DNA of 64,000 bases from a virus. The stretch is from positions 1 through 64,000 of the IMG/VR virus record IMGVR_UViG_3300025769_012879; one strand, given 5' to 3'. The notes below the pieces were generated by a model. That model was not told where the DNA came from. It did not search any database and was given only the letters and a program-made list of their open reading frames with translations. Both the position numbers and the translations under genes were made by a program. Position 1 is the stretch's first letter; every line of letters begins with the position of its first letter. Shown here one piece after another: positions 1 through 64,000 of this stretch.

Positions 1-181
1 CACAGGCAAAAGAGTTGATTCCGCAAGTCCCCGATTTCAAACCGGATTTCGTCAAGTCGCTAAATGAGCGGATTGATTCAGGAATCCCACTGACGCCTAA
101 ACAGTTCAAATCATTGAAGAAAGTCGTCTGGTACTTGAAGAAACAGACCGAGCAAAACCACTAATCATTTCAGGGGGTTAC

Positions 182-343
182 ATGACCATTCAGATTTCTA
201 ATGATATAGCACAACTTATTGTTATTGCTACGTTTTCTTTGCTTCTAGTGAAAGTCGTTTTATCTTCACTAGTTACAAGGAAACCCGCGAGACGGAAAAC
301 CACAAGAAAATCAACGAGTTCAAGCAATGGGAAAGAAACGTAA
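182..343 (+). CDS. Small membrane protein, 53 aa (MTIQISNDIAQLIVIATFSLLLVKVV...)
   Basis: Translated by hand. G-rich SD upstream, one hydrophobic helix, basic tail. Confidence 0.55.
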   Translation: MTIQISNDIAQLIVIATFSLLLVKVVLSSLVTRKPARRKTTRKSTSSSNGKET

Positions 344-479
344 GAAAAACAAGAAGTTACACAAGCACAGAAACCCCTACGCTCTAAGTCTTTGTTTTCA
401 CAAAGGAAAAGGGCATCACGGCGATAAACGCAAGAAAAACAATAAGTTAGCGTGTCGCAAAAAAGTTCAAGAAGATTGA
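327..479 (+). CDS. Small very basic protein, 50 aa (MGKKRKKNKK...RNPYALSLCFHKGKGHHGDKRKK)
   Basis: Translated by hand. Fits the tightly packed gene run. Confidence 0.55.
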   Translation: MGKKRKKNKKLHKHRNPYALSLCFHKGKGHHGDKRKKNNKLACRKKVQED

Positions 480-489
480 GAGGTTACAG

Positions 490-693
490 ATGGAAGATTG
501 GTCGCGAGAAGATTTAGTTAATGAAATCAACTGGTTACGGGATGTGTCGGATAGGCGATTCAAGCGCAGTCAAGAAATGCGTAATCATATCCAGTACTTA
601 GAGCAGACGGCACGGGCAAGACTCGACACCATCGGCATAATGACTAAGGAAATCAATAGGTTACGAGAGTCTCTTGAGAAAACTCAACGATAA
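490..693 (+). CDS. Hypothetical coiled-coil protein
   Basis: ORF track; SD GAGAGG upstream. Confidence 0.7.
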   Translation: MEDWSREDLVNEINWLRDVSDRRFKRSQEMRNHIQYLEQTARARLDTIGIMTKEINRLRESLEKTQR

Positions 694-707
694 CAGGAGG
701 TTGAAGC

Positions 708-905
708 ATGACAGATAACCAGTGGGAATCAAACGAGATTTCAATGTGGGTCAATAATGATGAATCATTACACCAACTTGCACAACGAAGTGAGTCGTCT
801 AACGATTTCTTCGATGTGCTTGAAATGATTGGGGTTTCTCATCTTGGAGGTATCAAGATAACCCCTTGGAATGTAAGGGAAAGTTGGGAGGACGCAAATG
901 ACTAA
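708..905 (+). CDS. Hypothetical acidic protein (WVNNDES motif)
   Basis: ORF track; SD AGGAGG upstream. Confidence 0.75.
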   Translation: MTDNQWESNEISMWVNNDESLHQLAQRSESSNDFFDVLEMIGVSHLGGIKITPWNVRESWEDAND

Positions 906-1206
906 TGATTTCGACCAGTTAACACACGCAGAGATGCGAGCGGTCTACAAGCAAAACCTTAAAGATTTTGAGAGGTTACAGCGCAAGACGCAAGTGCTTG
1001 AAATCCTTAATGAAATGGATGTACCGGACATGAGGAAAGACCTCAATAAAATCGGTAACTTACGTTGGTTGCAGCGTAACTTATTGATTCGAAACGGGAA
1101 TCATCCGAAGGCAGTGGAAGTAGTTGAAACCATTGCCAAAATGGCGAGAGAGAAAAATAAACAAAATCAACAGGTTATGAAACTACCTGTTATTTCGGAG
1201 GGTTAG
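898..1206 (+). CDS. Hypothetical protein
   Basis: ORF track; SD GGAGG; overlaps the previous stop. Confidence 0.75.
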   Translation: MTNDFDQLTHAEMRAVYKQNLKDFERLQRKTQVLEILNEMDVPDMRKDLNKIGNLRWLQRNLLIRNGNHPKAVEVVETIAKMAREKNKQNQQVMKLPVISEG

Positions 1207-1208
1207 AG

Positions 1209-1301
1209 ATGGATGATTTTACAACTAAAGAGAAGTGTATCTTATTGATATTTGAAGGGATTTTTTGGATGTCTTTCCTTAGTGTTGTCGGAGGGTTATA
1301 A
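1209..1301 (+). CDS. Small membrane peptide, 30 aa (MDDFTTKEKCILLIFEGIFWMSFLSVVGGL)
   Basis: Translated by hand; SD GGAGG upstream. Confidence 0.45.
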   Translation: MDDFTTKEKCILLIFEGIFWMSFLSVVGGL

Positions 1302-1483
1302 TGGAAATGATTAAACGTACCGGAATCATTAAGGTTTCTCAGAGTGGAATGGCGCAAGAAATAGTTATGCGTTATCAAGGACTTAGACTACAAAAGGTAG
1401 AAAGTGCTCAGATTCCACTAAGATACAAGAGGAATCATTATGTTAATATTTACAAGGACTTAAAGTCTATTGTAAAGAAATAA
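1301..1483 (+). CDS. Hypothetical protein
   Basis: ORF track; SD GGAGG; TAATG coupling to the previous ORF. Confidence 0.55.
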   Translation: MEMIKRTGIIKVSQSGMAQEIVMRYQGLRLQKVESAQIPLRYKRNHYVNIYKDLKSIVKK

Positions 1484-1696
1484 AACAATATTCAGCACTT
1501 ACACTATATTGCCCTATAAACGCAGTAAAGTCGGTAGGTTAGGGTAGGCATAGGGTAAGTCCTTAAAAGCGTGTTATATTAAGGGGTTAAGCGTTTGGTA
1601 AGGTAAGGCGTAAGGGGTTGATATCATAATGATATATAGCACACCCATAATCCCTTAGATTATATAGTGTTATAAAGGCGCTAAGGAAACAAAGGA

Positions 1697-1879
1697 ATGC
1701 TGCAAGTTATTATAATCATTGCGCTTTTGACTGCCTTATTTGCCTTATCATCCATAGGGTTAGGCATCATTAGGGCACTACTTGGGAAGGGTATAGACCT
1801 TTTCTTTTTTATTATCAAGGGGTTAGTGTGGTTGGTTTGCGTCCTTATTACCATTCCCATTGTTTTGGCGCTATTATAA
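1697..1879 (+). CDS. Small two-helix membrane protein
   Basis: Entirely hydrophobic; AAGGA SD. Confidence 0.55.
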   Translation: MLQVIIIIALLTALFALSSIGLGIIRALLGKGIDLFFFIIKGLVWLVCVLITIPIVLALL

Positions 1880-1899
1880 GCAACCTAACTACAAGGCGT

Positions 1900-2150
1900 A
1901 AAAGGGCGATTTTATTTAACTTTCTCTAGAGTGAGATAAAAAAATAAAAACGCCAACTTACGCAACACGTTAAGTTTGCTAACGGGTACCCCTACCCCCC
2001 CGTATCCTATAGCGTTTTGCCGGAATATACTTAACATAATGATAACAGTGTGTTATGATCGCGCTTAGGTACACGAACATATCGCCGGTATTTTTTGGAG
2101 ATTTGGGTTTTATTAGGGGAACTTAGGTATAACTTAGGCAAGTAAAGGGT
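1900..2150. other. Non-coding segment, candidate genome terminus or packaging region
   Basis: GGGTACCC palindrome 1984-1991 then CTACCCCCCC; ATAACA-gtg-TGTTAT inverted repeat 2042-2056; AACTTAGG tandem 2120-2138. The IHF-like array stops here. Confidence 0.35.
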
Positions 2151-2157
2151 CTATTTA
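2151..2157 (+). promoter_or_regulatory. Putative late promoter element CTATTTA
   Basis: Recurrent intergenic motif upstream of virion-type genes. Confidence 0.55.
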
Positions 2158-2182
2158 ATATATTAACCCTGGGGAAATACCG

Positions 2183-2680
2183 ATGAAAATTACAAAAGAC
2201 TTATTACGCGAAATGATTAAAGAGGAACTCGTTGCTCTTAAAGAGGAAATGGGTCTTAAACCCGACCAATTGACACCCGAACAGCAAGCGCTTAGAAATA
2301 AAAAGGTAATGCAATTTTTAAGCGATCCTGCTGTTCATAAATTACAAAAAAAGTATGGAATATTTTTAAGTAAAGTGCCCTTAGGTGATGACTATAATAG
2401 TTATGATCTGCTTAGTTACTTTGGATTAGATGCTAAAGCAGTCCGTCAAAAGGATGTATCTGATGTAATGCCCAACCTTAAGAAATCAGGTGAAAACCTT
2501 TCAAATAAGGAATATAATAAGGCTCTTTATCAGTACGTTCGCACCAAAAAGATCGTTGATGGAATGAAAAATTCGCCTTTCTATGATCAGGAACTATCTG
2601 ATCTTCGCAAACAGCGTGCTGCTTTGTTAAAAATGCGCGCAAAAGATCCAACCCTTCCCGAACCTCCCCCTATTGGTTAA
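2183..2680 (+). CDS. Putative internal head protein with MKITKDLLREMIKEE leader
   Basis: Amphipathic leader ending in Glu; late motif upstream. Confidence 0.6.
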   Translation: MKITKDLLREMIKEELVALKEEMGLKPDQLTPEQQALRNKKVMQFLSDPAVHKLQKKYGIFLSKVPLGDDYNSYDLLSYFGLDAKAVRQKDVSDVMPNLKKSGENLSNKEYNKALYQYVRTKKIVDGMKNSPFYDQELSDLRKQRAALLKMRAKDPTLPEPPPIG

Positions 2681-2805
2681 TTGTTTTCTATGGTGGGGCG
2701 GCACTCACATTTCTGTGCTGTCTCACCTATAGCGTGACCTAACGCAAAAGAGAATATAATCAGGATGATAGTGCATAGATAAAGATCTATTCGTTTATAG
2801 GGCAT
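2677..2805 (-). CDS. Small membrane protein, 42 aa (MPYKRIDLYLCTIILIIFSFALG...)
   Basis: Translated by hand; AGGAGG SD; overlaps the HNH gene end. Confidence 0.55.
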   Translation of the reverse strand: MPYKRIDLYLCTIILIIFSFALGHAIGETAQKCECRPTIENN

Positions 2806-3178
2806 TGTTGTCCTCCTGGGAATGGATAAGGTATTGGATTGCTGCTTCTAAGGATTTTATATTGTCTTTGAAATATCCTAGACCTAAGTTACAGTTATTA
2901 CATAATAAACCTCGGACTTTTCCGGTTGAATGACAATGGTCAACTTTCCAACCTCCAATACCTCGGGGTTCATCTGTCCCGCAAATTTTGCATTTATTAT
3001 TTTGGTTCTCGACCATGCGGTCATATTGGTCTGCGTCTATGCCATATTTGCGAAGTAGTTCTTTAGATTTTAATTCTTTCCTATTGAATTTATTATATAA
3101 TTTGCGTTGATTCTTTCTACGCTCTTTTCGGGCATCATACGCTTTGTCTAAATTTTCGCTATATTTGTTATTCGGCAT
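2795..3178 (-). CDS. Endonuclease VII-family HNH nuclease
   Basis: CKIC...VDHCHSTGKVRGLLCNNCNLGLG. ATG at 3178 preferred over the track start 3199 because TATAAT lies 7 nt upstream of it. Confidence 0.9.
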   Translation of the reverse strand: MPNNKYSENLDKAYDARKERRKNQRKLYNKFNRKELKSKELLRKYGIDADQYDRMVENQNNKCKICGTDEPRGIGGWKVDHCHSTGKVRGLLCNNCNLGLGYFKDNIKSLEAAIQYLIHSQEDNNAL

Positions 3179-3267
3179 GATTATATTATACCGAACCAAA
3201 AAATTTTCTTAATCCCAAAATCTCGCCCCGCAAAAAAATCGCGGGAATATTTTTCCAGATTTTGAAT

Positions 3268-3274
3268 CTATTTA
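3268..3274 (+). promoter_or_regulatory. Putative late promoter CTATTTA, 4 nt before ATG (leaderless)
   Basis: CTATTTA-TTAC-ATG; no SD. Confidence 0.6.
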
Positions 3275-3278
3275 TTAC

Positions 3279-4739
3279 ATGGAAAAAATACTAAACGATT
3301 GGCGTTCTTATGTCAATGAACAAACTGAGGGTTTGTCAGATCTTCAAAAGCAGAGAGCATCTGAGTATGTTGCCTCCCTTGTCAAGTTTTTAATAGAGGC
3401 ATCAGAACCAAAACTTAAAGATGTGGTTTTTGAATTGATCACAAACTGGAATAAAAAACAAAGTCGCGGCGAATACGAGGGTCGTACTGACCATGTTATA
3501 CGTTCTAAGGGAAAAGCATTTATTAATAAAGCAGAATCTGCTGCGGACAAACTGCTTCAAACTGTTATTAATTTTGAGAAAAGAAATCAATTACCATCAC
3601 TATTAAATGGTTATAGAAAAATAACTGGATCATCTTTAACCGATGATCTTCAAAAAATTATTATTTTACCAATGTCAGTTGGCAAAAAAATTGAACAAAT
3701 TCTGAAGATTTTTGGTACGACCAAAAAAACACCCGCAGAACTAAAATCAAATAATTTATTTTTTCCCGGTATGCAAATTATTTTAAAACAACTTGCAAAA
3801 AGTTTTCTCAGAGAAGGTGCTCCACTTAATGTAAGAATGCTTGGTTTATACCTTTCTAAATTTAAAGGACCTTTTACAGAAAAAAACTTAACACAATCCG
3901 AAAAAGAATTTATTAAACAAATATGTTTATTTGAGATGAATTCGCGCTGGGTGGAGGATGTGCTGGGTAAAGCGTGGGGCGAGGTATGGGACAATACATT
4001 CTTTGGAGACGACTACTGGGCTAAACCGATTCGTCAGCGTGAAACTCCACAAAGGGATGCTGCGATTGCCGCTTTCAAGCGATCAGAGTCAAGGTCGGAA
4101 AAACAATATAAAAAATTTAAAAAAGGTGAACTTGGTCCAACTGCGATTATGCCAACACCATCAAGTTATGATGGAAACATGAGAGTGTATGGCAAATCAG
4201 GCAAGGCGGGCGATATCGCCACTTTAGAAACAACATCATTTAAAATTGGCGGCAAGGGCAAGAGTTATCGATCCTATACCAAGTATAAAAAACTGTTTTT
4301 TGGCGGTGGAACAACAAATATTGACAAAGGCAAAATTGTCGGTACTGTTGGGGAAGATACGGCAGATGCCCTTGGTACAGCACTGGGGCAATTTATATTT
4401 AAAGTTGACACTAAAAGTAAACAAATTCGTATTTTTGATAACTATGATTTTAATCAGGCAGATCGAGCAATGAACCTTGAAAAAGCTGGGGAGCGTGGTC
4501 AAAAATTTATGTCCACACCTTCAATTGAATTTGCAAAACACACCAAACACGCTTTGAAGAATCTTTTGAAAATTATAAAAAAGAATGAAAAATTTAATCT
4601 TTTTAATTTTATTGAAGATATGTCTACAATGGTTGCAATTGTAACTAAAAATTATAACGGTTACCCAGTTAGAATAACCTTAAAATATGATAACAACCCT
4701 TCAAAAGTTAAACCGGGTCTATGGAAAGGGTTTAGTTAA
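3279..4739 (+). CDS. Putative head-packaged protein with MEKILNDWRSYVNE leader
   Basis: Leader resembles that of 9258. C-terminal LGQF...DNYDFN domain of unknown function. Confidence 0.65.
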   Translation: MEKILNDWRSYVNEQTEGLSDLQKQRASEYVASLVKFLIEASEPKLKDVVFELITNWNKKQSRGEYEGRTDHVIRSKGKAFINKAESAADKLLQTVINFEKRNQLPSLLNGYRKITGSSLTDDLQKIIILPMSVGKKIEQILKIFGTTKKTPAELKSNNLFFPGMQIILKQLAKSFLREGAPLNVRMLGLYLSKFKGPFTEKNLTQSEKEFIKQICLFEMNSRWVEDVLGKAWGEVWDNTFFGDDYWAKPIRQRETPQRDAAIAAFKRSESRSEKQYKKFKKGELGPTAIMPTPSSYDGNMRVYGKSGKAGDIATLETTSFKIGGKGKSYRSYTKYKKLFFGGGTTNIDKGKIVGTVGEDTADALGTALGQFIFKVDTKSKQIRIFDNYDFNQADRAMNLEKAGERGQKFMSTPSIEFAKHTKHALKNLLKIIKKNEKFNLFNFIEDMSTMVAIVTKNYNGYPVRITLKYDNNPSKVKPGLWKGFS

Positions 4740-4752
4740 ACTTTATAGATTA

Positions 4753-4759
4753 CTAATTA
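4753..4759 (+). promoter_or_regulatory. Putative late promoter CTAATTA
   Basis: Intergenic, followed by GGAGG SD. Confidence 0.5.
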
Positions 4760-4783
4760 CCCCGTACCTGGAGGTAATCATTT

Positions 4784-5428
4784 ATGAAAACACATATAAC
4801 TGAATATGAAATGAAACTCGCAAACATTATGTCTGCGATTGAATATGATTTTCCCGACTTTAAAATCGTATCAAAAAAAGACTCTAAACTTATGAGGATC
4901 TTATCAAAGGTCCTCTTTTTTAATAAAAACTTTATGACCCGTTACATCACGGTTATTGGCAATACTGTATATGTCCCATCTAAGCAGTGGGTAAAAGATA
5001 ATCCTTATGCTGCTTTAGAAGTATTTTGTCATGAATGGGTTCACATGAAAGACAATAGAGAGTTAGGACCCTTATTTAAATTCCTGTATTTAACACCACA
5101 AATTTTTTCTTTGATGTCGCTGTTTTCATTGTGGTCTGGCAACCTTTGGTGGTTATTATGCCTTCTCTATCTTCTACCTATGCCCTCACTCGCTCGTTCT
5201 GAACTTGAGATGCGTGGATATGCTGTCAGCATGGCAGTCCGTTGGTGGGTCTTGGAAGAAAAACCTGATTATGAAAGAATCTCAAAATATTTTACTTCGT
5301 CAGCATATTACTGGATGTATCCTGTAAAGTCAGGAGTAATTCAAGATCTTGAAGAAAACTTTGAGAGAATTAAGCGAATGGAACTTCGCCCTCATGAAAA
5401 GCAGATTTTAGAGATTCTCGTTAATTAA
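4784..5428 (+). CDS. Membrane-associated zincin-like metallopeptidase
   Basis: CHEWVH (HExxH), hydrophobic segment, downstream ELEMRGY. Confidence 0.65.
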   Translation: MKTHITEYEMKLANIMSAIEYDFPDFKIVSKKDSKLMRILSKVLFFNKNFMTRYITVIGNTVYVPSKQWVKDNPYAALEVFCHEWVHMKDNRELGPLFKFLYLTPQIFSLMSLFSLWSGNLWWLLCLLYLLPMPSLARSELEMRGYAVSMAVRWWVLEEKPDYERISKYFTSSAYYWMYPVKSGVIQDLEENFERIKRMELRPHEKQILEILVN

Positions 5429-7532
5429 GAATAATCGTCTTTCCTTTAGCACTCAGAGAAACAATCGTAGGTGAAACTTTGTTTTTACTCGCCTGCATAA
5501 AGACCTCGATTTGTAAAAATCTGCCTTTAACGCCCTGTAACTTATAAGGAAATTTATTTGGCGGGAAAGGTCCAATCTTTTTGGACCACTGTGTTGTTTC
5601 CATCAACTTTAAATCATCAGCGACTCTATAGCGGACATCAATAAAAGAATTTTCGGGGGTCACAAACTCAAGGTCTATTTGTTCCCATTCCGTAGTGGTT
5701 TTTGTTTCAGCAACAGTGCCACCCCAACCACCATAACCAAATGTGTGTTGGAAGTCTCCCTTTGGTGCTGTGTAGTTGTGTAGAGTGTACCCTGTCATGT
5801 CTGAATAGGTGTATGGACCTTTGCCTACGGAATACTCACCAACAACAGAGTTTTTAGTTGGGTCAATTTTTGTAGCAGAGGACTTTGACTGATTCACCGC
5901 CCAGACATAACCGTCGTAGTCCACAGCGATGCCCACAGGGTATCTACCACTGCCTAATGAGATGTGTTGCATTACAGTGAGAGTAACAACATTAATTTTT
6001 GCAACTGAAGAAGTTTGATCGAGAGCAACATAAACATGTCCGTCGTTGGAAGTTGCAATGCCACGACTTCTATTATTATGTTTAACAACCGCCCATTGTT
6101 TTGTTATTGGGTCATAGCGAGAAGATGAAGTTGTTGTGTCCGCTACCCAAATGCGACCAAACATATCTACATTGATGCCGTAGGGTGAACCACCACCCTT
6201 TCCTACATTCTGAACTGATTTGGTTTTTGGGTCAACTCGTAAGAGAGCAGAACATCCACGACCAGCAATCCAAATAATGCCCTTTTGATCAATAACAAGT
6301 CCATAAGGGTTGCAACCAATGTTTATTTGGTCTACTGATTGTCCAGCATTTGGTTCAAGTCTACGAAGTCGCTTGCTGTTCCAGAAACCAAACCAAGCGT
6401 GGTTGTCTTTATCAACTCCCGCTGCACGGGCAACGGTCTTACCGTCAGGGTTTACAATAAATTGAATGCATTCATCATTAGAAACAATGTTTTTACCTGA
6501 TGAGGTTTCAATGTTGCCGTTTCCGTTTTTATCTACACAATCTTTTTTATTTACTCTTATCTTCGCGACTGAACCGTCTCCACGACAACCTATCCAACAG
6601 TCACCGTTGAGGTCCACAGATGTGCGAGAAGGGTTAGAACAAATACTGTACCGACCTTCTTCGACACCTGTTTTAGTGTTTAGTTTTGAGACAGTGTTCT
6701 CAGAAGAGTTTGCAATCCAAATGTGGTTGAGGTTTACTGATGTTTTGCCAATGTCCAACTCTATGTAACCATTCGCATCTAACTTCAGACCCTTTTTATT
6801 TCCAAGGTCAAATGGTTTGCCATAGTCCGGTCCTATTTGTTGTTTAATGCAAGAAAGGTCGCAAGTTCCACAGGAAGAAAGGACTCCTTCATCAATAAGT
6901 CCATTGCAGTTATTATCCTTACTATCGCAGGACTCTGGTTGCGGTAACTTCTCACCAGTACACATTCCCCAATAACCTGATTTACAAAGTTGAATGCCTG
7001 CTTGGCAAATACCTTTTCCTATCCATTGGGGTTCACCTGAGTAGCAGTTTGCTGCCGTTGACTTACAAGGACACCCTTCCCAATTTTGTTTTGAGCAGTC
7101 AGGGCAAATAGCAGCAAAGTTTGGGTTGCTATCATCACAGTCGCCGCCTTTGTAGCAACCAAGACCATAACCATCGCCATCTTTATCTACACATGTCTGC
7201 CACATTCCAGTGTCAGGTAGACCACCCTTTGTATCAGGACCACCGATTGGAGGACCAGAGGAAGTGTCTTTCTTTGGAGGGTCTGGGAGAATAGTATCAA
7301 TCGTACCACCATCAATGAATTGAACATTTACATCAGGTGGAGGACCGAGAGCATCAACCGTACCAGTTGAATCTACTGGTAAGGAAGTTGTATCTTCAAC
7401 AACATCTTTTGGTAAAGTTATAATATCTGGTGTTGGAGTATAATATCCAGCATCAGCAAGTGTTATTGGTGTATAGGTTGGTGCTTTGGAGCACCCGCCA
7501 ATGATTAAAAAGATAAAAAATAATTTTCGCAT
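5421..7532 (-). CDS. Myxobacterial-type lipoprotein: Cys-rich Ca/metal-binding repeats plus Vgb/NHL-like beta-propeller
   Basis: Lipobox-like IIGG-C; P/T/D linker; DKDGDGY..DCDD and ESCDSKDNNCNGLIDE motifs; IWIANS..PSRTSVDLNG..PYG..PYTYSDMTG repeats. Confidence 0.75.
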   Translation of the reverse strand: MRKLFFIFLIIGGCSKAPTYTPITLADAGYYTPTPDIITLPKDVVEDTTSLPVDSTGTVDALGPPPDVNVQFIDGGTIDTILPDPPKKDTSSGPPIGGPDTKGGLPDTGMWQTCVDKDGDGYGLGCYKGGDCDDSNPNFAAICPDCSKQNWEGCPCKSTAANCYSGEPQWIGKGICQAGIQLCKSGYWGMCTGEKLPQPESCDSKDNNCNGLIDEGVLSSCGTCDLSCIKQQIGPDYGKPFDLGNKKGLKLDANGYIELDIGKTSVNLNHIWIANSSENTVSKLNTKTGVEEGRYSICSNPSRTSVDLNGDCWIGCRGDGSVAKIRVNKKDCVDKNGNGNIETSSGKNIVSNDECIQFIVNPDGKTVARAAGVDKDNHAWFGFWNSKRLRRLEPNAGQSVDQINIGCNPYGLVIDQKGIIWIAGRGCSALLRVDPKTKSVQNVGKGGGSPYGINVDMFGRIWVADTTTSSSRYDPITKQWAVVKHNNRSRGIATSNDGHVYVALDQTSSVAKINVVTLTVMQHISLGSGRYPVGIAVDYDGYVWAVNQSKSSATKIDPTKNSVVGEYSVGKGPYTYSDMTGYTLHNYTAPKGDFQHTFGYGGWGGTVAETKTTTEWEQIDLEFVTPENSFIDVRYRVADDLKLMETTQWSKKIGPFPPNKFPYKLQGVKGRFLQIEVFMQASKNKVSPTIVSLSAKGKTIILN

Positions 7533-7533
7533 A

Positions 7534-7562
7534 GTTGTACCTCAAGTACAACCATTATAACA
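7534..7562 (-). promoter_or_regulatory. Extended -10 (TGTTATAAT) plus 5' hairpin over the SD
   Basis: ATTATA 7554-7559; GTTGTAC 7534-7540 pairs with GTACAAC 7546-7552. Confidence 0.45.
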
Positions 7563-7916
7563 CTACTTCCAGAAAATTTGAATACCAACAAGTGTGAAAG
7601 CAAGTAAAGAACTTACAATATTTTTTGGAGTAAAAGCAGATTCGCCCATCAATATCCAGGTTAATATTGGAAAACTGACATAGGACAATCCAAATCCAAG
7701 TAGTCTAGACGCCCATGCAGATTCTAATCCAGCGTAAGACCATTTAGATCCCCACCAAAAAGCAAGAGAAACCGGTAGGGACCAAATAAGTGCTGTTATG
7801 AGAGGTTTGTCTTTCCACCAATCCCAAACAAACTGAGAGTTGTTTAGAAACCAAGCAAATACTTGTCCCAGTAAAAGCATCAGGGATCCAAGTATGATTA
7901 GTGTAGTTTTAGACAT
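7563..7916 (-). CDS. Four-helix small membrane protein (SMR/DMT-like topology)
   Basis: Four hydrophobic segments in 117 aa. Confidence 0.6.
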   Translation of the reverse strand: MSKTTLIILGSLMLLLGQVFAWFLNNSQFVWDWWKDKPLITALIWSLPVSLAFWWGSKWSYAGLESAWASRLLGFGLSYVSFPILTWILMGESAFTPKNIVSSLLAFTLVGIQIFWK

Positions 7917-8578
7917 TACTTTTTCTTTTTTAAGCGTTGTGTCTTTTTCTTAGACGCTTCCTTTCTCTTTGTAGCATAATCATATGCTTTTTTCAAGCGC
8001 TTTTTTGTTTCAGGGTTCTTTGCATTACGATAAGCAGCACGAACTCGCTGATGTATGAGATTTATTATTTGAGATTGACGGGCATGATCTTTGGACTTAA
8101 AGTCAGATCTTGAGAGTGTATCTCTGATGTCTGAGACAGTTTTAAATTTTACTGGGACCGTATCTTTTGGATTCTCATCTGTGTAAAGGCGACGACTTGA
8201 ACCTTTTGGTTTTTTACCAGTGCCTTTAGCGGGTTCTTTCTTTTCGCCCATGTGTTTGAAGTATTGTACTTCACGTTCACGTTGACGAATTGCTTTTTTA
8301 GTTGTTTTACAACCCAATTTTCTACGTTTGCCTGTTTTTCGGTTCTTTTTCTTGGAGTATAGGCAGTATTTGTCACCAACTTTACGAATAATTTCTTCTA
8401 GTGGTTCTTCAATTTGCTCATTTTTATAATGACCACCACGTTTTTTACGCTTGCAGTATGCTTTCTGACTAAACCCTTTTGGATTTGAGCAATTTATTGA
8501 TTTTTTGTATTTTACAGACCAGCGTTTTTTCTTTTTGCCAGTTCTGGGTTTATTGTATTCAACAATTATGCGAATCAT
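7916..8578 (-). CDS. Highly basic three-module protein, probable internal head polyprotein
   Basis: Modules WSVKYKKSINCSNPKGFSQKAYC / IRKVGDKYCLYSKK..REVQYFKH / GTGKKPKGSSRRLYTDENPKD, separated by Glu sites. Confidence 0.65.
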   Translation of the reverse strand: MIRIIVEYNKPRTGKKKKRWSVKYKKSINCSNPKGFSQKAYCKRKKRGGHYKNEQIEEPLEEIIRKVGDKYCLYSKKKNRKTGKRRKLGCKTTKKAIRQREREVQYFKHMGEKKEPAKGTGKKPKGSSRRLYTDENPKDTVPVKFKTVSDIRDTLSRSDFKSKDHARQSQIINLIHQRVRAAYRNAKNPETKKRLKKAYDYATKRKEASKKKTQRLKKKK

Positions 8579-8582
8579 ATAG

Positions 8583-8589
8583 TAAGTAG
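8583..8589 (-). promoter_or_regulatory. Putative late promoter CTACTTA, 4 nt before ATG
   Basis: Minus strand reads CTACTTA-CTAT-ATG. Confidence 0.55.
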
Positions 8590-8590
8590 T

Positions 8591-8830
8591 CTAAGATGAC
8601 TTACTTTTTTCCCAACAATCTGGACAAACTAGCGCTTTTTTGTCACCATCTGCGACAACCATCCAAGACATTGCCATCTCTCTACTCTTTTTATCAAAGT
8701 CGCGATTGCAGAGTGAACAATTATCAGGTAAAAATATACTGCTTAACTTACTTTGAAGTTCTTTGTTAGCATCTTTCTCTTCTTTTAGATGTTTCTTTCT
8801 TTTAATTTTTCTTTTTAAGTTATTACTCAT
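8591..8830 (-). CDS. Small zinc-ribbon protein
   Basis: CSLC...CPDC. Confidence 0.7.
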   Translation of the reverse strand: MSNNLKRKIKRKKHLKEEKDANKELQSKLSSIFLPDNCSLCNRDFDKKSREMAMSWMVVADGDKKALVCPDCWEKSKSS

Positions 8831-8865
8831 AATTTGATGGTAACATATTTTATATTCAGTATTAA

Positions 8866-8872
8866 CTATTTA
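8866..8872 (+). promoter_or_regulatory. Putative late promoter CTATTTA
   Basis: Intergenic, then GGAGA SD. Confidence 0.55.
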
Positions 8873-8895
8873 TTTTTAGTTGCGGAGAAATTAAC

Positions 8896-9252
8896 ATGAA
8901 AGTACGTTTTGTCATCAAAGAGCAGGAAGATACTTTGGTTCAACCACCAGAGGAAGTCACTTCTGGCAAGAATGAATTAAAAAATCAGATTGACTCAGAA
9001 CTATTAAATCTAAATCTTGATGATGTAGACACTCAACAATTAGAAAATTTACTAAATCAAATTAAAACAATGAAAGGTGAAGATGCAGCATCACTTGCAG
9101 AGAAGAAAAAGTTGACAAAATCTAAAATCAAAAAGAGAGATGAAATTGCCGATGCGATTTCTACTAAAGACATTGAGAAGCGATATGGTGTTGGCAAAAA
9201 GAAAGCAAAAGATATCAAATATGCAATTGCCACAAAGACAGCAATGAAGTAG
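8896..9252 (+). CDS. Putative internal head protein (acidic propeptide plus basic C-terminal module)
   Basis: MKVRFVIKE leader; acidic half, then SLAE followed by KKKLTKSKIKKRDEIADAI..YAIATK. Confidence 0.65.
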   Translation: MKVRFVIKEQEDTLVQPPEEVTSGKNELKNQIDSELLNLNLDDVDTQQLENLLNQIKTMKGEDAASLAEKKKLTKSKIKKRDEIADAISTKDIEKRYGVGKKKAKDIKYAIATKTAMK

Positions 9253-9257
9253 AAAAA

Positions 9258-10193
9258 ATGAAACTAATACTTGAAAATTGGCGAAACTTTTTAAATGAGC
9301 AAGATGATGCAACAGTCCCAGCAAAACCAGGGGCAAAAAAAGCATTTTATGATGCTCCAACAGCAAAATTAGGTCCTAAAAAAGACGTTGAAGATCAAGA
9401 ATTGGACCCTATTGAACTTACGACTGACATAGAAAAAGAAAATGCGAAGCAAATTTTCTTATATTACTTGAAAGAGAGAAATGTTAGAGACATTTTTAAC
9501 TTAGGTACAATGCCAAAAGATCAAGAATTTAATAAAATGATGAAAGAACCAGCAAAGGTTAAAAAATTCATTGATCATATGGTTGCAAAAAACGATATTT
9601 TGAAAAAAAATAAGATTAAAGAGTTTTTAGGGGCAGGATCTTTTGGATTTGTTGTACTTTTAGATAACGATCATGCACTTAAAATTTATAGTGGTTCATT
9701 TGATCCAGAAAAAATCATCGACTTAGGTGCCAAAACTGACCGTGAGAGATATCAAACATCTCAAGAAAAGGCATTCGGTGGAGTTGGAGACATTACAGAC
9801 TTGCACATCTATGATGAAGGTGAGATTGAGTTACCAACAGACCGCACTTGGTACTATGCAGAGATGCCAGAGTTAGTAAAACTTAGTGATCATATCCGTT
9901 TTGTACATAAAGATAAGAACCCAGCGGAAGTTACCACTAAATTAGACCTTGAAATTACAAAGTTGAAGTATATTGCTCAAGATGATGTTGAAAATGAAAC
10001 TGAAAGTGACATTGAAAGTGTCATGAAGGAACACAATATTACTCTTTTGGACAAAAAGTTTGCAGCAAATCTTTTGGATCAGTTAAGAGACATGCTAAAA
10101 ACAAAAACTTTTGAACAAATTCAAGATGTTAGAGGAGCAAACATTGGAATCATGCGTGGAAAAGAAGAGATTCCAGTGATTTTTGACTACTAA
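9258..10193 (+). CDS. Protein-kinase-like fold protein with MKLILENWRNFLNE leader
   Basis: LGAGSFGFV Gly loop, ALKI lysine, DVRGANIG catalytic loop, terminal VIFD. Confidence 0.7.
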   Translation: MKLILENWRNFLNEQDDATVPAKPGAKKAFYDAPTAKLGPKKDVEDQELDPIELTTDIEKENAKQIFLYYLKERNVRDIFNLGTMPKDQEFNKMMKEPAKVKKFIDHMVAKNDILKKNKIKEFLGAGSFGFVVLLDNDHALKIYSGSFDPEKIIDLGAKTDRERYQTSQEKAFGGVGDITDLHIYDEGEIELPTDRTWYYAEMPELVKLSDHIRFVHKDKNPAEVTTKLDLEITKLKYIAQDDVENETESDIESVMKEHNITLLDKKFAANLLDQLRDMLKTKTFEQIQDVRGANIGIMRGKEEIPVIFDY

Positions 10194-10427
10194 ATGAGAA
10201 AATTATTACCATTTTTCATAGTTTTAGCAATTTCAATGCCTGTTTTTGGAAAATCAAAGGCAAAGTTCTATGATTTTAGTGACCAACTCATTGACGGCAA
10301 CATAAAAAAACCATCAACCATCTTTATGGAGTCTAGAGTTAGAGCAAAATTCGATAAATTGCTAAAATTGAAGAAATCTTTCATTCCAAGATTGCTAATG
10401 ACCGGAAAAAACCCAAATTTAAAGTAA
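10194..10427 (+). CDS. Secreted CglF/GltF-like peptide
   Basis: Signal peptide, then YDFSDQLIDGNIKKP...R..FDKLLKLKKSFIPRL, matching the recalled CglF pattern. Confidence 0.6.
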   Translation: MRKLLPFFIVLAISMPVFGKSKAKFYDFSDQLIDGNIKKPSTIFMESRVRAKFDKLLKLKKSFIPRLLMTGKNPNLK

Positions 10428-10433
10428 AAATTC

Positions 10434-10730
10434 TTAGTGAACCGTCAAACTAACGTATTTTGACAGAAAATCTTCAATTGTAGCACTATCATCAATCCTT
10501 TGCTTGACTTCTTTCATTATTTCCAAGCACTCTATCGTGTTTAGATTGTCTGAATGGTCTTCTATGAGGTCAGATAACAGATTTATTGTCTCAATTACGT
10601 TGTTAGTGTAGAGAATGAGCATATCAAAGACGTGATCTTCTAAATGATGGTTCTCTATGAGTAGCATTTTGGCACGATTGCGACAGGATAAGGCAATCCC
10701 CAAAATTTTAAGTATATCTTTTAGTTCCAT
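10434..10730 (-). CDS. Hypothetical protein
   Basis: ORF track 10434..10766; the ATG at 10730 (MELKD) is the more likely start. Confidence 0.6.
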   Translation of the reverse strand: MELKDILKILGIALSCRNRAKMLLIENHHLEDHVFDMLILYTNNVIETINLLSDLIEDHSDNLNTIECLEIMKEVKQRIDDSATIEDFLSKYVSLTVH

Positions 10731-10743
10731 AGAGTAGATTATA

Positions 10744-10950
10744 CTACTTTTTGGAAACTTTTTCAAATAATTCTAAAAATTGTTTGTCCAACTGACTTTT
10801 ATTGTTTGATTTTACGCTAAACTTGTAAGTCTGTTCAAACTTTTGCATGAATTGTGCTTTTCTTTTGTTATCTTTTTTCATGAATGCGCTTGAACTTATT
10901 GCGGATAAAATTATAATACTAAAAGAAAAAAGAACTAAAAAGTTTTTCAA
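10744..10950 (-). CDS. Small protein with N-terminal hydrophobic or signal segment
   Basis: TTG start with GGAGG SD. Confidence 0.55.
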   Translation of the reverse strand: MKNFLVLFSFSIIILSAISSSAFMKKDNKRKAQFMQKFEQTYKFSVKSNNKSQLDKQFLELFEKVSKK

Positions 10951-10966
10951 AACTCAACCCTCCCAG

Positions 10967-10973
10967 GTATTTA
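10967..10973 (+). promoter_or_regulatory. Putative late promoter variant GTATTTA, 4 nt before ATG
   Basis: GTATTTA-TAAT-ATG; also overlaps a TATAAT. Confidence 0.45.
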
Positions 10974-10977
10974 TAAT

Positions 10978-11682
10978 ATGAAGAAAATTATTGTTGTGCT
11001 AATTTTTCTAACTCTAAATAGTTGTTCGATGTCATCAATCCGCACAAAATCTGTTTTTTTTAGTGGGACTTTCTTAAAAATTGAAAAAAGTGTGACTGTT
11101 ACGGTCTGCAATCCTAAAAACCGAAGTCAATGCCTCACAAGAGTAATGGAATCAAGTGCATCATCTTTTTTGATTGGTCATAAAAAGAACAAATCATATA
11201 TTATGACTTCTGCTCACGTCTGCTTAACAGATTATGGTAAGTTGATGACACTTCCAGGTTTCCGAGCAGACGAAACTTTCTATGGTTTAACTGAGAAGAT
11301 GGAAAAGCATCTTTATTTTATTGAAGCAGTTGATAAAGAATCAGACCTTTGTATCGTATCAACTAAGCGTTTTAAAGGTAAACCATTTAAGATCGCAAGA
11401 AAGAACCCAAAAAGAGGTGAAAAGATTTACAATATTGCTGCGCCTCTTGGAGTGTTTGAGAAAGATTTAGTTCCTCTCTTCGAAGGATACTTTACAGGAC
11501 AGGCACATGATAGGACTGTTCTATCTTTACCAGCAACTGGTGGATCATCTGGTTCTCCAGTATTGAATGAAAATGGAAAAGTTATTGGAGTTGTCAGTGC
11601 CGTGGTGAGAAATTTTCATCACGTAGTCGTATCATCAACCTTAAAACAAATAAAAACAATCATAAAAAGTGTAAATAAATAA
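10978..11682 (+). CDS. Trypsin-like (S1) serine protease, probable lipoprotein
   Basis: TSAHVC, DLC, GGSSGSPV triad motifs; LNSC lipobox-like site. Confidence 0.85.
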   Translation: MKKIIVVLIFLTLNSCSMSSIRTKSVFFSGTFLKIEKSVTVTVCNPKNRSQCLTRVMESSASSFLIGHKKNKSYIMTSAHVCLTDYGKLMTLPGFRADETFYGLTEKMEKHLYFIEAVDKESDLCIVSTKRFKGKPFKIARKNPKRGEKIYNIAAPLGVFEKDLVPLFEGYFTGQAHDRTVLSLPATGGSSGSPVLNENGKVIGVVSAVVRNFHHVVVSSTLKQIKTIIKSVNK

Positions 11683-11683
11683 A

Positions 11684-11690
11684 CTATTTA
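11684..11690 (+). promoter_or_regulatory. Putative late promoter CTATTTA heading the 11.7-24.5 kb operon
   Basis: Intergenic motif. Confidence 0.55.
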
Positions 11691-11706
11691 CTTAGGTTGT
11701 GATATT

Positions 11707-12147
11707 ATGTCTGAAATGAATGAAGTAAAACATAAAAATGAGAATCCTAATCAAGCATCAATGGCAGTGATTGTTTCTCCAAAGGATGAGATTTTATTAC
11801 TTAAAAGACCAAGCAATCTGCGAGAAGAACACTTTCCAAATAAATGGTGTTTAGCGGGTGGTGGTGGTCTTGAGGGTGAGTCACCAATTGAGAATGTTAT
11901 TAGAGAAGTTTCAGAGGAAACCGGTATACAACTTGAATCCAATATGCTGCACTATTTATTAAATAAGCGAGATGGGGATAAGAATTATCATTTTTTCTAT
12001 GCAAGAACGGATCAGCAACCAAGTATTATGAATGTTTTAGATGAGCATGAAGAATTTAGGTGGATCAGAGCGGACGAAATTGAAGATTATGATATGATTA
12101 AAGACACTCACAGTATTATAAAAATGGCTTTACGGAATATAATGTAA
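11707..12147 (+). CDS. Nudix hydrolase
   Basis: GGGGLEGESPIENVIREVSEETG Nudix box. Confidence 0.9.
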   Translation: MSEMNEVKHKNENPNQASMAVIVSPKDEILLLKRPSNLREEHFPNKWCLAGGGGLEGESPIENVIREVSEETGIQLESNMLHYLLNKRDGDKNYHFFYARTDQQPSIMNVLDEHEEFRWIRADEIEDYDMIKDTHSIIKMALRNIM

Positions 12148-15100
12148 TGAAATTAACAGTAGCAACAGATGAATTAGATTTTGCTCAAAAATCAACTTTA
12201 AATAAGGATTTTTGGCAAGATGAAAAATTAAACCCAGAAGTTAGAAAGGTAATCCTTGCTATTGTTAAAAATTATCTACAATCAACAAATTTAGAAATCG
12301 ATATCGATGATGTTGATGAGATTGAATTTACAGGAAGTTTGGCGAACTATAATCACAATAAATTTAGTGATGTTGACATTCACTTACTCTTTGACTTTTC
12401 AAAGTTGGGAAAAGATCCAGATTTTATGCGCGAACTGCTTGTTGCAAAAGCAATTAACTGGAACGATAGACACAACGTAACAATTTTTGGTCATGAAGTT
12501 GAGTTGTATATCACTGATGCTGGCACTGATCATCATTCGACTGGTGTATACAGTATAAAAGATGATGAATGGTTGGTCAAACCCGTCAGAGATCCAAAGT
12601 TATCCGCAGAATTAAACTTAAATAAAGTAAAAGACAAAGCAGATAAAATTTCTAAAAACATTGACATGCTTGTCGTTAAAGATGAACTATCTTATGATGC
12701 ACTAGAAACGTTGAAAGATAAAATCAGAAAGATGCGCGAAGCAGGTTTGGAAACCGGCGGTGAATACTCCACAGAAAACTTGGCGTTTAAACTGCTCAGA
12801 AGGCGCGGAGAACTAAATACTCTCTATTCCCTTATGAACCAAGCACAAGATGCAGAACTCTCGTTAGACGAGGATATAGAGTGGTGGAAGAAGCGTCGTA
12901 GTTTGGATAATAAAAACTACCGCGAACTCATGGGTCACATCAACAAAAAAAGCAACTTTAAAAGAAAGTACGCTGGTAAAAATATTGGTTACCCAAAATC
13001 TGTTAGTCGTAAAAAAATATCAAAAATGGGTCCTCCATACGATGTAGACCCACCAATGAAACTACCAAAAAGTGGACCACCCGGTGTTGGAGCACTTGAA
13101 GAAGAGAATAATCTAACTGAAGATAAAATACCAAACAGTCTAAAAAGTGCATTTGACAAAATAAAAAATGCAACAATGAAATTCCAAGTATTAAAACCAG
13201 CAAAAGGAACATTAGGTTTTATTACTGCTGTTGGTTTTATACCAGGAAAAACTTATACTGCCACAATAACTGGGAACGATATTAATTTTCCAAAAACAGA
13301 AAAGTTTGCTATGACAAAAACTAAAGCAGAGTTTTTAAACGATCTTGAAACTAAAAATCAAGGTCAATTTTGCGATATCTTAAATTGTAAAACGTCAACA
13401 ATAACAACAGGTGGCAAAACACAAACTCTTGAAAAGTTTATAGCAAGCGTTATGACTCCTCAAGTGAAACCGGCAGTAAAAAAACAGCAGGTAAAAAAAT
13501 CTGATCCACTTTATGATAAACCTGGGGTTTATAATGTTTTAGGAAGTGGTGAACCAGGACAGATATCACAGAGTAACATAAAAAGAATTCTAACCAACCT
13601 GTTGAAATATCGTCGTGTTGGTGACTTAATAAGACTATCTTTTAGAGATATTGATGACACCAGCGGTGGAGGACAAAATAAGTGTTTGAAACCCCACTCA
13701 TTCACAGTTAGATATTCAGATCCACAAAAGGAAGAGTACACTCTAAGTTTAGATCAAAAAAGTTACAAAAATATTGTACACCCAGACAACATGATCAATG
13801 GTCAATATCTTGTAGATATTGAACCTTGCCTGCCAAATCAAAGTGAGAACTTTAAACTAAACGTTGTTCAATTATATAACTTTATTAAAAATTATTTAGT
13901 TGCAGGTCAGTTATCAAAAATCGATGTATATCTTGAAGATGAAGATCTTGCTCCCGGCGCAACAAAAGTTTCTTATATTGGCAGAGAAGAGCAGGAAAAG
14001 ATTGATAAACAAGTCGCTGTACAAAGGCAGAGAGAAATCGAAGCGTGGAAATTGGACCCTGTAAACGTAAAGAAAAGTAAGTTTAGAAGAAAAATTGAAA
14101 AAACCAAAGCAGTTGTATTTATTACCCCAGTCTATAATGACACGTCTTTCTTTATCAACTATTCAAATGCATTGTCAACTGGTATGAAGACTATTGAGAA
14201 AGTCTATAAAGATGTTGAACAGGACAAATTGAGCGATGCGCTTAAAGATGGTTTAGCAGGAGTGTTTAACGCATTTTCACAAAATATTATTTTCCCAGAA
14301 AATGGTAAAAATGGCATGATTAAAATTTTATCTGCCACAAATAGTGCAACTATAAAAACACAATCAGTGGCAAGTTCGATTGCTGGTGTTGTTAGGGAAC
14401 CCGCAGTAAACTTACTCATGAATTATATTAATGAAAATATAAAATGGGAAAAGTATGCAGCAGTAAAATATCCAAATTTTGATCCAAACAACCCACCTGA
14501 AGATAAATTTTCTCTAAAATATATTGAATGGGCAGCAACGAAGGCAAAATATGAAGCGTCAAAGTTGGCATTTGAAGAGTTTAAAAAGTCACTTCTAACC
14601 AGAAAGTCAATAGCATCACTTGTAAAAAGACTTTTGACGAATAGAAAAACTTTGACACTTCCACTTAACGAGATGCTCAGACTAATAGATGTTCAATCAG
14701 ATTATGATGTATGCAAAATGTTTGATTGCAAAAAAACAATTATTAGATCACGATTTGTAAAAGGAACAGAAGGGGTTATCAAACCAAAAGATACTAAAAC
14801 AACTGGCGTTGTACAAGGGACAATGACTTTAGAGAAGTTCTTAGAGTTGGATGACGATGCAATTGCACCTGCTGCAATAGTCAAAGCAAAAGTTAAACAA
14901 AAGACTGACGTTCAAAAGCAAACGACCGAACCACAGAAAAAAGAACCAGAAGTTACCGTATCTGCTACTGGTTATATTCGTGTCGCAACAGAACAATACA
15001 CAAAATTTGACCAAGGCAAATTAAAAGAGGGCAATCCAAAGGCATGGAAATTAATTGCTGAACTTTGGCGAGTTGGAGCAAAAGATCGAAAAATATATCT

Positions 15101-15896
15101 TAATACCCTTAGTGGAATGGAATATGGATTTATCACGACAGGTCTAGAAGTTGACGGGAAAATTTTAAATCAAAGAGAAATTATTCAAAAATTTGGACGT
15201 GATAAAGCGGCAACAGGGACCGGAGGCGTTGTTTTGCCATCAAGCGTCATGACAAAGAAAAACATTGAAAAATTCTATAAAAAATATGAAAAAGATTTGC
15301 CATACGAAAAAGAACAATATATAGAAGTATTTAAAGGTAATGATTATACTTGTAGCAGTTATTGGTCTTCTGCATTTATAAATTACTGTATGCGTGGAGA
15401 TTCCGACTTTCAAACACTATTAAGAAAAAGTCCAATTAAAAATCGTGGCAATCATAAATCTTATTGGCACGCTGGAGCAGAAAACGTTGTCAGACTTGTG
15501 AAAAAATATAAAGAAGAAATAGATGCAGGTAAAAGTGAGAGTGATGCAATTAAAAGTGCCATTGAGGAAGTGAAATTGTTTGGTAAATGGATATTTTTAC
15601 GCCCAAATGTTGCAGAAAAAATTAAATTTAAAGAAGGCAACACCATCGGAAAAGTTGGCGATATTGTTATGGTGACTATGAGTGGAAGCATGAGAAGACT
15701 TCACGGCGACATAAAGATAGATCCAAATACAAGAGTTGGTGGTAATGTTCGCGATACGGTTTATGGTAAAACGCGAAACATAAATGTTGGTGGAGTAGTA
15801 ACCAAAAACGAAGAAGCACTAAGAAGTGCAATAGAACTATTTAAAACAGAGTACAACTCAAATATTCAAAGTTTTAAAAGGGCAAATTACAAATAA
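12147..15896 (+). CDS. Multidomain protein: Pol-beta-type nucleotidyltransferase, basic module, repeats, C-terminal DUF2272/CHAP-like domain
   Basis: TGSLANYN..SDVDIH..VELY; WSSAFINYCM..GDIV..HGDI..GGNV. Confidence 0.7.
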   Translation: MKLTVATDELDFAQKSTLNKDFWQDEKLNPEVRKVILAIVKNYLQSTNLEIDIDDVDEIEFTGSLANYNHNKFSDVDIHLLFDFSKLGKDPDFMRELLVAKAINWNDRHNVTIFGHEVELYITDAGTDHHSTGVYSIKDDEWLVKPVRDPKLSAELNLNKVKDKADKISKNIDMLVVKDELSYDALETLKDKIRKMREAGLETGGEYSTENLAFKLLRRRGELNTLYSLMNQAQDAELSLDEDIEWWKKRRSLDNKNYRELMGHINKKSNFKRKYAGKNIGYPKSVSRKKISKMGPPYDVDPPMKLPKSGPPGVGALEEENNLTEDKIPNSLKSAFDKIKNATMKFQVLKPAKGTLGFITAVGFIPGKTYTATITGNDINFPKTEKFAMTKTKAEFLNDLETKNQGQFCDILNCKTSTITTGGKTQTLEKFIASVMTPQVKPAVKKQQVKKSDPLYDKPGVYNVLGSGEPGQISQSNIKRILTNLLKYRRVGDLIRLSFRDIDDTSGGGQNKCLKPHSFTVRYSDPQKEEYTLSLDQKSYKNIVHPDNMINGQYLVDIEPCLPNQSENFKLNVVQLYNFIKNYLVAGQLSKIDVYLEDEDLAPGATKVSYIGREEQEKIDKQVAVQRQREIEAWKLDPVNVKKSKFRRKIEKTKAVVFITPVYNDTSFFINYSNALSTGMKTIEKVYKDVEQDKLSDALKDGLAGVFNAFSQNIIFPENGKNGMIKILSATNSATIKTQSVASSIAGVVREPAVNLLMNYINENIKWEKYAAVKYPNFDPNNPPEDKFSLKYIEWAATKAKYEASKLAFEEFKKSLLTRKSIASLVKRLLTNRKTLTLPLNEMLRLIDVQSDYDVCKMFDCKKTIIRSRFVKGTEGVIKPKDTKTTGVVQGTMTLEKFLELDDDAIAPAAIVKAKVKQKTDVQKQTTEPQKKEPEVTVSATGYIRVATEQYTKFDQGKLKEGNPKAWKLIAELWRVGAKDRKIYLNTLSGMEYGFITTGLEVDGKILNQREIIQKFGRDKAATGTGGVVLPSSVMTKKNIEKFYKKYEKDLPYEKEQYIEVFKGNDYTCSSYWSSAFINYCMRGDSDFQTLLRKSPIKNRGNHKSYWHAGAENVVRLVKKYKEEIDAGKSESDAIKSAIEEVKLFGKWIFLRPNVAEKIKFKEGNTIGKVGDIVMVTMSGSMRRLHGDIKIDPNTRVGGNVRDTVYGKTRNINVGGVVTKNEEALRSAIELFKTEYNSNIQSFKRANYK

Positions 15897-15916
15897 GGGT
15901 AGCAAGAGGAAAAGAA

Positions 15917-18900
15917 ATGCACGAAATTAAAAATTTTTCAACCAAGTCTTTAAAAAGAGATCTTCTAGAAGAATTTCTCAATTACATGAACGAAGAGTTA
16001 TCAATAGATCAACCTTACTCTCTCTACTTTGTTGATGATAAAGAAAATGCCTCTGAAGCACTTGGCAAGACTGCCATGTATAACCCTTCTACAAACTCAG
16101 TTTACATTTATGTTACGAATAGGCACCCAAAAGACATTATGCGTTCTATTGCTCATGAGTTGGTTCACCACAAGCAAAATTGCAGCGGTGAATTACAAAA
16201 TATGTCATTTGAAAAAGCAGAAACTGATGCTAATGCTGGCGGTTTTTTTCTTAGAAAGTTTGAAGATGGTAGAAAGAAGATGGAAGAGCAGAAAGTACAA
16301 TTAAATGTTGGTGCTCGCAAACGTAAAGATATTATAGCAGATTATGAGGACGGCGACCTACCACAACTTAAAATTACAACTGCTAAACAACAAAAAGCAA
16401 TATTAAACACAAATTCGGATAGCAAAACTGGAAAATGTGAAACAGGGTATGAGAAAAGAAAAATAGGTGGTAGGAACCTAGTTTTTCAAAATAAAGAGAT
16501 CTGCCTTCCAAAAGAATTGAATAAAGAATTCCCAGTGGGGAATTTTTCAGGTGTTCTAGCAACAAATAAAGACGTGGCACTTATGGTCAAGGATGTTCAA
16601 AAAAATGGTGCTAACAGTATCTTTTTAACAGATTTGGTTCCTGATTCACTAACTAATGCGATACTTTCATTTGAGATTATAAAGAAGGATCTTGAAGTCG
16701 TTAAAGGATTAAAAACACCCGGTGAAGATTATATACCAAAAAGATCTAAATTCAAAAAAGATCTGAAAAATTATGAAAAAGAAGTTAAAAAGTTTGTAGA
16801 ACTTCAAAAAGACAAAATTGGTGCTAAACCACCAGAATTTCCTAAATCAGATATACAATTGTACACAAAAAGTCAATTGGAGGCGGCAACCAGACTCTAT
16901 TATTTAAACAGGGATGGGGTTTTATTAATTCCAGGTAGAACTATAAGAAGTACAGATATAATTGGCAAAAAATTTGAAGATTGGATATTTGGCGCTGATG
17001 TAAATAACTTTGGACGTGTATATAAAGTAAATCCAGAGCAACTTGAATTATATAGAAGAAAAATTAAACCCAGTGAAAAAAAACTGGAAAGTATAATGGG
17101 CGTTGAAGCAGCAGGAGCACAAGTTATAAAATGGGGCGGCAAAGATAGAAAATATGACCCATTGCTAAAAATTCAAGACGGACTAGATTTGGTCGGATTA
17201 AGTGTAGATCCCTACGGCGTTGGTGTCGCAGCAGATTTTATTAATGGTCTTATATATTTTGAAAAATGGGTTCTATATGATAAACCCCCGTTCGTAAAAA
17301 TTCCATTGCCAGATGCTTTAAAAGAATATACAAGTGTTTTTGGTGCGGAAAATATTTATCTACCATCAGAGAACTGGTGGATGTCTATGGTGTCTTTTGC
17401 TGGTGTTACTGTATTTGGAGACACTGCAAAAATAACTAGAGGACCTCTGGTTAGTTATGTTAGAGCAATGGAGAGATCCGTATCGGCATTGAAAGGAATG
17501 ACAGGTCGTACCTCAAGCACACTTTATTTAAAAACTTTTCAAAGAATGATGGATTTGCTTCAAACTATTTGGTTGCCAATCAAAGATGTTCTGCTTTCTT
17601 TAATCAGCGGAAAGAAACGCGAGTTCGCTGAGTCTTTTTTGGGTCTAATAATGTCACGCCCTATTGCTAAAAAAGTTGCAAAAGAATTATTTGGGGACGG
17701 TAAATTGCCCGATTGGTTTAAAAAAATTGATGATGGAATGACTGAAGTAATTAAGTCATCACGAAAATTTGTATTAACTGTTGCCAAAAGAAAGACTGCG
17801 ATTAAAGAAGCGATAAATACAGTTACTGCGGAGTACGCAAAAGAAATTACTAGCAAACTAGTATCAACACTTGGAGTCGATGAGATTGCCGGTGTTCTTG
17901 CAAAAAAACTACAGCAAGACTTTGATATTGGTCTTATTGATCAATTATATGATGCTGCTGGTAACTTAATTTGGACAAAGATACCTAGAGATTTAGATAA
18001 AATTGCTGACCCCGTTCTTAGAACAAAATTAAATAATATGAATAAAACTCAGTTGGCGAATTGGGCGAAGGAGTCTTTCAAAGATGCGGCAGAGAGTGTA
18101 TCAAAGGAAATAGCAGAAGGGATTAGAAAGAGTCCAGAATTCGCCAGGAAGTTTAGTAATCAAGTTTTTGATTTGGTGAACTCATCTAAATTTAGAGAAG
18201 AACTTTTTAAGAAATACAGCAAAGAAATTTTAATAAAGTTAGAGCAATTCGAGGCGGCAGGATTGCCAGTTACAGAGTCAATTATCAGACTTGAAGTTCA
18301 AAGGGTTGTTACAAAAGCGGGCAGCGAAGATCTTGCAGGTCTTGTTACTGGTTCTATTCCATTTATAGAGGAAGAATTTGCTCGCGTTGCTGCAAAGCGA
18401 ATTGGTGGTGAAGCGGCAGCGGAGGCGGGTCTCGCTATTAGAGCAGGGTGGTATAGCAAATTCATGAGAATGGTAAAAGCATTCATTGCTAAAAACGTTT
18501 TTGTGACCCAGGGTATTGGAGGTATCCTTTATAAGAAACTATTCAATAGCATGAAAGATGAATTTTTAAAAGTTTTCAAGGCAACAACATACGAAAATTT
18601 GAAATTCGGACCTAAAATAGTGAGACCACTCTGGGGTCTTGCGGTAACTTACTTTAAACTGCTATTATTTCTTGCTGCTGGTAAGACGAATACGTTCTTG
18701 CACATTTACGCTAGATATTATAGACCTATTTGTGGTGAACGAGACTTTGTAAAATATTTCAACAATATTGTTATTCCTGCCATTGCGGTAATATGGAAAG
18801 CGGCGCTAACACCAATGTCCGCTACATATGACTATCTTGCTGGTACCCCACCTAAAAATCCCGGTCCAGTGTTTTATAAGCAGACTTTATTTGAAACCTT

Positions 18901-19552
18901 TAAAATGTTTATTACACCTGAGACTGGTGAAATTCAAATTAATTTTGGGACAGGGACATCTGGTTTTGTAAAAACGCTAGAGTGTAAAAGATTTTCCAAG
19001 ATTAAAAAGAGTGAAGTTGGTAAATCCTCCGATGCACAAACTAGAATAAAACTCAAAAAAGTATATTTTGATCACGCCAAAAACGTCACAGATAGATTAA
19101 ATGCTTTAATAAAGGAAGATGAAAGATTAACCAAACAGTTTATAGAAAATACAATCAATCAAGCAACTACAGACGAAGTTAAGGATCAAAATGACGCCAA
19201 TACAAGTGTAGCATCTGATGCTGCTCAAGCAACAGCAAAACAAAAATCCGATGCTGCCGAACGTGAAAGGCAAAGAAATAAAGAACAAAAAGAATTACGC
19301 GATCGACTTCGTGCGGCACGACAAGGTAGGAAAACTGGGTTTAAGGAACCCCCTAAAAGTTCAACGCCTGCTGCTAAACCTGCAACAACGCCTACTACTA
19401 AACCTGCAACAACAGCACCCGCTGCTAGACCAGCACCACCGACATCCCCAGGTGACAGTCAGATGACAGGCGAGTCTAAAAATCTTTCTGATTATCGAAA
19501 AGATATATTAGAAGAAAGATTAGAAAAACTTATAATAGGATTTACTAAATGA
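15917..19552 (+). CDS. Multidomain protein: N-terminal zincin, pre-toxin-TG-like segment, long helical region
   Basis: RSIAHELVHHKQ..E.DAN; LDLVGLSVDPYGVGVAADFINGLIY..GDTAK; P/A/T-rich linker near the C terminus. Confidence 0.7.
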   Translation: MHEIKNFSTKSLKRDLLEEFLNYMNEELSIDQPYSLYFVDDKENASEALGKTAMYNPSTNSVYIYVTNRHPKDIMRSIAHELVHHKQNCSGELQNMSFEKAETDANAGGFFLRKFEDGRKKMEEQKVQLNVGARKRKDIIADYEDGDLPQLKITTAKQQKAILNTNSDSKTGKCETGYEKRKIGGRNLVFQNKEICLPKELNKEFPVGNFSGVLATNKDVALMVKDVQKNGANSIFLTDLVPDSLTNAILSFEIIKKDLEVVKGLKTPGEDYIPKRSKFKKDLKNYEKEVKKFVELQKDKIGAKPPEFPKSDIQLYTKSQLEAATRLYYLNRDGVLLIPGRTIRSTDIIGKKFEDWIFGADVNNFGRVYKVNPEQLELYRRKIKPSEKKLESIMGVEAAGAQVIKWGGKDRKYDPLLKIQDGLDLVGLSVDPYGVGVAADFINGLIYFEKWVLYDKPPFVKIPLPDALKEYTSVFGAENIYLPSENWWMSMVSFAGVTVFGDTAKITRGPLVSYVRAMERSVSALKGMTGRTSSTLYLKTFQRMMDLLQTIWLPIKDVLLSLISGKKREFAESFLGLIMSRPIAKKVAKELFGDGKLPDWFKKIDDGMTEVIKSSRKFVLTVAKRKTAIKEAINTVTAEYAKEITSKLVSTLGVDEIAGVLAKKLQQDFDIGLIDQLYDAAGNLIWTKIPRDLDKIADPVLRTKLNNMNKTQLANWAKESFKDAAESVSKEIAEGIRKSPEFARKFSNQVFDLVNSSKFREELFKKYSKEILIKLEQFEAAGLPVTESIIRLEVQRVVTKAGSEDLAGLVTGSIPFIEEEFARVAAKRIGGEAAAEAGLAIRAGWYSKFMRMVKAFIAKNVFVTQGIGGILYKKLFNSMKDEFLKVFKATTYENLKFGPKIVRPLWGLAVTYFKLLLFLAAGKTNTFLHIYARYYRPICGERDFVKYFNNIVIPAIAVIWKAALTPMSATYDYLAGTPPKNPGPVFYKQTLFETFKMFITPETGEIQINFGTGTSGFVKTLECKRFSKIKKSEVGKSSDAQTRIKLKKVYFDHAKNVTDRLNALIKEDERLTKQFIENTINQATTDEVKDQNDANTSVASDAAQATAKQKSDAAERERQRNKEQKELRDRLRAARQGRKTGFKEPPKSSTPAAKPATTPTTKPATTAPAARPAPPTSPGDSQMTGESKNLSDYRKDILEERLEKLIIGFTK

Positions 19553-19743
19553 GTTTAAATAGAAACGATGTAAAGACAGAAATTTATCGCCTACTTGAAC
19601 TTGGTACAATCACTGATGACCAAGCAAATCAAATTTTTGATAAATCGTATGAAAATCAACAAAACAATAGTGATGTAATGCTAAATATAAGTGACACTGC
19701 TGCTGAGTGGGTTCAACAAAAAATAACAGAGTTAGGATTTTAA
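19549..19743 (+). CDS. Hypothetical protein
   Basis: ATGA-type overlap within the operon. Confidence 0.65.
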   Translation: MSLNRNDVKTEIYRLLELGTITDDQANQIFDKSYENQQNNSDVMLNISDTAAEWVQQKITELGF

Positions 19744-19746
19744 TAA

Positions 19747-20733
19747 ATGGCAACTGCTGCATTAGACGCATATTATCTTTATCGTAAAACTACCGACACT
19801 GGTAGAGTAGCATTATCAAGTCCTACAACCTTGTTTGCTTCTGGTGTTGACTCAAGCATTAGTGCTTTAACCAATATTGGTTTTACATTTAATTTTAATA
19901 ATACTGACTATACTCAGTTTGCTGCTTGTACAGATGGTTATATCCAACTTGGTGCTGCGGATACTGCTGATTTTACAAACGATTTAATCCAGGTTGATAC
20001 AAGAACTATTCTTTGCCCATGGTGGGACGATTTAAAGACTATGGGTAATGGTCTTCGCTATGAATTACAAGGTACTTCACCAAATAGAAAACTTGTTGTT
20101 GACTTTGATTCTCAGATTTTTTGGAATGATAGTGATCCAAACTTAAAATTTCAAGTCATCCTTTACGAGACAACGAACAGAATTGAATTTAGATATGATG
20201 ATCCTGCATCATCAAGTGGGGCATCAAGCAGTGCTTCTGTTGGTGCAAAAATAACAATCACCAGCAATGCTGGCACTGATGCTGATGGCAAGTTTAGAGA
20301 CTTTGTTGGTTCTACAGTTTCACCTTATGATGTAGAAAACAACTCCAATGGTGGATGGTCTCAAGTCATGCGTGATGGTGCTGTTGTTAAGATTCCAAAC
20401 AACACACAAGTTGGTACAGAAGGAAGAGATTTTCCTGGTGATCCTGATAACGATCAGCAAGGCGAACAATACTACTTCCTATTCTCGCCTGACGAAGAAG
20501 GCGGCGGTGGCGGCGGCGGTGACACCGATGGTGATGAAGGTGCAAAATTTAATGTTAATCCAGAAGGGTCATTTGACGGTCCTTTAATCACACGATTTAG
20601 TGCAGTAAATACAAATTACAATAAAACGGGTGGAGTTGAACAAATTCCTTTTTCCCTACAACAACCAGGACCTTTTTCATTAAAGTTTAGAGGCACAGCA
20701 TTTAAAATAACATCAGGAGACTCAAATGAATAA
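19747..20733 (+). CDS. Beta-rich extracellular-type (nidogen-like) domain protein, probably virion-associated
   Basis: IGFTFNF..TDGYI..PWWDDL..GTSPNR..FQVILYE..IEFRY; poly-Gly linker 20500-20520. Confidence 0.6.
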   Translation: MATAALDAYYLYRKTTDTGRVALSSPTTLFASGVDSSISALTNIGFTFNFNNTDYTQFAACTDGYIQLGAADTADFTNDLIQVDTRTILCPWWDDLKTMGNGLRYELQGTSPNRKLVVDFDSQIFWNDSDPNLKFQVILYETTNRIEFRYDDPASSSGASSSASVGAKITITSNAGTDADGKFRDFVGSTVSPYDVENNSNGGWSQVMRDGAVVKIPNNTQVGTEGRDFPGDPDNDQQGEQYYFLFSPDEEGGGGGGGDTDGDEGAKFNVNPEGSFDGPLITRFSAVNTNYNKTGGVEQIPFSLQQPGPFSLKFRGTAFKITSGDSNE

Positions 20734-23700
20734 AATCCTAAATGAAGGCGGCAATATTTTTAAAGGTGCTGAAGGTGGATCAGAAACCATTCGTATTAAG
20801 CGTGAAGATGTTGACCCTACTCTTGAATGGTTAGAAGGTATTTTAGGTATTGATCTTGTTAATTTTAAGTTGGGAACAACCGGTAGAAAAGAAACATCTG
20901 GTGATTTAGATATTGCTATTGATAAGGATAAGGTATCAAAAGACGATCTTATCAAAAAGTTATTAGCATGGGTAAATGAAAATCATCCCGAACTTGACCT
21001 AGCAAATTCTGATGAAAAAGAGATGAAACAAAAGGTTCGTCAATGGATTGCAAAATCAGGTACATCAGTTCACTTCAAAACACCAATTCGTGGTGATGAA
21101 GCAAATGGTTTTGTTCAGACAGACCTTATGTTTGGTAACCCAGATTTCATGCTTTGGGCAGTCAAAGGCGAGATGGGACCAAGCGAGTATCGTGGTGGGG
21201 ATAGACAGAACTTAATTAATGCCATTGCAACGCAGCGTGGTTACGCCTGGAGCGCTTTCTTTGGTCTAAAGGATAGAGAGTCTGGCGAAAGGACAAACGA
21301 CCCGCAGGAGGTCGTAGACAAGGTTCTAGGACCAGGACATAAACCTGAAGACTTTGACAGTATTTACACACTATTTGATATTATTGCTGATAAAGAGAAA
21401 TATCCCGACGATGTTTATGAGGCAATACGCGAAAAAGCAGGTTTTGAGTTTCCACACCGTGATGAGACTTTAGACGAGGCAAAGAAAATTGAACCTCGTA
21501 TTCAACATGCTGAAGATTTAATTTTCTTTGAAGGCAGTGAAGGCGCTATGCGTGCTCTTGACGCTCTTGAAAAGATGAATGATCCCGAAGGTCGCCCAGA
21601 GACATCTCTAAAATGGGACGGTTCACCAGCAGTTATTTTTGGTCGTGATGCAGATGGTAAATTTATTTTTACTGATAAGAGTGGGTTTGGTGTAAAGTCA
21701 TATAAAGGCAAGGTCGAATCTGAACAGGAAATGGAAGACATGTACCGTGCTCGTTCAGAGCGTGCGGCTAAAAAGATGGGTGTTGATCCAGAAGGTGTTT
21801 TCCAGAAAAGATATTCAAAGATTACTCCTATGATGCAGAAAGCATTTAGGTTAGCAGAAAAATCAGTTGATCCTGACCACAGAGGATACTTCTTTGGTGA
21901 GGTTCTTTACTTCGATAAACCAAAGGTTGAAGACGGCAAGTTTGTTTTCAAACCAAATATGGTAAAGTATAAGGTTGCAACTGACTCAGAAATTGGTAAA
22001 AAGATTGCAAATTCAGATGTTGGTATTGTTTTGCACCTAAAGAAAGACGTTGAAACTCTTGAAAATCAACCACTTGATTTTGAAGGTATGACGCCAGATT
22101 CAGATATTCTTTTCTTTGGTAAGACATTTATTGAAAAACCAGTTGGTGTTGACGATACAGAAGTTGCTGAAATAAAACAAATGGTTTCTACAAATTCTCA
22201 AGCAATTGATGGATTTTTCAACGCTGAAAAATTACGCAAGTTTGCTATTTCTGATTTACCAAATCTATTTTACACTTATCTCAACAGTAAGGTTGATACT
22301 GGATTAGAAAACTTGGGTGGTGATTTTATTGAGTGGATGAACAGTAAAGATAGAATCTCATCACAAAAGAAAGAAAATGTAGCAAACTACATTAATGATA
22401 ATAAAGATACTTTTGATATTATTTGGCAAATTGTTTCTAGAACTATGAAAGTTAAAGATGACGTTATTGCCAATATTGATTCACAGGGTGGGTTGGAATT
22501 TAGTCAATCACTCGGTGATGAAGAAGTAGGTGAGGGTTATGTCCTTTCCGATGAAGGCAAATTAATCAAGTTGGTTGATCGCTCTAAATTTACAAGAGCA
22601 AATCGTTCAGTTGTTAGAGAACAAGAGGAACTTGATCCCGACTATGAGGATGATCTCGCAGGTCAGATTGCTGATATCGCAGACGTTGAAACACACGTCT
22701 TTATTCCTGGTGGATTTAAACCACCACACAAAGGACACCTTTCACTACTTCTTCAGGCAATTGATAAATACCCTGATGCCATTGTTCATATTACAAGTGG
22801 TCCAACAAAGCGAACTGCTGGTGATTTAGAGATCAGCGCTGAACAAGCAAAACAAGTTTGGGAAAAATATATTGAAAAATATGGAATTAGTAATGAAGTA
22901 GAACTTGACTATTTTGATCGTTTTGCCACAAACAGAAAGAAAAAAGATGGATCTGTAATAACTTCATCAAGTCCATTCCTTAGAATTGGTCTTAGAATGG
23001 AAAATGAATTAGATCCAAATTCAAAGGTTGTCGCTGTATCTTCAGAAGATGAGCATATCAATTTTGTAAAAAATGCAGCAACTTATCTAAATGATAAGAA
23101 AGAAAAGAATTTCACTTTTGAACCATTAAAAGCAGAAAAAATTGAAGTTGAACCTGGAGTTAAATTCTCTGCTACTCAAATGCGTAAAGCAATTAGTGAA
23201 GGTGATTTCGATACATTCAAAGCATTCATGCCAGAAAAACTTTCTGATGATGATGCAAAAGAAATATTTGAAATGCTTGGGGGTGTTATGGGTGAGGCAT
23301 CCGTCGCTGCAAATATCGGGGGTTATTCGCTCCCTTTTGGATCGGATGAAAATCAAAACGAACAAACTATTTATAGGGAGCAGTTACGTCAAGTAATCAG
23401 ACATTTAATTACCAAAGAGAGAGATGAAATGTTAAGTGAAGAAAAACAATTAAGACAACTTATTAGACAAATTATTAAAGAAAATGATACTCCAACTAAA
23501 TCTACTGGATTAAATAAATTAATTCAAGCATTGAAGATTATTCTTCCAACTGTAGAGAATGGTTATAAATCTTTAACTACTGATAAGGAACAAAGAGACT
23601 CATTTAAGCAGCACTATCTCAAAGCAATCATTGATACTCTCTCACCACAAGATGCTATTCGTGATGCGTCTGGTGGCGAAGCATCTGCCATGCTAGGTGG

Positions 23701-24202
23701 TTCTGCACTTGAAGAACAAGAAGAGATTGAGGTGAATGTAACTGATGACGTCGCAGATCCAGCAGATTTAAGTGCCGATATCGAAGAGACAGAACCAGAA
23801 GACGTTACTCAGATTAAAAGAGATGCTGGTGTAACATTAAAAGATATTGAAGGTAAGAAAACTGATATTCCATTACCACAGATTCCTGGTTTAGATGAAA
23901 CTGGTAGAGATGAATCAGTTGATGTATATAAAAAGACTGTTGATGCTATTACTAGAAACTACAGAACTCTACATAATGAAAGTGATAGAAAAGAATTTAA
24001 AGAATATCTTGTAACTAATTTATTACTTTACTTTGATAAGTTTGAAAATGATATTGCTCCTGAGTTAAATCCTGTTACTACACCTGAGTATGAGAAACAG
24101 AAAGCAGAAAAAGCACAGTTCACTTCACAGGGTGCAGAAACAGTATCTGAAGAAATTAAGAAAGCAATAAGAGAAACATTAAAGAATAGTTTATTTGGAT
24201 GA
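20726..24202 (+). CDS. Polyprotein: Pol-beta NTase, ligase-like KWDG (DUF6267-like) domain, HIGH cytidylyltransferase-like domain, C-terminal module
   Basis: GTTG..SGDLDIAID; HAED..KWDGSPA..GEGYV..KLVDRSKF; PGGFKPPHKGH..SATQMR. Confidence 0.75.
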   Translation: MNKILNEGGNIFKGAEGGSETIRIKREDVDPTLEWLEGILGIDLVNFKLGTTGRKETSGDLDIAIDKDKVSKDDLIKKLLAWVNENHPELDLANSDEKEMKQKVRQWIAKSGTSVHFKTPIRGDEANGFVQTDLMFGNPDFMLWAVKGEMGPSEYRGGDRQNLINAIATQRGYAWSAFFGLKDRESGERTNDPQEVVDKVLGPGHKPEDFDSIYTLFDIIADKEKYPDDVYEAIREKAGFEFPHRDETLDEAKKIEPRIQHAEDLIFFEGSEGAMRALDALEKMNDPEGRPETSLKWDGSPAVIFGRDADGKFIFTDKSGFGVKSYKGKVESEQEMEDMYRARSERAAKKMGVDPEGVFQKRYSKITPMMQKAFRLAEKSVDPDHRGYFFGEVLYFDKPKVEDGKFVFKPNMVKYKVATDSEIGKKIANSDVGIVLHLKKDVETLENQPLDFEGMTPDSDILFFGKTFIEKPVGVDDTEVAEIKQMVSTNSQAIDGFFNAEKLRKFAISDLPNLFYTYLNSKVDTGLENLGGDFIEWMNSKDRISSQKKENVANYINDNKDTFDIIWQIVSRTMKVKDDVIANIDSQGGLEFSQSLGDEEVGEGYVLSDEGKLIKLVDRSKFTRANRSVVREQEELDPDYEDDLAGQIADIADVETHVFIPGGFKPPHKGHLSLLLQAIDKYPDAIVHITSGPTKRTAGDLEISAEQAKQVWEKYIEKYGISNEVELDYFDRFATNRKKKDGSVITSSSPFLRIGLRMENELDPNSKVVAVSSEDEHINFVKNAATYLNDKKEKNFTFEPLKAEKIEVEPGVKFSATQMRKAISEGDFDTFKAFMPEKLSDDDAKEIFEMLGGVMGEASVAANIGGYSLPFGSDENQNEQTIYREQLRQVIRHLITKERDEMLSEEKQLRQLIRQIIKENDTPTKSTGLNKLIQALKIILPTVENGYKSLTTDKEQRDSFKQHYLKAIIDTLSPQDAIRDASGGEASAMLGGSALEEQEEIEVNVTDDVADPADLSADIEETEPEDVTQIKRDAGVTLKDIEGKKTDIPLPQIPGLDETGRDESVDVYKKTVDAITRNYRTLHNESDRKEFKEYLVTNLLLYFDKFENDIAPELNPVTTPEYEKQKAEKAQFTSQGAETVSEEIKKAIRETLKNSLFG

Positions 24203-24567
24203 GAAAGAACTTAAAGAAGAACTACTCTATAAAAAAGAAACTCAGATTAGAAAATAAAATAGATGAAGACTTTGAGGTGAGATTGAACAATCTTACCTTA
24301 GAAGATATTATTGCATTAAAGTTAGAGTTGTCAAGTAAAAATTATAAAGGTAAGTTCTATGGTCTTCAGTTATACAAATACATTCAAGACATAGCAAGAG
24401 ATGCAGTAGTTAAGTTTGCTATTGCAGCAACAAACTCAAAAATCAAAGCATCTTATTTATTAGGAATTTCTTATAAACAGTTAAAATATTTACAAAATGG
24501 TTATGACTACGAAGCGTACTTCGATACTACCCACTTAACAGATAAACCTTATGATGATACAATTTAG
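24199..24567 (+). CDS. Fis-type helix-turn-helix protein
   Basis: AIAATNSKIKASYLLGISYKQL. Confidence 0.6.
   Translation: MRKNLKKNYSIKKKLRLENKIDEDFEVRLNNLTLEDIIALKLELSSKNYKGKFYGLQLYKYIQDIARDAVVKFAIAATNSKIKASYLLGISYKQLKYLQNGYDYEAYFDTTHLTDKPYDDTI
24535..24563 (+). promoter_or_regulatory. Host sigma70-type promoter
   Basis: TTAACA-N17-TACAAT with extended TG; ATG 6 nt downstream. Confidence 0.65.
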
Positions 24568-24569
24568 TC

Positions 24570-24881
24570 ATGAAGATTTCAGAACTGGTTGTAGGAGAGT
24601 TCTATATTATAAAACCAACTACCAAAAAGCAGGTAGTAATAAATAAAGATAGTTTAAAGTTATCTTCTTTTTCACCAGTCTATAAAGAAAATAAAGTTTA
24701 TAAGGATTCTCTTTTCATCTATGTTGGTCAGAAAACAGTTCAGGTAGAAAAAAGACTTGACAGTAAGAAAAGAAATGTTTATACTTATAAACCACACATG
24801 ATGCACTGTGTGAAGACTGGTGAAACATTTAAAATAACCAGTTATTATATTCAAACATATTTTGTAAAGCCAAAGAAATAG
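24570..24881 (+). CDS. Hypothetical basic beta-rich protein
   Basis: ORF track. Confidence 0.7.
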   Translation: MKISELVVGEFYIIKPTTKKQVVINKDSLKLSSFSPVYKENKVYKDSLFIYVGQKTVQVEKRLDSKKRNVYTYKPHMMHCVKTGETFKITSYYIQTYFVKPKK

Positions 24882-24890
24882 GAGGGTGCT

Positions 24891-25124
24891 ATGGAGGCAA
24901 ATGGTTTGTTCGGACGACCTTGGAAGGTAGCAGGTCGTTTCGATACTTTTGAGGCAGCAGATAGGAAGCGAAAGCAACTGTCCTCAGAAAAAAATTTACA
25001 AGTAAAAGTAAAAAAGCAGTTGAAGGGTTTTGTAGTTAAGACCCGTTCTACAGTGGTTGAACCACAAGTAGAAGAAAAAAAGTCCCGTAAAAAGCAACGG
25101 AAGGAGAAGACAAGTGATCGCTGA
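24891..25124 (+). CDS. Hypothetical basic protein
   Basis: AGGAGG SD. Confidence 0.7.
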   Translation: MEANGLFGRPWKVAGRFDTFEAADRKRKQLSSEKNLQVKVKKQLKGFVVKTRSTVVEPQVEEKKSRKKQRKEKTSDR

Positions 25125-26124
25125 TGTAGTCGTTGGTCTTCAGTATGGTGATGAAGGCAAGGGAAAGGTCACTCACCATCTTTGCAAAACAGGAGGATAC
25201 ACACACGTCCTTCGCTTCAACGGTGGTTGTAATGCAGGTCACACAATCTACCATGAAGGTAAGAAGTTTGTGACTCATCATATTCCAGCGGGTGTCTTTT
25301 TTGGAATCAAAAGCATTATTGGAAACGGTTGTGTACTTGATCCAAAACAATTTTTTAAAGAGTTAGAAGAGTTGAAGGCAGGTGGAATTGACACAGAGGG
25401 TCTGATTTATATTGCTAAGAATTGTCATGTAATCACCAATAATCATAAGGAAGAGGATGGCAAGGACAGTACAATTGGGACTACAAAGCGTGGTAACGGT
25501 CCTGCTTATCGAGACAAGTATTCCAGAGATGGATTCTTAGCACAGGATATTCCAGAGTTGCGACCATATCTAATCGATCTACATGATGAGTTTTGGAATC
25601 ATGGTGAAGTAAAAATTCTTTGTGAGGGTGCTCAAGGTTTCGGTCTTGATATTGATTGGGGCGACTATCCATTTGTCACTTCCAGTCACTGTCTAACGTC
25701 CTCAGTCATGCTAAATGCAATTCCACACTACGCTATTCGTGATGTATGGGGTGTGGCAAAGGCATATGAGACCTACGTTGGTGCTAAGAAGTTCCAACCA
25801 CCACACAACAAGGTGTTTGATCATATTCAAGAGGTCGGACAAGAGTTTGGAGCAACAACTGGTAGAGTGAGGCAATGTAACTGGATTGATTTGCCTTTTT
25901 TAAAGCGATCAGTTCAATTAAATGCTGTAAATAAAATTGTCTTTAACAAGATGGATGTTATGAGGCAAGTCGGAAATTGGAGTCTGAAAAACAACGATGG
26001 ACAGTCTGAGTATTATGAATACTTTTCAAGTGAGAACGAGTTTACTCATAGAATTGAAGAGTACCTATCAAATGCGGTAAAAGATTTAGAAATTTATTTT
26101 TCAGATAATCCACATAAAATTTAG
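25114..26124 (+). CDS. purA: Adenylosuccinate synthetase (short form)
   Basis: GLQYGDEGKGK, NAGHT, GTTKRGNGPAY, EGAQG, GATTGRVR. Confidence 0.95.
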   Translation: MIADVVVGLQYGDEGKGKVTHHLCKTGGYTHVLRFNGGCNAGHTIYHEGKKFVTHHIPAGVFFGIKSIIGNGCVLDPKQFFKELEELKAGGIDTEGLIYIAKNCHVITNNHKEEDGKDSTIGTTKRGNGPAYRDKYSRDGFLAQDIPELRPYLIDLHDEFWNHGEVKILCEGAQGFGLDIDWGDYPFVTSSHCLTSSVMLNAIPHYAIRDVWGVAKAYETYVGAKKFQPPHNKVFDHIQEVGQEFGATTGRVRQCNWIDLPFLKRSVQLNAVNKIVFNKMDVMRQVGNWSLKNNDGQSEYYEYFSSENEFTHRIEEYLSNAVKDLEIYFSDNPHKI

Positions 26125-26132
26125 GAGATATT

Positions 26133-26348
26133 ATGACAGATAAATATTATAAATTTCATTTTAAGAATGATAGAGTCAGCAAGGTTAAAAGTTATGATGT
26201 TGAGAATCTAGATCAGTTCTCTGATGCTTTAAAGTTTGCTTATGATGCGCTTGATAATCTAAATGAAGTAGAAGGTGGATACAGAATCGTTGGGATTTAT
26301 GAAATTCTTTATCCGCACAACTTACAAAATCCCGATAACTTAAACTAA
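26133..26348 (+). CDS. Hypothetical protein
   Basis: AGGAG SD. Confidence 0.65.
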   Translation: MTDKYYKFHFKNDRVSKVKSYDVENLDQFSDALKFAYDALDNLNEVEGGYRIVGIYEILYPHNLQNPDNLN

Positions 26349-26351
26349 TTA
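26345..26351 (+). promoter_or_regulatory. Putative late promoter CTAATTA
   Basis: Upstream of clpP-like gene. Confidence 0.45.
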
Positions 26352-26365
26352 CAAAAGGAAACAAA

Positions 26366-27031
26366 ATGACAAGATATTATTGGTGCGACGATAAAACCAA
26401 AGAGAAAATCGAAGAAGAATCTCAAGATGACGGTGGAGTATCACCAATCATTCTAATGGGTGGACCTGATGGACCACCACCAGCCATGGACTGTATTGAC
26501 GTCTCTGACAACGTAATCATGTTTTATGGTGATGTCAGCGAAAAGAATGCAAAGGTTCTAAATAAGGCAATTAGAATGATAGACAAGGACCTACAAGTTT
26601 TCAAGGTCAAATATGATGCAGATCCACCACCAATTAAGTTACACATCAGTTCTTACGGTGGATCTGTTTTTGCAGGACTTTCAACAGTAGATGTAATTCT
26701 GAATTGTAAAACACCAGTTCACACTTACATTGATGGATCAGCCGCCTCAGCAGCAACTCTAATCAGCGTTGCCGGAGATAAGAGATTCATTTACGAGCAT
26801 TCACACATGCTTATCCACCAACTTTCCTCTTCTATGTGGGGCAAGTTTGAGGACTTCAAGGATGAGATGGAAAACCTCGACATGCTTATGACTAAGATCA
26901 AGAAGATCTACAAAGAAAAAACAAGTATGTCAATGAGGCAGATCACAGAAATACTTAAAAGAGACAAGTGGTTTGATGCTGAAAAGTGTGTTGAACTTGG
27001 ACTTGTCGATGAGATTGTAGAAAATGGCTAA
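26366..27031 (+). CDS. clpP: ClpP-family protease
   Basis: ISSYGGSV, AASAA, MLIHQ, DKWF..E...GLVD. Confidence 0.9.
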   Translation: MTRYYWCDDKTKEKIEEESQDDGGVSPIILMGGPDGPPPAMDCIDVSDNVIMFYGDVSEKNAKVLNKAIRMIDKDLQVFKVKYDADPPPIKLHISSYGGSVFAGLSTVDVILNCKTPVHTYIDGSAASAATLISVAGDKRFIYEHSHMLIHQLSSSMWGKFEDFKDEMENLDMLMTKIKKIYKEKTSMSMRQITEILKRDKWFDAEKCVELGLVDEIVENG

Positions 27032-28340
27032 AAAAACTTATGTTTTAGATACAAATGTTTATCTTTCTGACCCAACTGCTTTTAAAAACTTTGGAAGAAA
27101 CGATGTTGTTATTCCATTAAAGGTTCTTGAAGAGATCGATAAGCATAAGAAGAGACAGGACGGTGTGGGGGCTAATGCTCGCCACACCATTCGTCTTTTG
27201 GACGAGTATCGTGGAAAGGGATCTCTTGAAAAGGGGGTCCGTATTGAGAAGGGTAAGGGTCTGCTCAGAGCAAGAATCTCTGATATCAATGCTCTCCCAG
27301 CAGAGTCAAATAAAAAAGATCCAGACAACATTATTCTTGCCTGTGCTTTGAACGAAGTAAATGATGGTAAAAGAGTAGTTGTTGTTTCCCGCGACATTAA
27401 CCTCAGAGTGCGCTGTGACGCCCTTGGAATCCCTTGTGAGGGGTATGACATAAACCAAGTCGTAAATGACCGCAGCGAACTATACACGGGGTTTGAGAGG
27501 CATTTGGTAGATGACCAAACAATCGATCATTTTTACCAAGGTGAAAAAATCTTTGTGGATAAAGAAGAAAAGTTGTTATTACCTAATCAGTTTGTTATGT
27601 TGATCTCTAATTCTAATGAGAAGAAAACTGCCTTGGCAAGATTCTTAGCATACAACAAGCCTCTTGTAAAGGCAGGGATCCACAAACATGGAGTCTGGGA
27701 CATCACACCAAGAAACAAAGAGCAATCTTTTGCCATTGATCTCTTATTGGACCCAAGTATTCCTATTGTATCCCTCATTGGTGCCGCTGGTTGCGGTAAA
27801 ACTCTATTGGCTGTGGCTGCTGGATTGGAACAAGTTTTAGACGAGGGTTCACAAGAACCAATCTATAATAAACTTGTAGTGTCCAGACCAATTATGCCTA
27901 TGGGTAGAGACATTGGTTACTTGCCAGGAACCATGGAAGAGAAGATGGCACCTTGGTTAGCACCTGTTCAAGATAACTTAAAGTTTTTGATGGGTAATGA
28001 TAAAGTATTGCTTGAAATGTATGCGGAAAAAGGTATTATTGAGATTGAGGCGCTCACTTATATTCGTGGTCGTTCAATTGCAAATGCTTTTATCATCATT
28101 GATGAGGCACAGAACTTATCAGTTCACGAGTTAAAAACAATTATTACTCGTGTTGGTGAGGGTACAAAGATTGTCCTCACAGGTGATATTGAGCAGATCG
28201 ATACCGTATACTTGGACGCAACAAGCAACGGTCTATCCTACGCTGTTGAGAAGTTCAAGGAGCACGATCTCGCAGGTCACGTTTCACTACAGAAGGGTGA
28301 GAGATCAAAGGTCGCGACATTAGCAGCAAAGGTGTTATAA
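27024..28340 (+). CDS. phoH: PIN-domain PhoH-family ATPase
   Basis: VLDTNV PIN motif; GAAGCGKT, RDIGYLPG, YIRGRS, IIDEAQN, GDIEQID. Confidence 0.95.
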   Translation: MAKKTYVLDTNVYLSDPTAFKNFGRNDVVIPLKVLEEIDKHKKRQDGVGANARHTIRLLDEYRGKGSLEKGVRIEKGKGLLRARISDINALPAESNKKDPDNIILACALNEVNDGKRVVVVSRDINLRVRCDALGIPCEGYDINQVVNDRSELYTGFERHLVDDQTIDHFYQGEKIFVDKEEKLLLPNQFVMLISNSNEKKTALARFLAYNKPLVKAGIHKHGVWDITPRNKEQSFAIDLLLDPSIPIVSLIGAAGCGKTLLAVAAGLEQVLDEGSQEPIYNKLVVSRPIMPMGRDIGYLPGTMEEKMAPWLAPVQDNLKFLMGNDKVLLEMYAEKGIIEIEALTYIRGRSIANAFIIIDEAQNLSVHELKTIITRVGEGTKIVLTGDIEQIDTVYLDATSNGLSYAVEKFKEHDLAGHVSLQKGERSKVATLAAKVL

Positions 28341-28588
28341 TGAATTTAAAGGAATATATGATCGACTATGTTGGAAACAAGCACAACCCTGAAAATGATG
28401 ATGTTACAGTCGATATGGTTGTAGAAACTTTGGCAGAGGAGTTTCCTGAGTTTCTACTTATGGTTGCAGAGGAGAACTATATCAGAGGGTATGAACAAGC
28501 ACTCGATGATGTTAATAGTGTAAAACAAAAGTATGGACAGCAAGCAGCAGTACATAAGAAGAAGAGCAAAAAGCGCAAAAATAAATAA
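28340..28588 (+). CDS. Conserved phage hypothetical protein
   Basis: LAEEFPEF..AEENYIRGYEQAL. Confidence 0.7.
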   Translation: MNLKEYMIDYVGNKHNPENDDVTVDMVVETLAEEFPEFLLMVAEENYIRGYEQALDDVNSVKQKYGQQAAVHKKKSKKRKNK

Positions 28589-29180
28589 TGGTTTTACTAT
28601 AAACGGCGTCAAAGTTCAAGTTGGTGAGAAACCTAACTTTGATGTTGAAAAGTTTCTGAAAAATAAATTTAGTAAGTTACCTAACAATTTAGTAAATTGC
28701 GTCAATAAAATTATTTTTGGTGGATTTCACCTTAGTCCTGAGTATATTGGTAAATCTGTAAATGATGTTATATACTTAAGCAATAAATCTAATGAAGAAG
28801 ATCTCTTTTCTGATCTTATCCACGAGTTGGCACACGCTTTTATTAGAAAGAACCATAAACAAGTTTTTGGTGATGGCAAACTTAAAAAAGAATTTCTATC
28901 TAAAAGAAATAAGTTATATCACAAAATGAGATCAAGTGGGATAAATTTGCCACCTCATCAGTATTTTGAAAATCCAAATTTTGATAGAAAATTTGATGGG
29001 TATTTGAATAGAGCGGTGGGATATGATCTTCTTAGTCAGTTAATCTCTGGTATATTTCCAACTTGTTATAGCGTTAGTTCTTTGGATGAATACTTTTCAG
29101 TTGGTCTTGAATTACTATTTACTGGTAAGGGCAGGATGCTTGAGGACTGTCCTGTATTGAGAGAGAAGGTGTCATTATGA
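28533..29180 (+). CDS. Zincin-like metallopeptidase
   Basis: IHELAHA and downstream SLDEYFS. Confidence 0.65.
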   Translation: MDSKQQYIRRRAKSAKINNGFTINGVKVQVGEKPNFDVEKFLKNKFSKLPNNLVNCVNKIIFGGFHLSPEYIGKSVNDVIYLSNKSNEEDLFSDLIHELAHAFIRKNHKQVFGDGKLKKEFLSKRNKLYHKMRSSGINLPPHQYFENPNFDRKFDGYLNRAVGYDLLSQLISGIFPTCYSVSSLDEYFSVGLELLFTGKGRMLEDCPVLREKVSL

Positions 29181-29431
29181 GAAAACCAAGAGTTCTTTTT
29201 GAACAAGCACTAACAGAAAAAATGCAGCGTTTGCGAAATAAAGTAGCAGCAAAACAAAAAGAAAAGCAAAAACGTAAAGAAGACGAGAAGAAGAAAGGAT
29301 TTGAAAAATTTTACAAGATGAGTTATAATGAACTACGTCAAGAGGCAAGAGATTTAGAAATATCCACTTGGCGTAAGACAAAAGAGGATTTAATTGAAGA
29401 ACTCATCCGAGAATACAAAAGATTACATTAG
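29177..29431 (+). CDS. Small protein with Rho-N/HeH-like nucleic-acid-binding domain
   Basis: MSYNELRQEARDLEI..KTKEDLIEEL. Confidence 0.55.
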   Translation: MRKPRVLFEQALTEKMQRLRNKVAAKQKEKQKRKEDEKKKGFEKFYKMSYNELRQEARDLEISTWRKTKEDLIEELIREYKRLH

Positions 29432-30170
29432 TTACTCACGCTACAAGATGTTTAGTGAGTGCGGTTGGCGATACCGCTTAGTTTACAAAGACAAGATTCC
29501 ATATTACTCCAGCAATGAGTACACAGCGTTTGGTACAGCAATCCACGCTACTTGTGAGAATGTCCTCTTTGGAAATGAGAACGCAAAACCAGAAGAATAT
29601 TTTGTTGAGCAGTTTACAAACGAGCGCAAAGAGGTTGAGAAACCAGATGACGTTCTAGCGGAGCAGATGCTCTCACAAGGCAAGACAATACTCCCACAGG
29701 TACAAGGAGCAGTTAAGAGCGTCTTTGGCGATTACAAGGTATTCTCAGTCGAAGAAGAACTATTACAACCTATCAGAGATGACCTTGATTTCAAGGGATA
29801 TATCGATATGGTTCTAAAAACACCTGATGGCAAGTACCACATTTTAGATTGGAAAACTTGTTCATGGGGTTGGAACGCTCAAAAGAAATCTGATAAACTC
29901 ATGACTTATCAGTTAACGCTATACAAAAAATATTTCTGTGAAAAACACGACATTGATCCAAGTATGGTTGAGACATACTTTGGTTTATTGAAGAGAACCC
30001 CAAAGAAAAACAACGTTGAGATCTTTCGTGTAACAAGTGGCAACAAAAAAACTGAAAATGCCCTTAAATCATTAAATAATTTTATCTATAATACTGACAA
30101 GAATATGTTTTTCAAGAACAGACTCTCTTGCAAATACTGTTCTTTCTATAAAACAGAACATTGTAGGTAA
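29394..30170 (+). CDS. Cas4/AddB-like PD-(D/E)XK nuclease
   Basis: ISYS..C; GTAIH; GYID..ILDWKT; QLTLY; CKYC..C. Confidence 0.9.
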   Translation: MKNSSENTKDYISYSRYKMFSECGWRYRLVYKDKIPYYSSNEYTAFGTAIHATCENVLFGNENAKPEEYFVEQFTNERKEVEKPDDVLAEQMLSQGKTILPQVQGAVKSVFGDYKVFSVEEELLQPIRDDLDFKGYIDMVLKTPDGKYHILDWKTCSWGWNAQKKSDKLMTYQLTLYKKYFCEKHDIDPSMVETYFGLLKRTPKKNNVEIFRVTSGNKKTENALKSLNNFIYNTDKNMFFKNRLSCKYCSFYKTEHCR

Positions 30171-30175
30171 AATTA

Positions 30176-31447
30176 ATGGAAGAAAAAAGAATTAAAGTGC
30201 TCACTCTTGGTGATATGCCTTTGAGCACATCTGGAGTTGGCAATCAATCAAGATATGTTATAGAGGCGCTTCTGAAGAGTGGAAAATTTGAAGTTTTCTC
30301 TCTTGGTGGTGCTATGAAACACCCACAATATCAATTGATAAAGACAGAAGAATGGGGCGATTTGTGGAGAATTTTGCCGGTAGATCAGTTTGGAACAAAA
30401 GAAATTGTTCGTTCGGTAATTTGGAGAGAAAAACCAGATATTCTTTGGTTTATGACTGATCCTCGTTTTTGGGGTTGGTTGTGGGAAATGGATAACGAAA
30501 TTCGCACTAATGTCCCTATGGTTTATTATCACGTTTGGGATAACTATCCATATCCAAAATTTAATAAGAGATTTTATGAAAGTAATGATGTTATCGCTAC
30601 AATTTCTAAGTTAACTGATGACATTGTTAGAACAGTTGCCCCTGATGTAGAGGCAAAATATATTCCACATGCAGTAGATACAGAGACATTCAAAAAATTA
30701 TCAGATGAGGACATTCAGACTTTAAGAAAGAAGAATACAGACATCAACGGTGAAAGTTTAGATGAAAAGTTTATTGTACTATTCAATAGTAGGAATGCCA
30801 GAAGAAAACACAGTGGTACGCTAATTTTTTGGTTTAAAGAATTCTTAGAAAGGATTGGCGAAGATAAAGCGGTTCTTCTAATGCATACTGAACCAAAAGA
30901 TCCAAATGGTCCTGATTTAACTCAAATAATTGAAGATTTAGAACTCAACAAAGGGCAAGTTTTATTCTCTAGAGAGAAAGTAAGCGATAAAGAAATGGCG
31001 TCCATGTATAATTTAGCAGACGTAACGGTCAACATTTCAGATGCTGAAGGATTTGGTTTGTCGTGCCTTGAATCGCTCTCTTGTGGAACCCCTGTGGTCG
31101 GTGTTAGAACAGGAGGACTGCAAGACCAACTAACTAACGGTGAAGAGGTTTATGGTAAAATGATTGAACCATGTTCTCAGCAGATTGTTGGTTCACAATT
31201 AGTTCCATACGTTATGGAAGACAGAATAAACAAGCAAGACTTTATAAATGCTCTGTACGACATGTATTTTGCAGGAAAAGAAGGCAGGGAAGAGATTGGT
31301 GCAAAGGGAAGAGAGCATGTTATGAAAAATTTCAATTTTGAAAAGTTTAACGATTCATGGGTAAAGTTAATGACATCAACGCACGAAAAACATGGTTCTT
31401 GGAAAAATAGAAAAAATCGTCAAAATTGGAGAAGTGAATCACTATGA
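30176..31447 (+). CDS. Glycosyltransferase, GT-B/GT4
   Basis: RNARRK; EGFGLSCLES. Confidence 0.9.
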   Translation: MEEKRIKVLTLGDMPLSTSGVGNQSRYVIEALLKSGKFEVFSLGGAMKHPQYQLIKTEEWGDLWRILPVDQFGTKEIVRSVIWREKPDILWFMTDPRFWGWLWEMDNEIRTNVPMVYYHVWDNYPYPKFNKRFYESNDVIATISKLTDDIVRTVAPDVEAKYIPHAVDTETFKKLSDEDIQTLRKKNTDINGESLDEKFIVLFNSRNARRKHSGTLIFWFKEFLERIGEDKAVLLMHTEPKDPNGPDLTQIIEDLELNKGQVLFSREKVSDKEMASMYNLADVTVNISDAEGFGLSCLESLSCGTPVVGVRTGGLQDQLTNGEEVYGKMIEPCSQQIVGSQLVPYVMEDRINKQDFINALYDMYFAGKEGREEIGAKGREHVMKNFNFEKFNDSWVKLMTSTHEKHGSWKNRKNRQNWRSESL

Positions 31448-32736
31448 AAAAGAAAGTATTGTTAGTTGGACCAGTATTAACACAATCGGGGTATGGAGAA
31501 CATGCTAGAATGGTTTATCGATCTTTAAAAAGTCGTCCGGATATTTTTGAGATATTTGTAAATCCTGTAAATTGGGGATCAACTAGTTGGACTTCAGAAG
31601 ACAGCGAAGAGCGAAAAGAAATTGATGAAATTATTAATAAAACATTTGAGCACATGCAAAAACAATTGCCTTTTGATGCAACTATCATGGTAACAATCCC
31701 GATTGAATGGAAGCAATATCGATCTGCTCCAATCAACATCGGCGTTTGTGCAGGCATTGAATCAAACATGGTATCGCCGCACTGGTTAGATGCAGCGAAT
31801 AGTTTTGTAGATAAGGTGATTGTCCCATCTGATTTTTCAAAAAGAACGTTCACAGACGGAGAGTGGGGCGCTAAAGATCCTAACGGAAATGAGGTTAAGT
31901 TAATATGCAACACAGGAGTTGAAGTAGTTCATTATCCAGTAGAAGAAGAATATTTGAACCCTTCTGACTGTTTGCACGAGAGTTTTAAGTTCAAATATGA
32001 TTTTAACTTTTTATGCGTTGCACAGTGGGGACCTAGAAAGAATATAGAAAACACAATAAGGTATTTTGTAGAAGAGTTCAAGGATGAGGAAGTTGGTCTT
32101 GTCTTGAAAGTTTCAATCAAGGATGGTTCAACAATAGATTTTTACGAAGCAAAAAAGAGACTGACAGCACTTTTAAGTTCATATCCTGATAGAAAATGCG
32201 ATGTTAACTTAATTCATGGATATATGAGCAAGGAAGAGTTAAGTTCTCTCTACACTCATCCACAAATCAAAGCAATGATTAACTTTGGTCACGGAGAAGG
32301 TTATGGTTTGCCATTATTTGAAGCAGCAGCAGTCGGACTTCCAGTAATTACTCATGATTGGGGTGGGCAAAAAGACTTTCTATACGCACCAAAGAAGGAT
32401 AAGAAGGGTAAAGAAAAGATTAAACCACATTTCAGCAAAATCTCTTATGATTTAAATCCAATTCAAAAAGAAGCAGTCTGGGATGGTGTTTTGCAACCTG
32501 AAACAAAATGGGCGTTTCCTCACTGGGGATCGTGTCGTATTGCCATGAGACAGTGCTTTGAAAACTACGGACTCTTCTCTGGACAAGCAAAGAAGTTGAA
32601 GAAGTGGGTGGTCAAAACTTTCACTAAAGAGAGTATAGAAAAAGAGTTTATTGAAAAGTCTTTAGGGGATTATTTTATCCTGAACGATATTCACGATGAA
32701 ATCGATGATATGATAAGTGGATTAATGGATGATTAA
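31444..32736 (+). CDS. Glycosyltransferase, GT-B/GT4
   Basis: SGYG; PRKN; GEGYGLPLFEA. Confidence 0.9.
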   Translation: MKKKVLLVGPVLTQSGYGEHARMVYRSLKSRPDIFEIFVNPVNWGSTSWTSEDSEERKEIDEIINKTFEHMQKQLPFDATIMVTIPIEWKQYRSAPINIGVCAGIESNMVSPHWLDAANSFVDKVIVPSDFSKRTFTDGEWGAKDPNGNEVKLICNTGVEVVHYPVEEEYLNPSDCLHESFKFKYDFNFLCVAQWGPRKNIENTIRYFVEEFKDEEVGLVLKVSIKDGSTIDFYEAKKRLTALLSSYPDRKCDVNLIHGYMSKEELSSLYTHPQIKAMINFGHGEGYGLPLFEAAAVGLPVITHDWGGQKDFLYAPKKDKKGKEKIKPHFSKISYDLNPIQKEAVWDGVLQPETKWAFPHWGSCRIAMRQCFENYGLFSGQAKKLKKWVVKTFTKESIEKEFIEKSLGDYFILNDIHDEIDDMISGLMDD

Positions 32737-35164
32737 AAAAATAATATTTGTCTCAGATTTTTTCACTGAACAATTGACTGGAGGCGCGGAATTAACTTTT
32801 GAGGCGCTGATTGAATCATGTATATTTTCACATATAAAAGTGAATTCGAAGCAGTTAACAAAAACTTTTATTAATGACAATAAAGACAATTATTGGATTT
32901 TTGGAAATACTCATACTTTAAATGATGAGTTGTTGTTTTATATTAGTAAAAATTTAAATTATTCAACAATACAGTTTGATTACAAGTTTTGTAAGTATCG
33001 ACTACCAGAACTTCACGAGGAGAAGGGAGAAAATCCTTGTGATTGTAGTTCAAGTCGCCACGGTAAGATTTATTCAATCTTTTTAGCAAAATCTAACTCT
33101 ATTTGGTGGATGTCTAAAGAACAAAGAGATATTCACTTTTCCCACTTTCCTTATTTAGAAAAAACAGAAAATCATGTTTTAAGTTCCGTTTTTTCAGATA
33201 GTAACTTAAAGTTTTTTGAAGAGCATGAAAAGCAAGATAAAAATAATAAATACATTATTTTAAACTCAAATTCATGGGTCAAGGGAGTTCAAAAATCAAT
33301 AGAATATGCCGAGAAGAACAAACTTGACTATGATCTAGTTGAAAAGTTAACACATGATCAACTTTTAAGGACTTTAAGTGAATATAGTGGTTTGATATTT
33401 TTACCACAAGGGAAAGATACCTGTCCTCGTATAACAATTGAAGCAAAATTACTTGACTGTGAATTGATATTAAATGATAATGTCCAACACAAGGACGAAG
33501 AATGGTTTGAGAATAAAGATAAAATTATCGAGCATCTTAAAGAAAGTAAGAAACTATTTTGGAAGTATTTTGAAGATTTGTTTTTGAATAGTCTTGAAGG
33601 AGACGAAGATATACATTTCAAATTGGTTGTGACTTGTAGAAATGCGGAAGATACAATTGTTAAAACTATTAATAGTATTAAGGAACAAACATACTCAAAC
33701 TTTGAGTGCATTATTTCAGATGATTACTCAACTGATAAAACCTGCTCAATAATTGAAAGAGAAATTGACGGTGACAGTAGATTTAAGTTGGTTAAAAATG
33801 ATAAACAATCATTTCCTTGTAAAAATACTGAGATAGCAATTGACTCTTCTACAGATATAAAAGACGATGACGTAATATTTGTTCTTGGTGGTGATGATTG
33901 GTTACCAAGTAGAATAGTCTTGAGCAGACTTGCGTATCACTACAAATTAAATGATTGTTGGTGTACTTATGGTTCCTGGTGGACACAGAACAAAGAAATG
34001 ACTCCTTTTTATATGCAACAGTACAGAGCAGACATTGTAAAATTAAATCTCTTTAGAAGTTCTCCCTGGGTAGCATCTTCTCCAAGAACATTCAAATATT
34101 TCTTATGGGATAAGATTGACAAAGAGGATCTTACGGATGTTGATGGGGAATACTATAAGTGTGCAACAGATTTTGCCTACTTCATACCAATATTGGAAAT
34201 GGCAGGAAATAGAAGTTTGTACATAAACGATATTTTGTACACATATAATCGTGAAACACCAATGAATATGGATAAAATATATCCTGGCAAACAGCACGAA
34301 AATGAATTAAAGATAAGAAAAAGAAAGAGGTACTCACCGTTAAACTCTAACTATCCAAACTGGAGTATCGCTTGCATATCTTATAATGATGCTAAATACT
34401 TGCAAGGGTTTTTGAACTCCTGTTTAGGTCAAGAAGGTCTCAAAGACATATTTGTTGTTGACCATAGAAGTGATGATAATACCCATGATGTTTTAGAGAG
34501 AATGAAAGATAAGTGCTCTGAGCATGGTATAGAACTAAACTCAGTAAGATGTGAACAAGATTTTAGTGCCAACTTTACTATGGCAGATTTAAGACTGATG
34601 AGTGTGAAGGGGTGTAAACAAGAACTTGTTTCTATACAAGATGCAGATAACCTGCTTGGTCCAAACATGCCAGAACTTGTTAGAGCAGCGTCAATAGTTT
34701 TGAATAAAGACCGTAAAAAATATCTCTTCGGTGTATCATATCCAGTGCCCGTCGTTTATGACGGGATAGAGATTCACAACAAAAAAGTTGTTAATCATGG
34801 TCGATGCATCATGCATAACCCAATACCAAGAATTTTATTAAAAAGTCGCACTGATTGCTATCAAGACGGAAGATATTATAGATTCAAAGACATTCATGCT
34901 CCAAACGGAGAAAATGATAGTTTGGTAGTTAGGATGCCATACGCTGCAAGCACAAACATTTCTTTGAGTTTTAGAGATAAAGAGAGGCAAAAGTTAAGAA
35001 GTGTGATGGGTGATTATTTTGAGAAATCAACAAGTGGAGAAGTTGATAAAGGTTATTTAGATAGTTTTAAAGATGGTGATCTCGGCAAGGGAGAAGTGTT
35101 TGATATTGACGGCATGGAAAACCCAATATTCTCAATTGTTGATGAGGAATATAATTGTCAATGA
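32729..35164 (+). CDS. Tri-modular glycosyltransferase (GT-B-like plus two GT2-like domains)
   Basis: GGAE..DTCPRITIEA; SDDYSTD..GGDDW; VDHRSDD..QDAD. Confidence 0.8.
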   Translation: MIKKIIFVSDFFTEQLTGGAELTFEALIESCIFSHIKVNSKQLTKTFINDNKDNYWIFGNTHTLNDELLFYISKNLNYSTIQFDYKFCKYRLPELHEEKGENPCDCSSSRHGKIYSIFLAKSNSIWWMSKEQRDIHFSHFPYLEKTENHVLSSVFSDSNLKFFEEHEKQDKNNKYIILNSNSWVKGVQKSIEYAEKNKLDYDLVEKLTHDQLLRTLSEYSGLIFLPQGKDTCPRITIEAKLLDCELILNDNVQHKDEEWFENKDKIIEHLKESKKLFWKYFEDLFLNSLEGDEDIHFKLVVTCRNAEDTIVKTINSIKEQTYSNFECIISDDYSTDKTCSIIEREIDGDSRFKLVKNDKQSFPCKNTEIAIDSSTDIKDDDVIFVLGGDDWLPSRIVLSRLAYHYKLNDCWCTYGSWWTQNKEMTPFYMQQYRADIVKLNLFRSSPWVASSPRTFKYFLWDKIDKEDLTDVDGEYYKCATDFAYFIPILEMAGNRSLYINDILYTYNRETPMNMDKIYPGKQHENELKIRKRKRYSPLNSNYPNWSIACISYNDAKYLQGFLNSCLGQEGLKDIFVVDHRSDDNTHDVLERMKDKCSEHGIELNSVRCEQDFSANFTMADLRLMSVKGCKQELVSIQDADNLLGPNMPELVRAASIVLNKDRKKYLFGVSYPVPVVYDGIEIHNKKVVNHGRCIMHNPIPRILLKSRTDCYQDGRYYRFKDIHAPNGENDSLVVRMPYAASTNISLSFRDKERQKLRSVMGDYFEKSTSGEVDKGYLDSFKDGDLGKGEVFDIDGMENPIFSIVDEEYNCQ

Positions 35165-36261
35165 AAAAGAAGGTGTGTTTTATAGCAGCAAACGATTATG
35201 CTAATTGTTTAACTGAGTGGCGCAATTGCTTGAATACATATTCAGACAAATATGAGGCAAAAATAATTTGCTTTCATAAGCACACTTTTAAATACAGTTC
35301 TCAGCATGATTGGGATATTGACGGTTCTACATCTGAAGATTTAGAGTCCGCTAAGAATTGGTTGCTACAAAGTGATATAGTGATTGTCGCAGAAGAAATT
35401 GGCGTACATTGTAATAGAGGCGTTGCGGAAGAATATTCGAATAAAGGAGAAATTTCAAATATTGATGAATATAGGAGCAGCACTTTACTTAAGATTGATA
35501 ATTTGTTTCAAATTGAACTTTATGGAAAAGATAAACCGAAAAAAATGATCAATTTTCACTCTGGAAGCGTCTATAGGAGACAGTATAAACCCCTCAACTA
35601 TTTTAGTTTTGAATATCAAAAAACCTTTTATGGTCCAGATCTCTATAGATTGGGACCTAACAAGGAAAAAGATAGAGTTGTTTACTGCACTTATGTTTCT
35701 GGTCTTTCTTCAAGTCAAACTAAAAAAATGATTGATGAAAAGTTTAACAAAGAAAAAATAATAATTTCTCACACACCATCAAATGTTAAAAATAAGGGCA
35801 CTAAGTCTATAAATAGAGTTGTTAATAGGGTGTTAAAAAATATAAAAAATCCTGACAGATTTGAGTATGTTGTAAGAACTGGTGTATCTCATGATGAGAT
35901 AATTGATCTAAAAAAGAATTCTCACATTTGTATAGGTGAGTTTACAGATCAATCTTTTGATATTGGTGGATTTGGTGTTAGTACGATTGAAAGTGCTGCT
36001 TATGGAAATGTCTGTCTTGCATCAACTTACAACATAACAGAGGACGCTGTTAATAAAGCAAATGAGGGAGTTGGCAGCAAACAAATGAAAATTGTTGATA
36101 TTGGAAACACTGAATCTTATTTTGAAAAAGTTCTTACAAGAATTTTATCTCTTGAAACAGATAAAATTAAAAAACTTGCAAATGTGACGTATAATTGGTA
36201 TGAGGAATACTTGTCACCAATGTCTGTGTGCAAGAAATTAGAATATGAGTTTGAAAACTAA
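35155..36261 (+). CDS. Glycosyltransferase-like protein (GT-B)
   Basis: HTPSN..KGT; FGVSTIESAAYG. Confidence 0.65.
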   Translation: MSMKKKVCFIAANDYANCLTEWRNCLNTYSDKYEAKIICFHKHTFKYSSQHDWDIDGSTSEDLESAKNWLLQSDIVIVAEEIGVHCNRGVAEEYSNKGEISNIDEYRSSTLLKIDNLFQIELYGKDKPKKMINFHSGSVYRRQYKPLNYFSFEYQKTFYGPDLYRLGPNKEKDRVVYCTYVSGLSSSQTKKMIDEKFNKEKIIISHTPSNVKNKGTKSINRVVNRVLKNIKNPDRFEYVVRTGVSHDEIIDLKKNSHICIGEFTDQSFDIGGFGVSTIESAAYGNVCLASTYNITEDAVNKANEGVGSKQMKIVDIGNTESYFEKVLTRILSLETDKIKKLANVTYNWYEEYLSPMSVCKKLEYEFEN

Positions 36262-36874
36262 AATAGGTATAGTTGATTATGGATTGGGTAACGTTGGATC
36301 CATACAGAACATGCTTAAAAAGATTGGATATCATGATGTTTGCGTTGTAAAAAGTAAAAATGATTTCAATAAAGTTTCAAAATTAATTTTACCCGGCGTT
36401 GGTGCTTTTGATACAGCAATGAAAAAAATCCAAGATAGTTTTGGAATTGAGTATCTAAAAGATCAGATTATAAATAAAAAACAATCAACTCTTGGCATAT
36501 GTCTAGGTATGCAAGTTTTGGCAAACGATAGCGAAGAAGGTTGTTTGAAAGGACTTGAACTTATAGATTGTTCTGTCAAAAAGATAATTGTTGAAGAAGG
36601 GACAAATTTAAAAATTCCACACATGGGTTGGAATTATGTAAAAACAGAAAAAGAAAATCTATTAATGAGTGGATTGGAAAACAAAGATTACTATTTTGTT
36701 CATTCCTATTATGTTGATTGTCATAATCAAGAAAATGTCTTAATGACAACAAATTACCATAAGGACTTTGCTTCTGTGATATCCCGTGATAATATTTACG
36801 GTGTTCAATTTCACCCTGAAAAAAGTCATAAGCATGGTATGAAATTACTGAAAAACTTTGTTGAACTATGCTGA
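36245..36874 (+). CDS. hisH: HisH-like glutamine amidotransferase (sugar-cluster type, WbuY/HisH2)
   Basis: DYGLGN, LPGVG, GICLGMQ, PHMGWN, FVHSY, QFHPEKS. Confidence 0.9.
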   Translation: MSLKTKIGIVDYGLGNVGSIQNMLKKIGYHDVCVVKSKNDFNKVSKLILPGVGAFDTAMKKIQDSFGIEYLKDQIINKKQSTLGICLGMQVLANDSEEGCLKGLELIDCSVKKIIVEEGTNLKIPHMGWNYVKTEKENLLMSGLENKDYYFVHSYYVDCHNQENVLMTTNYHKDFASVISRDNIYGVQFHPEKSHKHGMKLLKNFVELC

Positions 36875-37638
36875 GAAAAAGAATAATACCATGTCTTTTA
36901 ATGCTGGATGGCAATTTAGTAAAGACGAGAAAATTTAAAGAACCAAAATATGTTGGCGATCCAATAAATGCTGTAACCATCTTCAATGATAAAGAGTTGG
37001 ATGAGATTATCTTACTAGATATTGGTTGTTCAAAAAATAATACTGAAATAAACTACGATATTCTTGAAAAGGTTGTTAAAGAATGCTTTATCCCTCTAAC
37101 CTATGGCGGTGGAGTGCAAACTATAGACCAGATGAAAAAAATCTTTTCTTTGGGAGTAGAGAAAATAGTAGTAAACAATTCAGCAATAAACAATCCTAAA
37201 CTTTTAAAAGAAGCAGTTAAAATGTTTGGATCACAGAGTATAATAGCAGGAGTTGATGTTAAGAAAAGTTTTTTTAAGAAAAACAAGATCTTTTCACACG
37301 TAAGCGGAAAAACCTTAAATAAACCGTTAGAGAAATATTTTATCGAATTGCAAGAAATTGGAGTTGGTGAAGTGTTTTTAAACTCTGTTGACGGAGATGG
37401 GACCTGGGAGGGTTACGATGTCAGTACCAACAAAGCAATATCAAAACTTTTAAATGTGCCAATTATTGCTTGCGGAGGCGCGGGAAACCATAAACATATT
37501 CATTCTCTGTTTAATAGTACAGATGTTATGGCAGCAGCGCTTGGAAGTATGGCAGTTTATCAAAAGAAAGATTTTGGCGTTTTAATAAATTTTCCGCTAA
37601 AAAAAGAAAGAGAGAGAATTTTATATGAAAGAGTGTAA
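36868..37638 (+). CDS. hisF: HisF-like ammonia-channel subunit (WbuZ/HisF2/AglZ type)
   Basis: RIIPCLL..LVKT..F..PKYVGDPINAV.IFN; GVLINFP tail. Confidence 0.9.
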   Translation: MLRKRIIPCLLMLDGNLVKTRKFKEPKYVGDPINAVTIFNDKELDEIILLDIGCSKNNTEINYDILEKVVKECFIPLTYGGGVQTIDQMKKIFSLGVEKIVVNNSAINNPKLLKEAVKMFGSQSIIAGVDVKKSFFKKNKIFSHVSGKTLNKPLEKYFIELQEIGVGEVFLNSVDGDGTWEGYDVSTNKAISKLLNVPIIACGGAGNHKHIHSLFNSTDVMAAALGSMAVYQKKDFGVLINFPLKKERERILYERV

Positions 37639-38758
37639 TATATGTCTATATAACGACGATGCGATACCACACATCGATTTTGATGAGAATGGGGTGTGCA
37701 ATTATTGCAAGCAGCATGAAACAATGTCAGTAGAGTTTCCCATTGGGGAATCTGGTGATCAAAAACTAAATGACATTATTCAGCAGATAAAAGAAGATGG
37801 TAAAACAAAGCAATACGACGTTGTTGTTGGGTTTAGCGGTGGATGTGATTCTTCTTACCTACTAGACTTGGCAGTTAAGCATGGGTTGAGACCATTAGCA
37901 GTTCATTATGACAACACATGGAACTCTAAGATTGCAGTTGAAAATATTTACAAACTAACAAAAAAACTAAATGTAGACTTATATACACACGTTGTCGACA
38001 CAAAAGAACACAATTTGGTTTATAGGTCTCTATTGAACGCATCAGTTCCAGATATTGATAGTCACAATGATATGGGGTTACAAACAACTTTGTATCTAGC
38101 GGCAGAGAAATATAACATTAAATACATTTGGCAGGGTCACGCTTTTAGAACTGAGGGGATTACCCCGCATGGATGGACCTATATTGATGCAAAGTACGTT
38201 CAGAGCGTCCACACAGCGAATGGTGGCAAGAAAATCAAGACAATACCATTAATGTGGTTGCACAAATGGTTTAAATGGATGCTATACAATAAAATAAAAA
38301 GAATAAGACCTCTCTATTATATTGATTATAAGAAGCAGGAAGTTAAGAAATATCTAAAAGAGAAGTATGATTGGGAATGGTATGGTGGTCATCATATGGA
38401 GAATAAGACTGCATACTTTGTAAACAACTATTGGTTGCCTAATAAGTTTAAAATAGACACTAGAATTGTAGAGTTATCAGCACAGATTAGATCGGGACAC
38501 ATGACAAAACAGGAAGCAAAGGAAGTTTTGTCAGAAAAAATGACATACGATGACAGTTTGACAGATGAGGTTAAAAGTCGTTTAGGGTTGACAGATGAAG
38601 AGTTTGGTGTTATAATGAGGAACCCTAATAAAAGTTTCAAAGATTTTAAAAACTACAAAAAGACTTTTGAAAATTTAAGATGGGTTTTTTGGTTACTATA
38701 CAAAACAAACTTTGTACCAAAAAGTTTTTACGATAAATACACAAAAAAATATGATTAA
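37625..38758 (+). CDS. N-acetyl sugar amidotransferase (WbuX/WbpG/PseA-like)
   Basis: CNIC..CNYC; SGGCDSS PP-loop; QIRSG. Confidence 0.9.
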   Translation: MKECNICLYNDDAIPHIDFDENGVCNYCKQHETMSVEFPIGESGDQKLNDIIQQIKEDGKTKQYDVVVGFSGGCDSSYLLDLAVKHGLRPLAVHYDNTWNSKIAVENIYKLTKKLNVDLYTHVVDTKEHNLVYRSLLNASVPDIDSHNDMGLQTTLYLAAEKYNIKYIWQGHAFRTEGITPHGWTYIDAKYVQSVHTANGGKKIKTIPLMWLHKWFKWMLYNKIKRIRPLYYIDYKKQEVKKYLKEKYDWEWYGGHHMENKTAYFVNNYWLPNKFKIDTRIVELSAQIRSGHMTKQEAKEVLSEKMTYDDSLTDEVKSRLGLTDEEFGVIMRNPNKSFKDFKNYKKTFENLRWVFWLLYKTNFVPKSFYDKYTKKYD

Positions 38759-39401
38759 AAAAGTTATTATACTCGGAACAGGTGGAAATTGCCTGGATAT
38801 ATTAGACACAATCAACGATATTAATGAAAAAGAAAAGAAATATGAATGTGTCGGTTTTTTAGACGACAATGAAAGCATGTGGGGCAAAACCTTAATGGGT
38901 AAAAAAGTTTTAGGTCCGCTCAAACTTGCTAAAGATTATGATGATTGCTTTTTTGTAAATGGAATAGGGAGCGATAGAACCTTTCTGTTTAAAAAGAAGA
39001 TTATCGATTCAACTGGTGTAACACTAGATAAGTTTGAAACAATTATTCATCCCACTGCAAGTGTTTCTAGGACTGCAAAACTTGGTAATGGAGTTGTTGT
39101 ATTTCAAAATGTTACAATTACCACAAATGTGGAGGTGGGTAATCATGTTATTATTTTACCCAATTCAATAGTAAGTCACGACTCAATAGTTGGTGATTAT
39201 TGTTGTATAACTGGCGGTGTTGCTATTTCTGGAATGGTTAAGATAGGAGAGTTCTGCTATGTTGGTACTGGCAGTTCAATTAGAAATGGTGTGACAGTAG
39301 GTAAGAACAGTTTGATAGGCATGGGAGGCGTAGTTACAAAAGATATTGAGTCTGAATCAGTTGTTTACGGAGCACCCGCAAAATTTATTAGGAAAACATG
39401 A
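38751..39401 (+). CDS. NeuD/PglD-type sugar acetyltransferase
   Basis: IILGTGG, GFLDD, IIHPTA, hexapeptide repeats, GAPAK. Start placed at MIKKV. Confidence 0.85.
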   Translation: MIKKVIILGTGGNCLDILDTINDINEKEKKYECVGFLDDNESMWGKTLMGKKVLGPLKLAKDYDDCFFVNGIGSDRTFLFKKKIIDSTGVTLDKFETIIHPTASVSRTAKLGNGVVVFQNVTITTNVEVGNHVIILPNSIVSHDSIVGDYCCITGGVAISGMVKIGEFCYVGTGSSIRNGVTVGKNSLIGMGGVVTKDIESESVVYGAPAKFIRKT

Positions 39402-40366
39402 AGAGAATTTTAAAAGATAAAAACATTTTAGTTACAGGCGGCGCTGGTTTTATTGGCGGTTCTTTGGTTAGAAAACTACAATCAGATAACAATGTTGTAG
39501 TATACGATAATCTTTTTCACGAAAGATTAGATTTTTCGGAAATAAAGAACTCAATTAAGTTTGTAAAAGGTGACATCTTGGACTATGATTTACTAGAAAG
39601 TGTCATACGAGAAAATAAAATAAATGTTGTTGTTCATGCTGCCGCGATTGCAGGTATAGACACGGTTACTAAAAACCCTGTTAATACAATGGAGGTTAAC
39701 GCAATTGGCACATTTAATGTCTTGAGGGCATGTACCGCAAACATGGAAAACATCGAGCAGGTTCTTGAGTTTTCAACTTCTGAGGTCTTTGGTCCAACCG
39801 CCTACAAGACAACAGAGAAAGATAAGACTGTAACTTGTGCTACTGGTGATGCACGTTGGATATATGCCGTTAGTAAACTGGCAGGAGAACACATGTCTAG
39901 TTGTTATCACAAGCAATACAACTTACCAGTAACCACTGTGCGACCATTTAATGTTTATGGTCCAGGTCAGGTTGGCGACAGCGCAATGCGAACATTTGTT
40001 TTAAACGCCTTAAGTGATAAGGATATAACAATACATGGTGATGGATCTCAAATAAGAGCATGGTGCTATATTGACGACTTTATTGACTGCATTATGAAGT
40101 GTCTGAGCGATGATAGCGCAATAGGTGAATGTTTTAACATAGGAGACTCAAAGTCCGTAGTTACAATATTTCACTTGGCAAAAATGATAAAAAGATTAGC
40201 GAAGTCTAATTCAGAAATTAAATTTGTATCTGCAAATCAGGCAGATGTTTCCTTGAGAATTCCTAGTGTAGAAAAAGCAAAAAATGTTTTAGGATTTGAA
40301 GCGGCAGTAGGAATTGAAGAAGGGATTGAAAAAACAATCGAATATTTTAGAGGTAAAAATGATTAA
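39398..40366 (+). CDS. NAD-dependent sugar epimerase/dehydratase (UDP-GlcA decarboxylase-like SDR)
   Basis: GGAGFIG, STSEVFG, YAVSK, RPFNVYGP. Confidence 0.9.
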   Translation: MKRILKDKNILVTGGAGFIGGSLVRKLQSDNNVVVYDNLFHERLDFSEIKNSIKFVKGDILDYDLLESVIRENKINVVVHAAAIAGIDTVTKNPVNTMEVNAIGTFNVLRACTANMENIEQVLEFSTSEVFGPTAYKTTEKDKTVTCATGDARWIYAVSKLAGEHMSSCYHKQYNLPVTTVRPFNVYGPGQVGDSAMRTFVLNALSDKDITIHGDGSQIRAWCYIDDFIDCIMKCLSDDSAIGECFNIGDSKSVVTIFHLAKMIKRLAKSNSEIKFVSANQADVSLRIPSVEKAKNVLGFEAAVGIEEGIEKTIEYFRGKND

Positions 40367-41462
40367 GTTTTTTGATTACACAAGAGTGTTAAAACCACAT
40401 AAAGAAGAGATTTATGAAAGAATGGATCGGATATTTGACGATGGAATATTCATTCTAGGAGGTCAAGTAAAGGAGTTCGAAGATAAGTTCGCGGAATATA
40501 CTGGAGCAAAGCACGCTGTAGGTGTTTCAAGCGGCACAGACGCCCTGCTAACGATCTTTATGGCACTAGACCTAGAACCAGGGGATGAGGTCATAGTAAC
40601 GCCATATACGTTTGTGGCGTCGATTACATCTATTGTTAGGGCGGGATTGAAACCAGTATTTGTTGACGTTGAAAAAGACTCTTATCATCCCACAGTTGAT
40701 TCAATTATTGAAAAGTGGACTGATAAAACAAAAGCAGTTTTGTACGTGCATTTGTTTGGAGAGGCGATTGACTTAGATAAGTTAAAAAAGCACTGTGAAC
40801 AAAATGATGCATTCTTAATTGAAGACTGTGCTCAATCTTTTGGATCAAAATACAGTGATGGAAAAAGTGTTGGCACCATCGGAGATGCTGGAGCATTTAG
40901 TTTCTTTCCAGCAAAAAACTTAGGGTGCTTGGGCGATGGGGGAATGGTCATAACTTCAAATGATGCCTTGCATGAAAAAGTATCAATGATTCGAAAGCAT
41001 GGGTCTAAAAAGAGGTATTACCACGAAATTTTGGGTGGTAACTTTCGCCTGGATACAATTCAAGCAGCAGCATTGAATGTTCTCTTGCCACAGATAGATA
41101 CTTGGGTTTCTAAAAGAAAAGATAACGCCAATTATTATTTAAAAAATATAAGAAATAACAATATAATAGGGTTACCGGAAGACTATCCAGGTAATTCATG
41201 GAATCAGTTTGTAATTCGAACCAAGTTTAGAGATGAGTTGCAGAAGCATCTAAAAGAGAACGGCGTTCAAACTTTTATATACTGGGAATTGGGATGTCAC
41301 AAGCAAGAAGTCTTTAAAGACGAAGACTTTTCTAAGGTGCAAATGAACAACACAGATGAGATTTGTGATCAAGTATTGGCGTTGCCAGTTTATCCAATGT
41401 TGAAAGAAGAAGAGCGTAAAAAGGTTGTAGAGTTAATTAACTCTTTTAAGGTAGGAGAATAA
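40359..41462 (+). CDS. DegT-family sugar aminotransferase (WbpE-like)
   Basis: SGTDAL, EDCAQ, SFFPAKNLG, NFRLD. Start at MIKFF with GAGG SD. Confidence 0.9.
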   Translation: MIKFFDYTRVLKPHKEEIYERMDRIFDDGIFILGGQVKEFEDKFAEYTGAKHAVGVSSGTDALLTIFMALDLEPGDEVIVTPYTFVASITSIVRAGLKPVFVDVEKDSYHPTVDSIIEKWTDKTKAVLYVHLFGEAIDLDKLKKHCEQNDAFLIEDCAQSFGSKYSDGKSVGTIGDAGAFSFFPAKNLGCLGDGGMVITSNDALHEKVSMIRKHGSKKRYYHEILGGNFRLDTIQAAALNVLLPQIDTWVSKRKDNANYYLKNIRNNNIIGLPEDYPGNSWNQFVIRTKFRDELQKHLKENGVQTFIYWELGCHKQEVFKDEDFSKVQMNNTDEICDQVLALPVYPMLKEEERKKVVELINSFKVGE

Positions 41463-41463
41463 A

Positions 41464-41856
41464 ATGATACATGAGACAGCAAATTTGTATGATTCTTGTA
41501 CTATAGGAGATAATACAAAAATCGGTGCATTTTCAGAAATAGGAAAAGATGTAAAGATTGGAGATAATTGTTCAATTGGTTACGGTGTATTTATACCAGA
41601 GAACGTAATTCTAGAAGATGGTGTTTTTATAGGTCCTGGTACTGTATTTACAAATGATAAATACGCCCCATCAAGAGGGAAGTGGAGAGATGATCCCCCA
41701 ACAGTTGTGAAGGCGGGGGCAACAATAGGCGCAAATTGCACGATTCTACCTAGTTTAACCATTGGTGAGGGTGCTAGAGTTGGCGCTGGTTCTGTAGTCA
41801 CAAGAGACGTTGAGCAGGGATCCATTGTTTTTGGAAATCCTGCTAAAAAGAGATAA
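41464..41856 (+). CDS. Hexapeptide N-acetyltransferase (WbpD-like)
   Basis: VFIGPGTVFTND..P; IGANCTI; GNPA. Confidence 0.85.
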   Translation: MIHETANLYDSCTIGDNTKIGAFSEIGKDVKIGDNCSIGYGVFIPENVILEDGVFIGPGTVFTNDKYAPSRGKWRDDPPTVVKAGATIGANCTILPSLTIGEGARVGAGSVVTRDVEQGSIVFGNPAKKR

Positions 41857-41886
41857 AACAAATTAAAATTATTTAAGGAGACATAA

Positions 41887-42795
41887 GTGAAAAATTTTGG
41901 TCTAATTGGTGCAGCGGGATATATTGCACCAAGACACATGCAAGCAATTAAAGAAACAGGAAACAATTTGAAGGTAGCGTTAGATCCATCTGATTCTGTT
42001 GGAATTATGGATTCATACTTTCCAGACGCTTCTTTTTTTACAGAGACGGAAAGATTTGATAGACACATAGACAAGTTAAAGCATAAGGGTCAAGGATTAG
42101 ATTACATATCTGTTTGCTCACCCAATTATCTTCACGATTCTCATGTCCGTCTTGGGTTGAGGGCAGGTTGTGATGTGATTTGTGAAAAACCACTGGTTTT
42201 AAACCCCAAAAACATTGACTATCTCAAGATTCTAGAGGAGCAGACTGGTAAAAAAATTAATAACATTTTACAATTAAGACACCACTATATCATAAAAGAG
42301 TTGAAAAATAGTGTTGAAAACTCTCCAAAAGATAAGATTTATGATTTTGATTTGACATACATTACTTCTCGTGGGTTGTGGTACCACCACTCTTGGAAGG
42401 GAGATGAAAGTAAGTCTGGTGGACTTGTAACTAACATTGGTGTTCACTTTTTTGATATGCTTATGTGGATTTTTGGAGGTGTTGAGGAGAACATTGTCCA
42501 TGAGAGAAACAAAAGCGCTGTTAGCGGAACTCTTAGACTTGAAAGAGCAAATGTAAGATGGTTTTTAAGTTGCGACTACAATAGATTACCACAGGAAGTC
42601 AAGGACAAGGGACAAAGGACCTTTAGGAATATTTCTATAGACGGAAACGAAATGGAATTCAGTAAGGGATTTACAGATTTACATATTAAAAGTTATCAAG
42701 AAATTTTGAATGGAAATGGTTTTAGGATTGAAGAAGTCAAACCGTCAATTCAATTGGTATATGATATTGCAAAATCAGAACTAGTGGAGGTATAA
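41887..42795 (+). CDS. wbpB: UDP-GlcNAcA 3-dehydrogenase (WbpB-like Gfo/Idh/MocA)
   Basis: IGAAGYIAPRH, CSPNYLHDSH, CEKPL, YITSRG.WY..SWKGD, TNIGVHFFDML, GFTDLH. Confidence 0.9.
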   Translation: MKNFGLIGAAGYIAPRHMQAIKETGNNLKVALDPSDSVGIMDSYFPDASFFTETERFDRHIDKLKHKGQGLDYISVCSPNYLHDSHVRLGLRAGCDVICEKPLVLNPKNIDYLKILEEQTGKKINNILQLRHHYIIKELKNSVENSPKDKIYDFDLTYITSRGLWYHHSWKGDESKSGGLVTNIGVHFFDMLMWIFGGVEENIVHERNKSAVSGTLRLERANVRWFLSCDYNRLPQEVKDKGQRTFRNISIDGNEMEFSKGFTDLHIKSYQEILNGNGFRIEEVKPSIQLVYDIAKSELVEV

Positions 42796-42796
42796 A

Positions 42797-42979
42797 ATGA
42801 TTTTATCTGATCAAGCGTTAGGTGCAGTAATGATGGCACTACAGAAATCTTTACTAGAACAATCAGACATTGTTCCAGTTTTAAAGAGTTTTAATTTTAC
42901 AGCAGATGGAGAGGAGTTAACAGTTGACAACCCACCATCATTCAAGTTGGACGAGTTTGATGATGCAGAAGATAGTTGA
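42797..42979 (+). CDS. Small conserved hypothetical protein
   Basis: GGAGG SD; LSDQALGAVMMALQKSL..NPP. Confidence 0.7.
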   Translation: MILSDQALGAVMMALQKSLLEQSDIVPVLKSFNFTADGEELTVDNPPSFKLDEFDDAEDS

Positions 42980-43319
42980 GAAACCTTGGGGGCATGAAAA
43001 GATTATCGTTCATACTGACAAGTATGTTATGAAAAAACTGTTCATTAAAGCAGGTCAGCGATTGTCTAGGCAGTTTCATGTCCAGAAAGACGAAACAGTA
43101 TATGTTTGCCAGGGAATGCTTCTTCTAGATTTGTCAAGAAATGATAATGAGAGTAATATTGTGAAACTGAAAGAGGGTAAGTCTTGGAGAATTACACCAA
43201 ATACAATTCACAGATTTACTGCACCAGAGAATCAAGATGTTGTACTATATGAGGTCTCAACACCAGAATTAGACGATGTTGTACGCCTTTCAGACGATTA
43301 TGGGAGAGCAGGTGCCTAA
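42963..43319 (+). CDS. Cupin (mannose-6-phosphate isomerase type II-like)
   Basis: KPWGHE, LSRQFH..KDET, HRF, EVSTP..DVVR. Confidence 0.85.
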   Translation: MQKIVEKPWGHEKIIVHTDKYVMKKLFIKAGQRLSRQFHVQKDETVYVCQGMLLLDLSRNDNESNIVKLKEGKSWRITPNTIHRFTAPENQDVVLYEVSTPELDDVVRLSDDYGRAGA

Positions 43320-43578
43320 GTATCATTATAAATGTAACAGTTGTACGAGAGAGTGGTGGGAGTGGTTACCCGTTTCCGAATCAAATAGAAAGGTATGCCC
43401 TCATTGTCAGGGACCACCCCCACAAAAAATTCCCACTGGATTCACGGTGATCGGAGGGAAAGTTGAAGAAAAAAAAGATTCCAAAGAAAATGTAGTATCT
43501 CATATTGAAGAAAATAGAGAAATTCTTAAAAAAATGAGAGAACAAGCAAAAACCAAGGATGTGTTTGAAAATGATTGA
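43312..43578 (+). CDS. FmdB-family zinc-ribbon protein
   Basis: GTG start; PKYHYKCNSC..CPHC. Confidence 0.75.
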   Translation: MPKYHYKCNSCTREWWEWLPVSESNRKVCPHCQGPPPQKIPTGFTVIGGKVEEKKDSKENVVSHIEENREILKKMREQAKTKDVFEND

Positions 43579-43843
43579 AAGTTTAGCAATAATAGGGACA
43601 ATAATCTTTATTGGTCTTTTTTTCGGGTCTGTTTGGTTCAATGTGTTTTTAATAAGAAAACTTTTGTACTTCAATGAAAATTTTGATCAGATTGATCTAT
43701 CGGTGGATAGTTTTACAAAACACCTAGAGGAGTTGTATGATTTGCCGATGTTTTATGGCGATGAGAATTTAGAAAAATTATTAGAGCATTCAAGAGAGTT
43801 AAGAAGAGATTTAGAAGAGTTTAAGAGCAAATATTCACAATGA
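43571..43843 (+). CDS. Single-pass membrane protein
   Basis: N-terminal hydrophobic helix; FYGDE.L motif. Confidence 0.65.
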   Translation: MIESLAIIGTIIFIGLFFGSVWFNVFLIRKLLYFNENFDQIDLSVDSFTKHLEELYDLPMFYGDENLEKLLEHSRELRRDLEEFKSKYSQ

Positions 43844-44529
43844 GAAAAAGAAAAAAGAGAACAAAAAATTTATATTTTACTAAGATACATGAAGAAGCGA
43901 TAGTGCAATACGCAAGATCAACAAACTTGGCAGAAAAAACAAAACTATACGCGACATTAATACAACCAGCATTTAATGAACTTGTAGATAAGATTGTTTA
44001 CACATATAAGTTTAACAATCTTCCAAATATTGATTATTTAAAGGATGATTGTAAGGTTTGGTTGACAACAATCTTGGATAAGTATAATCCAGATAGAGGG
44101 TCTAAGGCATTCTCATATTTCAGCGTAATCACCAAGAACTGGTTCATCCATAAGGTAAAAAAGAACGCTCAGGCAGCAAAGAGAGAGATTCCCATGGAAG
44201 ACGTCCTAAAGACTTCTCAGAGTGAATTTATTGTAGTTGACAACCCCTACGAGAGAGACCGTGAGAAAAGAGAGTTTTGGGAGTCGCTCACATTGTTTGT
44301 GAAGAGTTTGGAAAAGAACACCTCGGTAATTAAAAACGAAAATGATCGTAAAGTCATATCTTCAATTGAATATATGCTTGAAAACATGGATAAATTAGAA
44401 ATTTTAAATAAAAAAGCAATTTATTTATACTTGCGTGAAATGACAGGGTTGACAACAAAGCAATTAGCACCAACACTTAGAAAGGTTAAGGTAGAATACA
44501 GGCATTTCATTACAAAATGGAATAACTAA
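43840..44529 (+). CDS. Phage sigma factor, probably late (T4 gp55-like)
   Basis: YFT..E..I..Y; region-2-like KYNPDRGSKAFSYFSVITKNWF. Confidence 0.75.
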   Translation: MRKRKKRTKNLYFTKIHEEAIVQYARSTNLAEKTKLYATLIQPAFNELVDKIVYTYKFNNLPNIDYLKDDCKVWLTTILDKYNPDRGSKAFSYFSVITKNWFIHKVKKNAQAAKREIPMEDVLKTSQSEFIVVDNPYERDREKREFWESLTLFVKSLEKNTSVIKNENDRKVISSIEYMLENMDKLEILNKKAIYLYLREMTGLTTKQLAPTLRKVKVEYRHFITKWNN

Positions 44530-44543
44530 ATTTAAAGTTATTT

Positions 44544-44550
44544 CTATTTA
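44544..44550 (+). promoter_or_regulatory. Putative late promoter CTATTTA
   Basis: Heads the baseplate operon. Confidence 0.6.
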
Positions 44551-44566
44551 TTTTTGAGGTGTTTTC

Positions 44567-44881
44567 ATGAATAAAGAAAAACTTATAGAAGAAGCGCTAA
44601 ATAACATTCGTAATGATAGAAGCACTACAGAGAACCTATTAGTAGATCTACAGCAAGAAATAAACCAAAATCAGGTTGAAAATGTAAAAGCGGGCATAGT
44701 GGCAGCAAAGTATGTTGAAACACTTCAACGTTCAAATGAACAACTTGTAAAGGTTCTTCATTTAATTCAAAAAGCAGAACAGCAAAATGGCAGTATTGAA
44801 CTATCTGACAATGAAAAAGATAATCTCTTTGAGTTGATTCAAGGGGAAATGAACGAACGAGCAGCAGGTGATGAAGGGTGA
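44567..44881 (+). CDS. Helical hypothetical protein preceding baseplate genes
   Basis: GAGG SD. Confidence 0.7.
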   Translation: MNKEKLIEEALNNIRNDRSTTENLLVDLQQEINQNQVENVKAGIVAAKYVETLQRSNEQLVKVLHLIQKAEQQNGSIELSDNEKDNLFELIQGEMNERAAGDEG

Positions 44882-45435
44882 AGTCTTATCAGAAATATAA
44901 AGTAGAAGACCGCGCCTTGGTAACTTCTGCTATGAGAGGAAAAATAATAAGTCCAGGCGTTGTGATTCAGCACACTCTCAATAATTTGGTGCATTCAGAA
45001 AAGTCTGAACAGGAAATATTCCCAGTTGCGGTCCCTTTAAGAAAGGTTGTGTACATCACAGGTGGTAAGGTTGATCCAAACCTCAGTAGATACTTTCTTA
45101 GTTACGAAAACAACACAGACGATTATGTTTTAATGTTTGTTGAAATCCCAGGGATTAGTTTGCCATATGGCAATTTTTTTAACAAAGAAATTTCAAAAGA
45201 AGAATTTGAAGACTCTCTTATACCAATTTACGTCAAAAAAGAGCACATAAAAGAAATACCAGAGATTGGATCTATAGTGCTGGTGAAATACGAGGATCCA
45301 TCAGATCCTCTAACAGCAGAATATAATGGATTGCCTAGCAAAGATATTAGTGATGGTTTTTACAACACATATCAAAAACCAACATCGGCACAGTCATCAT
45401 TTCCAAGTGGGGCACCAACAGGAGATGCAACATGA
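44878..45435 (+). CDS. Possible baseplate spike OB-fold fragment
   Basis: PEIGSIVLV resembles the gp5/gpV PxxGxxV motif. Confidence 0.4.
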   Translation: MKSYQKYKVEDRALVTSAMRGKIISPGVVIQHTLNNLVHSEKSEQEIFPVAVPLRKVVYITGGKVDPNLSRYFLSYENNTDDYVLMFVEIPGISLPYGNFFNKEISKEEFEDSLIPIYVKKEHIKEIPEIGSIVLVKYEDPSDPLTAEYNGLPSKDISDGFYNTYQKPTSAQSSFPSGAPTGDAT

Positions 45436-46460
45436 CAATCAATGGATCAGTTTTAGAAAGAATTAATGAAGAACTTGAGGAACAAAGAAAAGTTATTGCT
45501 GAGGTTTCAAAAGGTAACACTTCAGCAGCATTAAGAAAAAACTTACAAAAACCAGACTTTACTGAAAATTCTGTCCTCGGAGGAGTTGTCAATCCTGGTG
45601 AGGCAGATTCAGTAATCGCACAATTACAAGACGCAAGATATGGAACACCTTTTACTGGCAAGGGAAAGGGTGGTGATTTTTCTAATAAAATTGTAATTGG
45701 TGTTGGATTTTTAAATGAACAAAAAACAGATGGAGATGTAATAGATCTGTCAGATCCAAACTTAAGATATGGTGCTGGAATAACAATCTATCAAAGAACT
45801 GATGTTGGAAAACCAAATACATTTTTAAGAGATATTGGAGGCGAATCGGGATCTAATACTGAAGAAAGGCAAAAACGCACAGAAAGAATGGCAACCACAC
45901 CAACGCCACAAAAGGCAATCTCTCTTCTGGACATGACTGGTGATGTTGTTCAAATAAAAGGTCGACAACAAGTTAACATAATCTCAGGTTATGATTTTTC
46001 AATACCAAACTATGGAACAAGTAAAGACGAAAGAAGCAACACTGATTATTTGGGTGTAAATCTTATTGGTGGTGGCAACCCATCAGATGAGGAGTTGCGA
46101 AATACTTCAGGCGAGTTTGGTTTACAATCAATACCAAAGGGTGAAAATTTACAAGAAGCGTTGCAACAAATAGGAAATAGAATCAATGAAAATGCTAAAA
46201 TACTAGGTAAAGTTATTAGAGGTTTGGCGATTCTAGAATCGACGTTACTTGCTCACACGCATGTTGTTCAGGCTGGTCCATTTCCAGGTATTGCACCACC
46301 CAGTATTGATTTTGCTATAGGCAGTAGTGTTAGAATCCCCGCTTTGATTAAAACAGCGCTTTCAAGTTTGACGCAAGTTTACAATTCAACTGCTCAGAAG
46401 GTCAACATGTCTGTTGTCTCAAAGGGGCATATTAACAGTAGGTGGAATAAAACGAACTAA
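45432..46460 (+). CDS. Baseplate spike-like protein (gp5/gpV C-terminal part)
   Basis: KGENL..L..AHTH metal-binding apex motif; position in the operon. Confidence 0.55.
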   Translation: MTINGSVLERINEELEEQRKVIAEVSKGNTSAALRKNLQKPDFTENSVLGGVVNPGEADSVIAQLQDARYGTPFTGKGKGGDFSNKIVIGVGFLNEQKTDGDVIDLSDPNLRYGAGITIYQRTDVGKPNTFLRDIGGESGSNTEERQKRTERMATTPTPQKAISLLDMTGDVVQIKGRQQVNIISGYDFSIPNYGTSKDERSNTDYLGVNLIGGGNPSDEELRNTSGEFGLQSIPKGENLQEALQQIGNRINENAKILGKVIRGLAILESTLLAHTHVVQAGPFPGIAPPSIDFAIGSSVRIPALIKTALSSLTQVYNSTAQKVNMSVVSKGHINSRWNKTN

Positions 46461-46461
46461 G

Positions 46462-48255
46462 ATGGCAACTAAACAAGAAGAAGCAAAAAAAGTAGCGGTA
46501 ACTGACGGTGGTGTAACACCACAAACAACAGCAGGTTGGGTAATTTCTACACAAGAAATAATTACACAACTTGATACGGGTGCAACTCAAATTGCAAATT
46601 TGACAAATCAGTTAAATGCAACACTGTCACAACTTGCTGGATTGGACTTAAATGGAAAGTGTAAGGGCGCGACGATTCCTACTACAGAGGGTGGGGATAC
46701 TTCTTTCTCAAGCGCAGCAAAAGGTTGTAACCCTTTCAGAGAAGATATTGAATCTCTTGGTGACGATCCTAGCGCAGCAGAAGTAACTGCTTTAGTTTTA
46801 AAAGTTATTGCCAAACTCACAGGACCGTCCAGGTTCCCAGCGTGCGTGTCAGAACAATACACCAAAATTTTAAGCATCATACCAGTTGAGTTTTATTTAC
46901 TTCTTTTACTAAAAAAACTTGTTGAAAATAGTTTAATAACTGTCGAAGAGATAGAAACTGTGGGTGCATGTAAAAATGTCCCAGGGTTAACTAAAAAGGT
47001 TAAGAACTTAGACTTCTCAATACCACAAGTACAAATTCCTACATTGCCGACACTGCCATATATTAATATTCCAGACCTGTATGACATTCTAATAAATTTA
47101 ATTTTAGAGGGCATCTGTTTTGGTTTGTGTACTGCTATAACACCGCTAATACAAAAATTAGCAGAAGCGGTGCAAGAATCAAATCAAAATGTTTTAGAGT
47201 CACTCTTCCCAGTAACAGAATCAGAGAGTCAACCTTTAAAGAAGGTACCAGTTGGTCAGTTCTTAAATGATGCTGTATTGACTGAAATAAAATCATTTGT
47301 TAATAAAAACATACCAAATCCTGATGACATCTCAAAAGAACAAATAAAAAATTACATTATTAATGTTCAATCAGATGACTCAATTACACAAGAACAATTT
47401 TTATTTTTATTATTGGGTAAACTTGACTGTGGAGTTGTTGAGAAGGTTCAAAAAATCCCTGAAACTATAAAAGTTTTTGATTTAGATAGTGAAAATAAAG
47501 TTTTAGGGTTCTTCTCTTTTGTTGGTAGCGTAATAAACATGTTAAGTTTTGCCAATTCATCAAAAACTGGTATTTGTGATCCAGATCCTTGTGAAATTAA
47601 TCCAGATACAGTACAAGGTATAAGTGACATATGTTCTCTATTTGCAGATCCAACCGCAAATATTTCAGCAAATGATCTGTTAAATGAGTCAGGTGTTTCA
47701 AACTTTATTTCTGATAATTTAAAAGAACTTTTTGATAATATTGCAAAATTAAATAAAACTTATAATCCAGTTATTGGACTTGAAGGCACAACCGATGACC
47801 CAGCAGAGGCAGCGAAACAGAGAGATAACATACAATCACAGTCATATATTAAAAAATACAGTGATTTTATTCTAAACTTTAATGAGATTTTAATCGTTTC
47901 ATATGATAATGTAAGTCAAACCACAGATTTTGAAAGAACAACTATAAGAGATGTAGTTTTTAAAATTAGAGACAAGTATTATCTTGAAACATTCCCATTC
48001 GCTCGCGTTTATGCGCTTAAGGAGTTACAAGGTCAGCAAAAATTGATTTCATCAGATGATTTTACTGGTAATAACGGCATAACAAATATTGGTTTGTCAC
48101 CAAAATCAGATTTTAAATATAATGGATATTCTAGATTTTCTAGTCAGCAAATAAAGAACAAACTAAATGCTTTATCCGAAGATCTCGATATAAAAATAGA
48201 AGAGACTAATTCTGACATGGAAGACTTTTTGCTTCTGAAGGCAGAATACTTATAA
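46462..48255 (+). CDS. Cys-containing baseplate-region protein
   Basis: ATG 46462 directly after the previous stop; IPTLPTLP repeat. Confidence 0.6.
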   Translation: MATKQEEAKKVAVTDGGVTPQTTAGWVISTQEIITQLDTGATQIANLTNQLNATLSQLAGLDLNGKCKGATIPTTEGGDTSFSSAAKGCNPFREDIESLGDDPSAAEVTALVLKVIAKLTGPSRFPACVSEQYTKILSIIPVEFYLLLLLKKLVENSLITVEEIETVGACKNVPGLTKKVKNLDFSIPQVQIPTLPTLPYINIPDLYDILINLILEGICFGLCTAITPLIQKLAEAVQESNQNVLESLFPVTESESQPLKKVPVGQFLNDAVLTEIKSFVNKNIPNPDDISKEQIKNYIINVQSDDSITQEQFLFLLLGKLDCGVVEKVQKIPETIKVFDLDSENKVLGFFSFVGSVINMLSFANSSKTGICDPDPCEINPDTVQGISDICSLFADPTANISANDLLNESGVSNFISDNLKELFDNIAKLNKTYNPVIGLEGTTDDPAEAAKQRDNIQSQSYIKKYSDFILNFNEILIVSYDNVSQTTDFERTTIRDVVFKIRDKYYLETFPFARVYALKELQGQQKLISSDDFTGNNGITNIGLSPKSDFKYNGYSRFSSQQIKNKLNALSEDLDIKIEETNSDMEDFLLLKAEYL

Positions 48256-48273
48256 CTAAAGGCGTTGATATAG

Positions 48274-49455
48274 ATGATAGGTTTTAAACAGTATACAATA
48301 GCAGCATTAGAATACTTGATTGGTGAAAGAATGAGAAATTATTTTCTCTTTTACTATGGTCCAAGAATTCTTTTATATGTTGAAAATAGAGATTTTTTTT
48401 ACAAAGGCGATAACTTAATAACTGTAGAAGAGGGCGCACAGAAAACTTATGATCTTTACAGAAACAATACAAAAGTTTTATACCCTGAAGATACAAGTTT
48501 TGATTTTGGTACCATAAGTGAGAGCACGCTGCCTTATTATGAATTTGCAGCAGATTACTTAAAACAGAATGGCAGAGTTGCAACAATAACACCGCCTGAC
48601 CCTAGCGTGAGCATAACACCTCTTAGAGAACTATTTTTTCAACAATTATATAAATTTAAGTTGCAAATTAGTTTAGATATTACTGCACTTTCTGTAGATC
48701 AGCGCACTGTTATAAAAGACTTTTTAGATTATTTAAAAACACCTACTGAAAGTTCTCAAAAAATAGCACTAGATGAGAGCGAATATGATTTGCAACTTAG
48801 AACGCTATTAAACGGTTCTAATTTTTCAGTATTTAAGTTTTTTAAATTTCAAAATGACGTAGGTCAAGATTCAGGACCTTGTTGTGCTTTTGCGGATAAA
48901 ATGCCATTGCAACCAAGCGTTGAAGGATCGCAAGACCCGCTTGAACTAGAACCAAGCAGGGCGCTTGTTTCATTTTCGGCGTCTACTACAGAATTAGATA
49001 AGAAACTGGCAAGAATTATAAAGGCATGTGCGGGGTTTGGAACTGATGAGAAGGCAATTAAAGATACAGTTAAAAACATGAGTCAAGCGGAAAAGTGTTA
49101 TGTTTGTAAAAGGAAGAAAGAGTTTAAAGGTCCAAGATCCATTCTTGCAGAGATTGAGAGCGAGTTGAGTGGTACTACACTTTTATTTGTTTATGATGCC
49201 TTAAATTGTAAACAATTCGGATGGAGTAAAAAAGAAGGAAATGTTAAAGGATCAACAATTGCACAAGGATCTGCTGCGGCATCAAAGTGTAAAAAACCTT
49301 TTGAAGAGCAGAATGTTGACAAAGGTGATTTTTCAAATATTGCAGATGTTGCAGACAGTAAAAAGTTCTACAGAAACATTGCCTTGAGGAACGCGGTGAA
49401 TAATACGAATGATATTATAGATCAGAACCTAATTAGTGTAATAGACGGAGAGTAA
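48274..49455 (+). CDS. Baseplate-region protein with an annexin-like repeat
   Basis: IIKACAGFGTDEKAI...SILAEIESELSG. Confidence 0.65.
   Translation: MIGFKQYTIAALEYLIGERMRNYFLFYYGPRILLYVENRDFFYKGDNLITVEEGAQKTYDLYRNNTKVLYPEDTSFDFGTISESTLPYYEFAADYLKQNGRVATITPPDPSVSITPLRELFFQQLYKFKLQISLDITALSVDQRTVIKDFLDYLKTPTESSQKIALDESEYDLQLRTLLNGSNFSVFKFFKFQNDVGQDSGPCCAFADKMPLQPSVEGSQDPLELEPSRALVSFSASTTELDKKLARIIKACAGFGTDEKAIKDTVKNMSQAEKCYVCKRKKEFKGPRSILAEIESELSGTTLLFVYDALNCKQFGWSKKEGNVKGSTIAQGSAAASKCKKPFEEQNVDKGDFSNIADVADSKKFYRNIALRNAVNNTNDIIDQNLISVIDGE
49429..49435 (+). promoter_or_regulatory. Putative late promoter CTAATTA
   Basis: Upstream of the gp25-like gene, followed by GGAGAG SD. Confidence 0.5.
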
Positions 49456-49458
49456 AAA

Positions 49459-49839
49459 ATGCCAGTAGGTATATCAGCAAAACTTCCACTTGCATACACA
49501 AAGGTCGACGGACCATATCTTTTAACAAAAGATTTGCAAGAAAATGCAAGACAGAATTTAAAAAATTTAATTTTTACAATTCCTGGTGAAAGAATTATGA
49601 ATACTGATTTTGGCGTTGGGTTTAGTTCTTTATTGTTTGAGAATTACAACCAACAAATGATTGAGGGGTTGAAGGAAAGACTATTTACACAGGTGGATAG
49701 ATATCTACCATTTATAAATATTTTAAATGTAATTACTAGAATAGAGGAAAACACTGCTTATTTGAGAGTTGAATATTACATACCAAACATTGCAGTTTCT
49801 GATACTTTGGAACTTGACGTTAAAAATAATTTTGAGTAG
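49459..49839 (+). CDS. Baseplate wedge subunit, gp25/GPW family
   Basis: NLKNLIFTIPGERIMNTDFG. Confidence 0.9.
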   Translation: MPVGISAKLPLAYTKVDGPYLLTKDLQENARQNLKNLIFTIPGERIMNTDFGVGFSSLLFENYNQQMIEGLKERLFTQVDRYLPFINILNVITRIEENTAYLRVEYYIPNIAVSDTLELDVKNNFE

Positions 49840-49847
49840 GGAAAGAG

Positions 49848-51641
49848 ATGCCAAATAAAAAAGTAAAACCAGTAAAATATGCCAGCAAAAACTTTGAAGA
49901 AATAAAGCAACAGTTGGTGACATATGCAAAAACTTATTATCCTGATACATACAAGGATTTTAATCAGGCGTCTTTTGGTTCTTTAATGCTTGACACAGTT
50001 GCCTACATAGGTGACATGCTTTCGTTTTATATCGATTATCAATCAAACGAATCTTTTATTGATAGCGCAATAGAAACTCAGAATCTTTTAAAGTTAGCAA
50101 AGCAATTTGGATATAAAAACCCTGCTTCTTTTTCATCAGCAGGCAAATGCGCCTTTTATGTTCAGGTCCCTGCCAATACTGATGGAACACAAAATTTCGA
50201 TTTAATTCCTACTCTTAAAGAGGGAACAACTCTTTCAAGTAACACCGGAACATCATTTACACTTACATCAGATGTAGACTTCACAAAAACAGATACAGAA
50301 ATTGTTGTTGCAGCAGAAGTTGAAGGAGTTCCAACAATATATGCCTATAAGTCTTACGGCGATGTTTTATCTGGTATTATAGAGACTGAGATATTGGAAG
50401 TCACCCAATACGAAAAGTTTTTAAAATTAACTTTGGATGCAGATGAGATAACTGAAATTATTTCTGTAGTGGATAAAGAGGGTAATGAGTATTATGAGGT
50501 TCCCTATCTTTCTCACAATGTAATTCTACAACCAATAAGAAATCCAAATATTGAAGGCGGCGAAGATGCCCCATATATTTTAAGAGAGAAATTGTCATCT
50601 AGAAGATTCATAGTTGACGTTGATGAGAACGGTAAAACCTCCTTACAGTTTGGATATGGTTCAGAAGACAGCATAAAAGAAGATGATTACCCTGATCCAT
50701 CTAGAACTTCATTGCAGAGGTATGCCAGAACATATTATTCAGACGATAGTTTTGATCCAAATGTTTTATTGGAAAATGATAAGTTTGGTGTCGTACCACC
50801 TGTTGGTGGATTAAGTGTAACTTTTAGACGCAACAATGGTGATTCTGTTAATGTGCCAGTAAATTCTGTAGATTCTGTTGATGAACCACAATTATCTTTT
50901 AACACTGATAGTCCTCCCTCTTCTGAGAATCTTTCTTTTATCAGATCATCACTTGATGTTGATAACGAAGAAGCAATATTGGGGAATGTCGCAGATGTTA
51001 CCCAGGAAGAAATTAGAATCAGAGCATTAAACGCCTATTCTTTGCAGAATAGAGCAGTGACTCAACAAGATTACATTAGTTTAATATATCGAATGCCAGC
51101 AAAGTTTGGCGCTATTAAAAGAGCAAATATCGTTCAGGACAAGGATTCATTTAAAAGAAACTTAAACTTGTACGTCATATCTGAGGATATAGATGGAAAT
51201 CTAACAACAACACCATCAACAGTCAAAGAGAATTTGAAGGTTTGGTTGAATCAATATAAAATGATTAATGACACAATCGATATTTTAGATGGGTATGTGG
51301 TAAATTATTTTGTAGAATACAAAGTTTTGGGCGCATTAGATTACTCACAGTCAGAAGTTTTAAACCAGTGTAATGACGCAATAAAGCAGTTGTTGGCAAC
51401 TCAATCTTTGTTTGGGCAACCATTTTACATTTCTGACATCTATAAAGTATTAAATGATCTTGATTCTGTTATTGACACTCAAGATGTGCAAATTAAACAA
51501 AGATTTGGTGAAAATTATAGTCCATTTGCTTTTGATATCAACGGTGCAACAACTGACGATGGCAGATTTATCATTGTACCAGAAAATGCAATTATGGAAT
51601 TAAAATCACCAGATGAAAATATTATTGGAGTGGTAGTCTAA
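49848..51641 (+). CDS. Baseplate wedge subunit, T4 gp6-like
   Basis: FEEIK..L..Y; AYIGDMLSFY; LQFG; QNRAVTQQDY. Confidence 0.9.
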   Translation: MPNKKVKPVKYASKNFEEIKQQLVTYAKTYYPDTYKDFNQASFGSLMLDTVAYIGDMLSFYIDYQSNESFIDSAIETQNLLKLAKQFGYKNPASFSSAGKCAFYVQVPANTDGTQNFDLIPTLKEGTTLSSNTGTSFTLTSDVDFTKTDTEIVVAAEVEGVPTIYAYKSYGDVLSGIIETEILEVTQYEKFLKLTLDADEITEIISVVDKEGNEYYEVPYLSHNVILQPIRNPNIEGGEDAPYILREKLSSRRFIVDVDENGKTSLQFGYGSEDSIKEDDYPDPSRTSLQRYARTYYSDDSFDPNVLLENDKFGVVPPVGGLSVTFRRNNGDSVNVPVNSVDSVDEPQLSFNTDSPPSSENLSFIRSSLDVDNEEAILGNVADVTQEEIRIRALNAYSLQNRAVTQQDYISLIYRMPAKFGAIKRANIVQDKDSFKRNLNLYVISEDIDGNLTTTPSTVKENLKVWLNQYKMINDTIDILDGYVVNYFVEYKVLGALDYSQSEVLNQCNDAIKQLLATQSLFGQPFYISDIYKVLNDLDSVIDTQDVQIKQRFGENYSPFAFDINGATTDDGRFIIVPENAIMELKSPDENIIGVVV

Positions 51642-53116
51642 TGGCAATCAGAAGATTTAAAGCAACAAAAGATAATACCATCACTAACGCGTTTAAAGCG
51701 AACCTTACTACTCGTGGTACTGGTTCAAACATGGGTGAATCAGATATTCTAGAAGTTTTTAGTATATATGCACAAGCAAACACCGCTTCTAGTGAGTTAT
51801 CAAGAGTTTTAATTGAGTTTGACATCAACGCTTTGTCAGCATCAAGAGACAGTGGCAATATCCCAGATTCTGGATCTGTTGATTTTTACTTAAGAATGTT
51901 TAATGCTGAACATTCTTCAACCACCCCAACAAACTATACTCTTACAGTCGCAGCAATCTCACAGTCATGGACAGAAGGAATTGGTCTTGATATGGATGAT
52001 TACTCTGATCCTGGCGCTTCAAACTGGATTGATGCAAGTTCCACTACTACATGGACCATTCAAGGTGGTGATTACCTTACTGGAACATTGGATACCGTTT
52101 CAACACAAGTATTCCCCACAGGTATCGAAGATTTACAGGTTGATGTAACTCATCAAGTTGAAGAGTGGTTAAATAACAATACTGCTAGTTATGGATTTGG
52201 CGTATTTTTAACATCATCTTTAGAAGAGGCAGCAACTTCATACTACACAAAGAAATTCTTTGCAAGAGATAGTCAATACTTTTTGAAGCGACCCGTTATT
52301 GAAGCAAGGTGGAACGACAACAGAGGCGATGATGCTGCTAATTTCTATTTGAGTTCATCTAGAGTTCCAGCAGCAGATAACTTAAATAAACTATACCTTT
52401 ACAACTATGTTAGAGGTCAGTTGCAAAATATACCAGGAGTTGGAACTGGAGATATTTTATTGAGTGTTTACTCTGGTTCTAATTCTGTTTTAGATACATC
52501 AAAGATAGGACTTCCTGTTGGCGGCGGTGTTGTTGCCAATGGGGATAGAAACATTACGGGTAGTTATGTTTCAACAGGTATTTATTCAGCAGAGTTTGCC
52601 TACACAAGTTCAGGTATAACTGAAATATATCCAGTTTGGCACAGCGGATCAACAGAATACTTAACTGCATCAGCAGTTACAGTGAATACTTTTGAGACAC
52701 AAACACCCTACCCTATAAATTCTTATAAAACAAGTATTACGAACCTACAGTCTGAATATGGATCATCTGACGTTGCTCACTTTAGAGTGTTTGTACAAAA
52801 CAAAAACTTTGAAGCAACTGTTTATACTATTGCATCAACAGCAGTTGAACCAACAATTGTAGAGAAAATGTATTACAAGGTTCAAAGATTTGTTGATGAG
52901 CAGGTAGTAATTGATTACGGCACTGGGTCTGGAAATGCAAGTTATTCACAACTTTCTTATGATTCTGCTGGAAATTATTTTGATTTGGATATGAGCGTCT
53001 TCGAACCAGATTTTTCATATCAAATTAGTTTTTTAATTAATGACGCAGGTAATTACTATGAACTAAAAGATAAATTTAAATTTAGAGTAATTGACGAAAA
53101 CGACCTACCGGGTTAA
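51641..53116 (+). CDS. Virion structural protein, DNRLRE-like beta-sandwich
   Basis: ATKDNTI, SRVLIEFD, SWTEG.G, GGD, KKFFAR..P.IEARW. Confidence 0.65.
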   Translation: MAIRRFKATKDNTITNAFKANLTTRGTGSNMGESDILEVFSIYAQANTASSELSRVLIEFDINALSASRDSGNIPDSGSVDFYLRMFNAEHSSTTPTNYTLTVAAISQSWTEGIGLDMDDYSDPGASNWIDASSTTTWTIQGGDYLTGTLDTVSTQVFPTGIEDLQVDVTHQVEEWLNNNTASYGFGVFLTSSLEEAATSYYTKKFFARDSQYFLKRPVIEARWNDNRGDDAANFYLSSSRVPAADNLNKLYLYNYVRGQLQNIPGVGTGDILLSVYSGSNSVLDTSKIGLPVGGGVVANGDRNITGSYVSTGIYSAEFAYTSSGITEIYPVWHSGSTEYLTASAVTVNTFETQTPYPINSYKTSITNLQSEYGSSDVAHFRVFVQNKNFEATVYTIASTAVEPTIVEKMYYKVQRFVDEQVVIDYGTGSGNASYSQLSYDSAGNYFDLDMSVFEPDFSYQISFLINDAGNYYELKDKFKFRVIDENDLPG

Positions 53117-53148
53117 TAAAAATCTAATAGCAAAATAATTATAAAGAC

Positions 53149-56100
53149 ATGGGTACAAAAAGTTTTTTTAACAAGCAGAAGTCACAAGAAGTAAAAGTTC
53201 GCGGACAAGAAAAATCAACAATCGCAGATATCAGAGATGATATTGAATCTGAAGATTATGTAAAAGAACATACAATAGATAAGTTAAACTTTTTACCTGA
53301 GTTGGACTTTGAAGATCCCAAAAATTTTGTAAAATACGGATCTGCAAAAGATTACTATGTTGATTTAGTTGATAGCGTTGTTCAATCATATCCATATGAT
53401 GGATCTCTCGCAGAAAAATTAAATTATCGAAATGGATTGGTTGCAATTCAAAAACACGAGTTTGATAAAAACTATCCAAGGTTTGTTGGTTATGCAAACT
53501 TTGGAGATGAAAGTTACTCTGCTGTTCTTGGAACTCCATTCACAGTAGGCGACATAACTTTTACTTTTGGTCAGAACGTAACAGATCATTACGTTATAAC
53601 AGACAACTACTCTAAAAATCTTGTATATAATTCTACTTCAAGTCAGGTTGGCAGTATTGAACTTAACTTTTCTGAAGGAGTAACGGTAGAATTTTGGATG
53701 AAAAAGGAATTTTTTCCTGATCCTAGTGAAACACAGAATGAGGTTATTTTCTCTATTAGTAACGAGAGAACCGCAACTGACCTATTTCAAATTACAACTG
53801 ATGTAACTGGATCGGGTAAAGAGAAATTATATGCAACTTTTTCAAAGACAACTTCTTATGAACCAGAGTTCGTATACGAATTTGACACCGGCATTTCACA
53901 ATCCAATGGTCTTGGTTTGGCAGATGGCAACTGGCACCATTATGCGTTTGCCTTCTCTACCAGTTCAACTGGATATGTTGGAGAGTTTTACGTTGACGGT
54001 CGATTTAGGGAAAAGAAGTTTTACACGCATCCAAGTCCACAATTCAATTTGACGGGTACTCTTGATGCCACAGTCGCCGCCTCATCTCACTATACATATT
54101 TGGGGGACGGTTCGCTTCTTGGTTCTATTGACGAAGTTCGTCTTTGGAAAACCGCAAGAAACGCCAAAGAAATTGGCGTAAATTACTTTTTTGATGTCGG
54201 CGGCGGCGGCAATACCGACACAACAAAAGTTAATGACAACAATCCATTAGGATTATCGCTATATTATAAGTTTAATGAGAGCAACACAGGTGATTCTAAT
54301 GTTGATAGTGTTGTATTGGATTATTCTGGGCGTTTAACAGATGGAGTCTGGGTTGGATACAATACCACCTCAAGAACTTCGGGATCTGCAATAATTGAAT
54401 CAGGTACCACTAGAGAAGTTGGTGAACCAATTATATATTCAACTCACCCAGATGTTGTTACATACAAAGCAGATAAAATAACTTCTGGTTCATTGTATGA
54501 CGCTGAAAACATTGGCAGCATGTACGACATGCTACCACAGTGGATAAGCGACGACGATGCCGCCAACGGTCTTCTAATTCGTAAGATGATGCAGATTATG
54601 TCTAGTTACCTAGACACGCTTCACGCGCAAATTACGGCGATTTCACAACTACAAGATGGATCTTATGTTAGTGGGTCAAATGCCAAACCAAATCCATTCT
54701 CAAAAAGAAATCTGATTTCTTATGGATTTGACATCCCAGATGTGTTTATTGACCCAGGCGTTATTGAAGAAATATACTTTAAAGACGAGAAAAGAGTTTA
54801 TGAAGAAAAATTATATAATCTAAAAAACTTAATTTTTCAAAACATATTTAACAACTTAAATTACATTAATAAATCTAAAGGTACAGAGAAGTCATTTAGA
54901 AACTTGTTCCGCTGCTTTGGAGTTGACAATGAACTTGTTCGTTTGAACATGTATGCAGATGGTCAAGAATATGAATTAAAAGAGAACTATGTAGCGTCAC
55001 AAGCAAAAAGAAACATTATTGATTTGTCCGGTTACAACGATGGAAATAGTAGATCATCAGTAATCTACACATTCGCAGATCCATCTAAAAGCACCGATGA
55101 GACAGGTGATAGTGGATACATCCCATCCTCATCAAACGTTTATATTCCATTGACTTTTGAAAACCAGTTTCAATTTCCTAAGTTTGTAGATTTTCCTGAC
55201 AATTATTTGGACAAATTATCAAAAGTTTCATTGTTCGGTGTACACAGCGCCAGTAGTGACACTACAAGCACAACTATCCCAACGGGCGATTTGAACTTTA
55301 AGGTATATGCAGAGACAAATACAAACAATAAAACACAATTTGTCTTAGAGACCAATATTGGAACTGTTACTGAATTAACATCTTCATTCTACGAGGATGT
55401 TTATGACAACACCAATTGGACTTTCGCTGTTAGAACAAAACCAAGAGAATATCCTTTTGCTCAACATGTAACAGCATCAGATGTATTCGATTTAGAATTT
55501 TACGGTGTAAATTATGTTTCAGGGTATAAATTACATGAATTTACTGCTTCGGCAGAGGTGAATTTAAACGACGACATAGGACAATTTATAACAGGGTCCA
55601 ACAAGAGATTGTATGTTGGAGCAGATAGGGAGAACATTACAGGGTCTCTAAACTATAAATCAAATACAAGGTTGGTATCATCACGCGTTTGGTTTGATTA
55701 CCTTGAAGATCAAGAACTTAGAAACCATGCAAAAGACGTTACAAATTACGGTAGAGAGTATCCATATCAAAATTCATTCATATTTGAAAATGGAGAGTCA
55801 GAAAGTTATGTTCCAAGAATTAGCACTTTGGCACTTCACTGGAATTTTGAAAATATTACAGGTTCTGACTCAAGCGGCAAGTTCTTAATTCAAGATACCA
55901 CATCTGGATCAAGTTATGAACTCGATTCAAGGTTTGCAGGTGGAGAATACTCTAGATATGTTGGTCCAAACTACAGCGGACAAGGTTCAGAATTTTCTAC
56001 TAACTCAACAGACGTTGTAGATTTTCTATTTGTTGATACAGCAGAACAACAGTTGCCAGAAAACTTATATAGTTCTGATTTAATTGAGATTAGGCAAGGG

Positions 56101-59100
56101 GATGACAGTATCTTTAAAAAGGATAGTCGTCCAAGCAAATACTATTTTGCAGTTGAGACAAGTTTATATGATTCAATATCACATGACATTCTTGGATTCT
56201 TTGCTTCTATTAACGACTTTAATAGTCTTATTGGAGCACCTGAAAATGCATATCGACCAAACTACAAAAACTTAGAAAAACTAAGACAATTGTTTTTTGA
56301 AAACGTAACAAATGAACCTGATTTAGAAAAGTTTGTAAATCTTTACAAATGGATGGATGGTGCATTAGACAGTGTTATTAGCAACTTAATACCTGCTTCT
56401 GCAAAAACATCAGACCAAGTTAGAAACATAGTTGAAAGTCACATACTAGAAAGAAGTAAATATATAAGAAAATACTTATCAGTTTTGGAATACACTATTC
56501 CATTTAACGCCAATTTAAACAATAATAGCAACGTTCTATTGCCAACTAATGAAGGTGTGACAAGTATACAGATTAATCCACCTTCAGGTGCTCCTCTTGT
56601 CAGCACAATTAAATCTGTGTCTTCAATGACAAACTATGTTGACTCAGAAATTATAGGAAATACATCTCCAAAATATAAACAAGGATTACAACCTGGAAAC
56701 AAAACGTTTAAGGACAAAACAAGTTTTGCTACAAGTGCTGAACTTAGTACGCCAACAGCGCAGACTAAAGATTCACCATCTCAAATTGTTAGTTCTAAAG
56801 ACTTATCATCGCCATTGCCAGGAACCTTTTTTGGATCACCTCTCGATCAGGGTACAAAGCAGTTATGGTTCTTAAATAAAGCAGAAAGAAACCCAGGCGG
56901 TCTTTTATCAACTGGTGTTGAATCTGTTGATGCTGCAAGAGTTCAGCAACAATATAACAATTATCAGGTTTTAACTGGTTCTAGACAACCCGTTTACACA
57001 TTTAGAGCAAATGCTAGTAAACCAATATCACAAAATACAACATATGGTGGCGAAAATAAAAAGTCTTACTTTGCTAGTTCTTTCAATGGTACTAATGACG
57101 AAACTAAAGATGGATTAGATATTGAAGTCCTTAAAACCGTTCTGAACCGTGATGATCAACCTTACTATGACTATGTTGACTCTTTAGATCGAACTTTTGG
57201 TGGGCATAGAATGCCACCAACAAAAATAACAAATCTATCAAATTCACAGAATTTGAATGGTCAAAATTATTTGCCGTTTAACATAATCAGTGCATCAACT
57301 GCGGTGAATGCTTGGCAAGAAGAATTATTTACAGAAGGTCACGAGATTGATATTGTTTCATCTCACCAAGATTACGTTGTAGATGGTGGATCGCTACAGG
57401 GACCATTTACCAAGGATCATGCTGGTGGGTGGATGTATCGACACAATGCGCCACTTTTAACATCTTCACACCTGAGAAAAGAAGGTTATACCTTCATGCC
57501 AATAAACTCTACAAACCTAAGAGTTTTAAGTCCAAGATATTACAATTCAGGCGGTAGTCCAGTATACAATTCAGCGCGACCATATGGTGCCCTTTTAAGA
57601 GAAGAAGTGGCACAAAGACCAGTGGTAATAAAAAATATAAGTGGGTCAAACTATTTTCACGATTACCAGATAGTGCAAACAGCAGGTAGAAAAGAAAATA
57701 ACAGATATTATGTAAAGTCCAATGGATACACTGGAACAGTAAACAGTGTAAGTGATATTGGATATGACGAAGCAGGAGTCTTCATCTACAAAGATTTCAC
57801 TGTTTTAAACAGAGATACAACAGGAAGTAACACCTTTGTAATTGTAAACAGGTTTAGTGCTCCAGGCGGTCCAGAAGTTAGTTCATTCTCTTTCTTGGAT
57901 GTTGAGGCAGCAGAATATTCAGTTTATAACAATCTCAACTATAGAAACTTAGTAGTTAGAATTGAAAACAATAAGTTGTTGACAAGACACACATTGACAG
58001 GTGGTTATGATTCAGTTCTTTTACAACCAACAGCATCTTTTTACAAACCTCAAAGAAATGGTGTGTACACTGTATCCTCTTCATTGACAACAGTTGAACC
58101 AGTATTTGATAACTCTTACGTTAATTACTCAATCCCAAGAACAGATGTTCAATACGCTTGGGTAGCAAGTTCTTGGATTGCGAGAAAAACAGGTTATCCC
58201 AATGAAGCAACACTAACTTCTGATTCTGGACTCTTAACTGCAAGCGGAATAAATAATCTCGGTGGCAACGAAAGCGACTTTGATTACAACATAACTTCTA
58301 GTGATTACTCACCAGTTTATGGTTTCAGATTTTCCGAAAACATAAGAAACATAGATAAGAGTCACGCTCAGTTTGAAATTAATAGCAACAATGAATCAGT
58401 GCCATTTAATGGAGTAAACTTTATAATTGTAGGTGATGTAGATACCGACAATAATCTCTTTACCACTTCATCAACAACTGAAGGTAATTATTTATCAAGA
58501 GCAACATTTGACTCATCAACATCACCATTAGTTTTGAATGCATTCTTATTGTCAGAAAATGGTCCATATCAATATCCAACATTCAAACAAATTAGAACTG
58601 CTGATCACAGGGTTGCTAGAAAGTTAAGAAAAGAGAATATATACGTCAGCAATAGAGACAAATACATTCTTGGCAACACCAAAGTGTTGAAGAACGGTGA
58701 AAAGTATACTATTAATCAGACTCCAGTCACAAACAAATACAAACCAGTTGTTCAATACATAGATGATACAACTGGTACAATAAAGTACGAGTTTGGTAAT
58801 GATTTAAATTACTTTGCAACAACCTATATCTCATCAGCAAATGAGAACGTGAATTACAATTTTGAATTTAACGTACCAAGAAATGACATCTTAGATACTG
58901 ACTTTTACAAGTTTAGTCAAAAATATAAGATTGTAAGATACAAAGAAGTAAATTACCCAAAAAATGAAAACCAATACAAGAATGAATCAAGAAATCGAAT
59001 AAACTACTTGTCTTTCTGGGTAAGTGATGACATTGAAAACAGAATTGATAATTCTTTTGTCAACTCTCAGGGATACACAATTAGTGGTTCAGAATGGTCA

Positions 59101-61983
59101 ATGGACGTTAGTCCATCTGGATCAGGAGAGGAAGAGAAGTCCGGTGAATTAATGAGAAACACTGGATCTACTGGTGTTGGCACTGTAGCATTTGGCGAGG
59201 TAAATGCAAGATATGCATTCAACTTGGGTGAGTGTAGACCTAAAAACTTAGTTCAATCTCAAGCAGGTACTGGTGCCTTCTACACAACTTATGAAGACTT
59301 TTCAGCAGATACGAGATTGATTGGTCAAGACGAGACCATAGTTCCAGAGTTTACTATATCTGATTACATAGATACAGTTGTAAACGAGTATCAGGGCAAC
59401 TTCTTAAATGAGGATATCTACGGATACACACTAACTGGTAGTGAGGATTTGCATGGTAATCATTTTGCTGAAAGATTTTTAAAGACCGAAAAAATAGATT
59501 ACTTGAAAGAGTTAAAAGAGTTTTATGGCGAACCAACAGCAATCAGGTTAAGTTTTGACGCAACAAAGAAATTGTTGCCAAGAACTGGATTTTATCCACA
59601 ACAGAGAGTTGTGGAACTAGCACAACAGTTCTCGTCTTCTTATAAAGACTCTACAATTACCATTGGAGCAACAAACTATACCAACCCAACCGGCGGCGGT
59701 GGTGAAGAAACATGGTCAACTGCATTGTTGCCATTTTGGGCACCAGGAGTTGGTCTCAACTCCATTAAATCAGGTTTTGCAGTAGAATTTCCTTATAAGT
59801 CTACTGGCACTGCGGATCCAATTGCTGGAGTTGAAGAAAGGTTTGATGCAGCAGCACCATTTGAATCAATTTTAAGTCCTAGCGAGTATGTTGAATTAGT
59901 TTATCACATAGCAAATAGTGGAACAGCAGAACTACAAAGCACCGCGTCAGTCAATAAAACAGACGGGGTTTACGAGATGATGTCACACAACTTCTTTGCA
60001 GAGGTTCCAGACTTCTTCTTAGAAGACCTTGCTTCATTTAGATCTGCACCTGCTGCTACTTGGCAGTTTGAAGGACCTTTATCTTCTAGCACTGATGGCG
60101 TTAAGAAGTTTGCTATGGACATTTATATTGAAGATCCAGTCGATTTCTTAATGTACGGTGGTGGAGATGCATTTGGACCTTTCCCATACAACAACCATGC
60201 CCCACCTGGATATTATTGGAACTCTTCTGGTGTCATTCCCGCTGAATATTGTGAGTTCTTAACAAATACGGGTGCAAATCGTTCTGGATATACAAGAGCA
60301 AAAATTGTTTTTGATCCAACAAACCTTCTTTCTACTGATGGAAGGTTGGGTAAAACATCTTTCTCATTGCAAGATATTGTTGCTAACTCTACAATAGAAC
60401 ATACAAACTTCTTAGTAGAAAGAGACGGTGTGTCACCAGCAGATACCACATTTATGACTCTATCTGCAAGTTTGGACATGTTTGTTCAGGGCGAAGAAAA
60501 CAGATGGATAATTAGAAGTAAGTGGGAGTGTCCAGTTCTGAACTTTGCTGATGCTACCGCAGAAACAGATGGTTCTGAAACTGCTGTTAAAGGCATGTGG
60601 CACCAGTATGGAGAATTAGCAGGTTCTAATGCAAGAAAAAGATTGAATGTTAGGGTTGACGATTCAGAATATATTAATAGTACAGCAACTGGGTCCTTGG
60701 CAGAAGCGGTTGGTTTTGACAAAAAGTCTATTGCGTTTGGTAAAATAAAACCAAAGAAGGTTGTAGAGGAAGCAATTTGTGCAATTCCTTACTATGTTGA
60801 CTGCGACACTGGTGAAGAAAAATTCTTTGAAATTCCAATGAACATTTTTGAAAACAGATATTCATTGGTAAGAAGAAATTCAGTAACAGTTGATTCAATT
60901 TCAGATATGATCAGAAAGATGGACAAGTATGTTTTACCCCCACCATACGATTTTGTCCACATCCGTGACAGTAAAAACTCTGCTTTGAATAGTAAGGAAG
61001 ACTTTTTACCTGCAAGACCACCTTTCTCTATTTACTTTTTTGAATTCAATAGTGAATTGAGTAGACAAGATCTTGCAAATATTTGGCAAGGTGTAATGCC
61101 ATCAATCGCGACATCAGCAGAGAAGCAGAAGGTAGTTTTAGAGCACCCAATTGTTGATGGCGAGTTATTATCACCAACAATCTTTAGATACAACAAGTTG
61201 ACAGGCATACCTAACGACATTAAGTGGAAGATTTTTAAAGTCAAGAAAAGAGCAGCATACGATTATTACAGAATGTTGCAGGATAAAACAGACTCCCCAA
61301 CTTACAAGAGGTTGGGCGTAGATAGATTCTCTTTCAATTACCCATACGATCAATTCAGTTTGGTAGAACTTGGAAAAATGGATGTTGAGTTTGAAGTATT
61401 AAATGATGCTCCAAGTAGAATAAAAGAAATTTCTGGAGGTGGATACGTCAGACCCGAAGAGGCAATTGTAAGGTCTGCTGGCATTGGACAACCAGTTCAA
61501 GTGAGAACTTCAACAACTCAACAAGAAACTACAGCAGATAGAGAAGTTCAGAGAATAGCGGAGACAGTGGATAGAGAGGTTCAGACGATCCAGAGAGAAG
61601 CGGAAAGTGTACCAAGTACAATAGATCCTTTTGTACCTACTATCCAGACAACTTCCACAGCGCCTGAACCAACAATAGAACCCTTTGTTCCAAGTTTGCA
61701 AGCATCGTTAACAGCAGGAACACCAACAGTTGAGACATTTATACCTAGTGTTGACAGGGGTGATGTGACAGTAACCACAAGCACTGTAAACGAATCAGGA
61801 ACAATTACGACAGGAGATCCACAACTAGCGCAGACATCAATTTCAGTACCTACTTGTACAGAAGATGATAAATCTGAGTATGACGCACTACAAATACTCG
61901 TCAGTGATGTGGGTTTTGCAGCACTTCCCAGAGAACAGCAACTTAGATTCAATGAGTTAGCGCAGAAATGCCCCAGAAACTAA
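53149..61983 (+). CDS. Giant baseplate/tail protein (2944 aa) with LamG-like domains
   Basis: TVEFWMK..WHHYAF..FYVDG..GSIDEVRLW; gp7-like KSKGTEKSFRNLFRCFG; ATAATTA upstream at 53135-53141. Confidence 0.8.
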   Translation: MGTKSFFNKQKSQEVKVRGQEKSTIADIRDDIESEDYVKEHTIDKLNFLPELDFEDPKNFVKYGSAKDYYVDLVDSVVQSYPYDGSLAEKLNYRNGLVAIQKHEFDKNYPRFVGYANFGDESYSAVLGTPFTVGDITFTFGQNVTDHYVITDNYSKNLVYNSTSSQVGSIELNFSEGVTVEFWMKKEFFPDPSETQNEVIFSISNERTATDLFQITTDVTGSGKEKLYATFSKTTSYEPEFVYEFDTGISQSNGLGLADGNWHHYAFAFSTSSTGYVGEFYVDGRFREKKFYTHPSPQFNLTGTLDATVAASSHYTYLGDGSLLGSIDEVRLWKTARNAKEIGVNYFFDVGGGGNTDTTKVNDNNPLGLSLYYKFNESNTGDSNVDSVVLDYSGRLTDGVWVGYNTTSRTSGSAIIESGTTREVGEPIIYSTHPDVVTYKADKITSGSLYDAENIGSMYDMLPQWISDDDAANGLLIRKMMQIMSSYLDTLHAQITAISQLQDGSYVSGSNAKPNPFSKRNLISYGFDIPDVFIDPGVIEEIYFKDEKRVYEEKLYNLKNLIFQNIFNNLNYINKSKGTEKSFRNLFRCFGVDNELVRLNMYADGQEYELKENYVASQAKRNIIDLSGYNDGNSRSSVIYTFADPSKSTDETGDSGYIPSSSNVYIPLTFENQFQFPKFVDFPDNYLDKLSKVSLFGVHSASSDTTSTTIPTGDLNFKVYAETNTNNKTQFVLETNIGTVTELTSSFYEDVYDNTNWTFAVRTKPREYPFAQHVTASDVFDLEFYGVNYVSGYKLHEFTASAEVNLNDDIGQFITGSNKRLYVGADRENITGSLNYKSNTRLVSSRVWFDYLEDQELRNHAKDVTNYGREYPYQNSFIFENGESESYVPRISTLALHWNFENITGSDSSGKFLIQDTTSGSSYELDSRFAGGEYSRYVGPNYSGQGSEFSTNSTDVVDFLFVDTAEQQLPENLYSSDLIEIRQGDDSIFKKDSRPSKYYFAVETSLYDSISHDILGFFASINDFNSLIGAPENAYRPNYKNLEKLRQLFFENVTNEPDLEKFVNLYKWMDGALDSVISNLIPASAKTSDQVRNIVESHILERSKYIRKYLSVLEYTIPFNANLNNNSNVLLPTNEGVTSIQINPPSGAPLVSTIKSVSSMTNYVDSEIIGNTSPKYKQGLQPGNKTFKDKTSFATSAELSTPTAQTKDSPSQIVSSKDLSSPLPGTFFGSPLDQGTKQLWFLNKAERNPGGLLSTGVESVDAARVQQQYNNYQVLTGSRQPVYTFRANASKPISQNTTYGGENKKSYFASSFNGTNDETKDGLDIEVLKTVLNRDDQPYYDYVDSLDRTFGGHRMPPTKITNLSNSQNLNGQNYLPFNIISASTAVNAWQEELFTEGHEIDIVSSHQDYVVDGGSLQGPFTKDHAGGWMYRHNAPLLTSSHLRKEGYTFMPINSTNLRVLSPRYYNSGGSPVYNSARPYGALLREEVAQRPVVIKNISGSNYFHDYQIVQTAGRKENNRYYVKSNGYTGTVNSVSDIGYDEAGVFIYKDFTVLNRDTTGSNTFVIVNRFSAPGGPEVSSFSFLDVEAAEYSVYNNLNYRNLVVRIENNKLLTRHTLTGGYDSVLLQPTASFYKPQRNGVYTVSSSLTTVEPVFDNSYVNYSIPRTDVQYAWVASSWIARKTGYPNEATLTSDSGLLTASGINNLGGNESDFDYNITSSDYSPVYGFRFSENIRNIDKSHAQFEINSNNESVPFNGVNFIIVGDVDTDNNLFTTSSTTEGNYLSRATFDSSTSPLVLNAFLLSENGPYQYPTFKQIRTADHRVARKLRKENIYVSNRDKYILGNTKVLKNGEKYTINQTPVTNKYKPVVQYIDDTTGTIKYEFGNDLNYFATTYISSANENVNYNFEFNVPRNDILDTDFYKFSQKYKIVRYKEVNYPKNENQYKNESRNRINYLSFWVSDDIENRIDNSFVNSQGYTISGSEWSMDVSPSGSGEEEKSGELMRNTGSTGVGTVAFGEVNARYAFNLGECRPKNLVQSQAGTGAFYTTYEDFSADTRLIGQDETIVPEFTISDYIDTVVNEYQGNFLNEDIYGYTLTGSEDLHGNHFAERFLKTEKIDYLKELKEFYGEPTAIRLSFDATKKLLPRTGFYPQQRVVELAQQFSSSYKDSTITIGATNYTNPTGGGGEETWSTALLPFWAPGVGLNSIKSGFAVEFPYKSTGTADPIAGVEERFDAAAPFESILSPSEYVELVYHIANSGTAELQSTASVNKTDGVYEMMSHNFFAEVPDFFLEDLASFRSAPAATWQFEGPLSSSTDGVKKFAMDIYIEDPVDFLMYGGGDAFGPFPYNNHAPPGYYWNSSGVIPAEYCEFLTNTGANRSGYTRAKIVFDPTNLLSTDGRLGKTSFSLQDIVANSTIEHTNFLVERDGVSPADTTFMTLSASLDMFVQGEENRWIIRSKWECPVLNFADATAETDGSETAVKGMWHQYGELAGSNARKRLNVRVDDSEYINSTATGSLAEAVGFDKKSIAFGKIKPKKVVEEAICAIPYYVDCDTGEEKFFEIPMNIFENRYSLVRRNSVTVDSISDMIRKMDKYVLPPPYDFVHIRDSKNSALNSKEDFLPARPPFSIYFFEFNSELSRQDLANIWQGVMPSIATSAEKQKVVLEHPIVDGELLSPTIFRYNKLTGIPNDIKWKIFKVKKRAAYDYYRMLQDKTDSPTYKRLGVDRFSFNYPYDQFSLVELGKMDVEFEVLNDAPSRIKEISGGGYVRPEEAIVRSAGIGQPVQVRTSTTQQETTADREVQRIAETVDREVQTIQREAESVPSTIDPFVPTIQTTSTAPEPTIEPFVPSLQASLTAGTPTVETFIPSVDRGDVTVTTSTVNESGTITTGDPQLAQTSISVPTCTEDDKSEYDALQILVSDVGFAALPREQQLRFNELAQKCPRN

Positions 61984-61986
61984 TTA
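61980..61986 (+). promoter_or_regulatory. Putative late promoter CTAATTA
   Basis: Overlaps the stop of the giant gene, upstream of 62006. Confidence 0.45.
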
Positions 61987-62005
61987 CTGATAGAGAGAGT
62001 ATTGA

Positions 62006-62884
62006 ATGACGTTTTTTAATAAAAAAGAGGAAGTAGTTGAGTTGAAACTGACTAGGGTTGGGCGAGAAAAACTCTCTCAAGGAAAGTTTGCTCCAACACA
62101 CTATGAATTTTTAGATGAAGACGTATTGTATGATAAGTACAACTATATCTCAGGTTCATACGAAGAGCAGAATGAAATAAAAAAAAGAATTAAAGAAAAT
62201 ATATCTTTAAGATACCCAACTGCTAAACAGGGAGCAATCTCATCTAAAGGCACAAAATCAATAGAAAATAAGTTAATAGAGAGTTTGGGAACTTTCATAC
62301 CTTATTCAAATTTAAAACCCGCTTGGGATTTAAAAGCAATAGACGGAACAATCTTCACTGGATCTGGTGAGATTGAATATACTTCACTAGAGGCGCGAAG
62401 AGAGGGAACTGTTAACCCTTCTTATGAGAAAATACCGCAGTTAGATTTAGTATGTGATTATAACTACAACATCTTTATTTTATTTGATAAAAATAATACA
62501 AAAAAGAATAAAGATTTCTATGCTGCTGTGGACGAAAATCCATTTATTACAATTAACGACTTATTGAAGGAGGATGAATTTGACGCATTTATGCTTTTCA
62601 AAAAGGGGTTTAACGATTTTACGATGACAGTCGAAGAGGATAACGTTTTAAAAGAAAAAGAAATGTTTACCTTGGAAGTTTATGAATACAAATATTCTAA
62701 TGAATTTCAAAAAATAGAGTTAGAAAAACTTTACTTTGATTCAGAGGACATAGATGAGACCTCTGTGCAATGGTATTTTGACATTTCAACTGATGGTGCA
62801 GTAGAACCAGCAAGAGAAGGTTTTACATTTGTTAATGAAAAAGTTGAAGTTGAAGGACCAGATGATGAGTGCGAGGACGTTTAA
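62006..62884 (+). CDS. Virion structural protein
   Basis: LTRVGREKLSQGKF..Y.F.D...YD N-terminal motif; tail-operon context. Confidence 0.6.
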   Translation: MTFFNKKEEVVELKLTRVGREKLSQGKFAPTHYEFLDEDVLYDKYNYISGSYEEQNEIKKRIKENISLRYPTAKQGAISSKGTKSIENKLIESLGTFIPYSNLKPAWDLKAIDGTIFTGSGEIEYTSLEARREGTVNPSYEKIPQLDLVCDYNYNIFILFDKNNTKKNKDFYAAVDENPFITINDLLKEDEFDAFMLFKKGFNDFTMTVEEDNVLKEKEMFTLEVYEYKYSNEFQKIELEKLYFDSEDIDETSVQWYFDISTDGAVEPAREGFTFVNEKVEVEGPDDECEDV

Positions 62885-62898
62885 AGAGGTTATCTAAT

Positions 62899-64000
62899 AT
62901 GGCAATTTTAACAAAAGATTCACTCATAGAAAGTCAAATCCCAGGTCAGAAATTATATCCTTTTGGGTCTGATCCTGATTTATCTGCGGTTTTAGCACAA
63001 AATTTTTTATTAAGTGGTCAAAAAATCATCTTTGATTTAAAGGTTGATAAGGATTTTTCTGCTGACTATGACTCATTTAGAATTGTAAACTTGAGTTCAA
63101 AAAGTATTGCAAAATTAAAAGAAGAAAATTTTCCATTTAATTTAGGTGACGAAACATTTGATATATTGTTTAATGAGAAAGACAATTCAAGAGATTACGT
63201 TTTAAAAGATTTAAATAAGATAGAGTTAGACTATGGTAGTGACAGTACAGGAAGAGTTTTAGTAGTCTTTGTTAACGAACCAAAGAGATTGTCAGAGATA
63301 TTTTTACTTTCATTTAGTTTAGAAGATGTTCAAATAGCAACTAAGAAAATAGTTAAGCAAAAAATTAAAGTTAAGAAAGGTAATGATTTCTTCTTTAAAG
63401 AACTAAAAAAGAATACGTTAGTCTCCAATCTTTTATTTTCCTACTCTAAGGATAAAGATTTAAGTGGGTTGTTCTGTGTTGATAGGAAAGCAGTCGCAGA
63501 AAAATATGCCGCTTTCCCAAATTTAATAAAAGAAGCAGATTTGAAAATTTTTGATGAGTTTTTATACAAAATCAAATTTAAGTTTAGAAAGTACGATAAC
63601 TCTAAAAATGGTTATTCAATTGCCAATAACAGAGATATTAATGTAGATGAGATTCTACCAGTAGAGAATCTTATCGTAAAAAATTCAAATTATATGCGGT
63701 TTTATAACTTTAAACAAAAGTTTCACGATTCTGTATCAAATTATCAAGGTTCAATCAAATTGTTTGTTAATGATGTTAGTATAAGAATTGCTAAGAATAA
63801 ACTTGTTAATTTACAAAAGAATAAAAAGCAAATAGATCCAGAAACTTTAAAAACTTTTATTGATGAGGTTTACGGTAAAAAGATTCCAAGATACCTAATG
63901 AGGTATAGACTAAACATAAATAATCTCTCAATAGAGCAGTTAAAGAAACTAGTTTTGCTTTTGGAAGACGAAATAACTTTAAAAATAGATATTGCATCTG
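62899..64000 (+). CDS. Hypothetical protein, runs off the window (MAILTKDSLIESQ...)
   Basis: GAGG SD; frame read by hand stays open to 64000. Confidence 0.75.
   Translation, partial: MAILTKDSLIESQIPGQKLYPFGSDPDLSAVLAQNFLLSGQKIIFDLKVDKDFSADYDSFRIVNLSSKSIAKLKEENFPFNLGDETFDILFNEKDNSRDYVLKDLNKIELDYGSDSTGRVLVVFVNEPKRLSEIFLLSFSLEDVQIATKKIVKQKIKVKKGNDFFFKELKKNTLVSNLLFSYSKDKDLSGLFCVDRKAVAEKYAAFPNLIKEADLKIFDEFLYKIKFKFRKYDNSKNGYSIANNRDINVDEILPVENLIVKNSNYMRFYNFKQKFHDSVSNYQGSIKLFVNDVSIRIAKNKLVNLQKNKKQIDPETLKTFIDEVYGKKIPRYLMRYRLNINNLSIEQLKKLVLLLEDEITLKIDIAS

What the first reader, a model, noticed from the sequence alone, without database searches (positions are those of the whole stretch)
8..1825. Dense array of IHF-like binding sites written through the coding sequence of a run of tiny genes
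Seen: 7 exact WATCAANNNNTTR matches and at least 13 near matches in about 1.9 kb, on both strands, often 40-100 bp apart. My rough composition-based expectation is well under 1 exact match. Many share a longer form, e.g. TAAtgAAATCAActggTTAC, TAAggAAATCAAtaggTTAC, CAAgtgcTTGAAATccTTA. The dense array stops before about 1900. Established: WATCAANNNNTTR is the IHF consensus; IHF bends DNA sharply and acts at lambda cos. Inference: this is a protein-coated genome segment. Host IHF or a phage protein may compact it to ratchet entering DNA, shield an end from nucleases, or build a packaging or origin complex. The small ORFs may be partly shaped by this second code.
Basis: partly seen in the sequence, partly recalled or inferred. 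Interest (0 to 1): 0.85.

Follow-up and report, generated by a model that had tools for sequence, protein, structure and literature searches.

The report
IHF-like site array in early genes
The last 1.3 kb of an uncultured aquatic T4-like phage's early genes holds far more copies of a 13-base motif matching the docking site of the DNA-bending protein IHF than chance or the encoded proteins explain, and close relatives keep it, so it is probably a real protein-binding array, though the binding protein and its purpose are untested.

Summary
The count is right. There are 7 exact WATCAANNNNTTR matches at 525-1825 and 13 one-mismatch matches at 8-1600. Only 17 more exact matches occur in the other 139 kb of the contig, which is chance level.

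Shuffles give far fewer exact matches: 0.17 with dinucleotide shuffles and about 2 with per-gene synonymous-codon shuffles (never 7 in 1000). Related metagenome contigs with dS of 0.2-0.7 carry 5-10 exact sites at the same locus.

About half the sites are the peptide I-[N/K]-x-L of paralogous coiled-coil genes. It is always written ATC...TTR, on a 21-nt heptad grid. Other sites use another reading frame, the opposite strand or the intergenic DNA, so this is a DNA-level motif.

The array is not universal. Lineages without the coiled-coil genes have 0-2 sites, and one near-identical variant has swapped out two sites.

No genome end is present. Other assemblies run 0.9-6 kb further upstream through more small genes, and there is no terminal repeat. 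The array lies at the distal end of an early gene cluster, just before a conserved non-coding region and the first late promoter.

Best reading (about 0.45): an array of sites for an IHF-type bending protein. Main rival (0.25): a by-product of repeats and duplication. This scan has reported IHF-like intergenic double sites in other uncultured phages.

The parts
525..537 (+). Exact site AATCAACTGGTTA in coiled-coil gene g67cc, heptad unit 1 (peptide E-I-N-W-L)
   Evidence: Kept in L036, L037 and L038.
588..600 (+). One-mismatch site in g67cc unit 2 (H-I-Q-Y-L), 63 nt from each neighbouring site
651..663 (+). Exact site AATCAATAGGTTA in g67cc unit 3 (E-I-N-R-L)
1077..1089 (-). Exact site on the antisense strand of g102 (peptide R-N-L-L-I-R). 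The Leu codon in the spacer varies (TTA/CTG/TTG/CTA) while the core Leu stays TTG in 11 sequences.
1165..1177 (+). Exact site in g102, reading frame 0 (N-Q-Q-V-M). It shares a 17-of-18 word with a coiled-coil site that is read in another frame.
1373..1385 (+). Exact site in g60, specific to this lineage (two or more mismatches in relatives)
1577..1623 (.). Intergenic mirror pair: a site at 1577 (+; one mismatch here, exact in L036, L037 and L024) and a site at 1611 (-), 34 nt apart. Their spacers are not complementary, so this is not a hairpin.
1813..1825 (+). Exact site TATCAAGGGGTTA in the small membrane gene g60tm (I-K-G-L). The same 12-mer occurs in the coiled-coil gene and in the intergenic site of relatives.
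347..449 (+). Two one-mismatch sites (347, 437) inside the 24-nt internal repeat of the basic 50-aa gene g50b
   Evidence: (repeat D9).
490..693 (+). g67cc, a 67-aa coiled-coil ORF with a 21-aa (63-nt) repeat. dN/dS is 0.14, so it is a real gene.
898..1206 (+). g102, a 102-aa ORF with 140 homologues. The three-helix model is confident (pLDDT 88) but has no structural neighbour.
3..1483 (+). Tightly packed run of tiny + strand genes (g70 3' end, g53tm, g50b, g67cc, g65, g102, a 30-aa ORF, g60) that carries the array. It is the distal end of an early cluster.
   Evidence: dN/dS is 0.11-0.46.
1880..2182 (.). Conserved non-coding region bordering the array, 88.5% identical to L024, more than the flanking genes. 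It holds an inverted repeat, a C-run, a sigma70-like promoter, 11-nt tandem repeats and the late-promoter motif at 2151.

Best explanation
The stretch is an array of binding sites for a sequence-specific, DNA-bending architectural protein of the IHF type. The binder is most simply the host's IHF. Otherwise it is an unidentified phage protein with the same specificity.

The sites are superimposed on the coding sequence of a cluster of tiny early genes. The motif runs beyond the 13-base core: W-W-W at -12 to -10, AA at -5/-4, A at -1, then WATCAA, two free bases, R-G, and TTA.

In the paralogous coiled-coil genes the motif rides on the heptad peptide I-[N/K]-x-L. Sites there fall 63, 84 or 126 nt apart. 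These are whole multiples of 21 nt, which is two turns of DNA, so all bends would be in phase. This geometry follows from the heptad code; it was not tested.

The array lies at the distal end of the early cluster, directly before a conserved non-coding control region and the first late promoter. Inferred, not shown: bound protein folds several hundred base pairs into a compact complex that damps or insulates early transcription at the early/late boundary, rather than marking a DNA end.

Shown: the enrichment, its independence from codon usage, its use in several frames and on both strands, and its presence in relatives. Inferred: that a protein binds, which protein it is, and the effect.
For: - Enrichment: 7 exact sites against 0.17 (dinucleotide shuffle) or about 2 (per-gene codon shuffle) expected. 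None of 1000 shuffles reached 7.
- Relatives give the same result: L037 10 against 4.6, L038 8 against 2.1, L040 5 against 2.05 (p=0.012).
- Elsewhere in the genome the motif is at chance level.
- All 45 I[NK]xL peptides in the coiled-coil genes of every lineage are written ATC...TTR. Elsewhere in the genome only 2 of 36 are, and in other module genes 0 of 4.
- ATC is 19% of Ile codons genome-wide. It is the majority codon at 36% of the other conserved Ile columns in the module.
- The only synonymous change seen at motif Leu codons is TTA/TTG, which the consensus allows.
- The same 17-of-18 word is read as N-K-I-N-R-L in one gene and K-Q-N-Q-K-V in another. Further sites lie on the antisense strand and, as a mirror pair with non-complementary spacers, in intergenic DNA.
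- Positions the search did not specify carry information: R-G before TT, A at -1, W at -12 to -10. Upstream flanks are 62% A+T against 52% downstream, Wilcoxon p=0.005. This matches the published IHF layout of a core in one half and an A/T tract in the other.
- The stricter pattern AWATCAANNRGTTR has 4 matches in 141 kb, and 3 are in the array.
- The ORFs are real genes (dN/dS 0.11-0.46) with dS of 0.2-0.7 between lineages.
Against: - The array is not a constant of the locus. Lineages without the coiled-coil genes (L024 group, the 85-kb contig G001) have 0-2 exact sites.
- A variant more than 99% identical (L011) has replaced g67cc and its two sites with another cassette.
- Synonymous positions in the motif core are not significantly more conserved than others (0.068 against 0.136, p=0.07, and that test is biased by how sites were chosen). 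Column-wise Fisher tests give p=0.25 and 0.37.
- Codons flanking the g102 sites are just as invariant.
- Several coiled-coil sites are recent duplicates of one another, so there are about 9-12 independent sites, not 16.
- About 10 of 12 site classes lie on the sense strand. A symmetric need for bending does not predict this.
- The region has a general excess of repeated short words.
- The host is unknown and no HU/IHF gene is on the contig.
- No DNA-binding fold was found among the module's proteins.
Confidence: 0.45

Rival explanations
1. By-product with no DNA-level function. Coiled-coil genes need I-[N/K]-x-L every three heptads. Tandem and paralogous duplication copied one codon spelling. 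The few sites outside these genes are leftovers of the same local copy-and-paste that builds such hyperplastic ORFan regions, plus chance.
For: - Half or more of the exact sites in every lineage lie in g67cc/g90cc, on a 63-nt grid.
- Units 2 and 3 of g90cc are alike over 30 nt or more.
- Lineages without these genes have 0-2 sites.
- No significant extra synonymous conservation was found.
- The region has an excess of other repeated 10-12-mers in mixed frames: 20 pairs against 6.8 expected.
- Cassettes are gained and lost at shared ribosome-site words.
Against: - Flanks of most repeat units have diverged while the 13-19-nt core has not.
- Spelling is 45 of 45 ATC...TTR, with dS of 0.2-0.7.
- The five sites outside the coiled-coil gene in this window alone compare with about 0.2 expected from the rest of the genome.
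- The same word is used in another frame, on the other strand and in non-coding DNA.
Confidence: 0.25
2. An RNA-level signal in the early transcript. The sense-strand word AAAUCAAnnGGUUA would be recognised by a phage or host RNA-binding protein or nuclease, for example to time early-mRNA decay as T4 RegB does at GGAG.
For: About 10 of 12 site classes are on the sense strand of one co-directional gene run. The 3' half is rich in AGG/GGGG, like a ribosome-binding site.
Against: - The antisense site in g102 is exact in 7 of 11 sequences and within one mismatch in all 11.
- The intergenic element is a mirror pair.
- There is no Rfam match and no consistent hairpin.
- No start codon lies at a fixed distance from the sites.
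Confidence: 0.1
3. Recombination words: short shared sequences that let co-infecting relatives, and the repeats themselves, exchange or resize cassettes. This is the logic of PeSL-mediated shuffling in T4-type hyperplastic regions.
For: - Gene content between gp96 and g65 is mosaic across lineages.
- The coiled-coil gene occurs as 70-, 90- and 147-aa forms that differ by whole repeat units.
- L011 shows a cassette swap.
- PeSL precedent: PMC2839356.
Against: The mapped swap junctions lie at the ribosome-site word GAGAGGTTACA and at gene starts, not at the IHF-like motif. The sites have no promoter and no stem-loop. Recombination between repeats would be a consequence of the repeats and does not explain why their core is kept.
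Confidence: 0.1
4. One reading: a protein-coated segment at a physical terminus that ratchets injection, shields an end or nucleates packaging.
For: The 141-kb contig starts here, an 85-kb contig of a relative ends inside g102, and five assemblies break within about 150 nt of window position 1. A complex non-coding region lies next door.
Against: - Other assemblies read straight through for 0.9-6 kb.
- Break points are scattered, not at one base.
- They coincide with a segment 95% identical between co-occurring strains, which is typical de Bruijn graph branching.
- There is no terminal repeat.
- T4-type phages package by headful (general knowledge).
Confidence: 0.03

Closest known systems
IHF binding sites of enterobacteria and their phages (lambda attP H1/H2/H', cos I1; core WATCAANNNNTTR/WATCARnnnnTTR)
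   Same: The core matches exactly. The site is asymmetric, with A/T-rich DNA on the 5' side. Several sites cluster within a short regulatory stretch.
   Different: - There are 7-10 sites over 1.3-1.5 kb, mostly inside ORFs and on a 21-nt grid.
- The phage is lytic and T4-like, and its host is unknown.
- There is extra specificity (R-G before TTA, A-rich at -5 to -1) that the E. coli consensus does not require.
- Binding has not been shown.
[quoted passage not shown]
   Same: Evenly spaced short direct repeats in a small early gene region of a T4-type phage, kept in syntenic regions of relatives, with no established function.
   Different: The sequence and unit length differ. Here the sites also occur inverted and in intergenic DNA. 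No replication function or initiator gene is known here, and some relatives lack the array.
Stoperators of cluster A mycobacteriophages (L5 gp71-type repressors; PMC9283540)
   Same: Many copies of an asymmetric site of about 13 bp, mostly in one orientation relative to transcription. The precedent is a bound protein that stops elongation.
   Different: Stoperators are spread genome-wide and mostly lie between genes, in temperate phages with a known repressor. This array is local and intragenic, and no repressor is known.
SPO1 TF1, a phage-encoded HU/IHF-family protein that binds preferred sites among early promoters of the small-gene host-takeover module (own knowledge; no paper read)
   Same: An IHF-family protein acting on a cluster of tiny early genes to shut them down is the mechanism proposed here.
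   Different: No HU/IHF-family gene is present on this contig, which is 78% complete. The sites here do not overlap recognisable promoters.
PeSL cassettes of T4-type hyperplastic regions (PMC2839356) and the intergenic double IHF-like elements this scan reported in other uncultured phages (e1-5661710, e1-5860021)
   Same: Repeated short elements in a plastic early region with cassette turnover. The mirror pair at 1577-1623 resembles the 'double IHF-site' layout.
   Different: There is no promoter and no stem-loop at the sites. Most copies are inside genes, and swap junctions map to ribosome-site words instead.

Membership tests
IHF-type binding site | Core WATCAANNNNTTR | tested here: met
   There are 7 exact and 13 one-mismatch matches in 1.9 kb, against 0.17 exact expected.
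IHF-type binding site | A/T-rich element or A-tract in the other (5') half of a footprint of more than 25 bp | tested here: inconclusive
   Only A/T occurs at -12 and -11, and 15 of 16 at -10, across 16 site classes. Upstream A+T is 62% against 52% downstream, p=0.005. True 4-6-A tracts are rare, and the classes are partly related.
IHF-type binding site | Bound and sharply bent by an IHF heterodimer | not testable with these tools
   This needs EMSA, footprinting or AFM.
IHF-type binding site | An IHF/HU-family protein is available (host or phage) | tested here: inconclusive
   PF00216 gives no match on the 141-kb contig, which is 78% complete. The host is unknown. Moderate Shine-Dalgarno use and other readers' TTGACA promoters fit a proteobacterium, but the nearest capsid relatives infect Microcystis, Flavobacterium and Rhodothermus.
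Iteron-type replication origin (T4 oriE, lambda ori, plasmid ori) | Tandem, evenly spaced direct repeats in one orientation | tested here: inconclusive
   In the coiled-coil genes the spacing is 63/63/84/126 nt, all on the + strand. The other sites are irregular and two are inverted.
Iteron-type replication origin (T4 oriE, lambda ori, plasmid ori) | Kept at the locus in relatives, with an adjacent initiator gene | tested here: not met
   L024-type and G001 lineages have 0-2 sites. No initiator-like family was found among the module proteins.
Stoperator-type repressor sites | Asymmetric sites in one orientation relative to transcription, spread genome-wide, with a cognate repressor | tested here: not met
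   Orientation bias is present, with about 10 of 12 classes on the sense strand. However, the sites are confined to about 2 kb and no repressor was found.
PeSL regulatory cassette | Strong sigma70 promoter plus terminator stem-loop between genes | tested here: not met
   No promoter or hairpin lies at or at a fixed distance from the sites.
Genome terminus / cos / pac region | A physical end or terminal repeat at this place | tested here: not met
   Other assemblies continue upstream. The first 5 kb has no repeat elsewhere in the contig. Read-level terminus mapping was not possible.

The most novel reading that the evidence does not exclude
A phage uses the arithmetic match between a coiled-coil heptad (21 nt) and two turns of DNA to write an in-phase array of bending-protein sites through a repeat protein's own gene. 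Gene and DNA scaffold would then co-evolve, and the number of repeat units would set both protein length and the size of a nucleoprotein complex that switches off or insulates the early module at the early/late boundary.
Probability: 0.15. Interest if true: 0.7.

Novelty: new variant of a known kind. Interest (0 to 1): 0.45.

Why it matters
If a protein does bind, this would be a clear natural case of dual coding. A protein repeat and a regularly phased DNA-binding array would share the same bases in a lytic phage, in the kind of early ORFan region that is usually treated as featureless.

It would also add an intragenic form to the IHF-like intergenic repeats that this scan keeps finding in early regions of uncultured aquatic phages. 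That would point to a common use of host DNA-bending proteins in early-gene control.

If no protein binds, the case is still useful. It warns that heptad-repeat genes can imitate binding-site arrays.

Tried and rejected
- **Relatives in public collections.** No DNA relative was found in the phage collection. Single-protein and alignment scans of viral and metagenome contigs found nothing. Relatives of the 486-aa neighbour lie only on contigs of 1.5-1.8 kb.
- **Family searches.** PHROGs and Pfam gave nothing beyond generic coiled-coil matches and the endonuclease VII gene at 2795-3199.
- **RNA features.** There is no Rfam family and no tRNA in 1-3300.
- **Promoter idea.** A MotA-box-like promoter was considered. 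No -10 element lies at a fixed distance from the sites.
- **g60 as a DNA binder.** I suspected an AbrB-like fold from a remembered N-terminal resemblance. The model was too poor to use (pLDDT 56).
- **g102 fold.** The model is confident (pLDDT 88), but the best PDB match has E=2.9.
- **Palindrome idea.** I considered the motif as half of an ATCAA-N4-TTGAT palindrome. The 3' halves of the array sites are not TTGAT.
- **Other readings set aside.** DnaA boxes, Fis, FNR, Chi and Type I restriction targets were compared by eye and do not fit the motif.
- **Synonymous-site conservation tests.** They were under-powered and not significant.
- **Literature.** The remembered extended IHF consensus string was not found in the library. 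The T4 repEA/repEB paper is not held.
Full report
**Where the window lies.** The window is the first 64 kb of a 141,045-bp IMG/VR contig, classed linear and 78% complete. The capsid protein is of the T4 gp23 family. Its nearest cultured relatives are distant: Microcystis phage Mel-JY01 at 35%, Flavobacterium phage 'immuto' at 49% over half the protein, and Rhodothermus RM378. Bases 3-1483 are a tight run of tiny + strand ORFs. Then come 213 nt of non-coding DNA, a 60-aa membrane ORF (1697-1879), 300 nt of conserved non-coding DNA, and the gene at 2183.

**Checking the observation.**
- The contig has 24 exact matches in all. The first 1.9 kb is its richest bin, both for exact matches and for matches with up to one mismatch (20, against a mean of 5.2, sd 2.8).
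- Dinucleotide shuffles of 1-1900 give 0.17 exact matches. Pooled synonymous-codon shuffles give 1.5, one of which is a fixed intergenic site. Per-gene codon shuffles give 1.96 with a maximum of 4 in 1000.
- Outside the array the motif is at chance level.
- The stricter pattern AWATCAANNRGTTR has four matches in 141 kb, and three are in the array.

**Not a genome end.** Looking up the exact 102-aa product of 898-1206 returned ten contigs 99.2-99.9% identical to the window.
- Three of them run 874-1422 nt further upstream, through a Kyano_Gp96-family gene and more small ORFs. That upstream DNA has no exact motif.
- More distant relatives continue 3-6 kb upstream.
- The first 5 kb is not repeated elsewhere in the contig.
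- Assembly breaks scatter between -1422 and +561. They cluster at a segment 95% identical between co-occurring strains. This is what graph branching produces; a fixed terminus would give a single coordinate.

**Relatives.** The 102-aa protein has 140 homologues at 67-89% identity. Their contigs, plus a DNA-pattern scan, gave about eight lineages of the locus, with dS of 0.2-0.7 and dN/dS of 0.11-0.46. The ORFs are therefore real genes.
- Exact-site counts at the locus are 10 in L037, 9 in L036, 8 in L038 and 5 in L032/L040/L041. Counts above per-gene codon shuffles: L037 and L038 p<0.001, L040 p=0.012; L036, L032 and L041 were not shuffle-tested.
- The L024/Tara lineage has 2 sites (not significant). 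The end of the 85-kb contig G001 has none.
- Gene content between gp96 and g65 is mosaic.

**Anatomy of the sites.** About half are in two paralogous coiled-coil genes (67 aa here; 70-147 aa elsewhere). Their 21-aa units each carry N-[K/E]-I-[N/K]-x-L, read as ..A ATC AAn nnn TTR.
- The spacings are 63, 63, 84 and 126 nt. All are multiples of 21 nt, which is one heptad and also two turns of DNA.
- Every one of the 45 I[NK]xL peptides in these genes, across lineages, uses ATC and TTA/TTG. Elsewhere in the genome 2 of 36 such peptides are spelled this way, and in other genes of the module 0 of 4.
- ATC is 19% of Ile codons genome-wide.
- The remaining sites cannot come from that peptide:
  - one in g102 in frame 0 (N-Q-Q-V-M), sharing a 17-of-18 word with a coiled-coil site read in another frame;
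  - one on the antisense strand of g102;
  - one in g60;
  - one in the membrane ORF;
  - a mirror pair in the intergenic DNA, whose spacers are not complementary, so it is not a hairpin.
- A frequency table over 16 site classes shows information at positions the search left free: R-G before TT, A at -1, AA at -5/-4, and almost only A/T at -12 to -10. Upstream flanks are richer in A+T than downstream flanks (62% against 52%, p=0.005).
- This asymmetry matches the published layout of IHF sites: the core in one half of a footprint of more than 25 bp and, in some sites, an A-tract in the other half (10.1101/382655).

**Limits of the evidence.**
- Some coiled-coil units are recent duplicates, so independent site classes number roughly 9-12.
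- Synonymous diversity in the motif core (0.068) is about half that outside it (0.136), but p=0.07 and the site definition favours conserved cores.
- Column-wise Fisher tests are not significant.
- Codons next to the g102 sites are equally invariant.
- L011, a near-identical variant, has replaced g67cc with a cassette holding a 32-aa ORF. The junctions fall at the ribosome-site word GAGAGGTTACA, not at the motif.
- The region also has an excess of other repeated 10-12-mers.
- Most site classes are on the sense strand.
- No HU/IHF gene is on the contig.
- No DNA-binding family or fold turned up among the module proteins.

**Interpretation.**
- The DNA-level motif is real and matches the IHF core and its asymmetry. 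I therefore favour (0.45) an array of sites for an IHF-type bending protein, host-encoded or an unknown phage protein.
- Its position suggests an effect on early transcription or on the architecture of that boundary. It lies at the distal end of the early run, next to a non-coding region more conserved than the genes around it (88.5% to L024) and next to the first late promoter. That step is inference.
- The main rival (0.25) is a functionless by-product of heptad coding and local duplication.
- Weaker readings are an RNA-level signal (0.10), recombination words (0.10) and a genome-end complex (0.03).

**Comparison with known systems.**
- The nearest sequence match is the enterobacterial IHF site.
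- The nearest T4-type precedent is the unexplained cluster of evenly spaced 12-nt repeats at oriE (PMC3016281).
- Stoperators (PMC9283540) and SPO1 TF1 (own knowledge) are functional analogies.
- PeSLs (PMC2839356) share the hyperplastic setting but not the structure.
- This scan has reported IHF-like double sites between early genes of other uncultured phages. The pair at 1577-1623 resembles those, but I did not compare sequences.
- I rate this a new variant of a known kind, of moderate interest until binding is tested.

Noticed in passing
window 1880-2182 (L024 7030-7335; L036 about 2900-3140): This non-coding stretch is more conserved between lineages (88.5%) than the flanking genes (70-84%). 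It holds a 31-nt imperfect inverted repeat (1896-1963), a C-run (CCCCTACCCCCCC) and a sigma70-like promoter (TTAACA, 17 nt, TATGAT with TG, 2031-2059). A short GC stem and a T-run at about 2060-2097 follow the promoter, so this may be a small RNA or a control region.
   Followed up: partly
window 2118-2150; L024 7267-7335: An 11-nt tandem unit ACTTAGGCAAG lies directly upstream of the late-promoter motif at 2151. There are about 2.5 copies here and 4-6.6 copies in L024, at one copy per DNA turn. It looks like an activator or iteron array.
   Followed up: partly
window 18159, 19628, 22065, 35948; contig 93344: There are five perfect ATCAA-N4-TTGAT palindromes in the contig, against 0-2 for other spacings and about 0.5 expected. 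One lies in the 19553-19746 intergenic gap. They may be operators for a dimeric protein that shares the ATCAA half-site.
   Followed up: partly
L011 240-503 versus window 490-693: This is a cassette swap within one population (more than 99.7% identical downstream). The coiled-coil gene is replaced by a segment with a 32-aa hydrophobic ORF, and junctions fall at the shared ribosome-site words. The same 14-mer TTGAGAGGTTACAG also lies inside g102 (968-981).
   Followed up: partly
window 173-181, 478-489, 697-707, 1196-1208, 1289-1300: Five gene starts share an extended ribosome-site word ending in GGTTR (GGGGGTTA, GAGAGGTTA, GGAGGTTG, GGAGGGTTA). This accounts for about a third of the local excess of the 5-mer GGTTA (14 against 2.75 expected).
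   Followed up: partly
window 1 +/- 105; G001 contig end inside the g102 homologue (L042): Five independent assemblies break within about 150 nt of window position 1, and an 85-kb contig of a relative ends in g102. This is a strain-variable hotspot that fragments assemblies of this phage group.
   Followed up: partly
window 327-479: This 50-aa protein is very basic, has Cys/His residues (C..H..HH..C) and an internal 24-nt repeat (K-R-K-K-N-x-K-L twice). It overlaps the preceding gene and is kept in nearly all lineages (dN/dS 0.11). It is a possible small nucleic-acid binder.
   Followed up: no
window 1532-1625: A G-rich intergenic tract holds repeated GGTAAGG/TAGGG/TAAGGGG units. TAAGG/CCTTA occurs 16 times in 1-1900 against 2.6 expected. 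It surrounds the mirror pair of sites.
   Followed up: no

What the first reader, a model, noticed from the sequence alone, without database searches (positions are those of the whole stretch)
2183..24202. A 22-kb arsenal of leader-tagged, Glu-cleavable polyproteins: candidate capsid-delivered effector system
Seen: unrelated proteins start with short amphipathic leaders ending in Glu: MKITKDLLREMIKEE (2183), MEKILNDWRSYVNE (3279), MIRIIVE (8578), MKVRFVIKE (8896), MKLILENWRNFLNE (9258), MNKILNE (20726). Hydrophobic-x-E sites recur at domain junctions (PLEE, HMGE, SLAE, SLDE, ALEE..LTE, KMEE, TLDE, VVRE, VMGE, IIKE). The genes lie behind the putative late motif. Established: T4 internal proteins carry an N-terminal capsid-targeting sequence (MKTYQEFIAE-like), and T4 gp21 cleaves after (I/L)-x-E. 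Inference: the phage packages polyproteins that its head protease cuts into separate enzymes (kinase, NTases, ligase-like, zincin, amidase, DNA-binding peptides), which are injected with the DNA for host takeover or counter-defence. The leader would be a portable packaging tag.
Basis: partly seen in the sequence, partly recalled or inferred. Interest (0 to 1): 0.85.

Follow-up and report, generated by a model that had tools for sequence, protein, structure and literature searches.

The report
Capsid-targeting-like leader tags in T4-like phage
Three genes in this stretch of an uncultured aquatic T4-like phage start with short peptide tags that head thousands of otherwise unrelated proteins in phages with the T4-type head protease, and these tags most likely load the proteins into the capsid as phage T4's own tag does, while the idea that the neighbouring giant genes are cut into separate enzymes is not supported.

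Summary
The window is the first 64 kb of a 141-kb T4-like phage contig that encodes an S77 (gp21-type) prohead protease and a gp23-type capsid protein.

All six quoted N-termini are present. Only three belong to real leader families.
- Type A (MK-LL-x-ENWR-x-FL-x-E): genes 3279 and 9258.
- Type B (MKITK-x-QLKQIIKEE): gene 2183.

Both leaders are strictly N-terminal, conserved at protein level, and end in [LIV]-x-E, the T4 gp21 cleavage motif. Both are fused to unrelated cargo. Type A carries enzymes. Type B carries small hypervariable proteins in tandem arrays beside the terminase-portal-protease genes, and its profile matches 13,215 protein clusters. Every near-complete carrier contig has the S77 protease. 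Reversed control patterns found nothing.

The best reading is a diverged analogue of the T4 capsid-targeting sequence. Packaging itself is untested.

The "22-kb arsenal of polyproteins" is overstated.
- Internal hydrophobic-x-E sites occur at or below chance.
- The block also holds lipoproteins and a NUDIX gene.
- The giant ORFs are domain fusions that a close relative encodes as separate genes.
- Only the 1158-aa enzyme shows a possible Alt-like 7-residue propeptide.

The scan has noted other capsid-targeting-like leaders in huge phages, but not these two families.

The parts
2151..2157 (+). late-type promoter-like motif CTATTTA, 25 nt before the 2183 start
   Evidence: the same motif precedes the scaffold, sheath and other structural genes
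2183..2680 (+). type-B leader gene (165 aa); the leader is roughly residues 1-16 (2183-2230), up to residue 22
   Evidence: HMM 35.5 bits; leader family
3268..3274 (+). late-type motif only 4 nt before the 3279 start (unusually close)
3279..4739 (+). type-A leader gene (486 aa); leader residues 1-14 (3279-3320); cargo of unknown fold, net basic
   Evidence: no family or fold found
5421..7532 (-). lipoprotein-signal beta-propeller protein (703 aa); not leader-tagged
   Evidence: N-terminus with lipobox-like Cys; Vgb_lyase/NHL/SGL repeats
7916..8578 (-). very basic 220-aa protein (net +53); N-terminus conserved only in a close relative, which lacks the basic middle part
   Evidence: no leader-family match
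8896..9252 (+). 118-aa protein behind a late-type motif at 8866; its N-terminus is not a widespread leader
9258..10193 (+). type-A leader gene (311 aa): leader 9258-9299, a conserved Pro/Ala/Lys linker, then a T7-kinase-like protein-kinase fold (residues ~100-311)
   Evidence: HMM 35 bits; conserved G-loop/Lys, D-x-R-x-x-N and terminal F-D-Y motifs; Atlas features 0.96 to a cluster with Phage_T7_kinase and TM 0.50-0.55 to Pkinase models. My own AF2 model was poor
10194..10427 (+). small signal-peptide protein, not leader-tagged
10978..11682 (+). lipoprotein-signal trypsin-like serine peptidase, exported rather than packaged
   Evidence: Trypsin_2 E = 2e-11; N-terminus
11684..12147 (+). late-type motif (11684) plus NUDIX hydrolase, the first gene of the long + strand run
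12147..15896 (+). 1249-aa fusion: a conserved Pol-beta-type nucleotidyltransferase module (about 1-325) ending at a conserved G-x-L-E-E junction, then a fast-diverging C-terminal region
   Evidence: phrog_36119; a separate 343-aa gene in relative L172; identity to relative L005 falls from 0.7 to 0.15
15917..19552 (+). 1211-aa protein: N-terminal HExxH zincin-like module (about 1-125), a long divergent region with hydrophobic helices, and a Pro/Thr/Lys-rich tail
   Evidence: weak phrog_87 and DUF6647 hits; sequence; identity profile
20726..24202 (+). 1158-aa four-module enzyme (Pol-beta NTase-like, KxDG ligase-like DUF6267, HIGH-type cytidylyltransferase-like, helical C-terminal domain). It has a possible 7-residue propeptide (20726-20746) ending L-N-E before G-G-N

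Best explanation
Genes 2183, 3279 and 9258, plus at least 133792 and probably 76903 elsewhere in the genome, carry two families of portable N-terminal leader peptides. These leaders most likely work like the capsid-targeting sequence (CTS) of phage T4 internal proteins.

Proposed mechanism:
- The 14-22-residue helix docks the newly made protein onto the scaffolding core of the assembling prohead.
- The S77 (gp21-type) prohead protease then cuts after the [L/I/V]-x-Glu that ends the leader.
- The freed cargo stays in the head and enters the host with the DNA.

In this window the cargo is a T7-kinase-like protein kinase (9258), a 470-aa basic protein of unknown fold (3279) and a 150-aa protein (2183).

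What is shown:
- The leaders are real and strictly N-terminal.
- They are under protein-level selection.
- They are fused to unrelated cargo.
- They are tied to phages with the S77 protease.

What is inferred: docking, cleavage, packaging and injection.

The rest of the 22 kb is not part of one system. The three giant ORFs are best read as multidomain fusion enzymes. Only the 1158-aa protein may be an Alt-like packaged enzyme with a short propeptide.
For: Genome context:
- S77 protease and gp23-type capsid protein are in the same genome.
- The own capsid protein aligns its L-R-E|A-S site to T4 gp23's L-T-E|A-E cut.

Type A leader:
- 40 of 41 IMG/VR matches lie within 15 residues of an ORF start. 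The search pattern carried no ATG.
- 25 distinct cargoes share only the leader.
- Cargo Pfam families include GNAT, Zeta_toxin/P-loop kinase, Amidase_2, C5 DNA methylase, HNH and HAD/5'-nucleotidase.
- With a looser core, the following residues are L/V/I/M in 86% and E two positions later in 73%.

Type B leader:
- More than 120 loci and 146 genes, median ORF 102 aa, in arrays of up to six.
- Conservation stops at residues 16-22, then a Gly/Asp/Pro/Glu-rich stretch follows.
- Synonymous codons vary freely.
- A core motif without the Met is N-terminal in 20 of 20 independently found loci and in 213 of 226 others, most of the rest at GTG starts.
- 134 leader ORFs fall into 124 sequence clusters.
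- 13,215 representative clusters match the profile at E <= 0.001.

Link to head assembly:
- S77 is present in 13 of 28 type-A and 18 of 22 type-B carrier contigs. That includes all six type-A carriers at least 50% complete and all four contigs at least 90% complete.
- The commonest neighbours of type-B genes are the T4-type large terminase (42 loci), gp20 portal (32) and S77 protease (23).

Controls and precedent:
- Reversed-pattern controls gave 0 hits.
- The T4 record shows ipII and ipIII starting with a 10-residue leader ending I-A-E|A.
- gp21 cuts after L/I-x-E, and the 10-residue CTS suffices for packaging (PMC9026906, PMC3012670).
- The leader genes here sit behind the motif shared with scaffold and sheath genes.
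Against: - There are no virion proteomics, N-terminal sequences or expression data for this phage or any carrier.
- No cultured carrier was found. S-WAM1, Flavobacterium phage immuto and HTVC008M have no type-B match. tblastn of the leaders against 50,697 phage records found nothing useful.
- Neither leader is detectably homologous to the T4 CTS.
- Type-B cargo is mostly acidic (64%), whereas T4 internal proteins are basic.
- Across the wider carrier set the late-type motif is no commoner before leader genes than before other genes (5% against 4%), so late timing is supported only in this genome.
- The residue after the Glu in type A is often Gln, which is not a documented gp21 P1' residue.
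- Many type-A cargoes are nucleotide-metabolism enzymes, which would also fit a cytoplasmic docking role.
Confidence: 0.55

Rival explanations
1. One reading: the giant ORFs (12147, 15917, 20726) are polyproteins. They are packaged and cut by the head protease at hydrophobic-x-Glu sites in the domain junctions, which releases separate enzymes.
For: - These are own residues ~325 of 12147, ~125 of 15917 and 857 of 20726. They also fall in predicted coil.
- The junction motifs are partly conserved: G-x-L-E-E in three relatives of 12147, and E-L-E-E-[IM]-S...G-Y-S-L-P in distant relatives of 20726.
- In relative L172 the modules are separate genes.
- Rare natural ORFs carry 2-4 type-B leader-cargo units in frame, some without the internal Met.
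- The run lies behind late-type motifs.
Against: - Internal [ILVM]-x-E sites are at or below chance in all three ORFs.
- Enrichment in linkers is not significant (p = 0.11), and linkers are Glu-rich anyway.
- 12147 and 15917 have no leader.
- The ligase-cytidylyltransferase-C-terminal architecture is kept as one ORF in distant phages without any leader. That fits a multidomain enzyme.
- The same operon continues into purA and PhoH.
- The structure model is of low confidence (pLDDT 45).
Confidence: 0.15
2. The leaders are docking or recognition tags for something other than the capsid. Candidates are a modifying enzyme (RiPP-like leader), a cytoplasmic enzyme complex such as a nucleotide-synthesis metabolon, or a protease-targeting degron.
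For: - An earlier scan note (e1-127136) describes a shared phage leader better explained by a radical-SAM partner.
- Several type-A cargoes are nucleotide-metabolism enzymes.
- No direct packaging evidence exists.
Against: - No radical-SAM gene is in this genome, and none is among the 25 commonest neighbour families of type-B genes.
- Those neighbours are instead the terminase, portal and head protease.
- The leaders end in the gp21 consensus motif.
- The leaders are charged amphipathic helices, not signal peptides.
Confidence: 0.2
3. The shared N-termini have no targeting role. They are leftovers of recombination or gene shuffling between neighbouring genes, or a translation-initiation optimum.
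For: - Leader genes sit in hyperplastic arrays where shuffling is expected.
Against: - Amino acids are conserved while synonymous codons vary.
- 13,215 clusters keep the same 16 residues in front of unrelated bodies.
- The motif is essentially never internal.
- Two different leader families co-occur in the same phages.
Confidence: 0.07

Closest known systems
[quoted passage not shown]
   Same: - A short N-terminal peptide shared by otherwise unrelated, fast-evolving proteins.
- It starts M-K and ends in [L/I]-x-E.
- It occurs in a phage with a gp21-type protease.
- The tagged genes lie in hyperplastic loci.
- Type A reads like the T4 leader with one extra helical turn.
   Different: - There is no detectable homology to the T4 leader.
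- It is longer (14-22 against 10 residues).
- Two leader families occur in one phage.
- Cargo includes many enzymes and mostly acidic small proteins.
- The scale is much larger (13,215 clusters for type B alone).
- Packaging and cleavage are untested.
T4 Alt, a packaged ADP-ribosyltransferase with a short N-terminal propeptide removed by gp21
   Same: - A large enzyme made late.
- A very short N-terminal peptide ending in [I/L]-x-E. This compares with the 7-residue start of the 1158-aa protein and its conserved L-x-E-G-G-N.
   Different: - The enzyme chemistry differs (nucleotidyltransferase/ligase-like modules).
- Only sequence conservation supports a propeptide here.
Ejection and inner-body proteins of phiKZ, 201phi2-1 and SPN3US, processed by gp21-like proteases after S/A-x-E
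   Same: - Many head proteins are cut after Glu by a diverged T4-type protease and delivered to the host.
- There are multiple cleavage sites per protein.
   Different: - Those phages have no single portable leader.
- Their motif is S/A-x-E.
- They are jumbo phages of a different lineage.
Phage T7 gp0.7 Ser/Thr protein kinase (Pfam Phage_T7_kinase)
   Same: The cargo of gene 9258 has the kinase motifs and a kinase-like predicted fold.
   Different: - T7 gp0.7 is made early and is not packaged.
- This protein carries a leader, sits in a late-type operon, and ends right after the D-F-G-equivalent.

Membership tests
T4-type CTS / internal-protein system | The phage encodes a gp21-type (S77) prohead protease | tested here: met
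   PF03420, E = 8e-36, at genome 85006-85620. Also present in all near-complete carrier contigs.
T4-type CTS / internal-protein system | A short N-terminal peptide is shared by otherwise unrelated proteins | tested here: met
T4-type CTS / internal-protein system | The leader ends in the protease consensus L/I-x-E | tested here: met
   Type B has I-K-E at residues 12-14, fixed there by the search pattern. Outside the pattern, residue 15 is E in 118 of 137, and half of the leaders have a second site at residues 21-22. Type A has [LVIM]-x-E in most leaders.
T4-type CTS / internal-protein system | Sequence homology to the T4 leader (ipII/ipIII N-terminus) | tested here: not met
   Only a shared skeleton (M-K ... 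E ... F-[LI]-x-E) is visible by eye against the T4 record. The leader HMMs were not run against T4, and no alignment-based support exists.
T4-type CTS / internal-protein system | Late expression together with head genes | tested here: inconclusive
   The motif shared with scaffold and sheath genes precedes 2183, 3279 and 8896-9258 in this genome. It is not enriched before leader genes across other carriers.
T4-type CTS / internal-protein system | Physical incorporation into the prohead, removal of the leader, and ejection into the host | not testable with these tools
   Needs virion mass spectrometry or a leader-reporter packaging assay.
Proteolytically processed viral polyprotein | Conserved cleavage sites between the mature products, above background | tested here: not met
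   Sites are at or below the shuffled expectation. Linker enrichment gives p = 0.11. Junction motifs are only partly conserved.
RiPP-like leader recognised by a radical-SAM or other maturase | A conserved modifying enzyme is encoded next to the tagged genes | tested here: not met
   No Radical_SAM gene in the genome. The commonest neighbours are head-assembly genes.
Sec or lipoprotein signal peptide | A hydrophobic h-region and a signal-peptidase site | tested here: not met
   The leaders are Lys/Glu-rich amphipathic helices. True signal peptides occur on other genes of the block (5421-7532, 10194, 10978).

The most novel reading that the evidence does not exclude
The two leaders are capsid-loading tags used across uncultured aquatic T4-like phages. 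They define a pool of well over ten thousand distinct head-packaged, injected proteins. The pool includes ready-made enzymes (protein kinase, DNA methylase, HNH nuclease, acetyltransferases, zeta-type kinases) and occasional multi-unit ORFs in which internal leader copies serve as protease-cut spacers. That would make the T4 internal-protein trick a major and largely unseen route of phage-to-host protein delivery in natural waters.
Probability: 0.35. Interest if true: 0.85.

Novelty: new variant of a known kind. Interest (0 to 1): 0.62.

Why it matters
In T4 the capsid-targeting sequence is known from a handful of internal proteins. One of them, IPI*, blocks a host restriction enzyme at the moment of injection.

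If these leaders do the same job, a simple sequence tag would pick out the injected protein set of thousands of uncultured phages. That set is the fraction most likely to hold first-minute anti-defence and host-takeover factors. It includes a pre-made T7-type kinase here, and methylases and nucleases elsewhere.

The tags would also be candidate portable packaging signals for loading foreign proteins into non-coli T4-like capsids.

Tried and rejected
- The canonical T4 late promoter TATAAATA is not used here. It has 6 forward and 9 reverse copies, none placed before genes.
- A word-based protein search with the first 40 residues of 9258 found only close orthologues.
- tblastn of both leaders against 50,697 phage records gave nothing meaningful, possibly because of the low-complexity filter.
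- Pattern searches of S-WAM1, Flavobacterium phage immuto and HTVC008M were negative.
- A full-text search for the leader strings found no relevant paper.
- PDB sequence searches of the giant ORFs and of the 9258 profile gave nothing usable.
- Both AlphaFold models were of low confidence (pLDDT 45), so no fold search was run on them.
- The Atlas gave no lead for the 3279 cargo.
- The leader-like stretch inside the 1158-aa protein (about residues 905-920) is part of a conserved helical domain present in distant relatives. It is not an internal leader.
- The 8896 N-terminus is not a family.
The multi-leader ORFs from the protein library therefore could not be traced to DNA. Two comparable cases were confirmed on IMG/VR DNA instead.

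Full report
**Context.** The window is the first 64 kb of a 141,045-bp IMG/VR virus contig, estimated 78% complete. The genome encodes a Peptidase_S77 (T4 gp21-type) prohead protease at 85006-85620 (E = 8e-36). It also encodes a gp23-type major capsid protein at 89396-91234. The nearest cultured capsid relatives are Microcystis, Flavobacterium and Rhodothermus T4-like phages at 36-51% identity. The premise that a T4-type head protease is present therefore holds.

**Observation check.**
- Proteins 3279 and 9258 share only their first 18 residues.
- Proteins 2183 and 133792 (outside the window) share a different leader.
- Leader HMMs run on the six-frame translation of the whole genome separate the real members cleanly. 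Type A scores 35 and 31 bits (9258, 3279). Type B scores 35.5 and 33.6 bits (2183, 133792). Everything else scores 7 bits or less.
- The two weak runners-up are suggestive. One is 76903, which lies just before the lysis/terminase block. The other is 85622, the gene right after the protease.
- The N-termini of 8578, 8896 and 20726 match neither family.

**Type A leader (roughly MK-LL-x-ENWR-x-FL-x-E).**
- A degenerate DNA pattern without a start codon found 39 IMG/VR stretches with 41 matches. The same pattern read backwards found none.
- Forty of the 41 matches lie within 15 residues of an ORF start. The sequence after the leader is unrelated from case to case.
- Across 25 distinct proteins only the leader columns are conserved.
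- Cargo Pfam families include GNAT acetyltransferase, Zeta_toxin/P-loop kinase, Amidase_2, C5 DNA methylase, HNH endonuclease and HAD/5'-nucleotidases.
- A looser search found 78 N-terminal against 11 internal matches, with up to six tagged genes per locus.
- With only the Trp core required, the next residues are L/V/I/M in 86% and Glu two positions later in 73%. This figure is partly circular, because about a third of the seeds were found with a pattern that fixed that Glu.

**Type B leader (MKITK-x-QLKQIIKEE).**
The reversed control gave 0.
- The ORFs are small, median 102 aa, and often sit in tandem arrays of up to six.
- Positions not fixed by the pattern are still conserved: Glu at 15 in 118 of 137, and a hydrophobic residue at 16. 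Conservation decays by residue 22 into a Gly/Asp/Pro/Glu-rich stretch. Half of the leaders have a second [ILVM]-x-E at residues 21-22.
- Synonymous codons vary freely, so selection acts on the peptide and not on the DNA.
- A core motif without the Met is N-terminal in 20 of 20 loci that were fetched through the type-A pattern. It is N-terminal in 213 of 226 others, and most of the rest sit at GTG starts.
- 134 leader ORFs fall into 124 BLAST clusters.
- A profile of 100 leaders matched 13,215 representative clusters at E <= 0.001 in 1.84 billion proteins.
- The cargo is soluble and mostly acidic.

**Link to head assembly, and rivals tested.**
- The S77 protease is present in 13 of 28 type-A carrier contigs and 18 of 22 large type-B carriers. 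This includes all six type-A carriers at least 50% complete and all four contigs at least 90% complete. The negatives are fragments.
- The commonest neighbours of type-B genes are the T4-type large terminase (42 loci), the gp20 portal (32), the S77 protease (23) and a gp46/47-like nuclease (18).
- An earlier scan note about a leader tied to a radical-SAM enzyme prompted a check. This genome has no Radical_SAM gene, and none appears among the top neighbour families.
- The leaders are charged amphipathic helices, unlike the true signal peptides on 5421-7532, 10194 and 10978.

**Comparison with T4.**
- In the T4 record, ipII and ipIII begin with the same 10-residue leader ending I-A-E before Ala. 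ipI has a related, longer one.
- The literature states that gp21 cuts after L/I-x-E, and that the first 10 residues of IPIII suffice for packaging. Propeptides range from 7 residues (Alt) to 65 residues (gp23). [quoted passage not shown]
- The capsid protein here aligns an L-R-E|A-S site to T4 gp23's L-T-E|A-E cut. The protease specificity is therefore plausibly kept, though this is an inference.
- Neither leader is detectably homologous to the T4 one. Type A shares its skeleton with one extra helical turn.

**Timing.**
- TATAAATA is not used.
- The enriched upstream word is (A)CTATTTA, with 24 forward and 5 reverse copies. Fifteen lie in intergenic DNA; twelve of these are 16-32 nt and one 4 nt before a start codon, and the other two are more than 200 nt from the next called ORF. 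The genes it precedes include the scaffold-like gene before the capsid gene, the 985-aa sheath-sized gene, and 2183, 3279, 8896 (with 9258 directly behind it) and 11707.
- This supports late-type expression in this genome. Across other carriers the word is not enriched before leader genes.

**The giant ORFs.**
- Internal [ILVM]-x-E sites are at or below the shuffled expectation (13, 16 and 21 observed against 19, 20 and 25).
- In close relative L172 the same modules are separate genes. These are the nucleotidyltransferase of 12147, the zincin module of 15917, and the body and the C-terminal domain of 20726.
- In cyanophages the DUF6267 and cytidylyltransferase parts are adjacent genes. In other distant phages ligase, cytidylyltransferase and C-terminal domain form one leaderless ORF.
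Two junction motifs are partly conserved. But linker enrichment is not significant (p = 0.11), and the model has pLDDT 45.
- Beyond their conserved N-terminal modules, 12147 and 15917 diverge to 13-30% identity between otherwise 70-80% identical relatives. This is unexplained.
- The 1158-aa protein keeps L-x-E-G-G-N at residues 5-10 in four orthologues. In L172 it carries a 22-residue type-B-like extension in front of the same site. This is the one hint of an Alt-like packaged enzyme.

**Polyproteins elsewhere in the family.** The top profile hits are ORFs with 2-4 type-B leader-cargo units in frame, and some internal copies lack the Met. Two such ORFs were confirmed on IMG/VR DNA under the standard code. 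They are rare: 218 of 13,215 hits at E <= 1e-10.

**Cargo in the window.**
- 9258 keeps a Gly-loop plus Lys, a D-x-R-x-x-N loop and a terminal F-D-Y across 48%-identical homologues.
- The ESM Atlas places 9258 next to a cluster carrying Phage_T7_kinase (features 0.96; 17% of members). It also places 9258 at TM 0.50-0.55 to Pkinase models. This is lead-level evidence.
- The 3279 and 2183 cargoes remain unknown.

**Verdict.**
It concerns three genes of the block, not a 22-kb system.
- The polyprotein reading is unsupported.
- The scan has already reported capsid-targeting-like leaders with other consensus sequences in huge phages. A sequence look-up for type B returned nothing, but it used only one short word and so says little.
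- All functional steps (docking, cleavage, packaging, injection) are inferred by analogy with T4.

Noticed in passing
genome 86049-86273 (outside the window; L001:2466-2690): A ribosomal protein S21 homologue (phrog_21469, E = 3e-12) sits inside the head-gene cluster, between the protease and the capsid gene.
   Followed up: no
genome 85622-86041 (L001:2039-2458): The 139-aa gene directly after the prohead protease is conserved in 14 type-B loci. Its N-terminus resembles the type-B leader (L-K-x-x-I-K-E core, 6.4 bits). The leader may derive from, or mimic, a prohead core protein.
   Followed up: partly
window 12147-15896 and 15917-19552: Only the first 100-400 residues are conserved (about 70% identity) between this phage and relative L005. 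The remaining 650-1000 residues fall to 13-30% identity. This is extreme divergence inside single ORFs of otherwise close genomes.
   Followed up: partly
genome 136849-137613 (outside the window): A 254-aa extremely acidic protein (net -56, with long Glu/Met-Glu runs) lies behind a late-type motif. It is a possible scaffold-like or DNA-mimic protein.
   Followed up: no
whole genome; window examples at 2151, 8866, 11684, 44544: The promoter-like word (A)CTATTTA replaces the T4 late promoter TATAAATA before structural genes. It has a strong strand bias (24 against 5).
   Followed up: partly
window 7916-8578 (-): A 220-aa protein with 74 Lys/Arg residues (net +53). The close relative keeps both ends but lacks the basic middle part. 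It resembles a DNA-condensing internal protein, but it lies on the opposite strand and has no recognised leader.
   Followed up: partly
L005:25-4137 (relative contig IMGVR_UViG_3300030117_007605): The relative's equivalent of window 1-5 kb holds three type-A-like leader genes and one type-B leader gene within 4 kb. This genome end is therefore a hyperplastic leader-gene island.
   Followed up: partly
window 23367-23373: A copy of the late-type motif lies inside the 20726 ORF, at the fusion point between the enzyme body and the C-terminal domain. That domain is a separate gene in relative L172, so the motif may be a relic of the former gene boundary.
   Followed up: no
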